Part shown: positions 1 through 64,000 of the stretch, piece after piece
Layout of the letters: every line of letters begins with the position of its first letter
Position numbering within the stretch: the stretch's first letter is position 1
Source of the DNA: Antedon mediterranea
Taxonomy: Eukaryota > Animalia > Echinodermata
Reading direction: 5' to 3'
Assembly: GCF_964355755.1 (NCBI RefSeq)
Contig: NC_092671.1
Location: 39,566,304 to 39,630,303, forward strand
DNA: 64,000 nt
The notes under the pieces: generated by a model
The model's database searches: none
Told to the model about the DNA's origin: nothing
Seen by the model: only the letters and a program-made list of their open reading frames with translations
Program-made: the position numbers and the translations under genes

Positions 1-204
1 TCCCCCGGTAATGGAGTAAAACCACCTGCAGCTTATGTAATGAAAAAAATTAACACCATGTAGAACGATCAACAACGAATGTAGGAACGAAAATTGCATC
101 CCAGCTAATGTAGGACTATCGCCAGCTAATGTAGAAAATATATATTTTACAAACCTAAATGTCTAAATCATGTGCAAATGCATCTGTTTACTTAGCTATC
201 CATC

Positions 205-745
205 TATCCACGTCTCGTAACCGACCAACTTTCTAAAACGACCACACATCGTAAGCAACCAACTCTTTTAAGGGACCGTTTCTCATAATCGACTTCCTCT
301 CTCGTAACGACAACTTTTTTGGGTGACCACCTCTATTAAACGGCCATCGTCTCTGTTAAGGGATCGCTTCCCATAATCGACCAACTATTGTAAGTGATCA
401 CATCCTCTCATTATGGACCGCTTCTCATAATCGACCACCTCTCGTAGTAAGCGACCACCTCTCTTAACAACCACAACTCTCGTAAGCGACCGCTTTTTAT
501 TTTCGACCGCCTCTCGTAAGTGATGATCTCTTTTAGAAGACCACCATATCTCTAAATGGACCGCTTCTCATAATATACCAACTCTTGTATAAATCACCTC
601 TCTTAAGTGACCACTTCTAATAAACGACCTCTCTGTTAGGAGACCGCTTCTCATAATCGATCACATATCGTAAGCGACCACCTCCCTTATCGACCACATC
701 TTTCGTAAGTGACCACCTATTTTAAAGGACCACTACCTCTCGCAA
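205..745. repeat. Degenerate array of ~20-bp (TAAG)CGACCACCTCT units, probably the interior of a non-autonomous DNA transposon
   Basis: Recurrent cgaccacctct/cgaccgcttct variants at ~20-bp spacing. No terminal repeats identified. Confidence 0.55.
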
Positions 746-1078
746 TCTACCATTGTGGCTCACTAAAAAGTACCCGGTTTCCTTAATAGGGTGTCCTCTA
801 CATTTTAAAAATAAATAAATTTAACCAGTATGTAGTGTTAAAACGTATATATTTCCCCTTGTTTATTTTAAAAAAAAAGTGGCGATTTTTATATCTACTC
901 TGTCGCACATTCACCAAGCGTACACAATAATTCTAGTAGGACAATTAATTATTTATACTTTTCAAGTTAGTTTTTTATTGCCTGAGTGAATTATTACCAG
1001 ATTGAGGGCGTAGTTATTTTGTATGGGAGGCTGCACTCAATTTGAAGTTTATATGGGGGTATTTAGAATGTAAACACG

Positions 1079-1114
1079 GTACAATCAGGGAGATGTAAAT
1101 CTCCCTGGTACAAT
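1079..1114. mobile_element. Probable transposon excision footprint: 22-bp palindrome between 7-bp direct repeats
   Basis: gtacaat-CAGGGAGAT-gtaa-ATCTCCCTG-gtacaat. Confidence 0.55.
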
Positions 1115-1480
1115 GTGACACGGAATCATCACGGACTGATGGACATTTTTCATAGAAGGTATCTTTTCCCTTTTCAATATTCATTTATCATTGTCAAATA
1201 AAAAAACTAGAAACATAGATAAATATTAAAAGTTAATTAATCAGTGCTTGCCTTAAACGAAAAGTTAAAATATATGGAACGCCAAACTGTAATGTTATTA
1301 TAATGCATTGATGAGAATGGTGATGTGAACTGCGGTAATAAATAATAAATAATATTAAAAAACAAAATAAAATTAAAATATTTAAAGAATCCATAATACA
1401 GTTTTAAGGTCAATAGTAAACCTACAAAGAGATTGAATATCATCAATACAATAAACACATTTTTTTTTTTTTTTTAACAG

Positions 1481-4415
1481 TTGGAAAAAGATACGCGAAA
1501 GGTATTATTGGAAGGGGTCATTTGATGGTGTTCGTAATTTTATAGCCGCCTGTGATCAGTGCCAACGGAAAGAAGTTTTAAAAAAAGCAAAAGTGCCACT
1601 TCAACCTATACCCGTAACAGATACTGCTTTCAGACAGATCGGTATGGATATTGTTGGGCCTTTGGTAAAGACAGAAAATGGTAAGGTATCTCATGACAAA
1701 TTACTGAAAAACAAAAATGCTGTGACTGGATAAAAAAGCTAAATCAAAACGTAAAAGTAAAAAGCAAGAAGACATGAATGAAATACGTTCAGAAAACTTT
1801 GTAATTCATTCTTCAGGGCCTAAAATTACAGTTAATAATTAGTTCTGTTCGGCCTTTATTGTAATAGGGCTGAACTTAAATTTATTATTGTAAAGGCACA
1901 AGCGCAATTTCTGTGAGGTTTCTTGAAATTGTTAACTAAACTAAAATTATGACAGTTCTCTTTTTTACACTGTCAACAAAAACTAGATTTACCAAGAATC
2001 AGATGCTCTTATTATTGTCACCGGATTTACATCGATTATGGCTATACTGTAATAATCTTTATTTCTGCCTGTTTTAATTTGATCCAAACCATGACTGGGG
2101 TAATACTGTTCAGCGCATAGAGGTTTTACAACATTAGGCGCTATGTAAATCCACGATATTATTATTGTTCTTGTTCTTATTATATTTATTGATATTAATA
2201 TTGTTATTATTATTGTTATTTCATTCGTACAGTTCGGGTGTTGTACATCTCATCATGACATTTTGACACTACTATTATTACGGCTTATTATATTATTATT
2301 TGCTGTGTTTCAGGTAATCGGTACTTACTTGTATTTACGGAGTAGGCCTACCTTACCAAATGGGTGGAAGCTGATGCAATTCCAGATAAATCTGCTAAAA
2401 CAGTGCTGAGATCTTTTATTGATTTTGTCTGCAGACATGGAACACCTTCTATATTGATTACAGACCAGGGTAGAGAGTTTTGTAATGAGCTGAATGACAG
2501 CTTCTGTAAGCTGATTGGGGTAGACCACATAGTTGCCTCACCATACCATCCTCAAACAGGCGGGCAAACGGAGCGCTTTAACAGAACACTTTGCACAATG
2601 CTTATGACGTTGACCAACGCAGACCAAAATGACTGGGATATACAACTCCCATACGTGTTGTTTGCCTACAGAACATCCGAGCACAAGTCTACGAAATGTG
2701 ACCCATTCTCATTAGTTTACGGTAGAAAGGCTGTGTTGCCTGTAGAATTACGTATTCCCATCGTTTCGTCTAATAAAGATGACATATCCGGAACTGTTCC
2801 TTTAAAAATAAGAGTGGACGCTTTTTTGAAACTCAAAGATTCAAGGAGAAAGGCATCAGAAAATATCAAAAAAGCACAGAAAAAGCAAAAACATTATCAT
2901 TATGCTGGTGTTAAAAGCAACACGTACTATGCAGGAGATCAAGTGCTCTTGCAGAATTCCAGAAATTTGTCAAGAAAGGGAGGCAAACTTAATGCTCGAT
3001 GGACTGGTCCATATATTATAGAAAAAGTCCTCACTCACAATACATATCGACTAAAAGGAAGAAGGGCTATTGTTAACGGAAACAAGATCAGACATTACAA
3101 GTCCGATAAAACAACCTCTTTGAACTGTCCATCATCAAGCACTAAACAGAAATGTAATACCAATGATAAGCATCTCCCTCCAAAGAAACGAAAGCGAACG
3201 CCAGACATCCCACCTGAAGTAACGCACCATGATAACATACCTACATCCAAGAATGGTGATATCACACCGGATGATCACATTATTAACATACCTACATCCA
3301 AGAATGTTGATGATAACGATAACAGACCTACATCCAAGAATTATGATATCACACCGGATGATCACATTAACATACCTACATCCAAGAACGATGATATCAC
3401 ACTGGATAATCACGATAACATACCTACATTAGACAATGATAATGTCGCACCGGATGATGACCATGACAACAGTAGGCATGTATCTGATAGTGATGTGGTA
3501 TACCTCAACACGAAAACTTCAAGAAAGTTATTCTTTCCTGTCGATGCCAATTGGCAGCTTGAAAAGGCAGCACCATTTGGTATCAATGTCAAAAATTTTC
3601 ACAAAACTCACTTAAAATGTGAAATGGACAAGGCAGCCAGGCCTACTAAAGTTGTTAATATGAGAGGGGACGGCAACTGTCTTTTTAGGGCTTTGAGTTA
3701 TATTCTCTTTGGTGTCCAGAACTACCATGTAGTTGTACGGGATTACATACTAAACTATATGTCCATGAACAAAAACCTATTTGAAAAAATTGAATCCAGA
3801 TCATTTGAACGATACGTGGAAGACACGAGAATGGGGGAATATGGGACATGGGGTTCGGACATCGAAATCATGGCATTTGCGACCATGTCAAATACGAATG
3901 TTTATGTTTACAGTAAATATGGAAGAAGGAAAGGGCTTCCACATTATGAATGGTTGAAATATGCACCAATAAGTAATCAGTTTGGTGATTTAGTATCTGA
4001 AAGAAACATCTACCTATCAAACTTATGTGCACACTTTGAGCCTGTCCTGGATGTAGACAAGAAAACTTATGACGCTGAATTAAAATACACTCGTACACCA
4101 TACGCACCAATCAAAAACCACCTTGCACGGAAATACTGGGATATTGTATCCGATGTGACCCTCAATGCTGCTCTGGTAGATAATTACGAAGATGAAGCGG
4201 TAATGCGTTCCGAAGGCATTATGGACGTTATATACGTATCTGAATTCACGGACACACATTATGACATTGAAGCAGTCAACCATCTAAAAGATGATATCGA
4301 TCCAAATATATTCAATTTGCTTTGTGACATGGAACATTTCCCGGAAAGGATTCATCAGAGCAACAATGAAGTACCTGGACAATTATATGTTGATTCATAC
4401 AACGTCACTCTTTAA
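1481..4415 (+). mobile_element. Ginger-type DNA transposon gene (Gypsy-like integrase + OTU domain), intron-containing, disrupted
   Basis: Exon 1481-1681 reads WKKIRERYYW..CDQCQR..IGMDIVGPL (C2 half of the H2C2 finger and first catalytic D). A GT-AG intron runs to 2313. The next exon has ITDQGREF, YHPQTGGQTERFNRTL, W-GPY and an OTU motif (GDGNCLFRALS..WGSDIEI..HFE). In-frame TAG at 2343. No RT or RNase H nearby. Confidence 0.8.
3225..3470 (+). repeat. Coding minisatellite (DNIPTSKNxDITPDDH-like, 4-5 copies) in the integrase-OTU linker
   Basis: Repeated aacatacctacatccaagaa units in the 683-aa ORF. Confidence 0.8.
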
Positions 4416-4529
4416 CTGTAGGCCTACCTATGACCGGTAATCTCAACATACACAGAAGCATTAAATGGTGAAAAGGGTATTTGTTTACCTTATAGAGGTA
4501 AGTTTCGTTAATGCTTTGATTTTTTACAG

Positions 4530-4810
4530 GTGCTTCCGTCAAGAGGAGATTGTCGGCTTTGTCTGAAACTCATCGACGAAGAAATACCAATTGCATTTGT
4601 CGGACCAGAAAGAAGAACATAGATTCACCACAGCGGCTAATTAAAGCGTCACCATCTTTCATTGAATCAACAGAAGACGAATATCTGAGCATAAGTACGT
4701 CAAAGGCTCAAGGGGTCTAATGGCAGGTAACAACAGATCAAATACAGTGTGTCCAGTGTAAACATGCAATGATGTGTCATGCGCCCTGCTTTGATCGCTA
4801 CAAGGATTAA
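4530..4810 (+). pseudogene. Decayed downstream exon encoding a Cys/His-rich finger
   Basis: After the ttttttacag acceptor: RGDCRLCLK, then later CVQCKHAMMCHAPCFDRYKD*. Interrupted by a stop. Confidence 0.45.
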
Positions 4811-5470
4811 AAAATTAATTAAAAAGCAAATTGTATAAAAGAATAACGCGACTAAAGGTCCGGTAAGGTAAAAGTACGTGAATTAGATTGTAACTAGTGT
4901 TTATTTTTATTGTATTTTTATGTTTAAAAAACTTTTTCATATTTACAACTCATATGATTCTGTTTCATAATGTTATGCAATTTTCTTCTATAATATGTTT
5001 TCTTTGGTCAAAGGGGCACATACAAACGTGCAACCTACCCTCGCTATGATCATCAACCTTGACGTGGTAGCGAGGCTTGCGTGCTTCCAATGTATTGGTA
5101 GCCAGACCAATGATGATCAATAACAAAGTAAAATAAATACAAACACACTTACTGAAACAAGTTTTAATAGCAATAAATAAATAAATAAATAAATATTTTT
5201 CTGTAACTATTGTTCATTATTATTACACTATTATTATTTTATCCTGTTAATATAAGTAATGATCAATGATATATAATTTATGTTTACAAAACTCGTTCAT
5301 ATTTACAACTCATTCTGACAAGACAACAACATTTAATATTTTTGTAATTCACAATTCATACATTTATTTGTAATGTATTCATGAATTTGCTTTTCCTTCA
5401 TCCAATCTACATAGTAGATATATGAAGCTATTGTTCTAACCACGTGACTATGTAGCATAGAACATTAATT

Positions 5471-7742
<2,272 letters not shown>

Positions 7743-7759
7743 TTCCATATATATGTTCT

Positions 7760-7946
7760 ATAGTTCAGTAACAAGTGTACATTATTGTAAATATAACAAA
7801 TACATATATATATATATATATATATATACAGACAGTAACAAGTGTACATTATTGTAAATATAACAAATACATATATATTATATATATATATATATGTATA
7901 TGTATTTGTTATATTTACAATAATGTACACTTGTTACTGAACTATG
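7760..7946. repeat. Foldback (inverted repeat) with internal (TA)n
   Basis: tagttcagtaacaagtgtacattattgtaaatataacaaatac ... gtatttgttatatttacaataatgtacacttgttactgaacta. One arm is also directly duplicated. Confidence 0.75.
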
Positions 7947-8681
7947 GAGAATTTTTTTTTTCCGAAATAAAAGAAGAATGAATGAATGAATTTATTTTCA
8001 ATCTTTCTACATAACAACAAATATATAGTATAACAGGGGAGTAGCGGAAAAGCAAAAGTAAAGTAAATTTGAACCAGCCAAACATGTATGAAACATTATC
8101 CAGTAAGCACATTTTATAAGAAGCTTTTGTTTATTAAAATGGGTTTCTCTGAAATTCCAGAAGTTTATTAAACATTGAAAATAACACAATCGCCTTTAAA
8201 CAAAATGCTGTTCAAAAAAAGAATCGGTTGAAGCAAGCGTTCTTATAACATCCGATAAAATGAAGGTTCAATAAAGTAGCCCTATTAACAAATGTATGAG
8301 GTCTCAGGCCTATCCCATATTAATTATTTGTATAGATACATTAATTTTAAGATTCCAGATACCGAATTGTTGTTTTTTTACATAACAAGTCATTTTTTCT
8401 TTGAATATAAATTCTGATTTAAGGACAAAATACTAAAATAAATACTTACACCAAAGGTGCATAAAAACGTGTTGATGTGGCGCTATATCGATGTCATTAT
8501 CTTTGCATTCACCCTAGACGCACATAGTGTGACACCCCTACCATATTCTCGATGTGACGATCAATGTACCAATTAACATAATACTTCAGTAAAACTGATT
8601 ATGTTTTTTCAAGAGATCAGCTATATCGTGTTGATTATAAAAAGGTGCAACTTTTAATTGATTGGGGATTAAACAAGTAAA

Positions 8682-11600
8682 CTATTTATTCTTCTTGTCT
8701 TTACTCGTACAAAATAATATAACGGTCGCTAATTGGAAGTGTTTAAACTAAAGTGATCTATAATTGGAAGAGGACCCGTACAATTACTTGTTTTTTATCA
8801 CATGATTATAAACTATTTATTCTTCTTGTCTTAACTAGTATTTATTCTTCTTGTCTTTATTCATACAAAATAATATAACGGTCGCTAAATGGAAGTGTCT
8901 TAAAGTAAAGTGACCTTTAATTGGAAGAGGACCAGTACAATTACTTATTTTTTATCACATGATTAAAATCTATTTATTCTTCTTGTCTGTACTCATACAA
9001 AATAATATAACGGTCGCTAATTGGAAGTGTCTTAAAGTAAAGTGATCTTTAATTGGAAGAGGACCAGTACAATTACTTGTTTTTTATCACATGATTAAAA
9101 TCTATTTATTCTTCTTGTCTGTACTCATACAAAATAATATAACGGTCGCTAAATGGAAGTGTCTTAAAGTAAAGTGACCTTTGATCTTTCATTGGAAGAG
9201 GACCAGTACAATTACTTATTTTATATCACATGATTATAAACTATTTATGCTTCTTGTTTTTATTCATAAAAAATAATATAACGGTCGCTAATTGGAAGTG
9301 TTTTAAAGTAAAGTGATCTTTCATTGGAAGAGGACCAGTACAATTACTTGTTTTTTATCACATGAATAAAATCTATTTATTCTTCTTGTCTGTACTCATA
9401 CAAAATAATATAACGGTCGCTAAATGGAAGTGTCTTACAGTAAAGTGACCTTTAATTGGAAGAGGACCAGTACAATTACTTATTTTTTATCACATGATTA
9501 AAATCTATTTATTCTTCTTGTCTGTACTCATACAAAATAATATAACGGTCGCTAATTGGAAGTGTCTTAAAGTAAAGTGATCTTTAATTGGAAGAGGACC
9601 AGTACAATTACTTGTTTTTTATCACATGATTAAAATCTATTTATTCTTCTTGTCTGTACTCATACAAAATAATATAACGGTCGCTAAATGGAAGTGTCTT
9701 AAAGTAAAGTGATCTTTCATTGGAAGAGGACCAGTACAATTACTTGTTTTTTATCACATGATTAAAATCTATTTATTCTTCTAATTGTCTGTACTCATAC
9801 AAAATAATATAACGGTCGCTAATTGGAGGTGTCTTACAGTAAAGTGACCTTTAATTGGAAGAGGACCAGTACAATTACTTATTTTATATCACATGATTAT
9901 AAACTATTTATGCTTCTTGTTTTTATTCATAAAAAATAATATAACGGTCGCTAATTGGAAGTGTCTTAAAGTAAAGTGATCTTTCATTGGAAGAGGACCA
10001 GTACAATTACTTGTTTTTTATCACATGATTAAAATCTATTTATTCTTCTTGTCTGTACTCATACAAAATTATATAACGGTCGCTAATTGGAAGTGTCTTA
10101 CAGTAAAGTGACCTTTAATTGGAAGAGTACCCGTACAATTACTTATTTTATATCACATGATTATAAACTATTTATTATTCTTGTCTTTATTCATACAAAA
10201 TAATATAACGGTCGCTAAATGGAAGTGTCTTGAAGTAAAGTGACCTTTAATTGGAAGAGGACCAGTACAATTACTTATTTTTTATCACATGATTAAAATC
10301 TATTTATTCTTCTTGTCTGTACTCATACAAAATAATATAACGGTCGCTAATTGGAAGTGTCTTAAAGTAAAGTGATCTTTAATTGGAAGAGGACCAGTAC
10401 AATTACTTGTTTTTTTATCACATGATTAAAATCTATTTATTCTTCTTGTCTGTACTCATACAAAATAATATAACGGTCGCTAAATGGAAGTGTCTTAAAG
10501 TAAAGTGATCTTTCATTGGAAGAGGACCAGTACAATTACTTGTTTTTTATTACATGATTAAAATCTATTTATTCTTCTAATTGTCTGTACTCATACAAAA
10601 TAATATAACGGTCGCTAATTGGAAGTGTCTTAAAGTAAAGTGATCTTTAATTGGAAGAAGACCAGTACAATTACTTATTTTATATCACATGATTATAAAC
10701 TATTTATGCTTCATGTTTTTATTCATAAAAAATAATATAACGGTCGCTAATTGGAAGTGTCTTAAAGTAAAGTGATCTTTCATTGGAAGAGGACCGGTAC
10801 AATTACTTGTTTTTTATCACATGATTAAAATCTATTTATTCTTCTTGTCTGTACTCATACAAAATAATATAACGGTCGCTAATTGGAAGTGTCTTACAGT
10901 AAAGTGACCTTTAATTGGAAGAGGACCAGTACAATTACTTGTTTTTTATCACATGATTAAAATCTATTTATTCTTCTTGTCTGTACTCATACAAAATAAT
11001 ATAACGGTCGCTAATTGGAAGTGTCTTACAGTAAAGTGACCTTTAATTGGAAGAGGACCAGTACAATTACTTGTTTTTTATCACATGATTAAAATCTATT
11101 TATTCTTCTTGTCTGTACTCATACAAAACAATATAACGGTCGCTAATTGGAAGTGTCTTAAAGTAAAGTGATCTTTAATTGAAAGAGGACCAGTACAATT
11201 ACTTGTTTTTTTGTCATATGATTAAAATCTATTTATTATTCTTGCCTTTATTCATACAAAATAATATAACGGTCGCTAATTGGAAGTGTTTAAATTAAAG
11301 TGATCTTTAATTGGAAGAGGACCAGTACAATTACTTGTTTTTTATCACATGATTAAAATCTATTTATTCTTCTTGTTTCTATTCATACAAAACAATAATA
11401 ACGGTCGCTAATTGGAAGTGTTTAAATTTAAGTGATCTTTAATTGGAAGAGGACCAGTACAATTACTTGTTTTTTATCACATGATTATAAACTATTTATT
11501 ATTCTTGTCTTTACTCATACAAAATAATAAAACGGTCGCTAATTGGAAGTGTTTAATTTTAAGTGATCTTTAATTGGAAGAGGACCAGTACAATTACTTG

Positions 11601-11840
11601 TTTTTTGTCACATGATTAAAAACTATTATTACTCTTGTCTTTACTCATACAAAACAATAAAAATGGTCGCTAATTGGAAGTGTCTAAACTAAAGTGTTCT
11701 TTAATTGGAAGAGGACCAGTATAATTACTTGTTTTTATTACATGATTATTATTATATTGTTATTTATTCTTCTTGTCTTTATTCATACCAAATAATATAA
11801 TGGTCGCTAATTGGAGGTGTTTTAAGCCAAGTAATCTTTG
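8682..11840. repeat. ~132-bp tandem satellite, ~24 copies
   Basis: Unit tatttattcttcttgtctgtactcatacaaaataatataacggtcgctaattggaagtg...gaggaccagtacaattacttg...; period read from 8971 to 9103. Confidence 0.95.
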
Positions 11841-14431
11841 AAAAATAAAAACTAGTTTGGCATTATTAACAAATAGTGGTCGTTAAAAAAAGACAAGTGC
11901 ATGCGCAATCACGATCAAAACCTGAATCTCAAATCTCAACCACGGACGGTATTCAATCCAAGGGTCAGACATTATTAAACGCGCCGGACAGCATTAAATT
12001 GTTGGAAAACGCCCGCGAACCCGTTGAAACATGCAATTGGACACTATCCAATGCTGAAAAGTGTCCACCCGGACACTTTTGAATGATGGACACATTTCAA
12101 TCTTACACCGGCTCCACACACAGCAGTATATAATAATATCCTCTGTTCTCGCTAGAGGTTATTTTATCGTACGGCGTAGTAGGAGGCCGGTCTACACATA
12201 GAGGCCTAGCTAGCTTGGCATCTACACAGCAGGTACAGATATCGTACTAATTAATGTTTATAAATAAATGCAAAATTACCAATAACAGCTTGTATATATG
12301 CATTCATCACGATTAAATAATATGGACACCTCCATGACAACATTTTAAAATTAATTTTCTTTCACAATTATTTCAACACGATGATCCTCGTGTTGATGTT
12401 TACAACTAGACTCTTTGCTGTCGTCATATCACTTGTTATCAGCCGCATTTTCCAGTCGTCACAACGCGAAAGAAAACTTTTAACCAAATTGAAGGCGCCA
12501 TTCGTTAATTCATTTTTGGACAGGTAAACCACAAAATTATTTTTTTTAATTTATTTTATTTTTTATTCATTCAGCATCCATTCAACAATACATTTTAAAT
12601 ACATAACAAGGAATAAATACAAAAACATGATTTAAAAATGTATAAAACCAAAGTGAATGAATGCACATAAAATCGACGTCAATTTCTTTCCAATAGGGTA
12701 TTTTCAAGGGTTGAAAAATGGACTTGGCTGCTAGGCCTACGTCTAGTTCTAGAGAAGTACTAATAGTTGCAGTTAAACGTATAAAATATATATTGTTTTC
12801 ATTTTATGTATCGAAATGCGATTCTAGAGTGAATGAATAAATAGTCAAATACCCCGAGAGAAAAAAAAAAGGTATCTAGTTACAGATACCGTAACAATAC
12901 AAAATAGGCCAAGCAAGAGATAAAACTATAACCAGATGAAATTGTTTTCACCATATAGTATAATTTCACACCATGTACAAATATTACCACAATGATAAAT
13001 TAGACGATGAATTTAATATCTCGTTGTTTGCACGCAACAACTTATAACAAAATATTTATACAGCAGCATATGGCAGCTTAACCATTGATGTTGACAATGA
13101 TAACATTATAACATTTATTATGTAAAGATGATTGACGTTTTGTGTTTGTTTGTGATTATCAGTATAGGTCCTTGCATTGTGTTACCATACTTCAATGCCA
13201 ACACGTTAGGTTATAATTATATTCTTATTTAATTTTTTCTATGTGTAAAATAATAATTATGATTTGGTAAAGTTTGAATTGGCTAGTGTTGCTCATTTAA
13301 TCAATTATTTAAAAAACCTTACATTCATTCGTTTTTTAATTTGGTAATTCATTCTTTTGGTCAAAATCAATTTCAATAACAATATACAAGAACAATTACA
13401 ATCAATACATTAAAAGTTTAGTTCAGTCTCCTAGCCCCTGATAGGGTTGTTGAGGCACCACTGCTGAACAATCATATCCTCCATCGGTTTCTGTCCTCTG
13501 TAGCTCCCACTAAAAGTGAGAGTGGTAAAAAAATGGTATAAAAAAATGGTAAAAAAGCATAAATGCAAGAACGATTATAATAAACCATCCTATCAATATT
13601 TCATTTTGTGACTTTTCTGAATATTTCTGGATTTGAACAATTTGATTGGTGGAAAAGCAACTCGTGACGACATGCCGGTCACCAATCTGCAGACAATTTT
13701 TAACAATTATTATTTCGAAAGTTCACGTACGTAACTATAAAACTAGACATGCCCCAAGTTTGTATTTATTGTCTTTTATATTTATTTTCTTAATTTCGAT
13801 TTTTGTCTGAAAATCAAGCTCAAGTAGTATACGTATGACACGCCATATTGCCAAAATATTATCTTTTTTCTAATAGCAAGTCAAAACTCCGTCTGGAACT
13901 CCGACTACTATAAAACATGCAAAAGTGTGATACAGTATTTAAATATATGGCCGGCTGGTCAATTAACCGGCCCTTTTGGAACAAGTCTAAAATAATTTTG
14001 TTAAAAATATGACAAAACATTTATTATCAAGATACTGAATATGGTGGCCCATCTCTTACGGTTTGTTAATTTCATTGATATGCATTGCTTTTGCTATGTC
14101 ATTGTGTTGTTCGTATATTTAATGTATTTTTTGTATTGTGTGTGGGCAAACCTTCGATTAACGAAAGCTATTTTGTTTGCTCCAATTTGCTATTGGTGAA
14201 TAAAGAAAGAAGGAACATCAACAGAAATAAAATACACAATTGGTTCATTTTCTTCACCTCTCCTTTTCAAATGTGCTTACAGTATGTTCACATTCTTTCG
14301 CAAGAGTGTTTACCGATGATGAAATGGTGGAAAAAGTAAATTAAACAAACTATAATGATAACAACAAAGTTATCGGTGGATAATATGTTTTGTGAAAAAC
14401 AAGAATGTGAATATAGACATCTGGACAACAT

Positions 14432-14506
14432 TATATAAGAAGTAGACATGTAATGGACGGCACTTTCGTCTTCGAACCTTCAGGTTATGCTGCATCAAAG
14501 GTATGT
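14432..14506 (+). promoter_or_regulatory. Putative amylase-1 core promoter and non-coding first exon
   Basis: TATATAAG at 14432, Inr-like gcACTTT ~30 nt downstream, AAG|GTATGT donor at 14501. The amylase ATG sits right after an acceptor (tttag|cATG), so an upstream exon is expected. Confidence 0.6.
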
Positions 14507-15456
14507 ACTATGTTGTTGTTTCGTCTTCGAACCATCAGGTTATGCTGCATCAAAGGTATGTACTATGTTGTTGTTTCGTCTTCGAACCATCAGGTTATGC
14601 TGCATCAAAGGTATGTACTATGTTGTTGTTTCGTCTTCGAACCTTCAGGTTATGCTGCATCAAAGGTATGTACTATGTTGTTGTTTCGTCTTCGAACCTT
14701 CAGGTTATGCTGCATCAAAGGTATGTACTATGTTGTTGTTTCGTCTTCGAACCTTCATGTTATGCTGCATCAAAGGTATGTACTATGTTGTTGTTTCGTC
14801 TTCGAACCTTCAGGTTATGCTGCATCAAAGGTATGTACTATGTTGTTGTTTCGTCTTCGAACCATCAGCTTATGCTGCATCAAAGGTATGTACTATGTTG
14901 TTGTTTCGTCTTCGAACCATCAGGTAATGCTGCATCAAAGGTATGTACTATGTTGTTGTTTCGTCTTCGAACCATCAGGTAATGCTACATCAAAGGTATG
15001 TACTATGTTGTTGTTTCGTCTTCGAACCATCAGGTTATGCTGCATCAAAGGTATGTACTATGTTGTTGTTTCGTCTTCGAACCATCAGGTAATGCTGCAT
15101 CAAAGGTATGTACTATGTTGTTGTTTCGTCTTCGAACCATCAGGTAATGCTGCATCAAAGGTATGTACTATGTTGTTGTTTCGTCTTCGAACCATCAGGT
15201 AATGCTGCATCAAAGGTATGTACTATGTTGTTGTTTCGTCTTCGAACCATCAGGTAATGCTGCATCAAAGGTATGTACTATGTTGTTGTTTCGTCTTCGA
15301 ACCTTCAGGTTATGCTGCATCAAAGGTATGTACTATGTTGTTGTTTCGTCTTCGAACCATCAGGTAATGCTGCATCAAAGGTATGTACTATGTTGTTGTT
15401 TCGTCTTCGAACCATCAGGTAATGCTGCATCAAAGGTATGTACTATGTTGTTGTTT
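14465..15456. repeat. 55-bp tandem array, ~18 copies
   Basis: Unit ttcgtcttcgaacc(a/t)tcaggt(t/a)atgctgcatcaaaggtatgtactatgttgttgt; one copy only at ~33649-33705. Confidence 0.97.
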
Positions 15457-16216
15457 TAAATAAATATTTTTTCTAATTACAATATTAGCTTATTAACTAT
15501 ATTCATAATCATTAACAAAACAAAATTTTAATAGAGACAACTGGCGTTGTATTAATGTTACTATGTGACATTTTTTCTACATAGTTAGTTTTTAAAGATA
15601 GTATTAAGAACGAGAAGCAAGCGCAAATCGCGATTCAACGTTTCGATCTTCCTGAATCATGGAATCGTTGAATTATGGCTTGCCTTTTACTTTAAAAAAA
15701 TATGTTTTATGTTTGATATTTATCCGTATTTTAAATGATATATATTTAGACTTATATTTTTTCTATCCATGATTTCTTTTACATATTTTTATTGTTTGAG
15801 CCTTATCAACAAAACGAATTTCATTTCTAATAAAAATGTTGTAGGCCTATTCTGTAAGTTTACAACGAACATCAGAATAAACATAAACGAAATCATTGTT
15901 AGGATTTCTGAAATGGGGCGGGGAGACAGAATAACATTAAAGGAATGTGTTAATGAGAAAAAAATAACACTTTGTGATCTTTCCATAATTAACGTACAGT
16001 ACAGTTAGTAATAGTAGGCCTAATCTAAATTATTCTGCACACATCCATAATATAGAAGAAGACTAAGTTCATTTATTTTTGTTGTGATAGGCCTTATGCC
16101 GTATTTATTGGAATATTTATTAAATGTGTGTAAGTTTTACTAGGAGTGGTCTATTTGATTGGTAATGTGGGTAATGTTGTTATTTTATTAGGAAAAACTC
16201 TTATCTTAATTTTAGC

Positions 16217-18351
16217 ATGAAGTTCTTAGTATTTTTTGTACTAACCATTGGGTTGGTACTAGCGCAGAAAGACCCAAACTTTGCCGATGATCGAACTGTG
16301 ATTGTTCACCTATTCGAGTGGAAATGGACAAGTATTGCCAAGGAATGTGAAAGGTAAACTACACCTTTACTTGAATATAGACAAACCATAAAACAATTTA
16401 GATCATCACAAAATATGTATAATCTATATATAATAATACAGTATTGATTTTACAAACTAAATTTGAAAATAATAGTTATGGGTGTCCAAGCGGTTACGAC
16501 AGTGGAAACGTAATTACGTAGCCATAGCATCGGCAAGGGCTCATGGTTCTGGTGGTAGAACGAGAGTCTTCTCGGATAAGGACTATAAACCGTAGGTCCA
16601 GTGTATACATTATTATAGTTAATGTACATTATCCTAGTACATCTTTCGAGACGAATAAGGAGGGGGGTCATCCCGGTGTACTAGTACTCACACAGCCACT
16701 GTTCACAATTGGGCTCATTGTACAATTGGGTGTTTACCACCTGCTGTTCACATCCTTTACTAATGAAGATCTTAGAGTTATTTTATAAATTAATTAGGTT
16801 TTTGGGACCAAATGGATTCGGAGGTGTCCAAATCTCACCACCAAATGAGCATCGAATTCTCTACCAGCCCGACTGGGATCCAAATGTAAAACGCCCTTGG
16901 TATGAAAGCTATCAACCAATCAGCTACAAACTTGAAACTCGACGCGGTACGCGTGGCGAACTTATCGATATGGTGGAACGATGTAACAAGGCTGGCGTAA
17001 GAATCTACGCGGACGTTGTGGCCAACCATATGTGTGGAACTGATGCTGGTATTGGAACTGGTTCTGCAGGAAGTGCGTACGACACCGAACAATACTCATT
17101 CTCTGGAGTGCCATTCTCTTCTGGCGATTTCAATGTCCCTCAGGGGAAGTGTAACAGCCACGATGGCCAGATATCCAATTATGGAGATCCTGACCAGGTT
17201 TGTGTGCTTTAAATTCATGAATCATTTAGATAAAAAATTGTTGAATAAATACTAGAAATTGAATATAGAACTTATAGTACAAACGATATGCAACAACGGT
17301 CTTCGTTTAACATTTTTTTTATTCTTAAATGCAGGTTAGAAATTGTGACTTATTCGGGCTTATGGATCTCGATTTGTCAAAAGAGTATGTACGTCAAAAA
17401 GTAGCCGACTATCTGAGTGATCTGACATCTATTGGAATTGCTGGATTCCGTATAGATGCAGCCAAACATATGTGGCCAGCAGATGTCCAAGCCATTTTAG
17501 GTAAACTCAAGGACCTGCCAACAAGTTACTTCAATCCTGGCTCTCGTCCATTTGTTTACCAAGAGGTCATTGATCTAGGAGGCGAAGCCATCAGCTCTAC
17601 CGAATACACACACCTTGGTCGTGTTACAGAGTTCCGTTATGGTCGAAATGTATCAGAAGCCTTCAGAGATGGAGGCAGTAATCATATATCAAATTACGAA
17701 ACATTTGGATCCGGCTGGGACAATATGGTGCCTGAAGGTGACGCACTAGCTTTTATTGACAATCATGATAACCAGAGAGGACACGGCGCCGGTGGAAAAG
17801 TGGTAACACATATCGATCCTCAATACTACAAACTTGCAGTAACGTATATGCTGGCATGGCCGTATGGTGTACCCCGTGTTATGAGTAGCTACGATTTCGT
17901 GACACATTGGCAAGGTCCACCTTCAGATGGTAACTACGTAACCGATGACCCACCGATCCTGCAAGATGGTAGCTGTGGAGGTGGCTGGGTGTGTGAACAT
18001 CGTTGGCGTGCAATCAAGAATATGGCAAAATGGAGAAACATTGCCGGTAACGAACCGGTGAAGAATTGGTGGAGTAATGGTAATCAGCAGGCAGCTTTCT
18101 CTCGTGGAAGCAAAGCATTTGTTGCTCTCAATAGAGATGACAATCCAATCAGTGCAAAACTTAATACTGGGCTTCCATCTGGAGAATACTGCGATCTAGC
18201 AAGAGGAGATTTTGATGACGCTAGTAAAACTTGTAGCGGGCCAACTGTCACAGTTGATAAGGCGGGAAATGCCGACATCTACGTGGATAACAACTCCGAT
18301 GAGCCTGTACTCATACTCCATGTTGGTGCCATTGTTAAAGGTTGGCTCTGA
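16217..18351 (+). CDS. amy: Secreted animal-type alpha-amylase (GH13), short form; exons 16217-16353, 16798-17197, 17335-18351
   Basis: Signal peptide MKFLVFFVLTIGLVLA, HLFEWKW, VQISPPNEH, GFRIDAAKH, YQEVID, FIDNHDNQR, PRVMSSY, GWVCEHRW. Canonical GT-AG introns join in frame. Confidence 0.95.
16480..16770 (+). mobile_element. tRNA-derived SINE remnant in an amylase intron (also at ~34525-34830)
   Basis: The copy-2 version has A-box-like agtggccgagcggttaagac; both carry ctcggataa(g/a)gactataaaccgta. Confidence 0.55.
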
Positions 18352-19107
18352 CTGCGTTAATCCAATTCAATAACTTTTAAATTGCTTGTTAATTTAGAAA
18401 AATAAAAAGACAAATTTACACTGATTTACCAGAAAAAAATTATATAATAACGAAAAGAATAAAATGATTTCATCAATTACATTATTATTATAATGATTTA
18501 TTTGTTTTTATTGCTACAATTTCCTGAACAATTTAATATATAATATCTAATAGAATATTTTGATATTTTCTAATTCTTCTCTAATTTAGTAAAGAGGGTC
18601 TCGCGTTTATTATTTTAATAACCTCAGCTCTGCGCATGCGTTGTTATATTTTAGTAATACCCGCCTTTACTGCACTTCAGTCTGTTACCAGGGAAACAGA
18701 CGCATCGTCTGACCTTACCATTTACATAAATGAAGTTCACTGACCATTTCTAAAAACAAAAACCAAAAAATATTCGGTAAAAAATAATATTCTATACGGT
18801 TCTATACGGTTTTATATACTATGCTAATGTTATGCGAACTAATTGTGATCGTTTTATTTTCACGACATATTCTTTTCAATCATTAAGTCTCAACCACGGA
18901 GACTATATGGCGTCGTCCATCAAAATCTGAATGGAAAACTCTGACGCTGTGTATAATGTGTCGTAATCGAATTTTTGTATTCGAATGGTAAATTGTAAAC
19001 GGATTGTGCTTAACAGAAAATCATTCGAATAGAAAACGTTAACAACACAAGCTTTTTCATTAAGAACAATCTCAACGCTCAAAATACTCCGTTAAATAAG
19101 TACTTAA

Positions 19108-19401
19108 AGCTTGGTTCCCACTAGAGACGCAACGCAAGGATATAGACGCAATGAAAGCGAGTCGACCAATGAAAAGTGAATGTTCGAAAAATCCATTGCT
19201 TGTGATTTATCAAATCACTTAAGCTTGGTTCCCACTAGAACGTAACGCAAGGACGTAAACGCAACGCAAGCGTTTTAACCAATGACAAGCGAAGTTATAG
19301 ACAGTTAGCAATCACAAGCGAATAAGCCATCGCTTAGTGATTGGTCAATTCACTTGCGTTGCGTTACGTCCTTGTGTTGCGTTCCTAGTGGGAACCAAGC
19401 T
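19108..19401. mobile_element. MITE (PIF/Harbinger-like), partial + full tandem, present only in copy 1
   Basis: TIR agcttggttcccactag...ctagtgggaaccaagct with taa flanks; empty site gtacttaacgg at ~37885-37895. Confidence 0.8.
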
Positions 19402-19576
19402 TAACTGAAAAACTATACTCAACGGTAAAAGTTATTATGAATTAATGCAATGGCAATCTCAGATTATGGTCGTTAAGAAGGAACCCGTTTATGCAACTTG
19501 GGCCTAACCTAACCTAACGGTCTAAGGAGCTTCAACATCGTCTAACCATTTAGGACGTCTACATCAAGTTTCGTAA

Positions 19577-19713
19577 AGCTTGGTTCCTATTTGGACGCAA
19601 AGTAAGCGTAATGTAAGCGAATTGACCAATCACACACGACAGTTCGAATAATCCATCGCTTTGATTGGTCAATTCGCATAGGTTGCGGCTCACGTGCTAG
19701 TGGGAACCAAGCT
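19577..19713. mobile_element. Older copy of the same MITE family, shared with copy 2 (~38066-38209)
   Basis: agcttggttcc...tagtgggaaccaagct termini. Confidence 0.7.
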
Positions 19714-19725
19714 TAAACAACTTAC

Positions 19726-22107
19726 ACGATAGTAGTTGTTATTGTCATCAACACACCCACAACCCTCTGCTGGCACACATCGTCCATTGGTGTCTAAGAA
19801 CGTGTTTGGTTTTGGACATTGGCAGGACGGGACACAGGCAAGACAGAATGGGTAGATAGCGGTCAAGCGTTGCTGACAAGTAGCTGGACCACATGATGCT
19901 CCACAGGCTACCGGAACTGGATCACCTGGACAATCTAGTTTTAAAGATCACACGTTAAAATAATGTTCAGAAACTTTCTTTTAATACAAACTGACTAGAA
20001 AAACAACATAATCATCAATTAATACATTACAATTTCACATAACGCGTGGAACTGAATTATCAGGTTTTCTTTGTCACAACATCCTGAACAAAAAACAAAC
20101 CTTCACACATTCAGAATATGTATTGGGTTTTCTACAAGTTGCACACAAAGACGAACATTTTTTTATGACTGTAACACACATCATTTAAATAATTCATTTA
20201 TTTCGTCAAAATATCAAAAAATGTACAGTAAATGGGAACTTTTCTTCAAATAGAAATAAAATACTGATATGAACTTTGACATACCAGGTGGTGGGATACA
20301 CGTGCACGTTTCACAGCCGTCTTCATCTTTTTCAAAACCATATTCACATATTACAGGAACAATTCCACAATTCCTAGGCTCGCAGACTGAAACACAGCTA
20401 CACGTTGGACAGCCGTCGTCGTCCAGTGTTGGAGTGCAATCTAAGGGCCCTTCGCATTCCAGGATTGGGCATACGATGAACTCGTCGTCTACGCATTGAC
20501 ATATATCGCAGCCATTTTCATCTTGTTGGTAACCATTATGGCAAAATATACCACAATGAAGAAGGTCTTTACAAGCACCTGGATAATTAAAATTAATATA
20601 TAACTTAAAAAATGTTAAGCCGTTTATACACTATCAAACTTTATGTGAAAAAATGTGATGACCATATATGACATGATGATGTCATATCACTACCATATTT
20701 GGGCGCAGCACACTTTGGTTTGAGAATAAACAAGAGTGGAAAACTAGGAAACATAAAGAATATTGGAAAAAATGTCGGTTTTTATCCGAATAAAAATGTC
20801 GGTAATGATGACAACGATTACATTATTGGTACTGTATATGATAACGAGTCAGACACTTGGAAATGACTAAAGTGGATGCAATGATGATGATGATACTGTT
20901 GCTGCTGCTGCTGATGATGATGATACTGTTGCTAACAATGATGATGATGATGATGATACTGTTGGTGATGATGATGATGATACTGTTGCTGACGATGATG
21001 ATGATGATGATACTGTTACTGATGATGATGATGATGATACTGTTGCTGATGATGATGATACTGTTGCTGCTGATGATGATACTGTTACTGATGATGACGG
21101 TGATACTGTTGCTGTTGCTGATGATGATGATGATACTGTTGCTGACGATGATGATGATGATGATACTGTTGCTGACAATGATGATGATGATGATGATGAT
21201 ACTGTTGCTGATGATGATGATACTGTTGCTGTTGCTGATGTTGATGATGATGATACTACTGTTGCTGACGATGATGATGATGATACTGTTGCTGACGATG
21301 ATGATGATGATACTGTTGCTGATGATGATGATACTGTTGCTGTTGCTGATGATGATACTGTTGCTGATGATGATGATACTGTTGCTGATGATGATGATAC
21401 TGTTGCTGATGATGATGATACTGTTACTGATGATGATGATACTGTTACTTATGATGATGATACTGTTGCTGATGATGATGATGATGATGATACTGTTGCT
21501 GATGATGATGATACTGTTGCTGTTGCTGATGATGATGATACTGTTGCTGTTGCTGATGATGATGTTGCTGATGATGGTGGTGATGACGATGATGGTGATA
21601 CTGTTGCTGTTGCTGATGATGATATTGTTGCTGACGATGATGATGATGATACTGTTGCTGATGATGATACTGTTGCTGACGACGACGATGATGATGATGA
21701 TACTGTTGCTGCTGATGATGACGATGATGTTCCTGATGATGATACTGTTGCTGATGATGATGATACTGTTGATGATGATGATGATGATGATGATACTGTT
21801 GCTGATGATGATGATACTGTTGCTGATGATGATGATGAATAAAAAATACCTTCAAAAGAAAACAACCTAATTCACAAAAAAAATTTACAAAGAAAATAAT
21901 TGAAAGCGTTCTTTGACATTTGTGTGTATCTACAGAAAGTGTATTTTCACGAATAGAAGCAATCACAAAAATGTTTAAAATATTCAATAGAATAAAACAA
22001 ACAAAACGAAAACCCCCTAATAGGAGTGTTTGACGAAAACAGAACTCACCAGCTTGTGAGACCAAAACAACAGTTGACAACAGAATTGAAAAAACGGCGG
22101 TGTTCAT
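19726..22107 (-). CDS. Small secreted Cys-rich protein: signal peptide + 3 antistasin-like repeats + TIL domain; exons 22107-22050, 20578-20285, 19934-19726; last exon uncertain
   Basis: MNTAVFSILLSTVVLVSQAG | ACKDLLHCGIFCHNGYQQDENGCDICQC..DDDGCPTCSC..CEYGFEKDEDGCETCTC | DCPGD..CGASCGPATC..CVPSCQCP..NGRCVPAEGCGC. Phase-1 GT-AG junctions are compatible. TATA at ~22160. Missed by the ORF track. Confidence 0.85.
20876..21838. repeat. Intronic compound (GAT)n / gatactgttgct expansion
   Basis: Low-complexity array inside intron 1; a single unit at ~39400-39429. Confidence 0.93.
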
Positions 22108-22717
22108 ATTGAATCGAGAAAGTTTTAAATAATAAAATAGAAATTCAATCATCAATCTCCTTATATATTGTTCTAACCAGGATCTAGTATTATCACTCTA
22201 GTATCCCACATCCTTCCTAGCTTAATATCTTAATATTCTTAAACATTAAGTGTATTACACACATTGTTTAAGTATTACTAATTTCTCCATGATTAATATA
22301 GCCAGGAAAGTTTTAAGATTAACATTTTTTTTAAAGTAGATTAAACCTTCCTAATAAAATGCACTTGCTATGTCCGGTTCCGTAAAACAGATTAATTATC
22401 ATCTTTTAGAGAAGCAAATCAAGGGTCATTGAAGATGTCTTATTATATTGTATTCTATGTATGCATATGTTACGAATGACTTTATTTGGAGAATAAAACT
22501 ATATTTTTCGTATGATTTTAAAACACATCAAACCACTTTTTTAGGATGTTTATGTACACAGAAGAAACCGCTTGTTTCTGAAACAACAGTTAGTCATAAT
22601 TGCATACAAATCACATTGGTGTTTTTATAGACATCACGATACGATTGTAGTTTTAATTTCATTGGGAATGGTTAATGAATGTTGAAGGAAGGTCTGTTTG
22701 ATCTATAGCTTTGGTTG

Positions 22718-23535
22718 AAGTAATACTGGTCCTTAAGTAATACTGGTCCTTAAGTAATACTGGTCCTTAAGTAATACTGGTCTTTAAGTAATACTGGTCC
22801 TTAAGTAATACTGGTCCTTAAGTAATACTGGTCCTTAAGTAATACTGGTCCTTAAGTAATACTGGTCCTTAAGTAATACTGGTCCTGAAGTAATACTGGT
22901 CCTTAAGTAATACTGGTCCTTAAGTAATACTGGTCCTTAAGTAATACTGGTCTTTAAGTAATACTGGTCCTTAAGTAATACTGGTCCTTAAGTAATACTG
23001 GTCCTTAAGTAATACTGGTCCTTAAGTAATACTGGTCTTTAAGTAATACTGGTCCTTAAGTAATAATGGTCTTTAAGTAATACTGGTCCTTAAGTAATAC
23101 TCTTCTTCAAGTAATACTGGTCTTTAAGTAATACTGGTCCTTAAGTAATACTGGTCCTTAAGTAATACTGGTCCTTAAGTAATACTGGTCCTTAAGTAAT
23201 ACTGGTCTTTAAGTAATACTGGTCTTTAAGTAATACTGGTCTTTAAGTAATACTGGTCTTTAAGTAATACTGGTCTTTAAGTAATACTGGTCCTTAAGTA
23301 ATACTGGTCCTTAAGTAATACTGGTCCTTAAGTAATACTGGTCTTTAAGTAATACTGGTCCTTAAGTAATACTGGTCTTTAAGTAATACTGGTCCTTAAG
23401 TAATACTCTTCTTTAAGTAATACTGGTCTTTAAGTAATACTGGTCCTTAAGTAATACTCTTCTTTAAGTAATACTGGTCCTTAACTAATACTGGTCCTTA
23501 AGTAAGACTCTTCTTTAAGTAATACTGGTCCTTAA
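22718..23535. repeat. 17-bp tandem array (aagtaatactggtcctt), ~48 copies
   Basis: Near-perfect repeats; one diverged unit (gagtaatactgagccta) at ~40243. Confidence 0.97.
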
Positions 23536-23644
23536 TTGTCTTGCTGAAATTTCATATACAATACAAAAGGGTATTCAAAATCAATTTATTTCATAATTTT
23601 ATTTTCTAAAACCTAACAAATTTTAAATGTGTGGACATTCTTAT

Positions 23645-25020
23645 TAAAATAAAAATTGATAACATAAATATTAATCACCTACTGTATGCAGATGATCTAG
23701 TTTTAATCAGTGATACAGTGTACTCATTACAAGATCTTTTAAATAAACTAGCATATTATTGTAATAGGTGGGGATTGGTAGTTAATATTGACAAAAGTAA
23801 AATAATAGTATTTAAAAAAAAATGGAAAACTTGAAAACTACGAAAAATGGAATTATCTTGGTAAAGAAATTGAAATAGTAAAATCTCTTAAATATCTTGG
23901 AGTCACTTTCGATTGTTCAGGAAATTGGGAAAAGGCCAGAGAACAAAATAATACACAGGCTAATAAAGCACTTTTCTCACTCAAAAATATAATATATCAG
24001 AAATATGGACATCTACCAGTGAATATTTGGAACTACTTATTTGATGTCAAAATAAACCCAATTATACTGTATGGTAGTGAAATATGGGGAAAACTAAACA
24101 ATAAAAAAATTGATGATATTCAAAATAATTTCTGTAGATATGTTTTAGGGGTCGGGAAATCAGCCACAAATGTTTCAATTAGAGGAGAATGTGGACGATT
24201 CTCTTTATCAATCGAAAGTGTACTCAATGTTATCCGTTATTGGGTAAGACTAGTAAATATGAACGAGGACAAATATGCGAAGAAATGTTATAAATCTCAA
24301 CTTCATAAAGCGCAAAATAATAGCAATTATTGGGTAAGCGATGTAAAACATATGTTATGCTCTATTGGTCATGGAAACATGGTTTTCACAAAATAATGTC
24401 CTTGATAAATTTTATATAGTTAATAAAATAAAAGAAAGGCTAACCGATATGGAACGCCAATCCTTTCTTGAAAGCATAAATATTTCTTCAAAATTAAGAT
24501 ACTATAAAATGTTCAAAAACAATTTCGGAGTAGATGGATACTTACTACAGACCCTTGATACTAGATATAAGCGAGCTTTAAGTCAACTAAGACTGGGCAC
24601 ACTTCAACTAGAGGTAGAAAGGGGAAGATGGAAAAGAATAGAGCGCAGCAATAGGTTATGTAAAATATGTAATATAAAGGAAGTTGAAGATGAATATCAT
24701 TTTGTTACAGTTTGCTCTCGTTACAAGGAAATCAGAAAAAAATTTATACCTTCTTTATTTTTTGAAAATCCAAATACTTTTAAATTCTGCCGTTTAATGT
24801 CATCACAGGATCCAATAATTATTGATAATCTACAGTATCTAAATATATTTATCATGCTTATAAGTTAAGATATATGTTTTGCTTAGAGAACGAAATTAAT
24901 TAATTCATTTATCTTGTGACCTTAAATTGCTTTATTTTTCAATGTAATTATTATTTTGTTAATTACTATGGGCCAGAGGCCTAAAGTAAATAAAGTCAGG
25001 CGATAAGCCTGAATGAATGA
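23645..25020 (+). mobile_element. 5'-truncated, frameshifted non-LTR retrotransposon (RTE-X/L2-like; clade uncertain)
   Basis: HLLYADDLVL, KYLG, RGECGR, LEVERGRW..CKIC..EDEYHF..C; aataaa and a (TGAA)n tail; absent at the matching copy-2 site (~40368). Confidence 0.85.
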
Positions 25021-28000
25021 ATTACTATAGATTTTTCAAATTGGTTTAAACTTTCTAAATATGTGTTTGTTGCCCTCTATATCGCAAATTCTACAAAGAT
25101 GTCAAGTGTGTAGGTTATCTTTTAACTAACACAATTAACTTATGCTGTTAATTATTTTCTTTGAGTACTTTTCAACAATGTTAAAAGGTCGATTTGCATA
25201 TCCTTTCAGCAAAACCCTGGATAAAAATTGCTATATAATTCTACATACTAATTGACAATTTATAAATTTTCCATCACATGATTCAATTGTTCATTCAGGG
25301 GCGGACGCAGGGGTGTTGCCCCAGTGGCCCACGCAACACCCTTTATTTCATACTAAATGTTTTTTTCTGCCACTAAATAAAAATTTAGATCTCATTTCAT
25401 CATATTTTAGAATAACAACTAGCAATTATACCCGCACCAGGCCGGGTTTCAAAATTAGTTTAAAGCCATCTCAGTACATAACACTTGACGCCAGTATCAC
25501 CCTATACTCACCAACCTCCACCCCTCTTCAATAACACACTACACTCTTTTTTAAAAACTCTTCCCAGTGAAGGACAAATTCAACTTTAGCTTCATCATTT
25601 TGAAAATTTTTGGATGAGAGCATCCAAATCCATGACAGAACCAACACCAACCGAGGGATCCATAGATATAAAGTCAGCTTAATTGTTGCTAGCATCTGAA
25701 ACAAATAAGAATGTATTGTGTTACTTATGTAATATGTAAAGCAAGGCAATGGTAGAGTGAGTCTGGGGTATTTAAGAAACCAACATTATACTGTAAAACA
25801 TACATACATTCAGTTTTAAACTCTGTCTACACTATCAAACTAGTTTGACAAAAACAGTGTGACATGACCAAATATGGTAGTGATATGACATCATCATGTC
25901 CATATATGGGCACATATTTTTTGTCCATTGTGTATGAAAGATTGGGGATGATGAACTCATATTCTACCACGACTGTACGGCAGAATTTCTACAATTTTAA
26001 TGTTGCGGCAGAAGCTGTGCCATTACCTGCGGTTGATATGCATGGGTAGGTCGGAGGTGGCTTCAACCAATCACCATTAGCTGCTTTCATGTGTGATCTA
26101 TCAGATGCAAATTTTTCTAGAAACACTGTACCAGGAACCATTCTGAACTTCCTTATATGGATATAAAGAAAAAAATACATATGTTAAAAATCAAAATAAC
26201 CTCATAGACAGTACATGATTGTAAGAGCAATGTATTGTCCCCCAAAAACATGAAGATTAATTAAATCAGACTTTGAAGAGGTTATTTTGTAGTTAGTTAA
26301 TCACTTCCGTAGAAAGAAAAATAATTGGGAAAAAATGTTTAAATTATAAAATAACATAATAAATGGTTAAATTCAACCAAAAATCCATTGACTGGCAGAC
26401 AATTTGACCCTTAGTTTTTTCAGGTAAATAAATTTGTTTAGATCAAATTTTGTGAATAACCTTTTATGTGACATTTTAAAATGGCATATTCAAAAAAAAA
26501 ATTGTTAAAATTATTTTTCAGGGGAACAACATGTCTTTAGATGTTTACCTGTGATACTTTTATTGCATTAAGTTCTCATCTCGGATTGCTTTTTGTATGT
26601 AATCATCGAATGATGATGGAAAACTAAGCCAAGTGTCAAGATCATAAATATGACAACCTTCAGCTTCCTCGTAGATTAAAATCACATGATAATCCTAAAA
26701 AATAGAAAATTAAACATATTACTGTTTGTTTTAAAGCAAATTGATGAATAAAGTCACATGTCATGGAAAGACCAATCAACATCAAGTCAGTGTCAATTCT
26801 AAATAGATTTTGAATTTGACAACCAATGAGCAGCAAGGGTGTGCTTAAATACTGCAATTCTACCAAAATTTTTCTTAGGTGCAAAACAAAACAATTGTAT
26901 CAGTAAAAAGTGTTTCCATATTTACAAAATAGGCCTAATATAATAAATAAATGTTAGGTCCCATACAAAAAATCTTTATTTTATCACAATCACAAATTTT
27001 TAAAAAATTGTAGAGACTGACCAGCATACACCTGTGTGGGGAGTAAAAATAAATTTTTAAAATCCGCCCTAACTCATCAGTTTTGAGCTGGGAATAGGGT
27101 GATAATTTTCTTAAGGGCCTTACCCAGACAACAAAACTGCCTTGCTCAGCACTTCTTTGTTCCCAAATTGGTATCTGCAAATTAAAAATGTATAAATATA
27201 ATTTAAAAAAGACATTTTGTAACTTTTGATTGATACAAATTTTAATCATTAAATCAGTCATGGATATAATAACACATCACTCAAAAGTTAAGGAATAAAT
27301 GTTGGTACTAACTGTACGATAAAGCTGCCCATCTCTATATATATACTGTATATCTATTCTAAAAAGTTATCAATTATTATTAACATTCCCAGATAAATAG
27401 GATAAAAACTAAATTGTTAAAATATTGGGTGAGAAAAGTAACATTTAATTTTTTAGCTTTTTTGTATTGTTTTAAATAAACACTGCATAAACATTTTTCA
27501 ACTGCTGCAGTCTACCACCATCCTGTAACTTGCTGCATAACTTCCAAACGTTTTCCTCACTTTAAAAACAATGTACTTTCGATGTGATGAGATTTTTAAG
27601 AGATGGCATCTCATTATCAATTTTATTATGGGACTACACAGTACTTGAATTGAATACCTTGAATATACCTTGAACCGTAGAACTTTTGAGACTAGCTCAT
27701 TTGTCCCTCCATTGTCATCAACTCCTCGGTAACATATGGGCGAAACTTGAGATGGTGGTCAGACCATAACTTTGCAATGCCGGTTTTGAACTTGTTAATC
27801 TTTGGTTCAGTCACAATATGGTTTGGTAGTGGGTTCCAATCATATAACTCTAACTGCATATGCTATTTTTCTAATGTTTTTATTATAATTATTTGGAGTT
27901 CGATACCTTAAAAACATTCTTCTTCTATAATATAGAATATATATAATAAACTTCTATAAATACATCCGTTCAAAATTGTTTTATCTGTGGTCAGTATACT

Positions 28001-30304
28001 CAGCCTTCAAACAAACTTCTGACACTGATATTATTATGCTTAACATAAATCCCAATACATCATAATACATTAATAGAGGCCTAGCTTGACATCTACGGAG
28101 CAGGTACAGATATCGTACTAATTAATGTTTATAAATAAATGTAAAATTACCAATAAACAGCTTGTATATATGCATTCACGATTAAATAATATGGATACCT
28201 CCATGACAACATTTTAATATTAATTTTCTTTCACAATTTATTTCAACATGATGCTGATGTTTACAACTAGACTCTGTGCTGTCGTAATACAGTATATCAT
28301 TTATCAGCCGCATTTTCAGTCGTCACTCATAGCGAGAGAAAACGTTTAACTATTTTGAGGGCGCCATTCGTTAATTCATTTTTTGACAGGTAAACCACCA
28401 CATTATTTTTTATTTATTTACTTTTTTTGTATTTATTCATTTAGCATCCATTCAAAAATACATTTAAAATACATAACAAAGAATATATACAAAAATTGAT
28501 TTAAAAACGTATAAAACCAATGGAATCCATCCAGTGAATGGATGCAAGGACGACCCATAAAATCGACGTCAATTTCTTTCCAATGGGGTATTGTCATGGG
28601 TTCAAAGATGGACTTGGCTGCTAGACCTACGTCTAAGTTCTAGAGAAGTACTAATAGTTGCAGATAAACGTATAAAATATATATTGTTTTCATTTTATGT
28701 TTCGAAATGCGATTAAATGAATGATACCGTAAAAATACAAAATAGGCCAAGCAATAGATAACACTATAACCAGATGAAATTGTTTTCACAATATAGTATA
28801 ATTTCACACCATGTACAAATATTACAGATAAGTACCTCAATGATAAATTAGACGATAAATTTAATATCTCGTTGTTTGCACGAAACAACTTATGACAAAA
28901 TATTTATACAGCAGCATATGGCAGCTTAAACCATTGATGTTGACAATGATAACATTATAAAATTTATTATGTAAAGATGATTGATTTTCAACGTGTCTTT
29001 TGTGGTCCGGTTATTATGATGATCTAGGTTCTTTTATTTTGTTACCATACTTCAATGCCAACACGTTAGGTTACAAATATTCTTAATTGATTTATTCCAT
29101 GTGTAAAATAATAATTATGATATGATTTGATAAAGTTTGAATTGGCTAGTGTTGCTCATTAAATCAATTATTTAAAAAACCTTACATTCATTCATTTTTT
29201 CAAAATCAATTTCAATAACAATACACAAGAACAATTACAATCAATACACTAAAAGTGGGGGTTAAAATGGTATAAAACTTCAAAAAGCATAAATACAAGA
29301 ACGATTATAATAAACCATCCTATCAATATTTCATTTTGTGACTTTTCTGAATATTTCTGGATTTGAATAATATGAGTGGTAGAAAAGCAACTCGGCGACA
29401 TGCCGGTCACCTATCTGCAGACAATTTTTAACAATTATTAGTTCGAACGTTCACGTACGTACGTAACTATTATAAAACTAGACTTGCTATAAGTCTGTAC
29501 TTATTGTATTTTTTATTTATTTTTTTAACCTGATGCTTTAGCCAGCTACGTCCCAAGAGGACTACTCATTCAGAAGCTGAAGGCAAGCAGCAGTTATAGT
29601 ACTAGAGGCCGACGTCATGCTAAATTTACAAATCCCAAAGCAAAGCTGTGAGATAATCATTGAATTATTATCAAAACAGCCGATTAAAGATTTTTTTTTT
29701 AGGATACTTCACACTTGAAGTATCTAGGCTTGATGAAGTGACCCTAGACTTGACCATAGCAATAAATAAACTAAAGTGACAGAAATTGAGTCTGTTTCAT
29801 ATAAAAGTAGAAATTCTTCGTTGTATTTTACTTTAAATACAAGTTAATCACTTCTGTAACAAAAAAAACGTATAATAAGAGAAAAGAAACGTTTAATTAT
29901 AACCCAAAAAAAAGAAGTATTTTTTGCTTTAAATTACATTTTTCAGGTAAATAATTGTTTGGTTAACGTGAATAACTATTATGTGACAATAAAATGACAC
30001 ATTCAAAAACAAATTTGAAATAAAAAATATTTTTTCGGAGGGACAATATATCATTAAAAACTGTTTTTTGTAAGAAATATTACTTGTCTTTTTTTCTGTT
30101 TTTTTTTTTAATCAAGCTCAAGTAGTATACGTATAAAACGCCATATGTGCCAAAATATTATCTTTTTACTATAATATCAAGTCAAAACTCCCTCTGGACT
30201 ACTATAAAACATGCAAAAGTTGGATAAAGTATTTTAAATACATGGATGGCAGATCAATTTAAAGTCACTTACACCGGTTCAATATTTTGGAACAACCTGA
30301 AAAG

Positions 30305-31594
30305 AAATAGGTTTTTTAAAACTACTCGTATGAAAAAGCCGGTACATTGAATCAACTTTTGTTTTAAAATTACAAATCACAAATTATAATCCTTGCCTCT
30401 TGTCCAAAAATGAGGTTTTTTGGACAAGTAGTTCTCGGGAAAATGTAATTTCAGTTCTTTAAGACTGCTCACCGGCTTTTGAAAATTGTCTCCTATCTTT
30501 TAACACTAGCCGGTCTGAAAACAATATAATTTTGTTATTTGTGAAGTTATTAATAAACCAATTTTGTTGATTTTCAATAGGCATGGTCTGAAAGTAAATA
30601 CCTATCTACACCCAAAAATTCAGAACGATAACTTGATAACTGTAGGCGCTATCGTGCTAACAAACATACATACATACATACATATAAATCAAAGAGCTGC
30701 ATAGGCAGGATATAGAAAAAAATCAAGATCAAATAAGTTAAAACTGCCTCAATATAGATTTATTTTAACGACATGTTTCGGGCATAGCCCATCATCAGGT
30801 GAAAAGAATTGTAACAAAGGATAACATATATAAGTCACAAAATTACATAATAAAACAAATCAGCCAATCAAAGATGTTAACAAACAAAAGGCATAGTTAT
30901 AAAGGCACGCCTCCAAAAGCTATGGTGTACAAAGCAGGAATGGTTGCTTATAAAGCAGGAAATTTAAAACAAAGACAAAAGCTTCAAGTGTAAATAATTG
31001 TTAATATGTGAATGTCTCTGGCAAAATTAATGTTTAAAGGATCTAAATTGTACATTTATGCCGGTAGGGGCAAGAGTGCCAAGCTTTACAATTATTCTTT
31101 CTTCTATAATTCTACGAGATGTCTCAGAACCATTACATACTTTAACACCAGAAATAGTAATATCCGAAAGAGAATGCTCATTATTACAAAAATGGGTGGC
31201 TACAGGTAATCCGGGAGTCTTTAGTTTAATAGACCTTAAATGTTCTACAAACCTATCACCTAACCTGCGTTTAGTTTCACCAATATAAAGCATATTACAT
31301 TTAGTACACGAAATACAATAAACTAGATTTCTAGTGGTGCACGTAATACGATCTGTGATAACATAATTACCAGAAGGTCCTACTATTTGGTTTGAACATG
31401 AAACGTAATTACATGTCGAACATCTATTTCTATTACATTTGAATGTTCCAGTTGATTCATTACCTTTGTACATACATACATACATACATACAAACAAAGT
31501 AAATACTATACTTGGCAAAATTCTTTTTGCCAAGTAACAAACAAACACACGCTACCGATTACAATCATATACCTCCTTGGCGGAGGTAAATAAA
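30305..31594. mobile_element. Helentron/DINE-like non-autonomous element with internal (TACA)n, absent from copy 1
   Basis: Ends in acctccttggcggaggtaa, as does the element at ~53880; tetranucleotide tract; left end approximate. Confidence 0.5.
30687..31469 (-). mobile_element. Second, shorter Penelope copy (GIY-YIG part + hammerhead at ~30765-30805)
   Basis: Nearly identical to 6072-6853; bounded by (TACA)n on both sides. Confidence 0.9.
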
Positions 31595-31745
31595 TGTATG
31601 TACTATCTGTAGATATAAAGAATATTAAGTATAAACATAATATTGTAAAAAATATAACAGAACTTTTATAATCAAGATACTGATTAATGGTGGCCCATCT
31701 CTTGTTTTGTTGTTGTTTTGTCCTTCATTATGTCAATTTTATTGA

Positions 31746-33162
31746 CTAGATGGTACGCTCGCTTCGCTCGCGTACCATCTAGGTCGTGCCCACAGATGGT
31801 TCTCGAATACATAATAATTTCAGCGTTAAAAAACTGGCGATTTCAAATGTACGTACCGCAGGACAATAATACATGTCGTGTACAGGAACGAATAAATAGA
31901 CACTGTGATTTATGTACTCAACTAAAATTAGCACCCTATTACTTCCGAAAGAGAAACTTGTCACAAAATAAGACCAATTGTTTAAGTCAAATTTAAACAA
32001 ACTTAATTTGTGTTTTGTATGTAACATTAGGGTTGAGGGATGGGGAAGAGGATGGGTGCAAAGAGGAACAATGTTAAAATATATTCTTTATCCATTTAGT
32101 AACGAAATATTAATTGCTTTCATGTTTTACAAATAATATACCACTAAACACAGTAAAACATTGCGATGTAATACTTTGTTGAAACTATCACCGTCCTAGT
32201 CGATTGAAATAGTACAGCACATGTAACGATACATCACTACGACGTGTATATGTTTATAATATAATGTAAAACAATTTGTGAAAACCACCTCTATTCGGGG
32301 AAAATCATAAATTCGATTTAATCGTCAATAAATATTAAATTATCTAACTCAACTTAATTAGTAGGCCTAATGGTTTTCAATTGTTTCTTAGAGCCAATTC
32401 ATACTTAAGTTGGTTCCTACCCTACCCACCAAAGTTGTTCTGCGTTTAGGGCATGTGATGTACCGTAGGCCTATTCTCTATTGGTTTTACAACGCTACTC
32501 ATGCCAGTGAGGGAAAGGTGATGATGTGGGTGGTTTAACTGCAATAATAAAGATTTGTACATAATATACGGCGAGTGAAAACGTTAGCTCATTATCCGTT
32601 TAAAAAAAAATTATATCCAACCTCTGCAGCACAGATTGAAAACAAAAATGGATCGAATTTCGAGTATACAGTACTGTACTTTACGACGCCTGAGGGAATA
32701 GACACTTGTGAAACAGAGATTGGAATGTTCCATTCATCGCAAATCAATACATTTGTATAATCGTATATTTTTTAAGAAAATCGGCCTGTCTTCAACATTA
32801 TGATGCTGTACTCTAGCTGTTCAACCAGTTTTCAGCTATTAAAAACAATTATCGTAGGAGGAGATAGGAAAATGCGAAGCCTCCTCGTATTTTTGTGGCG
32901 GGTATTTTTCAAGATGGACATCCATTAGACAGTGTATACCACGATCGGAAAACACCCCTATTTGGGGCAAATCGTTGAACCTAAATTCGTTTTAATCGTC
33001 AATAACTAATTACCTAACTCAATTTAATTAGTAAACAGGGTTACATCAGATGGTTAAAATCAGTACCGAAAGTACGAACCAACTTTATATACCATCGAGT
33101 AGAAATTCTAGAAATAAACCGAGATTTACCGAATTTTGCCCTTACGTAAATTTATATATAGA
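31746..33162 (-). mobile_element. Non-autonomous Helitron
   Basis: Minus strand 5'-TC...CTAG-3' between A and T with no TSD; terminal palindrome ctagatggtacgc..gcgtaccatctag; empty site at ~14075-14080. Confidence 0.8.
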
Positions 33163-33615
33163 TGTATTACTTTTGCTATTTCAGTGCTATTGTTCATATT
33201 GTATATGAATGTATGTTAGTATGGGACAAACCCTCGATTAGCGAAAGCTATTTTTCTTTGCTCCAATTTGCCATTGGTAAATAACGAATCAGTTGTATAT
33301 TTATTATTTCAGTGTTATTGTTCGTATTTAATGTATTTTTGAGTATGAAGCAAACCTTCGATTACCAAATGTTATTTTGTTTGTTCCATCCAAAGAATGA
33401 ACATCAACAGAAATAAAACACACAATTGGTTCCTTTTCTTCACCTCTGCTTTTCAGATGTGCTACAGTGTGTTCACATTCTTTCGCAAGAGCGTATACCA
33501 ATGATGAAATGCTGGAAAAAGTCATCAAACAAACTATAATGATAACAACAAAGTTATCTGTGGACAATATGTTTTGTGAAAAACAAGAATGTGAATATAG
33601 ACATCTGGACTACAT

Positions 33616-33690
33616 TATATAAGAAGTTGACATGTAATGGACGGCACTTTCGTCTTCGAACCTTCAGGTTATGCTGCATCAAAGGTATGT
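33616..33690 (+). promoter_or_regulatory. Putative amylase-2 core promoter and non-coding first exon
   Basis: TATATAAG at 33616, gcACTTT at ~33646, AAG|GTATGT at 33685. Confidence 0.6.
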
Positions 33691-34246
33691 ACTATGTTGT
33701 TGTTTTAAACTAATATTGTTTCTAATTACAATAATAAATAGCTTATTATTTTACTATATTAATAATCATTAACAAAACAAGCTAACAGAAATTGGAATAG
33801 AGAAAACTGGGGATGTGTTATAATAATGTTATTATGTGACATTTTTTCTACATAGTTATTAACCATGGGGGTTAATATTAGAGTCACAAAACTATTGAAA
33901 AAAAAATGACATTCTGAAGATAATGATAATAAGGAGATATGTTCATCTCGGGAGAGTAGGGAGGATTGAGTGTTTTTGAAATAAAGTTAGAGTTCAAATA
34001 AAGTTTATTCGTACTGTTTTATTATTTTGATATGATTTGCCGACCCGAAAAGTTAGGGTGGGTTACTATGTTGAGGTGCCTAATTTAAGTTTAGTAATAA
34101 TAACCCACTACCCTAAAAATAATCAAAGAATAATAACCCAGGGTTACAATTAGAAGATTTACGGTTTTTCAGTAAAACAGACTCCTCCTCCCCTATGTGG
34201 GTAATGTTGTTATTTTATTAGGAAAAACTCTTATCTTAATTTTAGC

Positions 34247-37109
34247 ATGAAGTTCTTAGTATTTTTTGTACTAACCATTGGGTTGGTACTAGCGCAGAAA
34301 GACCCAAACTTTGCCGATGATCGAACTGTAATTGTTCACCTATTCGAGTGGAAATGGACAAGTATTGCCAAGGAATGTGAAAGGTAAACTATAACACGTA
34401 CCTATAAATAATATACGCACAATAAACAATTTATATCACAAAATATGTATAATCTATGGCCTACATGATACAGAATTGGTGTTATTAAACTAAATTTGAA
34501 CATAATCGTTATGGGTGTCAATAGCGAGTAAGTGGCCGAGCGGTTAAGACAGTTGAACCGTAATTAAGTAGCCATAACATCAGCAAGATTCGTGACTCAT
34601 GGTTCGGGTGGTAGAACAAGTCCTCTCGGATAAAGACTATAAACCGTATGTCCAGTGTACACATATAGTTCATGTGTATTTTGCATATTACTAGTACATC
34701 TTTCGAATCGAATAAGAGGGGTCACCCTGGGTGTACTAGTACACACATCAACTGATCATAACTGGGCTCATTGTGCAATTGGGTGTTTAGTTCACCACCT
34801 GCTGTTCACATCCTTCACTAATAAATATCTTAGTTAGAAGTTGAATAAAAAATGGAAACAAAAAATAACACTATTTGGTTATTTTATAAATTAATTAGGT
34901 TTTTGGGACCACATGGATTCGGAGGTGTCCAAATCTCACCACCAAACGAACATCGAATTGTCTACCAGCCCGACTGGGATCCAAATGTAAAACGCCCTTG
35001 GTATGAAAGCTATCAACCAATCAGCTACAAGCTTAAAACTCGACGCGGTACGCGTGACGAACTTATCGATATGGTGGAACGATGTAACAAGGCTGGCGTA
35101 AGAATCTACGCGGACGTTGTGGCCAACCATATGTGTGGAACTGATGCTGGTATTGGAACTGGTTCTGCAGATAGTACGTACGACACCTCACAATACTTAT
35201 TCTCTGGCGTGCCATTTTCTTCTGGTGATTTCAATGTCCCTCAGGGGAAGTGTAACAGCCACAATGACCAGATATCCAACTATGGAGATCCTGACCAGGT
35301 TTGTGTGCTTTAAATTAATGAATCATTTAGATAAAAAATTCTTGAATAATTACTAGTAGAAGTTGTATAGAACTTATAGTACAAACGATATGCAACAACG
35401 GTCTTTGTTTAACATTTTGTTATTCGTTCATACAGGTTAGAAATTGTAACTTAGTCGGGCTTATGGATCTCGATCTGTCAAAAGATTATGTACGTCAAAA
35501 AGTAGCCGACTATCTGAATGATCTGACATCTATTGGAATTGCTGGATTCCGTATAGATGCAGCCAAACATATGTGGCCAGCAGATTTCCAAGCCATTTTA
35601 GGTAAACTCAAGGACCTGCCAACAAGTTACTTCAATCCTGGCTCTCGTCCATTTGTTTACCAAGAGGTCATTGATCTAGGAGGCGAAGCCATCAGCTCTA
35701 CCGAATACACACACCTTGGTCGTGTTACAGAGTTCCGTTATGGTCGAGAGGTATCAGAAGCCTTCAGAGATGGAGGCAGTAATCATATATCAAATTACGA
35801 ACCATTTGGATCCGGCTGGAACAATATGGTGCCTGAAGGTGACGCACTAGCTTTTATTGACAATCATGATAACCAGAGAGGACATGGCGGTGGTGGACTA
35901 CTGGTAACACATGATGATGGTAAATACTACACACTTGCAGTAACGTATATGCTGGCATGGCCGTATGGTGTACCCCGTGTTATGAGTAGCTACGATTTCA
36001 CGACAGATTGGCAAGGTCCACCTTCAGATGGTAACTACGTAACCGATGACCCACCGATCATGCAAGATGGTAGCTGTGGCGGTGGCTGGGTGTGTGAACA
36101 TCGTTGGCGTGCAATCAAGAACATGGCAAAATGGAGAAACATTGCCGGTAATGAACCGGTGAAGAATTGGTGGAGTAATGATTACCAGCAGGCAGCTTTC
36201 TCTCGTGGAAGTAAAGCATTTGTTGCTCTCAATAGAGATTACAATCCAATCGATGCAAAACTTAATACTGGGCTTCCATCTGGAGAATACTGCGATCTAG
36301 CAAGAGGAGATTTTGATGACGCTAGTAAAACTTGTAGCGGGCCAACTGTCACAGTTGATAACGCGGGAAATGCCGACATCTACGTCGATAACAACTCCGA
36401 TGAGCCTGTACTCATACTCCATGTCGGTGCCATGGGTAAAGGTTGTTCTGATTGCGTTAATCCAACTTCTAAGCCCAATCCAACTTCTCCGCCAGACAAT
36501 GGTGGTGTAACATCTCCTGCCGGATCAAGTCGCACGGTAATATTTGTAAATAAACCTACAAGCAACGGTCAAGATTTATTCGTACGTGGCGGTATTGATC
36601 ACTCACGACGAACAGGATGTACATCGGAGGCGGAAACTAGCGCATGCGCACTACCGATTACACATCGTACAGGCGGCTCAAACGGTAAATACAACGCATG
36701 GAAAACAGGCGATATGCATCTTGATTGGTATGGAGCTGAGTACGGCCAAGGCAATTATAATGGCGACCATCCGGTTGGTTCTCCAATGGTTTGGACCACC
36801 AACAACCCCGGGCATGGTGGTAATGTTAACAAAGACGGGTATGGGTACACGGCTCTTAACCAATGGGGAGACCACTACTGGTTGCTGGACGTAGACATGG
36901 ACTGCAGTAAAACAGAGAATGGTTGGTTTGAGGTCAAAGCTTTCTTGAAGAACGGAGATGGTTGGGAGAGCGATCGCAACCAGGCATCAAGTTGTTCTGG
37001 AACTGCTGGTGGCAGCAAACCGTACACGACTGGCAATCATTTTGCACGATGTGGGTTTGTGAACGTATTCAACTACAATGACAATTCATGCCTTATCAAT
37101 AACTTTTAA
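34247..37109 (+). CDS. amy: Secreted alpha-amylase, long form with Pro/Ser/Thr linker and extra C-terminal domain; exons 34247-34383, 34899-35298, 35436-37109
   Basis: Same GH13 motifs as copy 1, then NPTSKPNPTSPP and RTVIF..GQDLFVRGGIDH..LDWYG..WTTN..WGDHYWLLDVDMDCSKTENGWFEVK. Confidence 0.95.
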
Positions 37110-38221
37110 ATTGCTTGTTAATTTAGAAAAATAAAAAGACAAATTTACCACACAAAAAAAATATAATAATGACAAAAATAAAATGATTTTATCAATTGCA
37201 TTAACATTATAATGACTTCTTTATTTCTATTGCTACAAACACGTATTTCTTGAACAATTTACTATATAATATCGAGTAGAATATTTTGATATTTTCTAAT
37301 TTTTCTCTTATGTATAGTAGAGGGTATCGCGTTCATATTTCAATAACCTCGGCTCTGCGCAAGTGTTTTTATATTTCAGTAATACCCGCCTTTACTACAT
37401 TTCAGTCGTCTGAATTTACTATTCACGTAAATGAAGTTCACTGACCATTCTAAAAAAAAACCAAACAAAACAAAAAAATAGTACGGTAAAAATATTCGGT
37501 AAAAAATAATATTCTATACGGTTCTATACGGTTTTATATACTATGCTAATTTTATGCGAACTTTAATTGTGATCGTTTTATTTTCCCAACATAATATTCT
37601 TTTCAATCATTAGGTCTCAACCACATACCCACGGATACTATATGACGTCATCCATGTACTTCCATAGGCAAACAAAATCTGAATGGAACACTCTGACACT
37701 GTGTATAGTTTGTCGTATTCGATTGGGAACTTTCATTGTCAACATAACGATTCGTTGAGTACTTTTTGTATTCGAATTATAAATTGTAAATGTGCTCAAC
37801 AGAAAATCATTCGAATAGAAAACGTTGAAAACGCAATCCTTTTGTTAAGAACAATCTCAATGCTCAAAATACTCCGTTAAATAAGTACTTAACGGAAACA
37901 CTGTACTCAACGGTAAAAGTTATTATGAATTAATGTGATGGGAATCTCAGATTATGGTCGTTAAGAAGGAACCCGTTTATGCAACTTGGGCCTAACCTAA
38001 CCTATCTATCTAAAGAGCTTCAACATTGCCCTAACCATTTAGGATGTCTACATCAAGTTTCGTAAAGCTTAGTTCCCATTGGACGCAAAGTAAGGACGTA
38101 AGCCGTAACGTAAGCGAATTGACCAATCACAAACGACAGTTCGAATAATCCATCGCTTTGATTGGTCAATTCGCAAGGGTGCGGCTCACGTCCTAGTGAG
38201 AACCAAGCTTAAACAACTTAC

Positions 38222-39697
38222 ACGATAGTAGTTGTTATTGTCATCAACACACCCACAACCCTCTGCTGGCACACATCGTCCATTGGTGTCTAGGAACGTG
38301 TTTGTTTTTGGACATTGGCAGGATGGGACACAGGCAAGACAGAATGGGTAGATAGCGGTCAAGCGCTGCTGACAAGTAGCTGGACCACATGATGCTCCAC
38401 AGGCTACCGGAACTGGATCACATGGACAATCTAGTTTTAAAGATCACACGTTAAAATAATGTTCAGAAACTTTCTTTTAATATAAACTGACTAGACAACA
38501 TAATCATACATTTAATACATTACAATTTCACATAAAGTGTGGAACTGAATTATCAGTTTTTCTTTATCACAACACCCTGAACAAAAAAAAACATAATCTA
38601 CACACATTCAAAATATGTATTGGGGTTTCTACAAGTTGCACACAAAGAAGAACAATTTTATGAGTCAAATGATGGCTGTATCACGACTCATTTTAATAAT
38701 TCATTTATTAGTAAAAATATAAAAATATATATAAATTTTTTTCTTCAAAAGAATTGAAAATACTGGTATGAACTTTGACATACCAGGTGGTGGGATACAC
38801 GTGCACGTTTCACAGCCGTCTTCTTCTTTTTCAAAACCATATTCACATACTACAGGAACAATTCCACAATTCCTAGGCTCGCAGACTGGAACACAGCTAC
38901 ACGTTGGACAGCCGTCGTCGTCCAGTGCAATCTAACGGCTCTTCGCATTCCAGGATTGGGCATACGATGAACTCGTCGTCTACGCATTGACATATATCGC
39001 AGCCATTTTCATCTTGCTGGTAGCCATTATGGCAAAATATACCACAATTAAGAAGGTCTTTACAAGCACCTGGATAATTCAAAAAATATACCTTAAACAA
39101 TTTTAAGCCTTGTCTACACTATCAAACTTTATGTGACAAAAAATGTGATGTGCCCATATATGGACATGATGATGTCATATCACTACCATAGTTGGGTACG
39201 GTATATCACTACCATATTTGGGCACATCACACTTTGGGTTGACAATAAACGACGAGAGTGAAAAACTAGGAAACATAAGAATATTGGAAAAAATGTCGGT
39301 GTTTATCCGAATAAAAATGTCGGTAATGATGGCAATGATTACATTATGGTACTGTATATGATAACGAGACAGACACTTGGAAATGAGTACAGTGGATGCA
39401 ATGATGATGACGATACTGTTGCTGATGATTTAAAAAATAACTTTAAAAGACAACAACCTAATTCACAACAAAAATGTACAAAGAAAATAATTGAAAGCGT
39501 CCTTTGACATTTGTGTGTATCTACAGAAAGTGTATTTTCAGGAATAAAAGCAGTCACAAAAATGTTTAAAATATTCAATACTGTAGAATAAAACGAACAA
39601 AGGGAAAATAAGAGTGTTTAACGAAATAACGAAACTCACCAGCTTGTGAGACCAAAACAATAGTTGACAACAGAATTGAAAAAACGGCGGTGTTCAT
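38222..39697 (-). pseudogene. Frameshifted paralogue of the antistasin+TIL gene; exons 39697-39640, 39069-38784, 38430-38222
   Basis: Exon 2 is 286 nt against 294 nt in copy 1. An 8-nt deletion at ~38925 gives LDCTGRRRLSNV*. Confidence 0.8.
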
Positions 39698-41010
39698 GTT
39701 GACTCGAGAAAGTTTTAAATAATAAAATGGAAATTCAATCATCAATCATCTCCTTATATGTTGTTCTAACCAGGATCTAGTATTATCACTCTAGTATACC
39801 ACATCTTTTCTAGCTTAATATCTTAATATTCCTAAACACTAAGTGTATTACACACTAATTTCTCCATGATCGTATAGCCAGGAAAGTTTTAAGATTAAAA
39901 TTTGTGTAAAAGTAGATTAAACCTTCCTAATAAAATGCACTTGCTATGTCCGGTTCCGTAAAACAGATTAATTATCATCTTTTAGAGAAGCAAATCAAGG
40001 GTCATTGAAGATGTCTTATTATATTGTATTCTATGTATGCATATGTTACGAATGACTTTATTTGGAGAATAAAACTATATTTTCCGTATGATTTTAAAAC
40101 ACATCAAACCACTTTTTTAGGATGTTCACGGTATGTTCACGGTATGTAGCCTACAAAGAAGGCACCACTTGCTCCCTCTAAATACACATTGGGAACGGTT
40201 ACTGAATGTTAAAGAAGGGCTGTTTGATAGCCTTGGTTGAACGAGTAATACTGAGCCTAAATAATCTTTAATGAAATGTCCTACAATACAAAGGAGTTTT
40301 CAAATTCATTTTTTTCCATAATTTCATTTTCTAAAATCTAACAAATTCTAAATGTGTAGACATTCTTTATTACTATAGATTATTCAAAATGGTTTAAACT
40401 TTCAAAAAAAGTGTTTGGTGCCCTCTATATTATTGCAAATTCTACAAAGATGTCACATGTGTAGGTTATCTTTTAACAAACACAATTAACTTATGCTGTT
40501 AATTATTTTCTTTGAGTACTTTTCAACAATGTTAAAAGGTCGATTTGCATCTCCCTTCGGCAAAACCTTGCATAGAATGTTGTGGTATTGCTTTATAATT
40601 ATACAGACTAATTGACAATTTATAAATTTGCCATCACATTATTCAATTGTTCATTATTATGAATTATCCCCATACTTTATTATATTACATATTCTTTTAT
40701 TTAAAATAACCAACATTTAGTTTAATAATTGTAAGCTGTCTGTGGTCGATTGCACTACGTACATTTTTAACATTTGACATCACACACTTTTTCCACACCT
40801 GTTCGTCTTGTACTGCCTGACACTCTCCCTACCACACCCTTTCTCTATATTTTATTGTGGACTGACATAATCAATTCTTATCGTTTCTCGTTTTAAAGAA
40901 GGAAGTATGGTTTAAGTATGTGAACTGATTTTACTTTAAAAAACGTTCATAAAGCGATGCATTCATTCTTGCTCCTTGGTATTATTTAAAACTAATTTCA
41001 GAATAAAAAC

Positions 41011-41103
41011 GTGTTTAGCACATGTTTGGGTAGACCAACTAGCATAGGTGTTTAGCACATGTTTGGGTAGACCAACTAGCATAGGTGTTTAGCACATGTT
41101 TGG
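41011..41103. repeat. ~37-bp direct repeat x2.5 upstream of His-rich gene 1
   Basis: gtgtttagcacatgtttgggtagaccaactagcatag. Confidence 0.85.
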
Positions 41104-41511
41104 TCTTTTCTTGCCTTTATATATTTGTCTTCTTTGTATTTTATATGGCAGAAAATTGAATAAAAAAAGTACTACTGTTTATTTTATCAATGGTAACGAA
41201 ATGTATTTTAAAAAGTGATCAGGTACGGTATCATACTTGACTGTCGAATAACCAGATGTTACTCTAAAACCTAATGGCATATTTATGGCACTATCAATTG
41301 CACTAGATCCCCCACTACTTGCTCCTTCACATTGACTTTAGTATCAACATTTATGATTGATTATAACTCTGTTAATAAGTGACTTTATCATAGCAAATAT
41401 GATACCTTCATCCCTTGCAAATTCCTCTCTATTTTCCCCATAACGGTCGTATTCTCTACCAGCACGTTGCGTACGTATTACACTTCAAAATATTCGAAAA
41501 GCTGGTGGTCC

Positions 41512-41630
41512 TATATAAAACAGAATCGTAGACTAGTTGACAGAAGTTATGATAGAACTTCTAGTTCTGTCATAGTTGAGATCAATAGTCTTCACTCACC
41601 GACGTGTTTGCAACAGTCAGCACGGTAAGT
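41512..41630 (+). promoter_or_regulatory. Core promoter and non-coding exon 1 of His-rich gene 1, with 5' hairpin
   Basis: TATATAAA at 41512; AGTTATGATAGAACTT at 41545; stem TGATAGAACT/AGTTCTGTCA; donor G|GTAAGT at 41625; acceptor ttcttcag at 42820. Confidence 0.75.
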
Positions 41631-42823
41631 TGAACAAGTATTTAATTTATTTCATTTCAATAAATATTTCAGTGTATTTAAAATAAATACCCCAGGGAAG
41701 AAGTATTTAAAAGCGATAATTAATAAATTATAGCAATCATATTTATTTGAAATTCATAGACAAATATGTATTAAAGTTTATCGTTTTGGAATAATAACCT
41801 CAAATTATGTTACCTCTCTTTATAATGATGAATGATAAAATAATATTAAACACTATGACATCCATATAGGTACAGGTATGTTATTATTTAGTCATTGCTT
41901 TAAGTACCATCTATACGAACAAATAATGAAGGTATGGGTGCAATCAGATGAAGTTTGCTATACATAGATTAGTCACAAAGTCATATATACCGATAAAACT
42001 ATTAACCATTACACTGTATTTCCAAACTTCTAGGCCTATTGAGTTTGTTACTCGTCTTTCGCAAGAATTATATTTTGTTATCTAAATAAATAACGATATT
42101 AAATCTCGTCGTAGCACGGACACCATTTGCAATTCATATTCTCTTTAGTTCGTTATGTTACTCATGTAGGCTTAGGCCTACGGTACTTATACCATTTTGT
42201 ATTCCATGAATTTTCAAATTTCTTCTCCAACATACTGATGTATTCAGACAAACATTTTAGCATAATAAATAAATACACAGGTTAATGTGTGTCTACACGA
42301 TACCTGATGGCTAGTTGATTTAAAAGTAACAAAACCATTGAAAGGGGTTTGACGTATCACAACCTTTTTTACACTGAAAGTTTTGGAAAATAAGGCAAAC
42401 AGAACCTTATACCAAAGCAAAAGTGAATCAGATCAGAGCGGACATTCGGACATTCGGACACAACATTTTAATATTATTATTAATATAATATATTAATAAT
42501 ATTATTAATATCAATGAATTACATAAACATTAATTATTTCTAATCAAACATCAAATGATAACAGCAAGCATTCGCATAAATATATCGGTATTTAATAACA
42601 GTCCTTATACCATCTTAACTTTAATATGTAGGCTATTATTGTACTGATTATTGATTATTATATTTTTATATGAGAAATGGTTCTCGAAACTCGAATTTCA
42701 GACTGTTTGTATCGTTATTTAATGCTTTGTTTATAATGTATCCGTATTTTTTAAATTATACATGAAAGTATTTATACAGTATTGTAACTTATTAATTAAT
42801 AATTGGTTTGTATTCTTCAGAAA

Positions 42824-45800
42824 ATGAAGGTGTTTCTGTTAGCCGCGCTGTTGGGGTGCGTGTTGCTCCTGCAAGTACGCGCTGAATCGCAGTCGTCTGA
42901 CCTGCAGGACGATCAAAATGAAGTCAATTCTCTTGACCTGAAGGTAAACCCAGATTTGGAATCAGCTGACACCAGTGAAGTCGACAAAGACATGTTGGCC
43001 TCATCAGGTTTAGATAACGCACAAGAAATTAGTAAAAGATGTCGGCGACGATCCTTTAGACGCCGTTACAGACGTCGATTTCGTTGCCGTAGACGACGTT
43101 ACAGACGTCGAATAATTAGACGTTCTCGACGACGATACAAAGTACGACGCCTCCGAGTCCAATATTATTGGCGCAGTGGTCGATTCTACAGACTGTGTAG
43201 ACGTGGTCGTCGTACGTATTGGCGTCGTGTAACTTTCAGATGTCGAGGTGGACGTTTCTACTGCCTATACCGACATGGACGTCGACGATATTGGCGCATA
43301 ATGCGTGCATACGTGCGTAACAGACATGTATATGTTCTTCGAGGACGTCGATATATCAGAACATCCACAGTGGTTTCCTCAAGTAGAATTGTCACAAGAA
43401 CCAGTACTGGTGGATATCTCGTTTGGCGTAACAGGCGTTTGTATTTCCGAGTTCGTTATGGGCGTCGTTGGATATGGCGTGTTGTTCGATACAGATGGAG
43501 CCATCGTCGACTATATTTCTATTGGGGAAGAAGATGGCGATTGGTAAGGTGCTACAAACGTGGGGGACGAATGTTCTTCTACCGCAATGGTCGCTACTAT
43601 ACCGGTGGCAGAAGAAGACCAGTGAACCTGTACTTCCGAGGACGACGTCTCTTCTGGACAACCGTCTACCGTGGACGAAGAACATGGCGTCCAGTTCGTT
43701 ATCGATGGATCCGTCATCGTCTATACTTCTACCCAACGTTTGGCCGTCATCGAAGATGGCGCCCTGCTCCAGTTTATTACCGCAACGGTTATATATATGT
43801 CTTCACCAATGGTCGTTACCGTCGTACTGGTACATACCACCCACTCAACCCAAGACGTATAAATATTAATCTTTACTGGCGTGGAAAAAGACTTTACTGG
43901 ACTACAATTTATCATGGACGAAGAGTATGGCGTCCCGTGCGTTACAGGTGGTCCCACCATCGTCTATATTATTACCCACTATTTGGTAGCCGTCGAAGAT
44001 GGCGTCTAGCACCGGTGTACTACCGCAATGGATATGTTTTCTTTTACCGAAATGGCCGCTATTTCAAACGAAGGTTCAGATTTCCTCAACCTCAAACAAC
44101 AGTGTTTTTGTTCTGGCGAGGCAGACGCCTATACTTCAGATGGGTATCACATGGTCGTGTTAGATGGCGAGTGGTGAATTATCGCTGGCGCAATCACCGT
44201 CTGGTGTACTACATGCCATTCGGGCCACATCGTGGCTGGCGTATTGCACCAACATATCAACGAAATGGTCACATTTATATCTACCACAACGGTCGGTATT
44301 TTATAAGTGGAGGCGGTCACCCACACGTCCCCCATAGACCAAGTCGTCCCATGTTTGTTTGGCGCGGTGGCCACCTGTACTATCGATATCGCCGTGGAAA
44401 CCGCTACTATTACCGTATTGTGACAACCAAACGATACCATGGACGGTACTTTTATTACTACGGCAACACATGGCACATGCTAACGTACTACTACATGAAT
44501 GGAGTGTCATACTACTTCCATAATGGTCACTACCTTGTCAAGCATAAAACAGTGATAAAGTATCATCATCATCATCATTATCATCACCATTATCACACAA
44601 GGTTCCATACTAAAATAGTCAAACATCATCACCATCACCATCATGTAAAAATACACAGGATACACCATAACAAATATATCCACCATAAGATAGTACACCA
44701 CCGTGTGGTAAAGCACTACCGATATAAAACAATACACCACCATCATATAAAGCATGTTCACCATCACATACATCACCGTCGTGTTGTAAACCATCTTCGT
44801 ATTAGACACCACTACATCAAACACCATAAATACTATACCCATCACCATCACCATTACCGGCACGTGCACCATCGCCATCACCATCATGTTTACAGAAATC
44901 ACGTGATAACTCGTCATATCAAACGATATCATCACCGATATATCACTCGACTTCATCATCATTATCGTCATTTCCATCACGTAGTAAACCATCATAAGTA
45001 CGTCAACCATGTGAAATATAGACACAGATACGTGAAACACCATCGACACTTTACACATCATCACCATCACTACCGCCATGTTCACCACAAGGTTCACCAC
45101 CATAGATATATAAATCATGTGCGCTACCGACACCAATATATTCGACGTCATCGACGCTTCACCCACCACCATCATCGACATTTCCACATTCACCATCGTA
45201 TACACCACCATAAATATATAAACCACGTCAGTGTACGACACGTGAACATAGTTCGTCATCGTCATCTTGTCCACAACCATCACCATTACCACCATTACCA
45301 TCACAGACACCATCACCATCGGTACATCAACCATGTTAGCACAAAACATATTTATGTAAAACATAACAGATACCTTACCCATCATCACCACCACTACCAC
45401 CATTTCCATCACAGAATACACCACCACCGGTATATCAACCACGTTATAAACCGACACAAATATATTCGACACCATGTCCACTTGACTCATCATCATCACC
45501 ATTACCATCACTACCATCACCGACACCACCACCATAAGTACGTCAACCATGTGTTGGTACGTCACAAGTACGTCAAACATAACAGATATCTGACTCACCA
45601 CCATCATAAATTCATTCACATTCATCATAGAATACATCATCACCGTTATGTCAACCATCTCCGTATACGTCATCGGTACGTGAAACACCACACGCACATC
45701 ACACTTCACCATCACCACCACTACCATATTCACCATAGGATCCATCATCATCGAATTGTCAACCATGTAATTACCCGCCATCACTACATCCGGCACCATC

Positions 45801-48800
45801 GTTACTTGACCCATCACCATCACCACTACCATCATATTCATCACCGCCTCCATCACCATCGGTACATAAACCATGTGATCACAAAACAACATTATATCAA
45901 GCATCATGTTCATATAACCCATCACCATCACCACTACCACCACATCCACCATAGATTGCACCATCACCGTACCTACACACACGTACTTACCCGCCACAGA
46001 TACATCAAGCACCACCGTTATTTCACCCATCACCATCACCATTACAAACATTACCACCACAGAATTCACCACCATCGTTACATTAACCATGTACTAACAC
46101 GCCATCGAAACCTGTACCGTCACCGACATGTGACCCACCATCACCATCATTACTACCATCATCACCACAGAATACATCACCACCGATATATCAACCACGT
46201 AATTACACGTAACATTTATATCAGACATCACAAGCATTACACTCATCACCACAACCGATTCATCCATATTCAACACCGAATCCAACACCACCGATATATA
46301 AACCATCTCCGTGTTATCTACAAATATCTCTACAAAAACCGTTACATTACACGTAATCATAAACAATACTTTAACATATACCACCGTATTAGGCATAACA
46401 AAATAATTAACCATCTTCGAATTGTTCATAGATATATAAGAACAAATGTGTACCGACATTACAACCATCATAAATACTTCCACTTGCACAAGCATTACCA
46501 TCACCACCGATACGTCAACCATGTCATAACACGTCATCGAAATATATACAGACACCGACACGTGACACACCATCACCATCACTACTACCATGTCCACCAC
46601 AGACTTCATCACCATAAATACATCAACCATATCTTGTACCGACATAAATACATAAAACACCACCGTTATCTGACATACCACCATCACCATTACGTACACG
46701 TACATCACCGTCTCCATCATCACCGTTACGTCAACCACGTGCTCACACGTCACAAGAATATATATCGTCACCGATGGGTAACTCACCACCATCACCATTA
46801 CCGACACATTCATCACCACAGACATCATCACAAATATGTTAACCATGTGATCACACGTCACCATAACGTTTACAGACATCATTACATCACGCACCACCAT
46901 CACCATTACCATCACATCCATCACCGACTCCACCATCACAAGTTTGTAAACCATGTGGTAATGCACCATCGCTATATTAAACACCATCGATATCTGACAC
47001 ACCATCACCACAAATTTATTCATATTCATCATCATATCCAACATCACCGATACGTTAACCACTTGAAAGTACGTCATCGGTATGTTAAACACCACAGATA
47101 TTTGACTCATCACCATCATAGAACAATCCATATCCACCATCGCATACATCATCACCGCACTATTAACCACTTGCTTGTAAGACACCATAATATAGTAACT
47201 CACCGCTACTTGACACACCATCACCACCACTACCGTCACATCCACCACAGAATCAATCACCATAAATACATCAACCATTTGCGAATCCGTCACAAATACC
47301 TATACAAACATCGATACTTGACGCATCACCATCATCACTACCACCACCATCACCACAGAATTCATCACCACCGTGTTATCAAACACTTAAGAATACAGCA
47401 TCGGTATATCAAGACTCACCAATACCTCACCCATCACCACCACCATTACCGCCATATTCATCACAGGATTCACCATCATCGTGTAGTGAACCATTTGCGT
47501 ATCAGACACAAATATATATACAAACATCGTCATGTGACCCACCATCATCACCACTATCACCATCACCACCACACGCACCATCATCATCGCTATGTAAACC
47601 ACCTTAAAATCAGTCACCGATACATAAGAACCAATCGGTACTTGACACATCACCATCACCACTATCACCACCATCATCACATTGTAAACCACCATCGAAT
47701 CGTTAACCACCTTCGTGTCCGACATCGATACGTGAAACACCACACATACCGTACCCATCATCACCACCATTACCATCACTACCACCACAGATTCCACCAT
47801 CACCGTTATATAAACCATGTGCGTACCAAACATGTGTATCATCGTCATCATCAATACCTAACTCATCACCATCACCACTATCACCATTACCATCATAAAC
47901 TGCATCACCACCGCTACATCAACCGTGTCATGGTGCATCATCACTACATCAGACGTAATCGCTACGTAACTCACCATCATCACCACTACCGTCACATTCA
48001 CCACCGACACCATCACCATCGATACATCAACCATATCAGAACCAAACATGTGAACGTATACCGACACCGATATCTAACCCACCACCACCATCGTACCATC
48101 CATCTGCATCACTGGCACCATCATCATCGGTACTTAAACCATATGCACGTGCGCCACAGGTACATCAAGAGGCATATCTACCGAACACGTCACCACCATC
48201 ACTACCGACATTACCACCACCATATTACCCATCATCGTACCGTGCATCATACTAAATTCCACTTGAAGACTATCTATCACCATAAATTTTTAACGCATCA
48301 CCACCATATCTTCAAGACTCTACACCATCACCATCATCATCACCGTACCATCCATCATCGACGAACCATCTACAAGTACAAATACCATCACCACTATAAA
48401 CATCATCACCACCACCACTACCACAAGCACGTGAGTTCATCGCATCATCATTTCCACATGGGATTCCATGGATCATCTTTGAACGTGTTCTTTAGCTGGC
48501 GTGGTGGACATATGTACCATAGAGTACGAATACACGGACGATACACATGGCAGATTGTCAGAACCCGTATGCGAAACCACCACATGTATTATTTCACAAA
48601 CGGTAGATGGTACATCGTTCCCAACTACACCCGTAATGGCCGCTTTTACTTCTATTTGGATGGTCGATACAGTTCCAATCCCATGCCATCCGGTGGCAGA
48701 TTTAGCATCCGATATTTCAGTACAAATGTAAGAATAATCTTCAGAGGTGGACGCATGTATTATCGCTATCCTTATGGCCGAGGCTATCGTCTACGACCCG

Positions 48801-49333
48801 TACGTTTCCGAAGAAGACACGGTCGCTTCTACTACTGGACCGGCAAAACTTGGCAATTCGTTCCTTTCTATAGAATCAACACAACTTACTTCTACTACAT
48901 AAATGGCCGATACTATCCATTCGGTGTCAGTGGTGGTAGTAGCAGCTACAGCAGCTTCAGCAGTGGAAGAATCTCTTTCCATAGACCATACGTATTCTGG
49001 AGAAGAGGTCGTTTCTACTGGAGAACAGTAAGAGGTGGTAAAACATATTGGCGTCCTCTTCGCTACAACCGTTACCGTGGTCACTACCGCTACTATTACG
49101 GACGACGATGGCATTGGGTTAATTACTACGTTAATGGAAACAGATACTACTTCTGGTTAAATAACCGTTACCATTCCGTTCCGTATAATTTCTCTCGTGG
49201 GTTCCATGGGTTCGGTAGATTTAGTCGTGTATACCGCTCATATGTTACAAGAACCGTTGGGCCAATCCACCGCCACTTCGTATCACATCGATATGGTCAC
49301 ATTAGACGATTTATTCATAGATTCCGTCGTTAA
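42824..49333 (+). CDS. Giant secreted His-rich, Arg/Tyr-rich repeat protein 1 (2169 aa), family not recognised
   Basis: Uninterrupted 6.5-kb frame. ATG at 42824 just after an acceptor; signal peptide MKVFLLAALLGCVLLLQVRA; acidic segment ending ISKR; 6+3 R/Y/W modules around a 36-aa His repeat core; aataaa at ~49442 and ~49530. Confidence 0.9.
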   Translation: MKVFLLAALLGCVLLLQVRAESQSSDLQDDQNEVNSLDLKVNPDLESADTSEVDKDMLASSGLDNAQEISKRCRRRSFRRRYRRRFRCRRRRYRRRIIRRSRRRYKVRRLRVQYYWRSGRFYRLCRRGRRTYWRRVTFRCRGGRFYCLYRHGRRRYWRIMRAYVRNRHVYVLRGRRYIRTSTVVSSSRIVTRTSTGGYLVWRNRRLYFRVRYGRRWIWRVVRYRWSHRRLYFYWGRRWRLVRCYKRGGRMFFYRNGRYYTGGRRRPVNLYFRGRRLFWTTVYRGRRTWRPVRYRWIRHRLYFYPTFGRHRRWRPAPVYYRNGYIYVFTNGRYRRTGTYHPLNPRRININLYWRGKRLYWTTIYHGRRVWRPVRYRWSHHRLYYYPLFGSRRRWRLAPVYYRNGYVFFYRNGRYFKRRFRFPQPQTTVFLFWRGRRLYFRWVSHGRVRWRVVNYRWRNHRLVYYMPFGPHRGWRIAPTYQRNGHIYIYHNGRYFISGGGHPHVPHRPSRPMFVWRGGHLYYRYRRGNRYYYRIVTTKRYHGRYFYYYGNTWHMLTYYYMNGVSYYFHNGHYLVKHKTVIKYHHHHHYHHHYHTRFHTKIVKHHHHHHHVKIHRIHHNKYIHHKIVHHRVVKHYRYKTIHHHHIKHVHHHIHHRRVVNHLRIRHHYIKHHKYYTHHHHHYRHVHHRHHHHVYRNHVITRHIKRYHHRYITRLHHHYRHFHHVVNHHKYVNHVKYRHRYVKHHRHFTHHHHHYRHVHHKVHHHRYINHVRYRHQYIRRHRRFTHHHHRHFHIHHRIHHHKYINHVSVRHVNIVRHRHLVHNHHHYHHYHHRHHHHRYINHVSTKHIYVKHNRYLTHHHHHYHHFHHRIHHHRYINHVINRHKYIRHHVHLTHHHHHYHHYHHRHHHHKYVNHVLVRHKYVKHNRYLTHHHHKFIHIHHRIHHHRYVNHLRIRHRYVKHHTHITLHHHHHYHIHHRIHHHRIVNHVITRHHYIRHHRYLTHHHHHYHHIHHRLHHHRYINHVITKQHYIKHHVHITHHHHHYHHIHHRLHHHRTYTHVLTRHRYIKHHRYFTHHHHHYKHYHHRIHHHRYINHVLTRHRNLYRHRHVTHHHHHYYHHHHRIHHHRYINHVITRNIYIRHHKHYTHHHNRFIHIQHRIQHHRYINHLRVIYKYLYKNRYITRNHKQYFNIYHRIRHNKIINHLRIVHRYIRTNVYRHYNHHKYFHLHKHYHHHRYVNHVITRHRNIYRHRHVTHHHHHYYHVHHRLHHHKYINHILYRHKYIKHHRYLTYHHHHYVHVHHRLHHHRYVNHVLTRHKNIYRHRWVTHHHHHYRHIHHHRHHHKYVNHVITRHHNVYRHHYITHHHHHYHHIHHRLHHHKFVNHVVMHHRYIKHHRYLTHHHHKFIHIHHHIQHHRYVNHLKVRHRYVKHHRYLTHHHHRTIHIHHRIHHHRTINHLLVRHHNIVTHRYLTHHHHHYRHIHHRINHHKYINHLRIRHKYLYKHRYLTHHHHHYHHHHHRIHHHRVIKHLRIQHRYIKTHQYLTHHHHHYRHIHHRIHHHRVVNHLRIRHKYIYKHRHVTHHHHHYHHHHHTHHHHRYVNHLKISHRYIRTNRYLTHHHHHYHHHHHIVNHHRIVNHLRVRHRYVKHHTYRTHHHHHYHHYHHRFHHHRYINHVRTKHVYHRHHQYLTHHHHHYHHYHHKLHHHRYINRVMVHHHYIRRNRYVTHHHHHYRHIHHRHHHHRYINHIRTKHVNVYRHRYLTHHHHRTIHLHHWHHHHRYLNHMHVRHRYIKRHIYRTRHHHHYRHYHHHITHHRTVHHTKFHLKTIYHHKFLTHHHHIFKTLHHHHHHHRTIHHRRTIYKYKYHHHYKHHHHHHYHKHVSSSHHHFHMGFHGSSLNVFFSWRGGHMYHRVRIHGRYTWQIVRTRMRNHHMYYFTNGRWYIVPNYTRNGRFYFYLDGRYSSNPMPSGGRFSIRYFSTNVRIIFRGGRMYYRYPYGRGYRLRPVRFRRRHGRFYYWTGKTWQFVPFYRINTTYFYYINGRYYPFGVSGGSSSYSSFSSGRISFHRPYVFWRRGRFYWRTVRGGKTYWRPLRYNRYRGHYRYYYGRRWHWVNYYVNGNRYYFWLNNRYHSVPYNFSRGFHGFGRFSRVYRSYVTRTVGPIHRHFVSHRYGHIRRFIHRFRR

Positions 49334-52300
49334 ATTTCTATCATAAACGACAACGTTTAGCAATCAAATGTATTAAACTACCAACAACCAATCCAAATAA
49401 TACAAACTATATGAGGTTCTTGTTTTGGCCAAAATAGAAAGAATAAAACTATTCAACAATATTTGATTTGTAAACAACAACCATTTGGAGGGATATATTC
49501 TCTTGTGTAGGAATAGAGAGATATTAAATAAAATAAAGTGAAACGAAACAAAATGCAATATTTGTCATTGTCTGTTTTCTGTGTCTGTCATTTTCAAGTC
49601 TCTGCCTCCCCTTCTCTGTCATATACTTCACTCACATTTCCAAATATAAGTTGATAATAAATAAAAATAAACACTATACTATGTATTGTGGAGATAAAAA
49701 AAACGATACATATACCGTATACGTGATACTCATAATATGAGGGGAAACATACGGGTTAAGCGGCCAACCCCTATTCATGATTGCAGAATCTTTAGAGGAA
49801 CCGACAGACGAAATAGTATATTTTTTCGTTTTTAGAATATGTGGTAGTGTAGTTACATATTACAGGTAAGTCGTTTATATTACACACTCATAACAAAAAT
49901 CGCTTTACAACATTTTGAGAAAAAGATACAAATTATTTTTCCTTTTCAATCATGACAATGTCACTTACCACAAGCTGGAAAACAATGAAAATGTCACATA
50001 ACATCATAAGCATGAAAACAAAAAGTTTTCTGAGCATGAGCAGAGTGATTTCAATGACTTGGGCGTATTTTCAATGGACACGTGTTGATACAACAAGTAT
50101 CAATGAGGGTGACTCAGTGACATGTAAGTAATACCCTGGCATGCAGGTAAAAGCCAATTGACAACAATTGAAAATCATCTGTCTCTTACAGTGAGTTCCA
50201 AACAACAAACGCATCCAACATGCATCATTTGACACATTTCTGTAACACCTTTTTATTATTTTTCTGAAAAGACATTCCTAACAAAAATACTGTGGAGAAG
50301 TCTTCATCAATTACTACAAACTCCTGATTCACGATATCAAAACAATGCAAGGAACTAGCTAAAACTAGTTACAGTAACTTTGTCAAATCAATATGTATTC
50401 TTCTCTTTCTAATCTTTTAGTCGGGAGAGCCATTTCGTTTACTGTAGGTATTTCCTTAAATTTATACAACAAAAATATACATAATGCAAAACAATATGGA
50501 CACAAAGAAGCAAGATAAAATCGGCATTATAATTTTTAGAGAGGAGCTATTTTTTATTTTTATTTTTATTATTATTTATTTATTACAGATCATATAACTT
50601 GTCTATATCTACAATAAAACCTAAGGAGACAAAAGCAAAGTAACTCCTAATAGGAGTGTCAACTGATATTGTTTGTCCGTAGTGTTAAAATAATGTATTG
50701 TCCTTCATTCGTTTCAAGGGAAAGCTTATAATGGGTGTCTGAATAGAGGTGTCCCCTGGATAGGAGGTGGTGGGGTGCTACTGTATAACGTTGAAATATT
50801 GTTGCATTAGAGTCATACAACATATTGCTATACTGTTGGTGTTCGACAAATATCCAAAACAGCGACACAGTACTGGTATAATTTTACTGTAATAATTTTA
50901 AGTTGAATATAATAAATAAAGTATTATAGAAGGGCCTACAACATAAATGTTATTCTTTCTTTTCATTTAAAATTTTGTTTCCCTTAAAAAACGTTCACAC
51001 TGTGACACAAACGGTGATTTCATGACTAAAATTCTGTCTACTATCAAACTGGTAGTCATATACCCAAATATGGTAATGATGTGACATCATCATGTCCATA
51101 TATGGTCACACATTTTTTGTCACATCAAGTTTGAGTGTTATACAGAGCTTCAAATATTATTTGCTTACATTGTAAGTTTTTAAAAAAATGTATGTATATG
51201 CATACAAAAAGTCATGATCGTCAATGTCACTGGTTTCTCAGAACCAGTTACCTCACTGGTTTCTCAGAACCAGTTACCAATATGTTGTTACTTTTGTCAT
51301 AGCTATGCACCCAAGAGCTTGCTTATTCGCAGAGTTTCAATAATATTTTACTGTAATAATAATCCCTTTTTAAAATTATTCTAATTCCACGTATTAGTGT
51401 AAAAATTAATTAGGTGAAAACAAATTTTACTTGAATGAACCGAGCTAAGTTTATGCTGTATAAAGAGGGACGTGGCTCGACAGATGGGCAAATGACACTT
51501 AAAAACACTTGTTTAGTTTCGTATAAATATTGCCATCTCTACCATATGTTACAAGTTTTAAGTAATGCTTTATAAACATCATAACGCATTCTTTTTTTAA
51601 AGGTTTTTTTGTATTTTCATATTTGTTGTAACTTTACTTTGTGAACTAATGTAGAGGCCCAATGATACTAAGGTCGTATCTGTAAGAAGCATCCGAGTTA
51701 AATATTGAATAGATGGCGTCGACAGGCCTACTGATAGATAGTGACACAAATGCAAATGTATAGTCATAGGTTATGAGGAGCTCCACCTTTTAGTCTATAT
51801 AGTCAACAACCTTGAATCCTCCTCCTCTCATTAGCTATCGTCAAACATCTCTAACATCACATTATAGCTATTAAATAAGACATTGCTGAATGTACCATCC
51901 TTTAATTAAATTCTTCTTGAATCATAATATTGATACTCATTTTTATATAAGACAAAAATACTAATATTCATTTTTGTCTGTAGTTCGTTGATGAACCTTT
52001 AGTGGGTTGTGACCCGGTCTTGTACTGAGGACTACTTGACATCTATAGATATTACACAACATCTGGACATATATTAGGCCTTCTCATTAGAATTTTAGAT
52101 ATTTTGGATTGGGTCTGAGGGGAAGACTGTTTAGTTTTATTTGTAAATTGGTCAACTTATCTCATTTTCCACCTTAGTTAACTATTTATCATCTTCTTTT
52201 AAAGTAACTTATTTTGTTTGTTTTTTTGTTATTTTGATTTTGAATATTTTCTTATTGTTGTTCGGGTTTTTAAGCTTTGCTTATGTTTAGTACCCTTTTC

Positions 52301-52854
52301 CATAACATTTTGATGACATATTGTTTCCTTATAACTTGTTCATGTCTCTTATTTTGACTGTCTATTACTCTTCTCCGTCTGGTGCTACTTTGATTCAATT
52401 TTACTGTGTTTTAAAAAAAAAAAAATCTTTATATATTTTTTTATTTTTGTAAATCCAAAGGTAAATTACTGAAAAATGACTATTCAGTGGGTATTAGTAG
52501 CTGGATTCCAATGGAGAAATAAAATAAGCAAAAAGCTAAATCAAAACGATAAAATAAAATAGCCAGAAAAATTAGCAGAGCTTTCGGGCAAGACTAGCCC
52601 TTTAACAGTGCAAGTGAGAGTACTTGGACAGAATTGAGAATATAAAGCAGACAAGCGCTGCTTGAGTGGACTAGAATAAAAAAAATAAAAACAAAGGAGG
52701 CACAGGCTGGTTAATAGAGGGTGGAGAGAGTAACAGTAACAAACAATGGTAGATATAAACAATTTAGGAAAATGGAACTTTCGAGAAATTCGAGACTCGC
52801 TTTATAAATTTAACCATTACAAATGACATACAGTAAATTAATCATGGCCAGTTA

Positions 52855-53375
52855 AGTATAATTAATAGAAAACTAAACTAGAGGGTACTCCGAGAGTACA
52901 AACCTCAGCCTCAGTATAATTAATAGAAAACTAAACTAGAGGGTACTCCGAGAGTACAAACCTCAGCCTTAGTATAATTAATAGAAAACTAAACTAGAGG
53001 GTACTCCGAGAGTACAAACCTCAGCCTTAGTATAATTAATAGAAAACTAAACTAGAGGGTACTCCGAGAGTACAAACCTCAGCCTTAGTATAATTAATAG
53101 AAAACTAAACTAGAGGGTACTCCGAGAGTACAAATCTCAGCCTTAGTATAATTAATAGAAAACTAAACTAGAGGGTACTCCGAGAGTACAAACCTCAGCC
53201 TTAGTATAATTAATAGAAAACTAAACTAGAGGGTACTCCGAGAGTACAAACCTCAGCCTTAGTATAATTAATAGAAAACTAAACTAGAGGGTACTCCGAG
53301 AGTACAAACCTCAGCCTTAGTATAATTAATAGAAAACTAAACTAGAGGGTACTCCGAGAGTACAAACCTCAGCCT
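52855..53375. repeat. 58-bp tandem array, 9 copies
   Basis: agtataattaatagaaaactaaactagagggtactccgagagtacaaacctcagcctt. Confidence 0.97.
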
Positions 53376-53892
53376 ACTGTAAAATTTCCTTACATAAAAT
53401 GTCACCGGAAAATATCTATATATTTTTACATTTTTTTTTAATTAGTTGTAAGTGTAAATAGGCTAACTGCACACTACAAAGTTGTGGATGAGAGTTTGGT
53501 GTAATGGTTATGTATCCAGCCTCTCACAGTTGAGATCGCTGGTTTAAGCCCCGCTGAGGTTTTTTTTTGTGGACCTTGATCTTTGACCCTGACCCTTCAA
53601 AATTTAACCACAATTACATGATGAGTCATTGGTCTTTGTGGATAAGTTTGGTGAGAATCGGATAAAAACTGTGGTCTCTAGGCAGTAAAATAGGTTTTTG
53701 TTAGTTGTGACCTTGACCTATGACCTTTTCCCTTCAAATTCGAACTCGTCCGAGCTTTTGGGGTATAGATCATTGTGGCCAAATTTGGTGAGAATCGGAT
53801 AAAAACTGTGGCCTCCAGCCTGTTCACAGACAGACAGACACACACACAAACATACAGGGGTGAAAATATAATCTCCTTGGCGGAGGTAATAA
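53339..53892. mobile_element. Helentron/DINE-like non-autonomous element
   Basis: Left end actaga-gtactc/gagtac-aacctcagcc; tgacctt subrepeats; (GACA)n tract; right end ctccttggcggaggtaata. Confidence 0.6.
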
Positions 53893-54042
53893 CTAGAAAA
53901 TGTATAATACCGTTGTAGTCTTACTGTTGTTGAAGCAAGTAAGCACGTTCACACTGAACCTGGATTGGTTGCCGGATAAAAAATGGCTTCTATACCGTGT
54001 ACATTAGAATCGTTCATACGTTTTGTACAAAACGAAAACTAA

Positions 54043-54192
54043 AACTCTGTCTACACTATTAAACTATTTTGACAAAAAAAAGTGTGATGTGCCCAAATAT
54101 GATAGTGATATGCCCAAATATGGTAGTGATATGATCATCATCATGTCCATATATGGGCACATCACATACAGTTTGATAGTGTAGACAGAGCT
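54043..54192. mobile_element. MITE family with TIR ctctgtctacactatcaaact; other copies at ~20620, ~25820, ~39108, ~51030
   Basis: ctctgtctacactat...tagtgtagacagag; shared core catcatcatgtccatatatgg. Confidence 0.75.
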
Positions 54193-54922
54193 TTAAAATA
54201 ACCCGGAGTTTTCATCAAATTTTCTCCAAAGTCGGGCTCAGGAACGATAATGTCAAACACCGACAATATACGTTCATTCAAATCTGATTCGATGCCTGAA
54301 ACCACTACCGTAGTAGTAAACGTAATGTAATAAAAATAACCAATTTGGAGTGTTCATCATCATCAAAAACAATGAAATGAAGTTTTAAAAAGAAATCAAC
54401 AGGTTCATTTTTATTCACGCTATAGTATGGTTATCTTCTGTAATGTACGAGTTCTTTCAAAAACTCAAACTGGTTTGAATGAGTGTAGACGAAATCTTTC
54501 TATATGACAACTGACGACACAGGAACAAGTCAATTGTGCGCATGCGGGGAAGTTGGAACATGCTCTATATTCGTCTACACAGTTTTAATTGTTTTCATAC
54601 TGTAGTCTATTGGTGGTAGGTCATCAGTTTTAATCAAGCGAAAGCTTCCTAAAACTCCGGGCAAAGTACATTACATTTTAATATTTTCAAGAAAAAAATT
54701 GAAAACAAACAACATAGACCTATCTTCATTTAGTGCATTTTATTTCGAATGCTTTTAATCGATATTGAACATTTTCCTCAAATTTATAAACAATATGATT
54801 TGACAATATCACTGGATATTTTTACTGTATTTTTCAGAATTATTACCATTTATGGCTTTTGATCTTATTCCAGCGTTGAATATATTTAGAAATGATTATT
54901 TGCTATCTAGATATTATATTCT

Positions 54923-57900
54923 TTAATAGGAATAGGATGATGAACTGGAGGAAGAGTGCCAGCTACCACCACCAGAACCACCGGAGCTGGAACTGGAATG
55001 AAAAGATGAAAATCCACCGCTTACGAAGTGTCCGCCTCCAGACACGCCGCCAGTTTGAATGTAACGTCCGTTGTGAAGGTAATTCAAACGCCCATTTTTA
55101 ATGTAACTGCGCATAAGCATCCATCTAGCGGTTCGGCCGTTTTTCCATAAGAAGTAAAAGCGACCATGACGTCTTCTATACTTGACAGGGCGCCATCTGT
55201 AACGGTGATTGCCAAACTGCAGACGGGCGTAGAAACGTCCGTGCCTCCAGTACATGGTGGCGCTTGTTCTGATCACACGTGTTCTGAATGATGAGATTCT
55301 AGCCCGATAATATCGACCATTGTGTAAGAAGTAATAGTACCCACCGCTTGTGTAGCTTCTTACTATGCTCCATCTACGACTTCTGTTACGCGCGGGCAAT
55401 GCGTACAAAATACCATTTCGTCGACGGTACGTTACTCTAATAAGGGTAGTACGCCTACCACGACGGTATTTGTAGTATAGAACATTATTTCGCATAACAT
55501 ATGGGGTGTATCGGATTCTAAACTTCATATGACGGGGATGTGTTCGATAACGGCCATGGGAAAAACTATAGTAACGGTTATTCATTCGATAAAATCTCAT
55601 CAAATGCCATCTGCGATTCCAGAGGAAGTAGTAGCGACCGTGACGTTTACGGTAGTTGACTGGTCTCCAGCTGGGTCGTCCTCTTGGTCCTCTTACAGCA
55701 TAGTAGAATTTTCCACCTCTCCAGTAAAATTGTCTTGGGTAGTTGGACTGCCTAAATATAACTTTGTTATATCGGCCATTTGACCAATAGTAGTAAACAC
55801 CTCTGCGTCTGTAAAACATAGTGAACACCCAAGTTTTACCATTCCAGTAGAACAAACGACCATGTTGTCTGCGGAATCGGACGGGTCTTAGTCGGCGTCC
55901 AAATCTGTAGTAGAGTCGGTTTCCACGCCAATAGACATGGCAAAGGCTGGGGTTAAAACGTCTCATTCGTGGCCTATATTGGGGCTGTAGATAATAACGG
56001 TTATTGAACCAGTAGTAATAGCGACCGTGGTTGTTATAGAAGTTTACAGGGCGCCAAGTGTAACGACCGTGGGATGGCCAGTAATAGTAGAATCGTCCAT
56101 GAATGCGGCGATAACGCACTGGTCGCAACATGTAACGACCACCTCGTCGGACGTAATAGTACAATCGATTATTTTTCCACATAATAAATGTGTTGCGTTG
56201 AATGTAGCCAGGGCGATATCTAACCATGTAGTGACCATTATTCCAGTAATAGTATCCACCATTGAGGTTGTAGGAAGTCACATAGTGCCAGGTGTTATTG
56301 TAAAAATAACTTAGGCGACCGTGGTGCTTTCGGTAACGAACAGTGGTCCATACGTAGCGGTTGCCCCGTCGAACACGATAGTACAAACGTCCATGTCGCC
56401 AGGAAATATTAGCTGAATAAGAGTAGGTATGGTGGTGTACATGACGGTAATGGTGGTGGTGATGGTGAAGATGATGTGTTTTGTGCACGTGTTTGGTCAC
56501 TCTTCGTACGTGATACTTGTGTTTGACGTGGTAGTGATGGTGATGACGGTGTACGATGTGTCGATGGTAAACATGCTGGTGATGGATGCGGTTCACGTGT
56601 TTGTAGACGTTTTGGTGATGGTACTTATGGTGTACTTTATAGTGGTGATGGTAATGATGGACTCGATGCCTGTGGTGCACGTGTTTGTAATGCACTATCG
56701 TGATTCGATGTGTGATTATTTTGTGGTGATGACGATGGTGCGTATGGTACACGTGATGGTGATGGTGTACGTAATGACGATGGTGTAGATGTCGGTGATG
56801 TGTAACAAGTATGTTGTGTCTTATGAGACGATGGTGGTATCTATGGTGCACGTGGTGGTAATGGTGGTGGTGATGGATGTTGTGATGGTGGTGTACATGG
56901 CGATGATGCGTTGTTAGAATATGATGATAGATGTGGCGATGGTGGAATCTATGATGAACATGGTGGTAGTGATGATAATGGTGGATGCGATGGTGATGGT
57001 GCACGTGTCGGTGGTGCGTAATTGTGATGTGGTGGTGGATGGTTCTGAGATGGTATCGGTGATGGGCGTGGTAGTAATGATGGTAATGATGTATACGGTG
57101 ATGATGGTGGATGTGACGATGATGTCTTACGTGAATGTGGTGCACAATTGTACGCAGATGGTATCTATGGTGTACGTGGTGCCGGTGGTGGTAGTGATGA
57201 ATATGATGGTGGTGATGCACATGTCGGTGGTGTGTTGTGACAATATGGTGGACAACGGTACGGTGATGGAATCGGTGGTGAGTGTGATACACGTGATGGT
57301 AATGGTGGATATGATGATGATGCTGCATGTGACGATGATGCGTTACAGTAACATGATGCAGCACGGTTCTAAGGTGATATTTATGATGTACATGGTAGTA
57401 ATGATGATAGTGGTGGATGTTGTGACGATGGTGGACATGTCGGTGATGTGTTATACGAATATGATGAAGGACTGTTTTCAAATGGTATTTGTGATGTCTG
57501 TGGTAATAATGGTGATAATGGTGGACATGATGGTGGTGATGGAGATGTCGGTGGTGTGTAACGGTCACGTGGTGATACACAGTACGTGTGTGGTACCTAT
57601 GGTGGATATGGTAATTGTGGTGGTAGTGGTGGATTCGGTGAATGTGGTGAAGATGCCTGTGATGTGTTATACGAATATGATGGTAAATGGTACGGTGATG
57701 GTATCTATGGTGGGCGTGGTAGTAGTGATGGTAGTGGTGAACGTAATGCCTGTGGTGCAGGTTTTTGTGGTGCGTAATATGAATGTGATGTACGATTGTT
57801 CGGAGATGGTATCGGTGATGAGTGTGGTAATGGTGATGGTAATGATGGATGTAATGCGTGTGGTACAGGTGTCGGTGATGAGTTATATGTATGTGATGAG

Positions 57901-60900
57901 CCACATATCGGTGGTGGTATCTGTGATGGGTATGGTAGTAGTGGTGGTAATGGTGAATGGCATGTCGATGGTGCAGATGCTTGTGGTGTACCACGTTAAT
58001 ATGGTGATAAATATGTCGGTGATGGTATCGGTGATGGGTATGATAATGGTGATGGTAATGATGGATCTGGTGGAAGTGATGGACATGTTTATGATGCAAC
58101 ACATTTATGTGGTGGTAGACGGTACGGTGGTGGTATCTATGGTGGATATGGTAGTAGTGGTGGTAATGATGGATATGGTGATAATGATGAATGTGTCTTC
58201 TGTGGATCACATTAATGTGATGTAGGACCAGACGATGATAATATCTGTGGTGAGTATGGTAATAGTGATGATAGTGATGGATATAGTGTCGATGATGTAA
58301 GTGTCGGTGATGTACTATAGTTATATAATTGTATATATTTCTGTGGTGGAATCTATGGTGAACATGGTAATGATGATGGTGGTGATGGATATAATGGCGA
58401 TGGTATCTATGTAGGTGATGGATAGTCTTGATGTGGGTAACTATATACCGAGTGATATACCTATGGTATCGATGATAGGTATGTATATAGTGGTGAATGT
58501 AATACCGATGGAAAACGTCTTTAATGTGGTTAACGGTAACATGGACATACACTATTCGTTTACGGTAATTATGGTGCACGTGGTAGTAGTGGTGGTAGTG
58601 ATGAATGTAATGCTTGTGGTATATATGACGATGGTGTGAATAAGTTATATAGTGATATACATTTCGGTGATGGTATCTATGGTGGACATGGTAATAATGG
58701 TGATAATGGTGGATGTGGTGTCGGTGGTGCAAATGACGGTGATGCACAACAGTTATATGGTGATATATGGTGCGATGGTGGTACCTGTGGTGAACATGGT
58801 AATAATGGTGGTAGTGATGGATAGCGTGACGGTGGTGGACATGCCTGTGGTGGGCAATGTGGATATGATGGTAAATGGTACGATGGATATACCGATGGTG
58901 TCGGTGGTAGTAATGATGATAATGATGGATGTAGTGACGATGGTGTAAATGACGATGGTGAATTATTTTGATATGGTGGTAGATATGGCGGTGATGGTAT
59001 TTATGGTGAACATGGTAATAGTGGTGATAATGATGAACGTAGTGGTGATGATGAAGGTGGCGATGATGTGTTATTTTAATGTGATGCCTAATATGTCTAT
59101 GGTGGTATCTGTGGTGAATATGGTAATAATGGTGATAGTGATGGTGATAATGTCTGTGGTGCAGATGACGACGATGGAGGACGTGGATATGGTGTACCAC
59201 GGTACGAAGGTGGTATCGGTGATGAACGTGGTAGTAATGATGATAGTGGTGTACATAATGCGTGTGATGTACGTGTCGGTGGTGCAGAGTGTGTATATGG
59301 TGGACTAAGAGTCGGTGATGGTATCTATGATGGACATGGTAATAATGGTGATGATGGTGTATACGGTGATGATGGTGCACGTGTTTATGGTGCACTATAC
59401 GTATATGGTGATAGAAGGTACGGTGATGATATTTATGGTGGACATGGTAGTAGTGGTGGTAGTGGTGAATACGATGGTGATGATGCACGTGTCTATGGTG
59501 GGTCACGTGGATATGATGGTAAACACGTCGATGGTGGTACCTATGGTGAATGTGATAGTAATGATGGTGGTGATGGATATGGTGATGATGGTGACGGTGA
59601 AGGTGGTGCGTTATCAAACGATGGTGATATATGATACGATGGTGGTAGCGGTGATGAGTGTGGTAATAATGATGATAGTGGTGGTGGTAATGACGATGGT
59701 GTAAGTGACGGTGATGATTTATTGTGATATGGTGTCTAATGGTATGCAGGTGGTATCTATGGTGCACATGGTGAATATGGTGATAATGATGAATAGTGTG
59801 TCGGTGGTGCACGTGCTTATGGTGATTCACACGAATATGGTGAAGGACTGTGTGAAGGTGATACCGGTGGTGAACATGATGCCGATGGTGGTAATGGTGA
59901 ATATTATGGTAATGGTGTCGGTGTCGGTAATGCGTAACATGAATATGGTGTATTATGTTACGGTGATGATACCTATTGTGAATGTGACGGTAATGGTGGT
60001 GATGGTGAATTATATGCCTATGGTATATATGCCTGTGGTGATTATAACGGAGATGATGGTACACATGACGGGTGTGGTATCGATGAGTCACGTGATAGTG
60101 ATGATGATAGTGGTGTCTTAGGTGAGTATGGTGCTTATGACGGTGTAAAGTCACGTAAACATGACGATTCTTGATAACATGATGATAGCGATGATGGGTG
60201 TGTATCAGATGCTTATATTTGTGGTGATAATGATGATGGTGAAGATGCACGTGTCGAATGCGCACCTTTGTTTTGTAGTGATGCACGTGGTGATGGTGAT
60301 GCCTATGCCTGTGTATAATATGTGTGTGCGTCAAATAATGACCATGGTTGTAATAGTAGTTGCGGCCGTTCAAATAGTAATAACGGACAATATGCCATGT
60401 TTTGTGGCCTCCGTAACCCCACCAAAAGTAGTAGCGGCCATGCACTTTTCTGTAACGGACCAGGCGCCAGGTATAGCGGTTGTTATGATACCACCGCATG
60501 TACAGACGTCCGCCACGGAATCTAAAACGAAGAGTTCCGATCGAAGGCCTAAAGTTGTAACGACCATGGTTCCAATAGTATGTGCGTCCATTGATAGTGT
60601 AATAGCGAACAATGGACCAGATATATCGGTGGCCTACGCGATGGTAGTAGTATGTGCGTCCATGATATCTTCTATATTTGACAGGACGCCAGCGGTAACT
60701 GTTTCCAACACGATAGCGTAAGTAGAGGCCATTGCTACGCCAGTAAAAATGAATCTGTCCATTTGTGCGATAGTAGGTTACACTAACGCTAGGAAGCCTT
60801 AATCTTGGGTAATATTGGTAGCGACCATTTCTGAAGATGAACATTCGTCCAAATATTCTAATATTATGAACCAAAGACCAGATGTACCGTCTTCCTACAC

Positions 60901-61513
60901 GTCTCCAGTACAAGAATCTGCCACCGGATCGTCTGAATCTCACCACTTGCCATACATATCGGCCACCTCTCCGTCGAAAGATGTACAGACGGTTGTTTTT
61001 CCACTGGAAGAATGTTTTGTATCGACGGGGACGGTAGGAGGAAGTGCGATATCTTCCATGACTCCAAAAGTACCTTCGTCCTCTAGATGTAAAGGCTCTT
61101 ACCAAAACCCATCGGTAACGGCCTCCCCAGCGCATGAAAACATAAATGCGACCACGGACTACGCGTTGTCTTTTAAGGTATCGGTTGAAGTACCGACCGC
61201 CTCTTCGCCAGCGGACATACATACGACCACCACGTCTGTAAAACCAGTAACGTACCCGGTAAATCTTTTTATAACGTCTTCTTCGTGAAGGTAGACGATA
61301 ACGTACTACCTTGGTGCGCGTATGAGTAAGTGAATACTTGTCTACGTCATCGACATTATTGGACGATTCACTCACATCTGGTCTGCTGGCGGACAGAATA
61401 TCTTTGTCGACTTTATCGACAGCATCTTCAGTTCGACTTACTGGTGCTTCGGAGAGTGAACTGTGTACTAAGACGATGCACCCAAACAGAAAAACCAACC
61501 GAATCACCGACAT
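54923..61513 (-). CDS. Giant secreted His-rich, Arg/Tyr-rich repeat protein 2 (2196 aa), paralogue of protein 1
   Basis: Signal peptide MSVIRLVFLFGCIVLVHS; acidic segment with VDKDIL; 4+6 R/Y/W modules around a 36-aa His repeat core; Gly/Ser tail; acceptor ttttgacag 9 nt before the ATG. Confidence 0.9.
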   Translation of the reverse strand: MSVIRLVFLFGCIVLVHSSLSEAPVSRTEDAVDKVDKDILSASRPDVSESSNNVDDVDKYSLTHTRTKVVRYRLPSRRRRYKKIYRVRYWFYRRGGRMYVRWRRGGRYFNRYLKRQRVVRGRIYVFMRWGGRYRWVLVRAFTSRGRRYFWSHGRYRTSSYRPRRYKTFFQWKNNRLYIFRRRGGRYVWQVVRFRRSGGRFLYWRRVGRRYIWSLVHNIRIFGRMFIFRNGRYQYYPRLRLPSVSVTYYRTNGQIHFYWRSNGLYLRYRVGNSYRWRPVKYRRYHGRTYYYHRVGHRYIWSIVRYYTINGRTYYWNHGRYNFRPSIGTLRFRFRGGRLYMRWYHNNRYTWRLVRYRKVHGRYYFWWGYGGHKTWHIVRYYYLNGRNYYYNHGHYLTHTHIIHRHRHHHHHVHHYKTKVRIRHVHLHHHHYHHKYKHLIHTHHRYHHVIKNRHVYVTLHRHKHHTHLRHHYHHHYHVTHRYHTRHVYHHLRYNHHRHIYHRHIIHHHHHYRHIHNRYHHRNIIHHIHVTHYRHRHHYHNIHHYHHRHHVHHRYHLHTVLHHIRVNHHKHVHHRHTIHHYHHIHHVHHRYHLHTIRHHITINHHRHLHHRHYHHHYHHYYHTHHRYHHRIIYHHRLITHHLHRHHHHHIHHHHHYYHIHHRYHHRRVYHHIHVTHHRHVHHHHRIHHYHHYYHVHHKYHHRTFYHHIRIVHHKHVHHHHRIHHHHHYYHVHHRYHHRLLVHHIHTLHHRHVHHTHYVHHYHHYYHVHHRYHLRTVVHHIHVLHRRHLHHRHYHHHYHHYYHIHHRYHHRHIRHHIKITHHRHLHHHHYVHHYHHYYHVHHKYHHRHIYHHIKIIHHRHLHHRHYIHHYHHYYHRHHRYIHRTIYHHIHIAHHRHVHHRHAIHHYHHYYHVHHRYHHRTIYHHITVVHHRHLHHRHHIHHYHHYYHVHHRYHHRNVYHYITYSHHRHIYHKHYIHHYHHYYHVHHNYRKRIVYVHVTVNHIKDVFHRYYIHHYIHTYHRYHRYITRYIVTHIKTIHHLHRYHRHYIHHHHHHYHVHHRFHHRNIYNYITIVHHRHLHHRHYIHHYHHYYHTHHRYYHRLVLHHINVIHRRHIHHYHHIHHYHHYYHIHHRYHHRTVYHHINVLHHKHVHHFHQIHHYHHHYHTHHRYHHRHIYHHINVVHHKHLHHRHAIHHYHHYYHTHHRYHHRYVAHHIHITHHRHLYHTHYIHHYHHHYHTHHRYHLRTIVHHIHITHHKNLHHRHYVHHYHHYYHAHHRYHHRTIYHHIRITHHRHLHHIHRIHHYHHNYHIHHRYHTRTVYHHVTVTHHRHLHHHHHVHHYHHYYHRHHKYHLKTVLHHIRITHHRHVHHRHNIHHYHHYYHVHHKYHLRTVLHHVTVTHHRHMQHHHHIHHYHHVYHTHHRFHHRTVVHHIVTTHHRHVHHHHHIHHYHHRHHVHHRYHLRTIVHHIHVRHHRHIHHHHRIHHYHHYYHAHHRYHLRTIHHHITITHHRHVHHHHRIHHYHHYHHVHHRFHHRHIYHHILTTHHRHVHHHHNIHHHHHYHHVHHRYHHRLIRHNILVTHHRHLHHRHYVHHHHHVYHTHHRHHHKIITHRITIVHYKHVHHRHRVHHYHHHYKVHHKYHHQNVYKHVNRIHHQHVYHRHIVHRHHHHYHVKHKYHVRRVTKHVHKTHHLHHHHHHYRHVHHHTYSYSANISWRHGRLYYRVRRGNRYVWTTVRYRKHHGRLSYFYNNTWHYVTSYNLNGGYYYWNNGHYMVRYRPGYIQRNTFIMWKNNRLYYYVRRGGRYMLRPVRYRRIHGRFYYYWPSHGRYTWRPVNFYNNHGRYYYWFNNRYYLQPQYRPRMRRFNPSLCHVYWRGNRLYYRFGRRLRPVRFRRQHGRLFYWNGKTWVFTMFYRRRGVYYYWSNGRYNKVIFRQSNYPRQFYWRGGKFYYAVRGPRGRPSWRPVNYRKRHGRYYFLWNRRWHLMRFYRMNNRYYSFSHGRYRTHPRHMKFRIRYTPYVMRNNVLYYKYRRGRRTTLIRVTYRRRNGILYALPARNRSRRWSIVRSYTSGGYYYFLHNGRYYRARISSFRTRVIRTSATMYWRHGRFYARLQFGNHRYRWRPVKYRRRHGRFYFLWKNGRTARWMLMRSYIKNGRLNYLHNGRYIQTGGVSGGGHFVSGGFSSFHSSSSSGGSGGGSWHSSSSSSSYSY

Positions 61514-62621
61514 GGTTCTTAACTGTCAAAAAAATTTAAAAAAATAAAATTAAATTACTGTATGTAATATTACTAAAGTTTCGACAATATACTACTATAC
61601 TGTAGGTATACTACTGTTGCTAAGGCTACTTTTATTTACTAATACTACCACACTTAAAATACCATGCGTTTTATTATTTGTCAATACTAAATGACAGTTG
61701 CAAGCTTGAAAATACATTTGGGCATAATCGCATTTTTACTATCCGGACAAATTGTTATTATATAAAAAAAATAGTTTAATAGTGCATTTCTTTAGTTGTA
61801 AATTTAGTAGTTTAGTAGTAGTTTAATCATGGATGGCGTAAATGGAGAAACAACGACTACACATCAAAGGGACGGTCAAAGGGACGGTCACATCAAAGGG
61901 ACGGTCAGTGGTATGCAATACCAAACTGCCAAACCCGAATCAAGGTAAGTAATTACTAAATATGATTGTACTCTAAATGACTAGACGTATTCCACTGAGG
62001 AAATAGGCCTGTAATAAATACAGTACCCTATATCCTATATTAATTAATTAAATAATAATGTAGTAGTATTGCAAGTAATCTAATAGCTTACTACTTATTG
62101 TTTTTATACAATATTTTTTGAACTAGAAAACACAAAGCTCTTCGAGGTTCCAAACGAGTTCTTATTATTTTTGGACAGAATTTGTTGTAATATACTGCAA
62201 TTTGGTGTGGACTATGTTCAATATACATAAATATCTTATGAAATTTAATTTGGCCGAAATATCTATACAATTGTGTATTACTGTGTATATAGACGCTAAA
62301 TAAGCATACATTATGTTTATATACGCCTGTATCTATCTTACTCTGCGTACACAAGTTCTAGTTAACGACCATTATCGCTTTGCAAACCAATCTAAACAAG
62401 ATATTTACTAAGAAATTTAAAATATTTATTTTCAAACTTGCGATTTGTTATTTTACTTTCTGTTTCCTAAATAAACTATTCCTGTCATCGTTTATAATTA
62501 CAATTCCAGTATATAATTGATGGCAAGGATCCTGCATAAAAAAGTTTACAATTATGTTTTCGCAGGACCCTTTTACATAAAAACATAAAACATAGCAATT
62601 ATAAATATTTGTTTTAGTTGA

Positions 62622-62738
62622 ACTTACCTATGTCAGATAGGAACCAGCAAGTTTGTCTCAGTTGATCTGTGTTCTGATAGAACTTAGTGGAAGTTCTATC
62701 ATAACTCCTGGTAAAATTGCTAATTGTTCATTTATATA
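62622..62738 (-). promoter_or_regulatory. Core promoter and non-coding exon 1 of His-rich gene 2, with 5' hairpin
   Basis: Minus strand TATATAAA 62738-62731; AGTTATGATAGAACTT from 62706; perfect 11-bp stem within 62675-62701; donor AG|GTAAGT at 62627. Confidence 0.75.
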
Positions 62739-62984
62739 TGACAGGGCCACTTGTTTACTTAACTTGAGTGTTGGTCTTACATTCTACGGGTAGTGTGTGG
62801 TATTAAGTGTCAAAGCAAAGAGTTCATATGCACAATTGTTTCAATAGATTTGTTTCTTGTGAAGTGATCGTTTTGATTTATATCCCCATATGTTCTTGTT
62901 AATTAATAATTATACATTTGACTTTACCACTTATATTTGGCTTTGCAAAAATTGCAAAAACGTTTCTTCAGTTCGTTTTCTGTA

Positions 62985-63116
62985 GAACTAATTAACCGAT
63001 AATAGGATATAGAACTGTTAATAGGTTATAGGACCGATAATAGGATACAGAACCGATAATAGGTTATAGAACTGATAATCGGATATAGAACCGTTAATAG
63101 GATACAGAACCGATAA
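62985..63116. repeat. ~19-bp degenerate tandem (gaaccgataataggatata)
   Basis: 6-7 visible units. Confidence 0.8.
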
Positions 63117-63799
63117 AATACACTCACTGGCTTAATACATACATAAAATACACGCGGCACAGAAGCGGTCCACATATTTTGTGAATGTTGCGTAAAACTG
63201 TTAACATTATTGATATCATACAAATGTTACTAATCCTTGTTCTACTTATTTTGAAAATAAATGGTAGATATGATCGGAAAATAATATGAATGTGAAACAC
63301 TAGGTTTATTGTCCCATCTATTAAAAAATATAAACCTGTTTTAATGTTGACATTTGAATAAATATTTCAGTAACAGCAACAACATTTATGTACAGTATTA
63401 CAACATTCAACTGGATCATTTTTATCATAAACTTATATTAAAACACTGTTACTAAAAAAGTTTGTAGAAGTAGAGGGCGCAGTGGTGATTTTTAAAGACA
63501 AATATTCTACAAATTGAAAATAAGATTAAAACTTGTACAATCAAATGTATATAGGAACAGACACGTTAATAATTACACTAACTAGCAGAGCCTGCTTCAG
63601 AGCTTTCAGAATCGACTCATGTTTCTACTTGAAAATTAATAATTAGCAAACATTTTTTTCGGATTTTGAACCAAATAAATCATTTAAAAATATGATATCT
63701 AGAGTATACAAGAGCCTAATTGATGGTACCTTGTTGACTTGTCTCTTACCAGCATATTTGGATATGTGTACCACTTGAGGTATACAAGATTACGGGCCT

Positions 63800-63920
63800 T
63801 ATATAAATGACAGACCGTTGAAAGCTGGTACAAGTTTTGTTAGAACTTGGTTGTTCTAGCTTACTACAGTGAGGTAACAGCGTATTTCATAAACCGTCAA
63901 CCGGACATAAGCAGGTAAGA
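63800..63920 (+). promoter_or_regulatory. Third copy of the promoter/first-exon cassette; predicted CDS lies beyond the window
   Basis: TATATAAA at 63800; AGTTTTGTTAGAACTT at 63833; stem GTTAGAAC/GTTCTAGC; donor CAG|GTAAGA at 63915. Confidence 0.65.
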
Positions 63921-64000
63921 ATTAAACTTCTCAATACTTTATGACATTTTATTTCATTTTGATTAACAAATTCGGGAACTATTATTACTAATAGAAACAT

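Follow-up and report, generated by a model that had tools for sequence, protein, structure and literature searches.

Three long-diverged paralogues of Antedon mediterranea keep one short, predicted hairpin-forming sequence in their first exon

Three long-diverged paralogues (genes A, B and C) in a stretch of 64,000 nucleotides of DNA from the feather star Antedon mediterranea, hereafter the window, keep one short sequence in their first exon that is predicted to form a hairpin. In line with this origin, one amylase matches an A. mediterranea protein at 339/339 residues. The three promoters show the same order of parts: a motif at about -84, a TATA box, a 16-nt motif, an arm complementary to it and a splice donor about 80 nt further on. 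The features are listed below in window coordinates. Open frames, TATA boxes, the upstream motifs and intron 1 of gene B were read from the sequence, and the upstream motifs were compared with the GCM consensus (PMC4701085).

41457..41465, plus strand: putative GCM-like site upstream of gene A, about -85
41512..41519, plus strand: TATA box of gene A
41542..41624, plus strand: non-coding exon 1 of gene A (start predicted; 3′ end from the observed splice)
41545..41577, plus strand: predicted hairpin of gene A (5′ arm 41545-41559, loop 41560-41562, 3′ arm 41563-41577)
41625..42820, plus strand: intron 1 of gene A, 1,196 nt, GT..AG (joined in run X1)
42824..49333, plus strand: open frame of gene A, 2,169 aa
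54923..61513, minus strand: open frame of gene B, 2,196 aa
61518..62627, minus strand: intron 1 of gene B (acceptor 61523 or 61518; junction absent from reads)
62628..62709, minus strand: non-coding exon 1 of gene B (start predicted at 62709, TATA spacing 29)
62671..62706, minus strand: predicted hairpin of gene B (5′ arm 62706-62691, loop 62690-62686, 3′ arm 62685-62671)
62731..62738, minus strand: TATA box of gene B
62784..62792, minus strand: putative GCM-like site upstream of gene B, about -83
63747..63755, plus strand: putative GCM-like site upstream of gene C, about -83
63800..63807, plus strand: TATA box of gene C
63830..63914, plus strand: non-coding exon 1 of gene C (start predicted at 63830)
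63833..63865, plus strand: predicted hairpin of gene C (core of 8 bp, 63839-63846 paired to 63853-63860; loop of 6 nt; lower stem weak)

The 16-nt motif, AGTT(A/T)TG(A/T)TAGAACTT, has exact matches at 41545(+), 62706(-) and 63833(+). As the sequence-only reading of this DNA had claimed, its first A lies 33, 32 and 33 nt (A, B, C) from the first T of TATATAAA, and each copy is closed by a complementary arm with a different loop. The distance from this A to the GT donor gives exon lengths of 80, 79 and 82 nt, within the 79-82 nt reported earlier. The window contains 19 TATATAAA sites, and the motif is present at three of them, those of genes A-C. Likewise, AGAAC-N(3-14)-GTTCT occurs three times in the 64 kb, each time within one of the three hairpins. 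The transcription starts had been placed at ~41545, ~62706 and ~63833, which probably overshoots by 3 nt in the downstream direction: the predicted starts are 41542, 62709 and 63830, that of gene A from the pyrimidine-purine rule and a TATA spacing of 30. The A of AGTT is thus probably +4, not +1. The predicted starts of genes B and C, a divergent pair, are 1,121 bp apart, and gene C extends beyond the end of the window.

The leader exons of genes A and C are present in spliced contigs of run X1, which is likely RNA. Intron 1 of gene A is spliced out in this run and unjoined in runs X2 and X3. The donor of gene C is used, as an X1 contig departs from the window there and continues into a B-like signal-peptide start. 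For gene B, no exon 1-2 junction was found in the reads and no X1 contig spans exon 1. The main ATG is placed at leader position 87, in exon 2 and about 50 nt past the stem; in genes A and C it lies 3-4 nt inside this exon. X1 contigs start at 41557, inside the hairpin of gene A, and at or after 63848 in gene C; because contigs cannot show starts, these ends were not taken as start-site evidence.

The 5′ arm is identical between genes A and B (16/16) and agrees with gene C at 14/16 positions. In the coding alignment of A and B, 49 of 161 four-fold and 259 of 533 two-fold sites are equal, which indicates that silent sites are saturated. Since the 5′ arm is nevertheless kept while the loops differ, the arm is under selection and not leftover identity. 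Loops that vary in both length and sequence do not resemble a conversion tract. The claim of a family-specific element in the 5′ leader therefore stands, as a selected sequence that the three paralogues carry in their first exon, which is spliced and non-coding. The flanks had been described as unalignable, and their ungapped identity is indeed at chance (23-31/100), but TACC(A/C)G(C/T)A is common to all three at -85, -83 and -83 (A, B, C). Random triplets scored as high as this upstream motif in 7 of 3,000 (width 8) and 31 of 3,000 cases (width 10). GCM proteins have an ATGCGGG-like octamer as consensus (PMC4701085); octamer positions 2, 3, 6 and 7 are all kept in A and C, and position 3 is lost in B.

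A high-copy repeat, named beforehand as a finding that would overturn the element, is contradicted by the flat DNA-contig depth and by the three copies in the window, although short diverged copies elsewhere would escape this analysis. The summed depth over the elements equals that of the flanks (about 300), whereas for true repeats in introns it rises to 1,840 and 110,574. A covariance-model search of the window returned only the three copies on which the model was trained and the reverse strands of these, with the next score at <=12 bits. The TATA-plus-hairpin pattern, being that of an animal element, was expected to be absent from metagenome and viral contigs and had 0 matches in them.

The predicted stem of gene A has a 12-bp core (one G·U) and is extendable to 15 pairs (12 Watson-Crick and 3 G·U). 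Gene B has a perfect stem of 11 bp, with 14/16 positions paired in register and one mismatch, and gene C a stem of 8 bp (one G·U) with a 3x2 loop. The loops are UCU (A, 3 nt), CCACU (B, 5 nt) and UUGGUU (C, 6 nt). When the 5′ 16 nt were fixed and the following 29 nt were taken from shuffled local non-coding DNA, an equally long stem arose in 12 (A), 59 (B) and 3,576 (C) of 200,000 draws. The first 40 nt fold with z-scores of -3.5, -6.1 and -2.2 (A, B, C), and 0, 0 and 9 of 200 shuffles folded as well; over its whole exon, gene C does not fold unusually (27/200 shuffles). The sense strand folds better than the antisense strand in A and C, and both are equal in B. All stems are AU-rich, with folding energies of -11 to -15 kcal/mol at 37 °C and of -18 to -21 kcal/mol at 17 °C, and the stem of gene C is weak, with a pair probability within its exon of 0.46 at 37 °C and 0.89 at 17 °C. 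Pre-miRNAs have longer stems than these hairpins, and this assignment was rejected because of the short stem.

Among 45 in-register cells, 33 are Watson-Crick pairs, five G·U, none A·C and seven other mismatches. Under simulated strand-symmetric decay, a G·U excess of >=5 was reached in 3.2% and of >=4 in 7.6% of 100,000 runs, in a test devised post hoc. With a simulated p of 0.03–0.08, the five G·U against no A·C thus lean towards an RNA hairpin. Pairing is retained by one change on both sides, from A-U to U·G, and by three on one side only; covariation among these three sequences from one genome does not reach significance (shuffle controls: 167 and 265 of 500). Overall, an RNA hairpin is preferred, short of proof. 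Of the two options offered earlier, an RNA element or a palindromic factor site, the G·U bias favours the former, and a factor dimer of fixed spacing does not agree with arms that are 3 (A), 7 (B) and 4 nt (C) apart.

The reading that we prefer, at somewhat below an even chance, is a selected leader element that is likely a cap-proximal hairpin and whose likely reader is a sequence-specific factor that sets translation start or cap retention. The 5′ arm is conserved at the level of single letters, also at bases left without a partner in some copies, which indicates that something reads its sequence, either as RNA or as DNA just past the start. Changes in the 3′ arm mostly keep RNA pairing, which points to pairing as its job. 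As the stem is AU-rich and weak, it would alone be at most a mild throttle, and strong control would need a bound protein. The predicted cap would lie 4-10 nt before the hairpin, and the factor would recognise the stem sequence and tune translation or cap fate of the A, B and C mRNAs. Control by hairpins near the cap, and by protein-bound stems in that position, is established (PMC7672427, PMC3368165, PMC2673433). Against this reading counts that IRP and LARP6, the known 5′-stem binders, recognise loops or bulges, and those parts are unconserved here.

The strongest rival, which we consider unlikely but a real contender, is an element acting as DNA only: two inverted ~GNYAGAAC copies just past the start would be bound by a transcription or core-promoter factor, together with the TATA box and the -84 site, and the hairpin would be a by-product. 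The other conserved promoter parts are DNA elements, the stem is conserved in sequence and not in shape alone, its position relative to the TATA box is fixed within 1 nt, and the absence of significant covariation also agrees with this. However, the variable arm spacing is poor for a dimer, the complementarity in A and B runs past the shared core with different letters, and the departures from pairing are five G·U against no A·C. Particular factors were considered as well. A heat-shock element has the consensus GAAnnTTC, which does not occur in -400..+90 of A, B or C, and the arms show no such register. A steroid-receptor-type IR3 palindrome consists of two AGAACA-like halves 3 nt apart, a spacing found in A only, and was rejected, as was a GATA site in the 5′ arm, which is present in A and B and lost in C. 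The suggested metal responsiveness found no support: the MTF-1 consensus TGCRCNC (MRE) is absent from -400..+90 of A and B, and a single copy lies at -349 of C.

Improbable in our estimation is an RNA element of shape only, without a dedicated reader, which would act in Dcp2-like decapping or in promoter-proximal pausing while core-promoter needs hold the 5′ arm. The element for Dcp2 binding and decapping (DBDE) is a sequence-independent stem of >7 bp, <10 nt from the cap, with a free loop (PMC2673433). The stems described here (12, 11 and 8 bp, free loops of 3, 5 and 6 nt) resemble it in length and loop; their onset is predicted at +4 to +10, roughly 10 nt or less from the cap, and they would close with polymerase at about +45 to +50. 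Yet the core stem of gene C begins at ~+10, at the described limit, and quick decapping has no obvious need in structural-protein mRNAs. Moreover, the DBDE is not family-specific and tolerates flipped or swapped stems, whereas the stems here retain their sequence, with 14/16 letters of the 5′ arm invariant at saturated silent divergence, although this is an indirect test.

Very unlikely is a stem that serves to mask the upstream AUG of its 5′ arm. This AUG opens uORFs of 8 codons in A and 14 codons in B, which begin inside the stem and terminate out of exon 1, but gene C keeps the stem despite a UUG instead. In any case, ribosomes usually pass over an AUG that is 8 nt from the cap. Neutral inheritance, gene conversion or a transposon end has the least chance of all and is largely refuted: the genes are tandem paralogues, but their silent sites are saturated, loops and flanks are unrelated, the element depth is that of the flanks and not of repeats, and the window holds no fourth copy.

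The likely purpose of a sequence-read cap-proximal hairpin would be to match and pace the synthesis of 280-kDa, polycationic, aggregation-prone secretory proteins, co-produced in one cell type that the shared upstream site would specify. The products of A and B are His/Arg/Tyr-rich proteins of ~2,200 residues, 280 kDa and polycationic charge, and are predicted to be secreted. The protein of gene A comprises a signal-peptide-like N-terminus, an acidic pro-like stretch, ~65-aa Arg/Tyr/Trp modules and central 36-aa His repeats (26.6% His, pI 11.6). The protein of gene B has the same architecture (30% His, pI 11.1) and 41.5% identity to A. Earlier it was proposed that the element co-regulates chains, but there is no sign here that the products assemble together. 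Neither product is a collagen, a Pfam search of both gave no family and an atlas search no usable match. None of the candidates scored in homologue searches with residues 1700-2150 of gene B (519 candidates) and with a module alignment (3,773 candidates). The sole relative found is XP_071965392.1, an uncharacterized Antedon mediterranea protein (E 5.7e-07; hhalign 96.5%). It shares the signal peptide, pro-like stretch, basic Cys/Arg run and Arg/Tyr/Trp module, but is a 342-aa protein with two modules and without His repeats, encoded on another sequence (22.3 Mb vs 40.9 Mb). A second match was dropped as an unrelated-looking tandem-repeat translation. The ~65-aa module was modelled as all-beta (pLDDT 92); it has no fold match at E ≤ 0.001, the weak matches being choline-binding-type repeats, and a best Z of 3.8. 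The model of the His repeat is unreliable (pLDDT 60, pTM 0.22). A, B and C form an undescribed protein family.

The composition-based refractive increment of the A and B proteins is 0.209-0.210 ml/g, a rough value from residue constants that give 0.1955 ± 0.0009 for 121 amylases. The highest increment quoted for a crystallin is 0.209 (PMC4047532), and the near-maximal value fits an optical role without showing one. The content and role of crinoid saccules are open (bioRxiv 10.1101/2024.08.14.607903), and the A and B proteins are candidates for these refractile bodies. A far-reaching version, which we regard as a long shot, is that A, B and C encode the refractile saccule matrix and make up a small regulon. 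A GCM-type site would turn them on in a single secretory cell type, and at the cap an RNA-binding protein that reads the stem sequence would coordinate how the giant His/Tyr/Arg proteins are translated; this would be an independent invertebrate counterpart of the collagen stem-loop (5′SL) and LARP6, for a protein optic or a granule that binds metal. The three shared promoter parts provide a handle on this 280-kDa His-rich family of predicted secreted proteins: the motif could locate further members genome-wide, and probes could test the saccule content.

Known systems offer partial parallels. In the TCT core promoter and the 5′TOP, one start sequence is possibly read as both DNA and RNA across a gene family. 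The start-proximal sequence of A, B and C may likewise be read as both, but it differs by a TATA box and a paired stem in place of a pyrimidine tract. The iron-responsive element (IRE; PMC4184891, PMC3368165) is similarly a hairpin of about 30 nt near the cap. The proposed analogy fails, as there is neither a CAGUGN loop nor an unpaired C five pairs below it, no iron-related gene is present here, and Rfam at gathering score gave only two tRNA matches in the window. The collagen 5′SL is bound by LARP6 and proposed to coordinate the translation of paralogous mRNAs for secreted structural proteins; it has two stems on either side of a conserved bulge, the part recognised by LARP6, encloses the start codon and is confined to vertebrate collagen I/III mRNAs (PMC4615758). 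The likeness lies in a stem-loop common to the 5′ UTRs of paralogous mRNAs for (predicted) secreted proteins. The analogy drawn earlier breaks down in the defining features, since there is no shared bulge (the stem of A is continuous), the loop is free, the stem sequence is conserved and the start codon lies in exon 2, outside the stem. Family-specific 5′ leader structures common to structural-protein paralogues come mainly from vertebrate collagens so far. If our preferred reading is true, the Antedon hairpin would extend this to a second case, from an echinoderm, where the letters of the stem and not of the loop are conserved, which would point to another mode of leader reading.

Genes A, B and C, members of a protein family specific to crinoids, share at their 5′ ends a promoter-leader module that is real, under selection and undescribed; it is present as three copies in one genome, with predicted starts. 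Direct reading of the window confirmed the 16-nt motif beginning AGTT(A/T)TG(A/T), which forms the 5′ arm of a predicted hairpin, at 41545(+), 62706(-) and 63833(+). The TATA-to-motif distances of 33, 32 and 33 nt given in the sequence-only reading were obtained again, and the first exons, for which a donor 79-82 nt from the motif's A had been described, measure 80, 79 and 82 nt in A, B and C. The motif is present at three of the 19 TATATAAA sites of the window, and the core AGAAC-N(3-14)-GTTCT occurs three times in 64 kb, exclusively at these elements. A covariance model built from the three copies, a search that had been proposed, was run on the window and located no fourth copy there. Core stems comprise 12 bp (A), 11 bp (B) and 8 bp (C), and in-register pairing extends over 15 positions in A and 14/16 in B. 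With the 5′ arm fixed and the local DNA shuffled, equal stems arose in 12 (A), 59 (B) and 3,576 (C) of 200,000 draws. C is the weakest copy: 9/200 shuffles folded equally well over 40 nt and 27/200 over the whole exon.

The window derives from an Antedon feather star, since one of its amylases is identical to XP_071941612.1 of Antedon mediterranea in 339/339 residues. It harbors the following features:

2346-4415, + strand: fusion of a retroelement integrase-like frame with an OTU-like protease domain (Pfam: OTU at E 1.2e-10, rve under its cut-off)
5555-5626 and 5826-5897, - strand: tRNA matches 270 bp apart (56 and 42 bits), possibly SINE heads
6412-7764 and 31027-31551, - strand: near-identical pair of reverse transcriptase and GIY-YIG fragments (Pfam scores below cut-off), by their architecture presumably Penelope-like
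8839-11839 (132 bp), 14464-15456 (55 bp), 22718-23535 (17 bp) and 52855-53375 (58 bp): homogeneous satellite arrays
16685-18351 and 34849-37109, + strand: tandem pair of alpha-amylase genes, the first matching XP_071941612.1 over 339 aa and lacking the C-terminal extension of the second
20214-22197, - strand: Antistasin-domain gene that includes a signal-peptide-like exon and, at 20881-21838, a trinucleotide-repeat stretch rich in Ser/Thr
38114-38174: inverted repeat with perfect 16-bp arms around a 29-nt spacer, located 3.4 kb upstream of gene A
42824-49333, + strand: open frame of gene A (27-30% His, range for A and B)
54923-61513, - strand: open frame of gene B (27-30% His, range for A and B)

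Genes B and C form a divergent pair, A and B a convergent one. Each of A and B is one open frame, of 2,169 and 2,196 residues respectively. Both encode a signal-peptide-like start and a short acidic stretch, and their central block of His repeats (36-aa period, self-identity 58-66%) is flanked on either side by Arg/Tyr/Trp-rich modules of about 65 residues. Acidic residues are almost absent beyond position 70. The proteins have no Pfam match, and the module, which is predicted to be all-beta, has neither a Pfam nor a clear fold match. Their exact sequences were absent from a collection of 15 billion sequences. A module profile retrieved two matches at E ≤ 0.001 from 1.84 billion representatives, of which XP_071965392.1, an uncharacterized protein of A. 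mediterranea, is a true relative; the second was a repeat translation and was dropped. The giant A and B proteins themselves are undescribed.

A contig of run X1, taken as RNA by guess, joins 41557-41624 to 42821 over a 1,196-nt GT..AG intron of gene A. This joint is absent from the DNA runs X2 and X3, of which X2 covers the stretch in one piece. As the contig is only 1,341 nt long, shorter than the 6.5-kb frame, the full frame is not established as one transcript. Another X1 contig follows the exon of gene C up to 63914 and then, from 4 bases past the junction, encodes a signal-peptide start resembling that of B, which makes C a likely third paralogue. The first exons of A and C are real; no exon 1 junction of B was seen in the X1 contigs. 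A second donor-like site, GAG|GTAACA at 63874 within exon 1 of C, is passed by the contig reaching 63914. On gene B (61300-61494) an X1 contig departs from the window by 9 substitutions within about 195 nt and lacks 3 nt there, compared with 1 difference in 848 on gene A. Two of the five listed changes alter a residue, and this contig may come from a fourth paralogue or from a divergent allele.

In each of the three genes a purine precedes the A of AGTT, and 3 nt upstream of that A there is a pyrimidine-purine step, at 30, 29 and 30 nt from the TATA box's first T. Such spacing and initiators are favoured in the mammalian data presented in PMC1779604. Starts are predicted from the sequence at 41542 (A), 62709 (B) and 63830 (C), with a second candidate for C at 63832. 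The leaders would measure 86 nt (A), 86 or 91 nt (B) and 89 nt (C), with stem starts at +4 to +10.

The flanks had been described as unalignable by eye, which holds for overall upstream identity (23-31/100) but not for TACC(A/C)G(C/T)A, found in the same orientation at -85, -83 and -83 in A, B and C by an unbiased scan of -300 to -36. Scores as high occurred in 7/3,000 random triplets and 6/3,000 shuffles at width 8, and in 31/3,000 and 28/3,000 at width 10. A shared element is supported. Its reverse resembles the GCM site ATGCGGG, of which positions 2, 3, 6 and 7, described as indispensable in PMC4701085, are kept in A and C, while B lacks position 3; a GCM site is a lead suggested by this resemblance.

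The 45 in-register cells of the stems contain 33 Watson-Crick pairs, 5 G·U pairs on the transcribed strand, no A·C and 7 other mismatches. In a strand-symmetric decay simulation, devised post hoc with the data already seen, a G·U excess of at least 5 arose in 3.2% of runs, and of at least 4, the case of one jointly inherited G·U, in 7.6%. One pair shows a two-sided pairing-preserving change and three show one-sided changes. The sense strand folds better than the antisense in A (-13.8/-9.3) and C (-10.8/-5.5), and equally in B. Selection on RNA pairing is probable. Inverted sites acting in DNA only are a weaker, rather unlikely explanation: the G·U bias speaks against them, and arm spacings of 3, 7 and 4 nt are unlike a dimer site, which also disfavours the palindromic factor site proposed earlier. 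However, covariation among the three sequences failed its shuffle controls (167/500 and 265/500), and the 5′ arm keeps its letters where they are unpaired in some copies, which requires a sequence reader that could equally act on DNA.

Stem stability is calculated at -11 to -15 kcal/mol for 37 °C; at 17 °C, the temperature used for culture in PMC11336682, it is -18 to -21. PMC7672427 reports that in mammalian cells hairpin effects are steep from about -40 to -20 kcal/mol and stronger near the cap; the review PMC3368165 puts a cap-near block at -30 and describes cap-near IRE-IRP complexes blocking 40S binding. By these thresholds a bare stem is at most a mild throttle. We tentatively favour a cap-proximal stem bound by a sequence-reading factor, which might set translation initiation or cap fate, in either direction, of mRNAs for huge polycationic secreted proteins. 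Action by shape only, on decapping or pausing, is improbable; the hairpin shape is closest to the Dcp2 element, which however works independently of sequence. That the stem serves to mask the upstream AUG present in A and B is very unlikely.

The A and B proteins are 41.5% identical, and their silent sites agree at chance level (49/161 four-fold, 259/533 two-fold). Their introns share short AT-rich matches only. The 5′ arm, in contrast, is identical in 16/16 positions between A and B and in 14/16 with C, with probabilities of about 5e-9 and 4e-6 at the four-fold rate. Pairing is indeed mostly kept while loops vary, and because the loops differ in length and letters a conversion tract is not the explanation; a neutral origin is hardly credible. 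Nor did a high-copy repeat appear in window copies or in DNA-contig depth, although contig depth does not measure how many copies exist, and copies that are short and diverged would escape detection. Summed depth over the elements equals that of the flanks, save an excess at B of one contig over 21 letters (A's copy, by our arithmetic), whereas genuine repeats in the vicinity have depths of 1,840 and 110,574. The latter depth, against about 260, marks a very high-copy repeat in intron 1 of gene B (62485-62592), 40 nt from the donor.

A and B are candidate saccule proteins. Antedon saccules are described in bioRxiv 10.1101/2024.08.14.607903, which cites Holland 1967 and Mallefet 2023, as highly refractive spheres of unknown function, a lens role being among the proposals; PMC9793003 reports non-specific probe staining and autofluorescence. 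The refractive increment of A and B, roughly estimated from residue constants, is 0.209-0.210 ml/g versus 0.1955 ± 0.0009 for 121 amylases; it is close to 0.209, the top value for crystallins in PMC4047532 (background in PMC11118217). Egg glue, larval cement or metal-hardened cuticle also fit the composition. No description of the proteins or the element was found in the literature covered; subscription papers, older monographs and supplements, outside this scope, may bear on saccule content.

The suggested metal-responsive control was not borne out: the MRE consensus used in the promoter scan is absent near A and B and occurs once at -349 of C. The His richness gives it no support, being a property of the proteins and not of the leader. 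The likeness to an IRE also fails, as the hairpins lack the CAGUGN loop and C bulge described in PMC4184891, and Rfam returned two tRNA matches only in the window. Unlike the collagen 5′SL presented in PMC4615758, they contain neither its conserved bulge nor the main start codon, and the products are not collagen; by analogy the leader element may still work in a similar way. The best fit in shape is the Dcp2 element of PMC2673433.

Follow-up and report, generated by a model that had tools for sequence, protein, structure and literature searches.

What would a crinoid do with two neighbouring genes, each encoding a giant protein more than a quarter of whose residues are histidine? The window considered here, a stretch of 64,000 nucleotides from Antedon mediterranea, contains such a pair, genes A and B, in convergent orientation (Table 1). 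A first-pass annotation had described them as convergent paralogues of 2169 and 2196 residues, and both open reading frames were confirmed. Histidine makes up 26.6% of A and 30.0% of B, about 580-660 residues per chain. The two proteins are only 38% identical. Both are likely secreted, judging from signal peptides that were called by hydropathy and pattern only.

Table 1. Positions of genes A and B and of their parts within the window
Feature	Position	Strand	Remark
A core promoter: TATA box and 17-nt motif	41512..41561	+	
A non-coding exon 1	41557..41624	+	5' end approximate; run X1 contig, 67 letters this side of joint
A 5'-UTR intron	41625..42820	+	1196 nt, GT..AG; joint in run X1, absent from X3 and X6
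A coding sequence	42824..49333	+	one exon, 2169 aa, 284 kDa
A predicted signal peptide (aa 1-20) and acidic pro-segment (aa 21-72, Lys-Arg end)	42824..43039	+	cleavage putative
A Arg/Cys-rich run (aa 73-107)	43040..43144	+	resembles run in paralogue P0123
A N-terminal Arg/Tyr/Trp beta modules	43145..44545	+	n=6
A 36-aa His units in register (aa 643-1830)	44750..48313	+	n=33; degenerate units flank both sides
A His-poor node (aa 1147-1218)	46262..46477	+	6 and 7 His per unit
A C-terminal modules	48479..49183	+	n=3
B coding sequence	54923..61513	-	one ORF, 2196 aa, 288 kDa
B Gly/Ser-rich tail	54926..55048	-	
B C-terminal modules	55049..56419	-	n=6
B 36-aa His units in register (aa 473-1660)	56534..60097	-	n=33
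B His-poor node (aa 977-1048)	58370..58585	-	9 and 14 His per unit; holds sole mature acidic residue
B N-terminal modules	60323..61261	-	n=4
B predicted signal peptide and acidic pro-segment (aa 1-59)	61337..61513	-	
B predicted 5'-UTR intron	61523..62627	-	1105 nt, GT..AG; from sequence alone
B TATA box, common 17-nt motif, predicted non-coding exon 1	62628..62738	-	

The composition is extreme in more than histidine. The annotation had seen about one acidic residue after each pro-segment, and there is exactly one, D1946 in A and D999 in B, as against 12% D+E in a neighbouring amylase taken for comparison. The pI is 11.6 for A and 11.2 for B, and the charge, calculated from pKa values, is about +930 at pH 5.5 and still +432 and +371 at pH 8.1. 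Since arginine and lysine maintain a strong cationic charge at pH 8, pH alone cannot condense these proteins: a polyanion and/or metal is needed. The annotation's analogy with proteins that form coacervates on a change of pH is thus a poor fit, the more so because the core, as modelled, looks ordered and fixed in length rather than disordered.

Each core has exactly 33 well-fitting, gap-free units of 36 residues, all at offset 0, and the periodicity lies far above chance (autocorrelation 0.57 in A and 0.65 in B, against shuffled maxima of 0.24 and 0.29). The estimate of 16-18 histidines per unit holds for B, with a mean of 17.2, but is too high for A, with 14.7. Histidine occupies 12 of the 36 columns in at least 80% of the units of A and 15 of 36 in B, and A has in addition a column with asparagine in 30 of 33 units. 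There is not one glycine or proline in the 33 units of either core; Gly+Ala comes to 0.0% and 0.5%, and Arg+Lys to 13-17%. From the last N-terminal module to the first C-terminal module is 1322 residues in A and 1312 in B, and the His-poor node falls at a matching unit position in both (r = 0.66; 11/2000 permutations). Outside the node, individual units of A do not correspond one by one to those of B (z = -0.25 at offset 0).

Selection acts on these repeats. The histidine codon differs in 49.3% of 6300 His-His unit pairs in A and in 50.1% of 7775 in B, which is to say that silent sites are randomised, and replacement divergence between units is 0.28 (A) and 0.23 (B). That the repeat count and central landmark have remained constant between old paralogues argues for an ordered, ruler-like rod bearing regular ladders of imidazoles.

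An AlphaFold model of the core, built from 57 overlapping windows of the two proteins, an input that favours a repetitive fold, consists entirely of beta structure, with turns that recur at intervals of 36 residues. Its pLDDT is 62 and its pTM 0.56, and three of the five models are below 40. The nearest structural neighbours are beta-solenoids, foremost a SufB/D-like chain (Z 7.3, rmsd 3.5, 120 aligned), and the CsgA fibril matches as well (Z 6.2, rmsd 9.2, 91 aligned), though values of Z below 8 may reflect just a common arrangement. Foldseek returned nothing for the core model at E <= 0.001. The core is thus weakly predicted to be a beta-solenoid, a rod that would serve as a ruler, and it displays traits of that class, a repeat of fixed length free of indels and conserved columns in register. 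The beta-solenoids and functional amyloids compared (the SufB/SufD beta-helix, CsgA and FapC) belong to the same class as this weak model, at Z 4.0-7.3 and low model confidence. They share 0-6% identity with A and B, no sequence similarity, and differ from them in that A and B are animal proteins, laddered with histidine.

The ends of the molecule are built of a single domain of about 70 residues, present in 19 modules (6+3 in A, 4+6 in B). All 19 match the profile, scoring 41-82 bits when each is left out of it, and the best of 100 shuffles of each scores at most 6.8. The plan of repeats and modules drawn at first pass stands. The fold is confidently predicted to be all-beta (pLDDT 92; 88-92 over five models). 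The module has no Pfam or PDB match, and among 48,161 chains none resembles the model at Z >= 5 (best 3.1), a result that does not by itself prove a new fold. Comparison of profiles brings up WW at E 0.012 (Prp40), over 18 positions only; one single module of the 19 matches WW_2 (E 0.027) and one WW (E 0.14), and WW is absent from the structural neighbours of the model. The top Foldseek rows are the hairpin repeats of choline-binding and CROP proteins, at E 0.29-0.46, TM 0.21-0.26 and rmsd 9-15. It seems, then, that the end module is a domain missing from the catalogues.

Do the proteins have relatives? By its sequence, P0123 (XP_071965392.1), an annotated but uncharacterized A. mediterranea protein of 342 residues encoded on another contig, is a true third paralogue. 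It has the signal, acidic pro-segment, Arg/Cys run and two modules (E 2.4e-10) without the His core, so the core is dispensable for some members of the family. A search of 1.84 billion representatives with the module profile gave two matches. P0124 (E 6e-4, over 29 positions of a 2708-residue repeat protein) was judged on inspection to be a chance match. Neither A nor B hits a Pfam family, and NCBIfam has none for any of three proteins compared with it. A word-index search with residues 190-580 of A, covering only lengths 1192-3796, yielded 544 candidates, none significant. One with the module alignment yielded 7539 and none at E <= 1, a weak negative given that it missed P0123, present in the collection. 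A metagenome scan produced 70 pattern matches, none confirmed, and a protein atlas no usable feature match, its structure rows reaching TM <=0.38 with a poor model. No match came from crinoids beyond A. mediterranea, in a collection that lacks A and B themselves, with modules rather than the His core as queries. The exact A and B proteins are absent from a collection of 15 billion in which neighbouring genes are present; standard annotation seems to miss them. No description of these proteins was found in literature listings and the beginnings of abstracts, though supplementary tables of crinoid transcriptomes and proteomes could contain them. The annotation's failure to recognise the family thus agrees with the searches, which matched no characterised family.

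Histidine-rich secreted proteins are well known elsewhere, and A and B, at 284-288 kDa and with Gly-free units, are indeed unlike the shorter or Gly/Ala-rich ones named at first pass. In mussel preCols a rod-like triblock carries its His-rich blocks at the ends; A and B have the inverse layout, a central predicted His rod and Arg/Trp end domains, and no collagen. The closest working analogy is with the jaw proteins Nvjp-1 of Nereis and MTP of Glycera, secreted, Tyr-containing and about 27% histidine as described. Nvjp-1 is a protein of 32-40 kDa with 36% glycine, a coil at pH 5 that goes over to a beta-rich state at the pH of seawater and fibrillises in the presence of Zn (PMC9999432). These proteins are built of Gly-rich GGH/GH repeats, whereas A and B keep exactly to a 36-residue register and carry folded domains at their ends. 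Squid beak HBP has His/Tyr-rich tandem repeats and loses charge as pH rises, as A and B do, but those repeats are Gly/Ala/His pentapeptides with histidine as the only charged residue, neutral at seawater pH. A and B have a period of 36, Gly+Ala of at most 0.5% and much remaining positive charge. Mussel mfp-4, described as a plaque linker, is likewise His-rich, but at 90 kDa and pI 8.4, and as a random coil (PMC9999432), it is far from chains of about 285 kDa and pI above 11. The jaw, beak and byssus proteins compared are of small to medium size and for the most part disordered, and A and B point to a different design.

I propose that A and B are material proteins shaped like a dumbbell, in which a His beta-solenoid rod of fixed length joins cationic aromatic beta domains, the whole condensed by a polyanion and likely bridged by His-metal contacts. 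The chance that this is right I put at about even. Beta-solenoids rise 4.8 A per rung. If one 36-mer forms one rung, then about 33-35 rungs would make a rod of some 16-17 nm, and the conserved His columns would run as ladders along it. Storage in granules is the best reading. In an acidic granule the ladders would be protonated; on release into seawater about 500 charges would be lost, freeing imidazoles for Zn or Cu. An anionic partner, for example a sulfated glycan, a sulfated pigment or phosphate, would be bound by the Arg/Lys charge that persists and by the Tyr/Trp heads. The product would be a dense solid or gel, with His-metal bridges probably linking the rods. Its likeliest sites would be the inclusions of saccules, or an adhesive or mucus granule. 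The earlier interpretation, a structural, adhesive or defensive secretion switched by pH or metal, is partly supported, in that the paralogues are real, expressed and likely secreted and belong to no catalogued family.

A more specific form of the same proposal, possible but a good deal less probable, is that A and B are the bulk contents of saccules, as a lens or defensive store, their aromatic, His and Arg residues conferring a high refractive index. Saccules are highly refractive bodies along the food grooves, common in Antedon, for which no function is established and a role as lenses has been proposed (bioRxiv 10.1101/2024.08.14.607903). They bind sense RNA probes non-specifically (PMC9793003), as a polycation would, though such sticking can be explained otherwise. 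The calculated dn/dc of A and B is 0.2095 and 0.2105, from a per-residue table of which Arg and Lys were checked, against 0.196 +/- 0.001 for 121 amylases and 0.2009 for beta-gamma-crystallins (PMC4047532). Any sequence rich in His, Arg and Tyr, however, yields a high value. Saccules are the most testable candidate site for A and B; Holland 1967 is reportedly the source on their chemistry. The fullest version, that A and B build the saccules as length-calibrated, His-laddered beta-solenoid rods with new aromatic polycation end domains, locked by metal and polyanion into ordered bodies of high refractive index, is somewhat more doubtful again. If it is true, the proteins would offer a first entry at the molecular level to an organ over whose role there has been argument since the 1880s, and a new design of metal-binding protein material, an ordered rod in place of a disordered Gly/His chain. 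Their sequences open both saccules and crinoid secretions to direct testing.

It is rather unlikely that A and B are instead precursors of cationic peptides with an antimicrobial or defensive role, or immune effectors like the Transformer (Sp185/333) proteins of sea urchins, with Arg/Trp/Tyr modules and His-rich pieces released by convertases to attack anionic microbial surfaces or deprive them of metal. Signal, acidic pro-segment and cationic mature region, with Lys-Arg closing the pro-segment of A, are what such a precursor would have, and sea urchins do secrete His-rich immune proteins (PMC5491942). The whole proteins contain 19 (A) and 11 (B) R-x-[RK]-R motifs, and the heads are so rich in possible convertase sites that the molecule may not stay whole, a point against the dumbbell proposed above. 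Dibasic pairs number 56 and 41, but only 7 and 6 of them lie within the 1300-residue cores, and excised peptides require neither a fixed number of units nor a fixed node. Transformer is likewise an echinoderm secreted protein of two exons with repeats in a His-rich region. As described, its genes are under 2 kb, with a leader encoded by exon 1, and its product is disordered and hypervariable with a Gly-rich region and an RGD motif. A and B have a 6.5-kb coding exon after a non-coding one (predicted in B), Arg/Tyr/Trp modules in the N-terminal region, and a single mature Asp outside any RGD. None of the four Transformer features tested is present, and allelic differences in gene A are small (11 listed in coding sequence, 6 of them silent, no stop).

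Less probable still is a store of nitrogen or metal, or a detoxification sink, held in granules without mechanical role. In its favour are the nitrogen content, about 2.15 atoms per residue, the many histidines and the suggestion that saccules are an energy reserve. Composition would suffice for storage, though; it needs no indel-free register, conserved columns, cores of equal length or folded ends.

Last and with next to no chance is the reading of the ORFs as an artefact of CAT/CAC-rich repeats or of assembly, suggested by low complexity and by absence from the large collection, and refuted by a spliced, exon-confined transcript and saturated silent sites, with DNA contigs of 9.9 and 10.5 kb along gene A, a common promoter motif and an annotated third paralogue also against it. 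The first-pass annotation had staked its claim on transcripts and intact frames. Gene A is spliced in public run X1, where cover is confined to exons, and no frameshift is listed in the three runs that cover it. None of the runs is recorded as RNA; X1 is presumed to be such from its splice joint and exon-only cover. Run X2 (organism B) contains only short low-depth pieces. Expression of gene B is evidenced by two short contig ends. Its predicted 5'-UTR intron repeats the plan of gene A, with a nearly identical donor, and the 17-nt promoter motif is exactly the same in both genes, occurring twice in the window against 0.00-0.04 expected.

A and B, the two giant His-rich genes of the window, are real. 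They had been described in the first-pass annotation as long convergent paralogues, and the two open reading frames (table) do lie in convergent orientation; their products can be aligned over the whole length, with 38% identity. The proteins are rich in His (26.6% in A, 30.0% in B), Arg (16.4% and 14.4%) and Tyr (11.4% and 13.0%). Each begins with a hydrophobic stretch, with no membrane-like segment further on, and all acidic residues except one per protein fall within the first 68, in keeping with the claim of about one beyond the acidic pro-segment.

Features of the window by position
Feature	Position	Strand	Size
ORF A	42824-49333	+	2169 aa
ORF B	54923-61513	-	2196 aa
Tandem duplication, first copy	12198-25295		
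Tandem duplication, second copy	28073-40655		
Second amylase, XP_071941611.1	35346-37106	+	741 aa
Antistasin exon, first copy	20217-20630		
Antistasin exon, second copy	38704-39118	-	
ORF with integrase	2346-4412	+	
Penelope-like fragment	6050-7764	-	
Penelope-like fragment	30666-31551	-	
Satellite array	8683-11839		132-nt repeat
Satellite array	14464-15456		55-nt repeat
Satellite array	20881-21838		3/21-nt repeat
Satellite array	22718-23535		17-nt repeat
Satellite array	52855-53375		58-nt repeat

The same annotation had staked the genes on transcripts and intact frames, and gene A has both. In the run X1, on record as RNA only by guess, cover here is restricted to the gene, and a contig links 41623 with 42820 across a GT..AG intron; X3 and X6, runs that look like DNA, have no such skip. 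Along the gene these two give contigs of 9.9 and 10.5 kb; the one coding indel listed (some repeat stretches left out) is of 3 nt, and the 11 coding differences listed include 6 silent ones and no stop. Two of three loose X1 contig ends tested match gene B, with 0 and 1 mismatch in 30, which modestly supports transcription of B. The third, which lies before window position 44837 and runs to at least 255 letters, has no counterpart in the window (30-nt sample, up to 3 mismatches allowed) and hints at an additional sequence, perhaps another paralogue with a His core or a divergent allele. In both genes an identical 17-nt motif comes after a TATA box (two matches in the window, 0.00 expected); going by sequence, each also has a non-coding exon, an intron of 1.1-1.2 kb and a single coding exon. 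This common promoter and plan suggest that A and B may be co-regulated.

The His repeat of the core is ruler-like. It recurs every 36 aa (a 6-aa sub-period is weaker), and in A as in B there are 33 well-fitting, indel-free units in common register, flanked on both sides by degenerate ones. A His-poor node takes up units 15-16 of the 33 in both proteins, and the flanking modules stand 1322 aa apart in A and 1312 aa apart in B. The node drives a correlation between the His profiles of A and B at offset 0 (r = 0.66; 11 of 2000 permutations); the residual unit-to-unit similarity has no diagonal. Gly and Pro are missing from the units. His codons differ between units in 49-50% of pairs, meaning that silent sites are randomised, and mean amino-acid identity among units is 57% and 63%. 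Since silent sites are randomised while amino acids are retained and indels are absent, the repeat is old and under selection for sequence and length. The 16-18 His per unit first reported hold for B (mean 17.2) and are too many for A (mean 14.7); columns in which 80% or more of the units carry His number 15 and 12, respectively. In a model of four units all structure is beta and the turns come 36 residues apart (pLDDT 62; three of five models below 40). Foldseek gave this model no significant match, and its structural neighbours are beta-solenoids (Z up to 7.3), which, on this weak model, the core is likely to be as well.

The ends carry 19 Arg/Tyr/Trp modules of 64-76 aa, 6 + 3 in A and 4 + 6 in B. 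Their pairwise identity is 25-66%, and when a profile is built from the other 18, each reaches 41-82 bits against it (shuffled sequences, at most 6.8). AlphaFold models the module as an eight-stranded all-beta domain (pLDDT 92), for which Foldseek has no match at E <= 0.001, giving weak choline-binding/CROP rows (TM about 0.25), and a wide structural search no chain at Z >= 5. At sequence level the profile has an ambiguous overlap of 18 positions with WW domains (E 0.012). The module is probably a new domain. A search of 1.84 billion representatives with the profile turns up one real relative, XP_071965392.1, an uncharacterised Antedon mediterranea protein of 342 aa from a different contig, laid out as signal, acidic pro-segment, Arg/Cys run and two modules, with no His core; A and B are themselves absent from the searched collection. 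Residues 67-155 of this relative are a long protamine-like Cys/Arg run behind the signal peptide, of which gene A has a short version.

The family, found to date in one species, is real and apparently undescribed. It was not recognised at first pass, and A and B indeed fall outside Nvjp-1, squid HBP, mfp-4 (on size and pI) and sea-urchin Transformer (PMC5491942, in part). A literature search listed no paper on them, and the main text of a marine adhesive protein review (PMC12817120) lacks the word crinoid. By analogy they would work most like the His/metal proteins of jaws and byssus, with a putative role for metal.

In squid HBP, His is the sole charged residue, hence coacervation (excerpt of PMC9999432). 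The calculated charge of A and B is about +930 at pH 5.5 and still +432 (A) and +371 (B) at pH 8.1, the pro-segments carrying only -10 and -6. Such coacervation, which the first-pass annotation cited as pH-triggered in other His-rich proteins, thus cannot occur here unaided. I propose that acidic granules would hold the proteins in storage, that the Arg/Tyr/Trp heads would drive condensation with an anionic partner, and that rising pH would let putative His-metal bridges lock fixed-length rods. This is the likeliest mechanism, to which I give about an even chance; Nvjp-1 offers a precedent for the part played by pH and Zn (PMC9999432, same excerpt).

As the site of use, the saccules along the food grooves are a tentative, circumstantial candidate. 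These refractile bodies are plentiful in Antedon (bioRxiv 10.1101/2024.08.14.607903, in part) and bind sense probes non-specifically (PMC9793003, in part), and the dn/dc of A/B, computed from a per-residue table, is 0.21, versus 0.196 for 121 amylases; crystallins, at 0.2009, are also below it (portions of PMC4047532 and PMC11118217). Alternatives to the saccules are the larval adhesive pit (PMC11336682, in part), tube-foot mucus and embryo attachment. That A and B are antimicrobial precursors fits the fixed register less well and is unlikely; a store, with the same poorer fit, is more improbable still.

Over its left-hand two thirds the window has a duplicated amylase and antistasin-like block and retroelement remains, for which no functional link to A and B was found. 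The amylase ORF beside A/B matches an Antedon mediterranea record at 100% identity along all 340 aa (next match 57%), and both amylases agree exon by exon with named records of that species, which makes the source a feather star (crinoid). Pieces of the tandem duplication are about 76-90% identical, and in each copy an alpha-amylase gene lies on the plus strand, with a multi-exon antistasin-like gene on the minus strand. The second amylase bears a Cys/Trp/Gly-rich C-terminal extension of about 220 aa with no Pfam match, ahead of which the first, of 483 aa, ends. The antistasin exon is open in the first copy and broken across two reading frames in the second, which may be a pseudogene or misassembled. 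An ORF with integrase also has an SH3-like part, together with a protease domain of OTU-like type (E 1e-10), and is probably the tail of a retroelement that captured a deubiquitinase-like domain. The Penelope-like fragments, with weak RT and GIY-YIG matches, are 98% identical over 805 nt and interrupted by AT microsatellites, and in several phases an (ATG)n array leaves long frames open, probably within introns.

Follow-up and report, generated by a model that had tools for sequence, protein, structure and literature searches.

Nvjp-1 of the worm jaw and the DgHBPs of the squid beak are said to be small, secreted, His- and Tyr-rich proteins, Gly-rich and built of short loose repeats, which reportedly set by pH and metal. 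Silk-like structural proteins, described in PMC4944945, combine predicted secretion and low complexity with a long repeat core set between other domains and with His available for cross-links; His-rich cross-linking domains are described there for the mussel byssal preCols. Among echinoderms, the Transformer (185/333) proteins are 220–354 residues long and form Gly-rich mosaics of elements, with a leader encoded in exon 1 of a two-exon gene and a His-rich region (PMC8268236). Reflectins and gamma-crystallins have a high content of Arg, Tyr and further residues of strong refraction (PMC11118217, PMC4047532).

The window, a stretch of 64,000 nucleotides of Antedon mediterranea DNA, carries two convergent single-exon ORFs of 2169 (gene 1, forward strand) and 2196 residues (gene 2, reverse strand). 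The amylase encoded nearby has 93% identity to A. mediterranea, which by itself makes a feather star the likely host. Both traits of the silk-like class, a predicted signal peptide and a long low-complexity repeat core, are present in the pair; unlike the proteins of PMC4944945, the pair has no Gly, Ala, Pro or collagen repeats, almost no acidic residues, a core of 41–47% His in exact 36-residue register and no sequence relation that was found. Unlike Nvjp-1 and the DgHBPs, the two proteins are ~280 kDa, strongly basic and nearly Gly-free in the core (2/1309 and 0/1299 residues), and they were not placed in the Gly/His-rich jaw and beak class. The leader, the His-rich region and the two-exon gene are shared with Transformer (185/333), but a chain of ~2200 residues, an entire coding sequence in one exon, 0–2 core Gly and the lack of a mosaic led to rejection of membership on length, exon layout, Gly content and architecture. 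The pair resembles reflectins and crystallins in its Arg- and Tyr-rich composition, with a computed refractive increment of ~0.21, and differs in being Met-poor, predicted secreted and free of Pfam family matches at E up to 1.

Layout and composition of the gene pair

The features of both genes are collected in the table. Signal peptides of both proteins were judged by eye and cleavage of the pro-pieces is presumed; the acidic pro-piece of gene 1 ends in Lys-Arg (aa 72), and gene 2 likewise begins with a predicted signal peptide and an acidic pro-piece and ends in a Gly/Ser tail. The mature chains would hold 365–429 Arg/Lys against one acidic residue, a net charge of ~+365 to +430. His makes up 27–30% of the whole proteins (~600 His per chain), Tyr 11–13% and Met 0.8%. 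Neither whole protein matched a Pfam family at E up to 1, and no published description of either was found in the literature searched, most subscription journals lying outside it. Neither exact sequence occurs in the protein collection searched, and an atlas search yielded no usable hit, a blank that is evidence of neither absence nor novelty. A contig of X1, a sequencing sample from another study used as assembled contigs and only guessed to be RNA, begins to fit the gene 1 locus at 42820, and its preceding 67 letters do not fit there.

Table. Coordinates of the features of the two genes in the window.
Feature	Position	Strand	Remark
Gene 1 TATA-box-like element	41512..41519	+	112 nt to GT donor
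Gene 1 predicted non-coding first exon	41540..41624	+	start approximate
Gene 1 copy of shared 17-nt motif	41545-41561	+	within predicted first exon
Gene 1 12-bp hairpin	41548-41574	+	z -2.61; within predicted first exon
Gene 1 predicted 5' untranslated region intron	41625..42820	+	GT..AG in sequence
Gene 1 coding sequence	42824..49333	+	one exon, 2169 aa
Gene 1 predicted signal peptide (~aa 1-20), acidic pro-piece, Arg-rich stretch	42824..43150	+	sequence reading, charge map
Gene 1 N-terminal array	43151..44551	+	6 copies of ~70-aa Trp/Tyr/Arg/Gly beta-hairpin domain
Gene 1 His core	44552..48478	+	aa 577-1885
Gene 1 in-register block	44624-48403	+	35 x 36 aa
Gene 1 central His-poor units	46244..46459	+	rows 17-18, register kept
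Gene 1 C-terminal array	48479..49189	+	3 flank-domain copies
Gene 2 coding sequence	54923..61513	-	one exon, 2196 aa
Gene 2 C-terminal array	55049..56419	-	6 flank-domain copies
Gene 2 His core	56420..60316	-	aa 400-1698
Gene 2 in-register block	60223-56444	-	35 x 36 aa
Gene 2 central His-poor units	58388..58603	-	rows 17-18, register kept
Gene 2 N-terminal array	60317..61261	-	4 flank-domain copies
Gene 2 predicted 5' untranslated region intron	61523..62627	-	GT..AG in sequence
Gene 2 predicted non-coding first exon	62628..62710	-	start approximate
Gene 2 copy of shared 17-nt motif	62706-62690	-	within predicted first exon
Gene 2 11-bp hairpin	62701-62675	-	z -3.02; within predicted first exon
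Gene 2 TATA-box-like element	62731..62738	-	109 nt to GT donor

The 36-residue register of the cores

Identity autocorrelation peaks at lag 36 in both cores (0.56 in gene 1, 0.64 in gene 2); the largest value at any lag in 200 shuffles was 0.25 and 0.30, respectively. With the cores written as ungapped 36-residue rows, shift 0 outscores the 35 other shifts in 35 of the 37 rows (rows 2–36) of each gene, and no indel occurs across them. The original prediction had proposed a 36-residue period, the positions of both genes and about 35 units in gene 2, all of which are borne out, and unit length does not vary freely. The end rows fit less well: rows 2, 35 and 36 of gene 1 score 5.2, 5.8 and −1.6 bits, and rows 2 and 36 of gene 2 score −21 and −0.4 bits. 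To our knowledge, His-rich proteins are usually loose and disordered, and an exact register over 1,260 residues is rare among them. The expected lack of Pro and Gly was also found, with no Pro in either core and both Gly residues of gene 1 at the C-terminal edge of its core. Rows 17–18 hold 8 and 6 His in gene 1, where most other rows hold 13–17, and 10 and 11 in gene 2, where the remaining rows 3–35 hold 15–20. A six-unit alignment that slipped by whole units (328 columns) was excluded.

The register is kept in DNA that has diverged widely. Within a column, the same His codon is used at a frequency of 0.506 in gene 1 and 0.501 in gene 2, against a random expectation of 0.500, in agreement with the earlier remark that codons differ between units while the register holds. 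Codon identity shows no trend with distance, and units are 60–63% alike as DNA, with no pair above 78%. Synonymous saturation, combined with a unit-to-unit protein identity of 57% and 64% and the lack of indels, therefore supports maintenance of the period by selection at the protein level; combined with the flat codon identity, it means that DNA homogenisation does not account for the period. Identical adjacent His codons are rarer than chance (118/285, p 0.004; 115/269, p 0.02), the pattern that removal of slippage-prone runs would leave. X1 contigs are colinear across the whole gene 2 core, which they span without a gap, and, in gene 1, across 44095–47228. Among the core differences listed for X1, 8 of 11 are synonymous, against 18–26% expected, with R-K, I-L and K-R making up the rest; these differences show purifying selection, not diversification. 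Two further samples, X3 and X4, were covered in part and added nothing. A joint from 45348 to 44837 in X1, which carries letters of the skipped repeat 45807–45950, was taken as an artefact. By contrast with the cores, the 19 flank-domain copies display six different internal gap patterns.

Within the unit, His had been expected about every five residues (36 = 7 x 5 + 1). In column permutations, the 5.14-residue harmonic of His gave p 0.14 (gene 1) and 0.24 (gene 2), the 6.0 harmonic p 0.015 and 0.055, and the 3.0 harmonic p 0.009 in gene 2; His spacing follows periods of 6 and 3. A period of 5.14 appeared only in the aliphatic residues of gene 1, at a p of 0.046 before any correction for the 18 harmonics and 5 classes examined. 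Small polar residues (T/N/S/Q) lie on alternate columns (p 0.003 in gene 1, 0.024 in gene 2), and aromatic residues alternate with aliphatic and basic ones (p 0.001 and 0.012, for a contrast picked after looking and of opposite parity in the two genes); His itself displays no two-residue alternation. The predicted ordered beta fibre is thus retained in part: two-residue alternation fits beta strands, and the five-residue His ladder is not supported. A model of four core units is all beta at low confidence (pLDDT 50, pTM 0.37), and a complex prediction with four units of each core, run without alignments, scored 0.00, a value that speaks neither for nor against a heteromer. Neither strand face is purely hydrophobic, and Gly, Pro or Asp are absent for turns; such a lack of a hydrophobic face and of turn residues is unusual for a solenoid.

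Flanking domains, kinship and matched length

The ~70-residue Trp/Tyr/Arg beta-hairpin domain that flanks the cores occurs in nine copies in gene 1 and ten in gene 2, and is unrelated to the core by hhalign (probability 0.02%). One copy was modelled as eight beta strands with a pLDDT of 88. The sole credible relative found is XP_071965392.1, an uncharacterized protein of A. mediterranea, with E 4.7e-11 among 1.84 billion representatives in a profile search and a BLASTP E of 5e-11 at 43% identity over 69 residues. This protein has a hydrophobic N-terminus, a short pro-like piece, an Arg/Cys-rich stretch and two flank-domain copies, like the pair, but is only 342 residues long, Cys-rich and without a His core. 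By sequence, both proteins can be counted as members of its flank-domain family. Pfam returned only single weak hits for the 19 domains, of which the WW-type and the others were rejected as chance; a further candidate, P0004 (E 7e-4), has a repetitive, propeller-like sequence and was likewise rejected. In fold searches no match reached E 0.001 (best Foldseek E 0.9), which is no evidence of a new fold, and the best fold match had Z 3.3 with an rmsd of 4.0 over 66 residues. Choline- and glucan-binding bacterial repeats, also aromatic hairpin repeats, turn up repeatedly in these weak matches; their scores do not rise above background, no Pfam family of this kind is listed for the 19 domains at E up to 1, and the likeness may be one of layout only. 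Word-based searches for homologues drew a blank twice (0 of 455 and 0 of 3226 candidates), results that weigh little since the second also missed XP_071965392.1. No orthologue of either gene was found in any annotated proteome searched; for that reason the lack of a hit in Anneissia japonica, a species represented in the collection by its amylase, was given no weight. A tree of the flank domains has support at 2 of 18 branches. Within the searches made, this unnamed domain, whose fold is modelled with confidence, occurs only in feather stars.

Compared by hhalign, the two cores prove homologous and share one register (probability 87%). From anchor to anchor they measure 1322 residues in gene 1 and 1312 in gene 2, so the predicted match in length holds for this one gene pair, and the His-poor band sits at 0.46 of core length in each; the chance of the His-poorest row pair coinciding is 1 in 32, or 3 in 32 within one row. 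As had been noted, the consensus differs: in nearly all units, 11 of the 36 columns carry residues particular to one gene, and the nearest neighbour of all 66 of 66 units lies within their own gene. Unit-by-unit similarity between the genes forms no clear diagonal or antidiagonal beyond the central band. Upstream, both genes have a TATA box with like spacing, a predicted non-coding first exon and the 17-nt motif set in a hairpin; the motif has 2 matches in the window, against 0.04 expected, and at both hairpins the Rfam search brought up snoRNA entries below threshold and nothing else. The promoter, hairpin and central band common to the two are consistent with co-regulation; the genes are old paralogues whose proteins are probably made together.

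Equal core length may in part be inherited from a whole-gene duplication. In its full form this explanation, to which we give a little less than an even chance, takes the proteins as ordered homopolymers: an array arose, the gene was duplicated and the unit number froze, with selection on the register and none on the number. It concerns only the step in which length acts as a ruler, and is compatible with the other readings discussed below. The promoter, intron position, register and central band common to both genes point to such a duplication, and units as dissimilar as these should rarely recombine, which allows a matched length to be inherited. Against it, the gene-specific columns need either exchange after duplication, which usually alters unit number, or parallel selection in ~33 units; moreover, flank copy numbers did change (6+3 in gene 1, 4+6 in gene 2) while the core unit count is equal.

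Proposed assembly and its alternatives

We propose, at about an even chance, that the genes encode a co-made, secreted, polycationic pair whose stacked His cores, in beta-strand form, build a dense and ordered material. On the way through the secretory pathway, cleavage at basic sites would take off the signal peptide and pro-piece. In an acidic granule, His chemistry suggests that the His residues would be protonated and the chains kept apart; a rise in pH or the binding of Zn or Cu would then abolish the repulsion and let the units stack in register. The observed alternation would place Tyr/Thr/Asn/His on one strand face and Ile/Val/Leu/Arg/His on the other. The hairpin domains at both ends may bind polyanions or neighbouring chains, and equal core length with the central His-poor band could determine how long a rod is or how far rods overlap. 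A core of this composition, free of Pro and almost free of Gly, suggests a pH- or metal-switchable His/Tyr/Arg beta architecture of interest for materials design.

Crinoid saccules are numerous in Antedon and strongly refractive, and their function, called unknown in the literature consulted, has been debated since the 1880s; they bind even sense RNA probes. Our guess, somewhat unlikely in itself, is that the material forms their refractile content; failing that, it may serve in an adhesive, a coat or a ligament. The computed increment of the pair compares with 0.195 ± 0.001 for 120 amylases, on per-residue refraction values of which those for Arg and Lys were checked; the highest crystallin increment in the published table consulted is 0.2077. 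Any His/Tyr/Arg-rich sequence gives a high increment, so this value alone does not indicate saccules. The most specific form of the idea, quite unlikely, makes the pair the main saccule content, as a 1:1 length-matched, His-switched, high-index beta heteropolymer co-produced via the shared 5' hairpin. If true, optical or granule-building proteins would gain a new class and saccules a first molecular handle; the genes are named candidates for saccule content.

A load-bearing or adhesive extracellular material outside saccules, of the same chemistry and hardened by His-metal bonds and Tyr cross-links, in which each protein may act alone, is an unlikely alternative. Its possible sites are the cement of eggs or larvae, the glue of tube feet, cuticle and ligament fibres. 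The silk-like plan, with a repeat core between ordered ends, suits it, as do the Tyr and His contents and the precedent of the byssal preCols. Known hardened His-rich proteins are, however, mostly Gly-rich with loose repeats, whereas these cores hold 0–2 Gly in exact register. Distinctly improbable is a role in defence, as granule-stored polycationic precursors that would be released, or cut at their many basic sites, to yield hairpin peptides rich in Arg, Trp and Tyr along with His-rich scavengers of metal, directed at microbes or predators. Antimicrobial precursors likewise have a signal peptide, an acidic pro-piece and cationic hairpins, the net charge is high and a His-rich region occurs in the sea-urchin Transformer immune proteins; yet defence needs neither 35 units in exact register nor equal core lengths, the X1 differences point to purifying selection, and a Gly-rich region or element mosaic is lacking. 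Very improbable is a disordered low-complexity nitrogen or metal store or an assembly artefact: the low-confidence core model would suit it, but with no two units above 78% alike as DNA the array is not a collapsed or expanded satellite, the X1 contigs are colinear over the stretches given above, and storage has no need of an exact register or near-invariant columns. In X1, depth is high over both ORFs and low over unique intergenic bins; contig depth was not used for ranking.

Composition and register of the gene pair

The window is animal DNA in which two long open reading frames, gene 1 and gene 2, face each other. Both proteins, as judged from the sequence by eye, start with a hydrophobic leader, after which come a brief acidic segment and then a stretch rich in Arg. 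A profile derived from the flank domain, a ~70-residue Trp/Tyr/Arg/Gly domain arrayed on both sides of each His-rich core, recovered 19 copies across the six frames of the window, all of them inside gene 1 or gene 2. Gene 1 has six copies N-terminal and three C-terminal of the core, and gene 2 has four and six; the array sizes are complementary, and for this reason the total protein lengths are close. If the chains were antiparallel, the long N-terminal array would face the long C-terminal array. Downstream of the pro-piece, the chains contain 429 and 365 Arg plus Lys, 578 and 657 His (gene 1 and gene 2, respectively), and one acidic residue each.

Features of the window
Feature	Position	Strand	Remarks
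Gene 1 ORF	42824-49333	+	2169 aa
Gene 2 ORF	61513-54923	-	2196 aa
Flank arrays, gene 1	43151-44551, 48479-49189
Flank arrays, gene 2	55049-56419, 60317-61261
17-nt motif with hairpin, gene 1	41545-41574	+	within 11-12 bp hairpin, about 30 nt past TATA box
17-nt motif with hairpin, gene 2	62706-62675	-	as for gene 1
Two alpha-amylase genes	16685-18351, 34849-37109	+	few introns
Cys-rich stretch	20214-20630	-
3- and 21-base repeat array	20867-21871		1 kb
Integrase + SH3 + OTU protease	2346-4415	+	single ORF
Reverse transcriptase with GIY-YIG endonuclease	6412-7764	-	Penelope-like
Shorter second copy of the same	31027-31551	-
Satellite, 132-base unit	8839-11839
Satellite, 55-base unit	14464-15456
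Satellite, 17-base unit	22718-23535
Satellite, 58-base unit	52855-53375
Several very high-copy repeats between genes 1 and 2	50632-54615		judged by contig depth in three runs

The original prediction claimed a 36-residue period and matched core lengths, and both hold. Identity autocorrelation peaks at lag 36 in both genes (0.56 and 0.64; shuffle maxima 0.25 and 0.30), and when each core is cut without gaps into 37 rows of 36 residues, the unshifted register (shift 0) gives the top score for 35 rows in either gene; the outermost rows score weakly. Between equivalent anchors, the cores measure 1322 and 1312 residues. The His-poorest 72-residue segment, sought after trimming 100 positions from either core end, has a relative position along the core of 0.461 in gene 1 and 0.456 in gene 2. 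The five-residue His period also proposed was not borne out: prominent His harmonics are at 6 in gene 1 and 3 in gene 2, and 5.14 appears only among gene 1 aliphatics.

A two-residue alternation runs in phase throughout each core: Tyr and the small polar residues occupy one parity, the opposite parity carries aliphatic and basic side chains, and His occurs at either; between the genes the parity is reversed. The combined contrast was picked after looking, whereas T/N/S/Q was one among five residue classes tested and its signal recurs in both genes. Of the predicted ordered beta-solenoid or cross-beta fold, the beta character is in line with this pattern, which fits beta strands; an extended strand, a solenoid and a cross-beta ribbon would agree with it equally. 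A four-unit core model is all-beta and unreliable (pLDDT 50), and one flank domain is modeled as eight short strands linked by hairpins (pLDDT 88).

Age of the units and kinship of the genes

Among rows 3–35 (33 units per gene), mean identity between units is 57% and 64% for protein and 60% and 63% for DNA (maximum 75% and 78%). Within a column, His codons agree at 0.506 and 0.501, with 0.500 expected by chance, in line with the codon variation noted originally, and codon identity between units showed no trend with distance; together, these results show that the units are old and not undergoing homogenization. Adjacent His codons are identical in 118/285 (p 0.004) and 115/269 (p 0.02) cases, below the expected 50%. 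Pure runs of at least three number 18 in gene 1, where 27.5 are expected (p 0.01); gene 2 has 7 where 11.4 are expected, a less clear deficit (p 0.07).

The gene pair is real and under selection. Contigs of X1, a sequencing run from another sample and another study, span the gene 2 core by gap-free overlap, and a colinear contig covers 44095-47228 of gene 1. Eight of the 11 listed core differences are synonymous, where 18–26% would be expected (p of about 0.001 or lower); the remaining three are conservative. One more gene 1 difference and two more from a gene 2 contig fall outside this list. In the gene 1 contig set, the fit begins at 42820, the predicted splice acceptor, and the 67 letters ahead of it have no match there; this hints at splicing, in a run only guessed to be RNA.

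The two cores align in a single register, with 11 of 36 columns gene-specific and the nearest neighbor of all 66 units lying within its own gene. Both genes have an upstream TATA box, with a GT donor 112 nt (gene 1) or 109 nt (gene 2) downstream of it, and share an identical 17-nt motif (two matches in the window, 0.04 expected), whose hairpins are equalled by 2/200 and 1/200 shuffles. At the sequence level, the comparison shows descent from a whole-gene duplication and suggests common control; flank domains are 25–54% identical between the genes, and the duplication is therefore old. The motif persists despite saturated synonymous sites. Either an RNA element of the 5′ end or a palindromic site in the DNA may account for it, and it is reminiscent of the 5′ stem-loop coordinating collagen I chains; Rfam returned only sub-threshold rows at both hairpins.

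Given this duplication, equal core length may simply be inherited. However, gene-specific residues extend through nearly all units, and the genes have come to differ in flank copy number but kept the same number of units and the central band (His-poor rows 17–18); both points speak against pure inheritance. With one gene pair as the basis, we consider it somewhat more likely than not that selection acts on core length.

Proposed working and relatives

The chains would pass into the secretory path, where the pro-piece would be removed at basic sites. Charged His could hold them apart inside an acidic granule, until a pH rise or metal binding triggers in-register stacking, and the end domains may bind polyanions or other chains. 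We judge the case for an ordered, co-produced structural material to be evenly balanced. In their working, the chains would resemble silk-like and His-hardened structural proteins (PMC4944945). The gene 1 and gene 2 proteins lack the Gly-rich hallmark of that class.

The saccules, refractile crinoid organs, are a tentative candidate site. Those of Antedon bifida are described in bioRxiv 10.1101/2024.08.14.607903 as abundant, highly refractive and of unknown function. Sense probes stain saccules (PMC9793003), as would be expected of a polycation. Computed refractive increments are 0.2095 and 0.2106, versus 0.195 for 120 amylases, from a per-residue table whose Arg and Lys values were checked against PMC11118217; the highest crystallin in the table of PMC4047532 has 0.2077. 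This pointer is circumstantial, as any composition of this kind refracts strongly. That the main saccule content is a length-matched 1:1 His-switched beta heteropolymer, its subunits co-produced through the shared 5′ hairpin, seems improbable.

A search of 1.84 billion representatives with the flank profile gave two protein hits with an E of 0.001 or less. The first, an uncharacterized 342-residue A. mediterranea protein, likewise has a leader, an Arg-rich stretch and two flank domains and, unlike genes 1 and 2, no His core; by sequence, the gene 1 and gene 2 proteins belong with it. The other was rejected. On comparison with PMC8268236, the pair are not Transformer proteins. No description of these proteins was found in a literature search mostly outside subscription journals, and the pair is apparently undescribed.

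Neighboring features

The ~200-residue C-terminal extension of the second amylase has no Pfam match and is also covered by other deuterostome amylases. Over 60% of its length as query, the amylase exon neighboring the gene pair shares 93% identity with an amylase of Antedon mediterranea, and the best full-length matches, including Anneissia japonica, are 55–59% identical; the host is thus probably a feather star belonging to Antedon or close to it. By domain layout, the integrase ORF is presumably a Ginger-like or Gypsy-derived transposon. The Cys-rich stretch, putatively antistasin-like, and the adjacent 3- and 21-base array are possibly exons of a secreted protein; read on the minus strand, the array would give Ser/Thr-rich sequence, and on the plus strand Asp-rich sequence.

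Follow-up and report, generated by a model that had tools for sequence, protein, structure and literature searches.

An apparently undescribed domain, predicted to be a beta-meander and possibly a cationic-aromatic sticky cap, at both ends of two predicted secreted histidine-rich giant proteins of the crinoid Antedon mediterranea

Overview

Two convergent genes of Antedon mediterranea, here called gene 1 and gene 2, encode a pair of material-type giant proteins whose ends are built from copies of what is apparently an undescribed crinoid domain. Both lie in a 64,000-nt stretch of contig NC_092671.1 that we analysed whole (the window). The domain, referred to below as the module, is predicted to fold as a beta-meander, and arrays of it flank a long His-rich rod in both proteins. 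On composition and on analogy with other materials, we put at about even the chances that the modules act as multivalent cationic-aromatic sticky caps at both ends of two predicted secreted His-rich giants, by the mechanism set out under Proposed function. Coordinates of all features are collected in Table 1.

Gene anatomy and transcription

Each gene has a single uninterrupted ORF, and the two products follow the same order: signal-like start, acidic segment, Arg-rich tract, N-cap modules, His rod and C-cap modules. Signal peptides, here and in the homologue described below, were judged by eye, and secretion of both proteins is predicted from them. D and E together number 15 in the gene 1 protein and 12 in that of gene 2, with only one acidic residue per protein beyond aa 70. 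The computed net charge is +431 (gene 1) and +364 (gene 2) at pH 8, as against +953 and +957 at pH 5. No exact match for either protein was found in the protein collection searched.

Table 1. Features of gene 1, gene 2 and the third promoter-like unit, in window coordinates
Feature	Position	Strand	Remarks
Gene 1 TATA box and motif/hairpin	TATA 41512; motif/hairpin 41546-41574	+	Likely just after transcript start
Gene 1 non-coding first exon	41557-41624	+	Part seen in X5 and X8 contigs
Gene 1 5′ UTR intron	41625-42820	+	GT..AG, 1196 nt; joint in X5 and X8 contigs
Gene 1 coding sequence	42824-49333	+	One uninterrupted ORF, 2169 aa, 284 kDa, pI 11.6
Gene 1 N-terminal part	42824-43153	+	Signal-peptide-like ~aa 1-20, acidic aa 21-69, Arg-rich tract aa 71-110 (charge profile)
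Gene 1 module 1	43166-43354	+	HMM; aa 115-177
Gene 1 module 2	43421-43597	+	HMM; aa 200-258
Gene 1 module 3	43631-43819	+	HMM; aa 270-332
Gene 1 module 4	43874-44062	+	HMM; aa 351-413
Gene 1 module 5	44111-44299	+	HMM; aa 430-492; copy folded by AlphaFold
Gene 1 module 6	44357-44533	+	HMM; aa 512-570; adjoins rod
Gene 1 His-rich rod	44543-48430	+	36 frames of 36 aa, outermost degenerate; His-poor frames 17-18
Gene 1 C-terminal modules 7-9	48494-49171: 48494-48670, 48737-48913, 48995-49171	+	HMM; aa 1891-1949, 1972-2030, 2058-2116
Gene 2 coding sequence	54923-61513	-	One uninterrupted ORF, 2196 aa, 288 kDa, pI 11.2; convergent with gene 1
Gene 2 C-terminal modules 5-10	55061-56404: 56228-56404, 55994-56182, 55769-55933, 55547-55726, 55310-55498, 55061-55252	-	HMM; aa 1704-1762, 1778-1840, 1861-1915, 1930-1989, 2006-2068, 2088-2151
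Gene 2 His-rich rod	56417-60304	-	36 frames of 36 aa, outermost degenerate; His-poor frame 17
Gene 2 N-terminal modules 1-4	60335-61240: 61049-61240, 60818-61006, 60557-60745, 60335-60523	-	HMM; aa 92-155, 170-232, 257-319, 331-393
Gene 2 predicted 5′ UTR intron	61523-62627	-	Donor and acceptor sequence only
Gene 2 TATA box and motif/hairpin	62675-62738 (hairpin 62675-62701)	-	Shared 5′ motif
Third TATA + motif + splice-donor unit	63800-63920 (motif 63834; hairpin 63839-63860)	+	Spacing as in genes 1 and 2

The first intron of gene 1 is skipped in contigs from two studies carrying two organism labels (X5 and X8). None of the sources listed is recorded as RNA, and RNA origin of X5 and X8 was judged from this splice joint alone; gene 1 is therefore transcribed, and its 5′ UTR intron stops 3 nt short of the ATG. 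The X5 contigs cover most of both coding regions, and the contigs say nothing on level or tissue. A further source, X10, contributed a small share only and was left out of the evidence. Between organism labels A and B, compared over gene 1 aa 77-190 on one contig at depth 7, the 12 differences listed (of 14) affect 11 codons, of which 8 change non-synonymously and 3 synonymously, a ratio near neutral, so that the Arg tract and module 1 would not be tightly constrained at the residue level. Differences within labels, among those listed for both genes, are mostly conservative (8 non-synonymous to 10 synonymous).

Three copies of the motif GTT[AT]TG[AT]TAGAACTT are present in the window, at gene 1, at gene 2 and in the third unit on the plus strand, each 33-34 nt downstream of TATATAAA and 78-81 nt upstream of a GTAAG donor. 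Since the TATA box and motif are common to these 5′ regions, co-regulation and co-expression of genes 1 and 2 and the third unit are suggested, and the third unit is likely to be the start of a further family member that lies beyond the window edge, divergent from gene 2. The shared motif forms the 5′ arm of a hairpin close to the inferred transcript starts, with z-scores of -2.86, -2.38 and -0.73 over three sequences, too few to prove an RNA structure. Differences among the three sites keep pairing through G-U; the hairpin could be a translational control element, or else a palindromic DNA site with GATA-like half-sites. An Rfam search of 62500-64000 returned nothing beyond one chance-level row.

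Other features of the window

Two tandem alpha-amylase genes lie on the plus strand (16685-18351 and 34852-37109), the second with the C-terminal extension that many invertebrate amylases have and the first without it in the ORF seen. The first, over 16763-18348, is 100% identical to a RefSeq Antedon mediterranea protein across 146 + 339 aa; the second is 93% identical, all other matches listed reaching at most 59%. A minus-strand gene at 20214-22110 combines a signal-like first exon near 22.1 kb with a Cys-rich antistasin-like exon at 20214-20630. Between these exons is a 1-kb repeat that reads as Asp-rich DDDDTV on the plus strand (323 aa open) or as SSSSATV on the minus strand (one stop); it may encode a mucin-like segment or an acidic one of biomineral type, or else be non-coding. 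Retroelement remains were recognised by eye at 1455-4415 (+), 6412-7764 (-), 23809-24868 (+) and 31027-31551 (-); they comprise an integrase-like element that includes an OTU-like segment, two copies of a Penelope-like reverse transcriptase whose end is GIY-YIG-like, and LINE-like fragments. High-copy interspersed repeats and a ~58 bp tandem array lie between genes 1 and 2 (51050-51130, 54050-54195, 52870-53380).

The module

An iterated HMM started from one copy found 19 modules of 55-64 aa, arranged 6+3 in gene 1 and 4+6 in gene 2. Scanning the entire window in six frames returned the same 19 and no extra copy. The first-pass annotation had given the same count and arrangement; its interval 43160-44535 matches the first six modules of gene 1 (43166-44533), and its consensus agrees with the column profile of the 19 modules. 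Pairwise identity among them averages 40% (range 29-71%).

Because the composition of the module is extreme, we scored each copy only with a profile built from the other gene (gene 1 modules against the 10 of gene 2, gene 2 modules against the 9 of gene 1) and compared it with composition-preserving shuffles. For all 19 modules, none of the 500 shuffles scored as high as the module itself; the copies thus align significantly, which is what the first-pass annotation had wished to see checked with an HMM. Two positions never vary, a Trp and the Tyr that closes the module, and the columns include five Gly/Asn/His turns. The modules consist of R 22.6%, Y 16.9%, G 9.4%, N 6.1%, F 6.0%, W 6.0%, C 0.4% and D 0.1%, and all 19 are positive, with net charges from +9 to +24. 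In a half-against-half test on non-overlapping columns the two halves recognise each other, at most 10 of 200 shuffles exceeding the real score in 14 of the 19 modules in one direction and 17 of the 19 in the other; the module is therefore built from an internal duplication with a unit of ~25 aa.

AlphaFold predicts module 5 of gene 1 as a seven-strand antiparallel beta-meander with short turns, at pLDDT 84 (five models, 78-84) and with a pTM of only 0.60, the input alignment consisting of the 19 paralogous repeats. The model supports the beta-meander proposed at first pass. Hairpin registers were derived from the turn positions, not from model coordinates, and would place Arg or Lys opposite an aromatic residue at two positions (15 and 13 of 19 modules) and aromatic opposite aromatic at others (14, 17 and 16 of 19). 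Such cross-strand ladders are compatible with a cation-pi surface and fit the Arg-Tyr/Trp contacts that had also been proposed.

The histidine-rich rod

The rods have a period of 36 and are 41% and 48% His, and their repeats align gapless across both genes (49 windows). Among 28 and 27 regular repeats, synonymous sites are saturated while pN stands at 0.21-0.26, and the rod is therefore old and constrained. A Pfam search with the gene 1 rod gave no match. In the AlphaFold model every repeat forms a single long beta-strand of a meander, at low confidence (pLDDT 57). Covariation tests gave no consistent signal and leave the strand model unconfirmed; repeat-by-repeat colinearity scores were noise, and a structure search with the rod model found no match, a pLDDT 57 model being too weak to weigh much. 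If the model holds, the long strands, one from each repeat, could assemble into a broad sheet or a barrel. The His-poor frame 17, common to both rods, is a possible hinge near the rod middle.

Searches for relatives

The first-pass annotation had called the domain unrecognised, and searches of Pfam, PDB, Foldseek and VIA, none of which gave a confident match, bear this out. No Pfam family matched the modules close to its cut-off, chitin-binding families were absent among the module matches listed, and the cell-wall-binding repeat (choline-binding/CROP) matched none of the 19 modules up to an E-value of 10. One module matched WW_2 (E 0.024) and one WW (E 0.12), with no full-length profile match, and the PDB sequence search gave a WW-like stretch of 18 positions only (E 0.01); we do not class the module as a WW domain. 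In Foldseek the best rows are mostly choline-binding and clostridial CROP repeats (E 0.3-2, TM 0.20-0.22, rmsd 10-11), none against PDB or BFVD having E < 0.001. The best VIA rows are unrelated meanders (Z 3.5-3.7, rmsd 5.4), and Z of at least 5 was reached by 0 of 48161 and 0 of 592 chains, which is not proof of a new fold; CROP and choline-binding chains are absent among the rows listed for the second chain set. None of the structural matches suggests a ligand.

A HMMER search of the module profile against 1.84 billion representatives (50% clusters, in which relatives inside a cluster or never annotated would be missed) yielded two proteins at E of at most 0.001. One was rejected as unrelated, its match (E 6.8e-4) covering 29 positions within a 2708-aa repeat protein. 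The other, XP_071965392.1, an uncharacterised A. mediterranea protein of 342 aa, is the one credible homologue: 0 of 500 shuffles reach the score of either of its modules, with 46% identity over 61 aa. Like the products of genes 1 and 2, it has a signal-like start, an acidic segment, an Arg tract and the module, here in two copies, but it is far shorter and has a Cys/Arg tract and no His rod. The presence of two modules without a rod marks the module as a portable unit. The protamine-like Cys/Arg tract (aa 68-156) follows the signal and acidic segment, and gene 1 has a shorter counterpart at aa 71-110.

A word-based homologue search with gene 1 aa 110-580 confirmed 0 of 899 candidates, and alignment of the module to longer proteins gave 0 of 5582 in a weak search that missed XP_071965392.1 as well. 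The Atlas search gave no usable match, a metagenome scan produced 115 pattern matches of which 0 were confirmed, and no description of the gene 1 or gene 2 protein was found in the open PMC and bioRxiv literature.

These results bear on a defence role, in which a polyprotein would release or display its modules as membrane-lytic or microbe-binding cationic domains while the His rod sequesters metal. The order of signal, acidic and cationic parts is like that of antimicrobial precursors, the modules join high positive charge with Trp and Tyr, XP_071965392.1 would be a short version with its Cys/Arg tract, and the weak Foldseek rows (E 0.3-1) are to choline- and glycan-binding repeats. The likeness to beta-hairpin antimicrobial peptides seen at first pass stands as far as composition goes, but the modules have almost no Cys, and so no disulfide-locked hairpins, and sit inside proteins of 284-288 kDa. 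Moreover, a 50-aa acidic segment cannot mask some +400 charges with the D and E residues available, and length-matched gapless rods in two paralogues are unexpected for a peptide precursor. We hold a defence role to be unlikely.

Arrangement of the caps

The reciprocal 6+3 and 4+6 layout had been read as a sign of antiparallel or end-to-end assembly, that is, of a heteropolymer of the two proteins joined through complementary caps. The counts stand, but as an argument for antiparallel assembly the layout finds no support, and we regard such a heteropolymer as very unlikely. That both rods have 36 frames and both genes the same 5′ motif would suit a partnership of some kind. The His-count profiles of the rods also correlate in reverse orientation, with r 0.58-0.60 once shifted by 2-3 frames, as expected from a His-poor patch near the rod middle, but the highest correlation (r 0.65) is the parallel one without any shift, and the two genes are colinear in the same direction, with the His-poor frame numbered 17 in both. 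All modules are strongly positive, and the N and C caps are therefore not charge-complementary.

In the module tree, N and C modules form no separate groups and 11 of the 18 inner branches are open. The only starred pair, gene 1 module 8 with gene 2 module 7, is C-terminal in both (support 97/93). Modules 3-5 of gene 1 share 57-71% identity, and modules 3 and 4 are 72% alike in DNA; their grouping has support of 95-98 in one tree, but the values drop to 85/65 and 89/75 in a second tree built with more care. The two extra N-terminal modules of gene 1 would fit a local expansion of modules 3-5, which, counted as one ancestor, leave four N modules in gene 1, as in gene 2.

Proposed function

The function we propose for caps and rod draws on their composition and on likeness to other materials. 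The proteins would be packed in acidic secretory granules at a computed net charge of ~+950. At seawater pH the His rod would shed 520-590 positive charges (computed, pH 5 to 8), leaving deprotonated imidazoles free to bind Zn or Cu, so that the rod would serve as a pH and metal switch. The caps, still positive, would tie polyanions together through 9-10 modules per chain, the candidate partners being mucins and sulfated glycans or pigments, and the material so formed would be a coacervate or a solid, dense and strongly refractive. With caps at both ends each chain would be a two-ended cross-linker, and valency would therefore outweigh the N versus C split. There are precedents: a His-rich mfp4 domain gels with Zn and cationic mussel proteins coacervate with hyaluronate (PMC12817120), His-rich nereid jaw proteins belong to a Zn-hardened material (PMC13120676), and reflectins assemble upon charge neutralisation (10.1101/456442).

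The contents of saccules are the single best tissue candidate, on suggestive evidence only. The family of Anneissia is not known to have saccules; the HMMER module search gave no Anneissia match, though Anneissia proteins are in that collection, an absence that may be an annotation gap because genes 1 and 2 are themselves missing from it. With a per-residue table in which only the Phe and Tyr values were checked, the predicted dn/dc is 0.209 and 0.210 for the two proteins and 0.214 for modules, above amylase controls at 0.195 (n=120, one family); since any His/Arg/Tyr-rich protein scores high, these values are only suggestive. They also exceed the range of 0.1965-0.2084 given for beta-gamma-crystallins (PMC4047532; PMC11118217). 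Crinoid saccules are described, in 10.1101/2024.08.14.607903, as refractile and autofluorescent organs of unexplained function that are abundant in Antedon, highly refractive and placed over an opsin-expressing plexus. They stain with sense RNA probes (PMC9793003), as a polycation would, but such staining has other causes.

A specific version of the sticky-cap reading would make the two proteins the bulk content of these refractile saccules, a matrix or lens protein selected, like reflectins and crystallins, for high refractive index. The co-regulated, secreted and ultra-refractive block proteins, beta-meander stickers on a 36 x 36 His beta-sheet rod, would then make up lens-like bodies above the opsin-bearing nerve plexus. 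We offer this version tentatively, as a possibility that we ourselves doubt. If true, an optical material comparable to reflectins or crystallins would have been invented independently, and an organ that has wanted an explanation since the 1880s would gain its first molecular handle.

An adhesive or coat protein, on the larval adhesive pit, in egg-pinnule attachment, in the fertilisation membrane or in tube-foot mucus, seems to us rather improbable as the identity of the pair, though the pit, egg attachment and fertilisation membrane are real alternatives as sites. Here Tyr would turn into DOPA or dityrosine, with an mfp-4-like core and mfp-3-like ends. Cap and rod composition indeed resembles that of mussel foot proteins 3 and 4, of which mfp4 is a His-rich connector (PMC12817120), and Antedon has an adhesive pit, pinnule-held embryos and an ornamented fertilisation membrane (PMC11336682). 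Against this, neither the caps nor the gene 1 rod matched the mussel foot protein families of Pfam, the caps are predicted to be folded, and many Tyr residues seem tied up in the cross-strand ladders derived from the turn positions.

The module, with no family match in the libraries searched, a fold predicted with fair confidence and an occurrence so far only in Antedon, is a new building block. The two proteins are unusual in design as a material: their His rods are equal in length and free of gaps, their cationic-aromatic caps are predicted to be folded, the computed swing between pH 5 and 8 exceeds 500 charges, and the predicted refractive increment lies above that of lens crystallins. This design might serve as a template for pH- and metal-triggered underwater materials. 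The two genes could also be used as probes for saccule composition, or else for crinoid glue.

Comparison with known systems

Among mussel foot proteins, mfp-4 is His-rich and mfp-3 is rich in Arg, Tyr, Trp, Asn and Gly. The Antedon proteins are likewise predicted to be secreted, cationic and provided with a His-rich block, and have similar cap residues (PMC12817120 for mfp4), but no homology was detected by Pfam or the HMMER profile search, and they differ in their 284-288 kDa chains, predicted folded cap domain and strict 36-aa rod.

Reflectins have a Met-rich motif and are intracellular, without a signal peptide. The proteins described here, with 0.8% Met over the whole chain, a signal-like N terminus, a His rod and no Pfam match, do not belong to that family. 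Reflectins resemble them in being cationic block copolymers of repeated domains that assemble by charge neutralisation (10.1101/456442) and in their high refractive index (PMC11118217), which for the Antedon pair is predicted only.

Whole-protein Gly is 3.5-3.6%, with none in the 72 rod frames listed, which sets the pair apart from the nereid jaw type. Nvjp-1 and Nai11527 are secreted His-rich proteins of a Zn-hardened material (PMC13120676), which recalls the predicted secretion and His content of the Antedon pair, but they are Gly/His-rich, at 29% Gly and 16% His, against 41-48% His in the rods described here.

The module, as predicted, shares aromatic beta-hairpins and Asn-Gly turns with choline-binding and CROP repeats, but has an internal unit of ~25 aa and longer arms, and is linked to them by no Pfam match and by Foldseek E-values of at least 0.3. 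Antimicrobial peptides of the tachyplesin, arenicin and protegrin type are short hairpins locked by disulfides; the module, at 0.4% Cys and with no conserved Cys column, is not one of them. Standing outside all families tested, the two Antedon proteins would, by analogy, work like His-rich and cationic-aromatic self-assembling secretions.

Follow-up and report, generated by a model that had tools for sequence, protein, structure and literature searches.

The closest described counterparts of the proteins encoded at this locus are the histidine-rich biomaterial proteins Nereis NVJP-1, Glycera MTP, the squid beak HBPs, mussel mfp-4 and the His domains of the PreCols, which are secreted, repetitive and about 27-30% His, features that the proteins predicted here share. 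NVJP-1, with 27 mol% His, is described as beta-rich at seawater pH and as forming fibrils with Zn, and the squid beak HBPs as phase-separating under the control of His (PMC9999432). Gly makes up 36% of NVJP-1 and 20-35% of the HBPs, and the masses lie at 32-90 kDa where that source gives them (PMC9999432). Another system of interest is RTMP1 of chitons, reported to carry a signal peptide and a Trp/Phe-rich beta region adjoining a His-rich region (PMC6351634). With regard to gene arrangement, the nearest model is offered by the human bidirectional promoters, described as pairs with starts within 1,000 bp of each other, mostly at CpG islands and poor in TATA boxes, and with TATA at both starts in one of 1,369 pairs (PMC2559893).

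In this work we have analysed a window of 64,000 nt from the crinoid Antedon mediterranea (contig NC_092671.1, positions 39,566,304 to 39,630,303), where two ORFs, one on the + and one on the - strand, face each other. Each of them is preceded by the same series of upstream features:

41457..41464, + strand: upstream box of gene 1, at -55
41512..41519, + strand: TATA box of gene 1
41545..41624, + strand: predicted non-coding exon 1 of gene 1, with 5' hairpin (z -3.07)
41625..42820, + strand: predicted intron 1 of gene 1 (1,196 nt)
42824..49333, + strand: ORF of gene 1, P0001 (2,169 aa, single exon)
62785..62792, - strand: upstream box of gene 2, at -54
62731..62738, - strand: TATA box of gene 2
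62628..62706, - strand: predicted non-coding exon 1 of gene 2, with 5' hairpin (z -2.97)
61523..62627, - strand: predicted intron 1 of gene 2 (1,105 nt)
54923..61513, - strand: ORF of gene 2, P0002 (2,196 aa, single exon)

The initial annotation had put the two first introns at about 1.2 and about 1.1 kb, and the lengths listed above agree with it, both of them as predictions. P0001 consists of a signal-like start, an acidic pro-piece, a Cys/Arg stretch, six Trp/Arg/Tyr repeats, about 30 His units and three more Trp/Arg/Tyr repeats, and P0002 of a signal-like start, an acidic pro-piece, four Trp/Arg/Tyr repeats, about 32 His units, six Trp/Arg/Tyr repeats and a Gly/Ser tail. The His-rich unit is 36 residues long and the Trp/Arg/Tyr repeat roughly 72. 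At the N-terminus, the hydrophobic stretch reaches a best 11-residue hydropathy of 2.97 in P0001 and 3.29 in P0002, and 14 of 15 Asp and Glu residues of P0001, and 11 of 12 of P0002, fall within the first 70 positions, with a basic site after the acidic piece. These features predict that both proteins are secreted. Each has a mass of about 285 kDa and a pI above 11, and they are 38% identical to each other. Neighbouring His units keep identities of 0.67, 0.77 and 0.41 at codon positions 1, 2 and 3 in gene 1, and of 0.74, 0.81 and 0.42 in gene 2, so that they differ mostly at third positions, as expected from real protein genes and not from open satellite DNA; judging by this codon pattern, both genes are under selection at the protein level. 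A profile of the Trp/Arg/Tyr repeats found 19 HMM matches in the window, all of them within genes 1 and 2, with no additional repeat elsewhere, and in a tree of these 19 repeats just one of 16 branches was starred, which leaves most of it unresolved. Derivation of the His units from the Trp repeat was also considered and rejected (hhalign probability 0.03%).

When compared with the jaw and beak proteins, P0001 and P0002 have an equally high His content (26.6% and 30.0%, respectively), but they lack the Gly-His motifs and the 20-36% Gly of that group, since Gly amounts to 3.5-3.6% overall and to zero in the His region. Moreover, they differ in their mass, in their strongly basic pI and in the Trp/Arg/Tyr domain flanking the His units, and no sequence match to the His-rich jaw, beak or mussel proteins was found. 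The Gly content thus speaks against membership of the jaw and beak family, and we would say that these proteins may work like them, not that they belong to them. RTMP1 resembles them in the combination of a signal peptide with a Trp-rich beta region joined to a His-rich one, but it is presented as a Gly/Ser-rich protein of 539 aa with one WF region (PMC6351634). RTMP1 did not appear among the profile matches, a negative that counts only if the libraries searched include it. From composition and analogy, P0001 and P0002 would likely build a metal-hardened material. If they do form a secreted material, it would be a Gly-free His-metal biomaterial of an echinoderm, made of proteins roughly three or more times as heavy as the jaw and byssus proteins of the cited source.

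Structure prediction with AF2 gave an all-beta meander of eight strands for the Trp repeat (pLDDT 90) and one long strand for each His unit (best pLDDT 72, range 42-72 across models). Fold searches with either repeat model returned no match at E 0.001, a result that does not in itself show a new fold; fold comparison reached a best Z of 3.2, none of the 48,161 chains attaining a Z of 5, and the Atlas offered no usable feature match to either of the two queries (maximum TM by query 0.25). The aromatic beta-hairpins with Gly turns recall those of WW domains and of choline-binding/CROP repeats, but none of the matches was significant: one of the 19 repeats matched WW at E 0.14 and one WW_2 at E 0.034, the best WW match among PDB sequences was weak (E 0.01 over 18 positions), the choline-binding domain was found by Foldseek at E 0.43 with a TM of 0.21, and the choline-binding and CROP entries stayed at a TM of about 0.2. 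The resemblance is likely convergent.

A single relative came out of the homology searches. The profile built from the 19 Trp/Arg/Tyr repeats, run against 1.84 billion representatives, detected at E 1e-09 an uncharacterized protein of 342 aa from A. mediterranea itself (XP_071965392.1, here P0124), which shows a hydrophobic start, an acidic pro-piece, a Cys/Arg-rich stretch like that of gene 1 and two Trp/Arg/Tyr repeats, and is 30% identical to the N-terminal parts of both P0001 and P0002. Unlike these two, P0124 is much shorter and has no His repeats. Its existence indicates that the family extends beyond the window and that its members vary in their build. As a separate observation, residues 68-156 of P0124 form a protamine-like Cys/Arg run within a predicted secreted protein, a shorter version of which follows the basic site of gene 1. 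Two further candidates (P0125 and P0126, E 5e-04 and 8e-04) covered about 28 positions in unrelated bacterial-type repeats and were dropped as chance matches. Pfam gave no family for P0001 and P0002 at E values up to 1 and none for P0124, the C-terminal region of P0002 had no homolog among 830 candidates, and the repeat profile had none among 7,985. Altogether, the sequence searches revealed no relative outside Antedon, and none in Pfam or the PDB. No description of the family was found in the literature searched, a scope that leaves most subscription journals outside, and within these databases and this literature the family is undescribed.

Upstream of gene 2, and pointing away from it, a third and divergent copy of the set of motifs that precedes genes 1 and 2 is found close to the end of the window:

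63747-63920, + strand: cassette 3 as a whole, third copy of the upstream layout of genes 1 and 2
63747..63754, + strand: upstream box, at -53 from the TATA box, an 8-mer identical to that of gene 1
63800..63807, + strand: TATA box TATATAAA
63833..63914, + strand: predicted non-coding exon 1, its start set at the A of AGTT (TATA+33)
63915..64000, + strand: first 86 nt of the predicted intron 1 of gene 3, with donor GTAAGA, continuing past the window end

The sequence TATATAAA starts at 63800 (+), 62738 (-) and 41512 (+) in the three copies. The 16-nt hairpin core follows at +32 in cassette 3 and at +31/32 across genes 1 and 2, with two differences from the core common to these genes, and the predicted donor G/GTAAGA (63914/63915) lies at TATA+114, as compared with 112 in gene 1 and 110 in gene 2. 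A fourth common element, TACC[AC]G[CT]A, is placed at -55, -54 and -53 in gene 1, gene 2 and cassette 3, respectively; the window contains 14 copies of it, and just these three of the 369 TATA-like sites have it at that place. In this way, the order and spacing of the four elements (-54 box, TATA box, hairpin core and donor at +110 to +114) are the same in all three copies. There is no ATG inside the predicted exon 1 of cassette 3, and the 86 nt beyond its donor are rich in A+T, contain stops in each of the three frames and look intronic. The initial annotation had described a cassette directed away from the gene 2 promoter, with about 1.06 kb between the TATA boxes, and both statements hold: cassette 3 lies on the + strand and gene 2 on the - strand, and the TATA-to-TATA distance is 1,062 nt. 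The cassette is, moreover, truly paralogous to the promoter/first-exon unit of genes 1 and 2.

The degenerate core pattern has exactly three matches on both strands of the window, but it was composed with all three copies already known, and for this reason a separate test was done with genes 1 and 2 alone as the query. Of the 4,256 windows of 180 nt that were scored, cassette 3 ranked first once self matches were set aside (130.5). Behind it came the cassettes of gene 2 and gene 1 themselves, matched on the reverse strand (118 and 105.5), and the best unrelated window scored 101. In pairwise comparisons, cassette 3 scored 74.0 with gene 1 and 51.5 with gene 2, and these two 81.5 with each other. 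With the TATA box excluded, the downstream side of cassette 3 scored 67.5 against a maximum of 50.5 among 363 other TATA-like sites, and the upstream side 30.5 against a maximum of 25. We also compared the copies block by block, with 300 shuffles for each pair (in the order gene 1-gene 2, gene 1-cassette 3 and gene 2-cassette 3). The core was significant in every pair (0, 0 and 0 shuffles reaching the score), the TATA block in two of them (34, 2 and 0), and the proximal upstream block, in local alignment, just for gene 1 against cassette 3 (300, 2 and 172), with no significant pair for the far upstream, remaining exon and intron start blocks (42-286 of 300). Nor could intron 1 of gene 1 be aligned as a whole with that of gene 2 (39 of 100 shuffles). 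A hairpin of 8 bp occurs in cassette 3 at the same position as in the other copies, though weaker (z -1.11, with 27 of 200 shuffles as good, against 1 and 0 of 200 for genes 1 and 2), and no Rfam match was obtained between 40500 and 64000. More generally, inverted repeats stand right after the inferred start in the three predicted transcripts (41545-41580, 62670-62706 and 63833-63861), and those of genes 1 and 2 include an ATG that lies four bases away from the inferred cap. This inverted repeat could be either an RNA hairpin or a palindromic DNA site.

As to what cassette 3 stands for, we regard it as probable that it serves as the working promoter and non-coding exon 1 for a third family gene, the coding exon of which would be found past the window end. 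The cassette itself is very probably functional: its elements have been conserved while the intervening and flanking DNA decayed to background, which points to selection on a working promoter, and the fact that genes 1 and 2 are so far diverged as proteins suggests that keeping these elements needs selection on a transcribed gene. A chance combination of common motifs in AT-rich DNA is hardly credible. It is true that TATATAAA and GGTAAG occur 19 times each in the window, and that one unrelated TATA-donor pair with similar spacing exists at 18818 (-), but none of the 363 background TATA sites attained the cassette 3 scores, and neither did any shuffle (2,000 for each side, 300 for the core), which effectively refutes it. 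More serious, even if improbable in our judgement, is a remnant promoter of a dead or truncated third copy, with no intact ORF after cassette 3. Its two core changes and a hairpin that is no better than shuffles are what a duplicate promoter in early decay could look like, the region is prone to duplication, with a nearby 18-kb tandem duplication that left an amylase copy truncated by an early stop, and no third large paralog turned up in the protein searches, a weak point given that genes 1 and 2 are likewise absent from the protein collection. Against this, the TATA box, the -54 box, the donor and all the spacings are intact in a cassette whose flanks are at background with respect to both other copies; a promoter dead for as long as those flanks have been drifting would have lost its elements, and therefore this explanation fits a recent death only.

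If cassette 3 is functional, a family gene behind it is highly likely. The alternative at this point, which we consider doubtful, is that a duplicated promoter and first exon drive an unrelated gene or a non-coding RNA in the same cells; exon 1 is non-coding in the three copies and could be joined to any downstream exon, and no link between cassette 3 and a family ORF lies inside the window. However, both of the other cassettes in the window precede family ORFs, and a promoter, first exon and donor are usually duplicated together with their gene. Taking again the reading of a third family gene, its ORF would start about 1 kb past the window end, as proposed in the initial annotation, an estimate that derives from two intron lengths only. 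Gene 3 could be built as a His-rich giant or as a short form similar to P0124, since the existence of a short paralog without His repeats means that it need not be giant. P0124 as gene 3 itself was rejected, because it sits on a contig of 22.3 Mb, and the amylases of the window on one of 40.9 Mb.

The head-to-head arrangement of gene 2 and cassette 3 involves two further features:

62739..63799, no strand: intergenic region between the TATA boxes of gene 2 and cassette 3
62994..63126, no strand: 19-bp minisatellite within this region (133 nt)

A shared divergent promoter region, also put forward in the initial annotation, found no support here: a TATA box and a -54 box are present separately on the two sides, and 1,127 nt lie between the inferred starts of gene 2 and gene 3 (994 nt without the minisatellite). 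Human bidirectional promoters are similar in being head-to-head and about 1 kb apart, but here the distance falls outside the 1,000 bp of their definition, TATA boxes occur on both sides and the DNA has 30% G+C. The intergenic DNA has no significant likeness to the kilobase upstream of gene 1 (9 and 28 of 100 shuffles), and no common distal motif was found in it. Nor does it resemble its own inverse (40 of 100 shuffles), and the origin of gene 3 by recent inverted duplication of gene 2 was rejected for this lack of self-inverted symmetry. Gene 1 carries its cassette without any divergent partner; a candidate partner, the TATA at 41123 (-), was rejected as it has no cassette behind it. We infer, as the simpler reading, two separate TATA promoters standing back to back, and a third promoter placed head-to-head is ordinary anatomy for a gene cluster. 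The common cassette makes it likely, from the sequence elements, that gene 2 and gene 3 are co-expressed.

A possible sequence of events can be proposed for these proteins. The signal peptide would send them into acidic granules, where the acidic pro-piece would offset their charge and then be cut off at the basic sites, following the furin-type cut rule for such sites. Upon release into seawater, the histidines would lose their charge and bind Zn or Cu, and contacts between Arg and aromatic residues, together with the long beta-strands, would compact the protein into a dense secretion, either hardened or adhesive. Through their common elements, gene 2 and gene 3 would probably be active in the same secretory cells. 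Candidate sites of expression are the adhesive pit of the larva, the embryo's attachment to the pinnules, the papillae of the tube feet and the saccules. In this regard, the larva is reported to attach by an adhesive pit and the embryos to stay on the pinnules of the mother (PMC11336682), and the saccules are described as bodies of high refractivity whose function is unknown (bioRxiv 10.1101/2024.08.14.607903) that autofluoresce and stain with sense RNA probes too (PMC9793003). A dense polycationic aromatic protein could be, as a guess, the cause of both the autofluorescence and the staining. The broadest version of this idea, a family confined to crinoids whose members are giant, polycationic beta proteins rich in His and aromatic residues and bearing a new repeat domain, arranged in a cluster of at least three genes under one cell-type cassette and making the contents of the saccules, strikes us as a long shot, although if true the cassette would be a molecular handle on these bodies. 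To our knowledge, the family of Anneissia has no saccules. Beyond any given site, a third promoter would enlarge a protein family found nowhere outside Antedon in our searches, and three diverged copies single out the promoter elements under selection, through which the expressing cell type could be found.

The rest of the window holds several features of its own. A tandem duplication (16165-22550 and 34195-40126, about 18 kb apart, with 76-90% identity by block) includes a gene for an alpha-amylase, together with DNA that has an exon for an antistasin domain. Of the two amylase copies, the first ends at an early stop (483 aa) and has nothing corresponding to the C-terminal extension found in the second (741 aa), from which it differs by a frame change just before its stop. 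Two named amylase proteins of A. mediterranea match these genes, XP_071941612.1 with 100% identity in both exons, and XP_071941611.1 with 100% identity in two exons and 96% in another. Near 22100 (-), a start resembling a signal peptide, which is probably exon 1 of the antistasin-domain gene, runs into a long microsatellite of trinucleotide type (20795-21870) that is open in several frames on both strands. Satellite arrays were found at 8660-11840 (unit of 132 nt), 14354-15590 (55 nt), 22562-23400 (17 nt) and 52739-53490 (58 nt). Near-identical copies of the end of a reverse-transcriptase/endonuclease-like ORF at 6415-7764 (-) and 31030-31551 (-), with no Pfam match at E 0.001, presumably come from a Penelope-type element, and two ORF fragments at 23809-24865 (+), equally with no Pfam match, are taken by us as the end of a LINE element. 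Finally, an ORF of 689 residues at 2346-4412 (+) combines an integrase fragment, a hint of a Tf2-type SH3 domain and an OTU protease domain, which makes it a likely LTR retroelement with an OTU domain.
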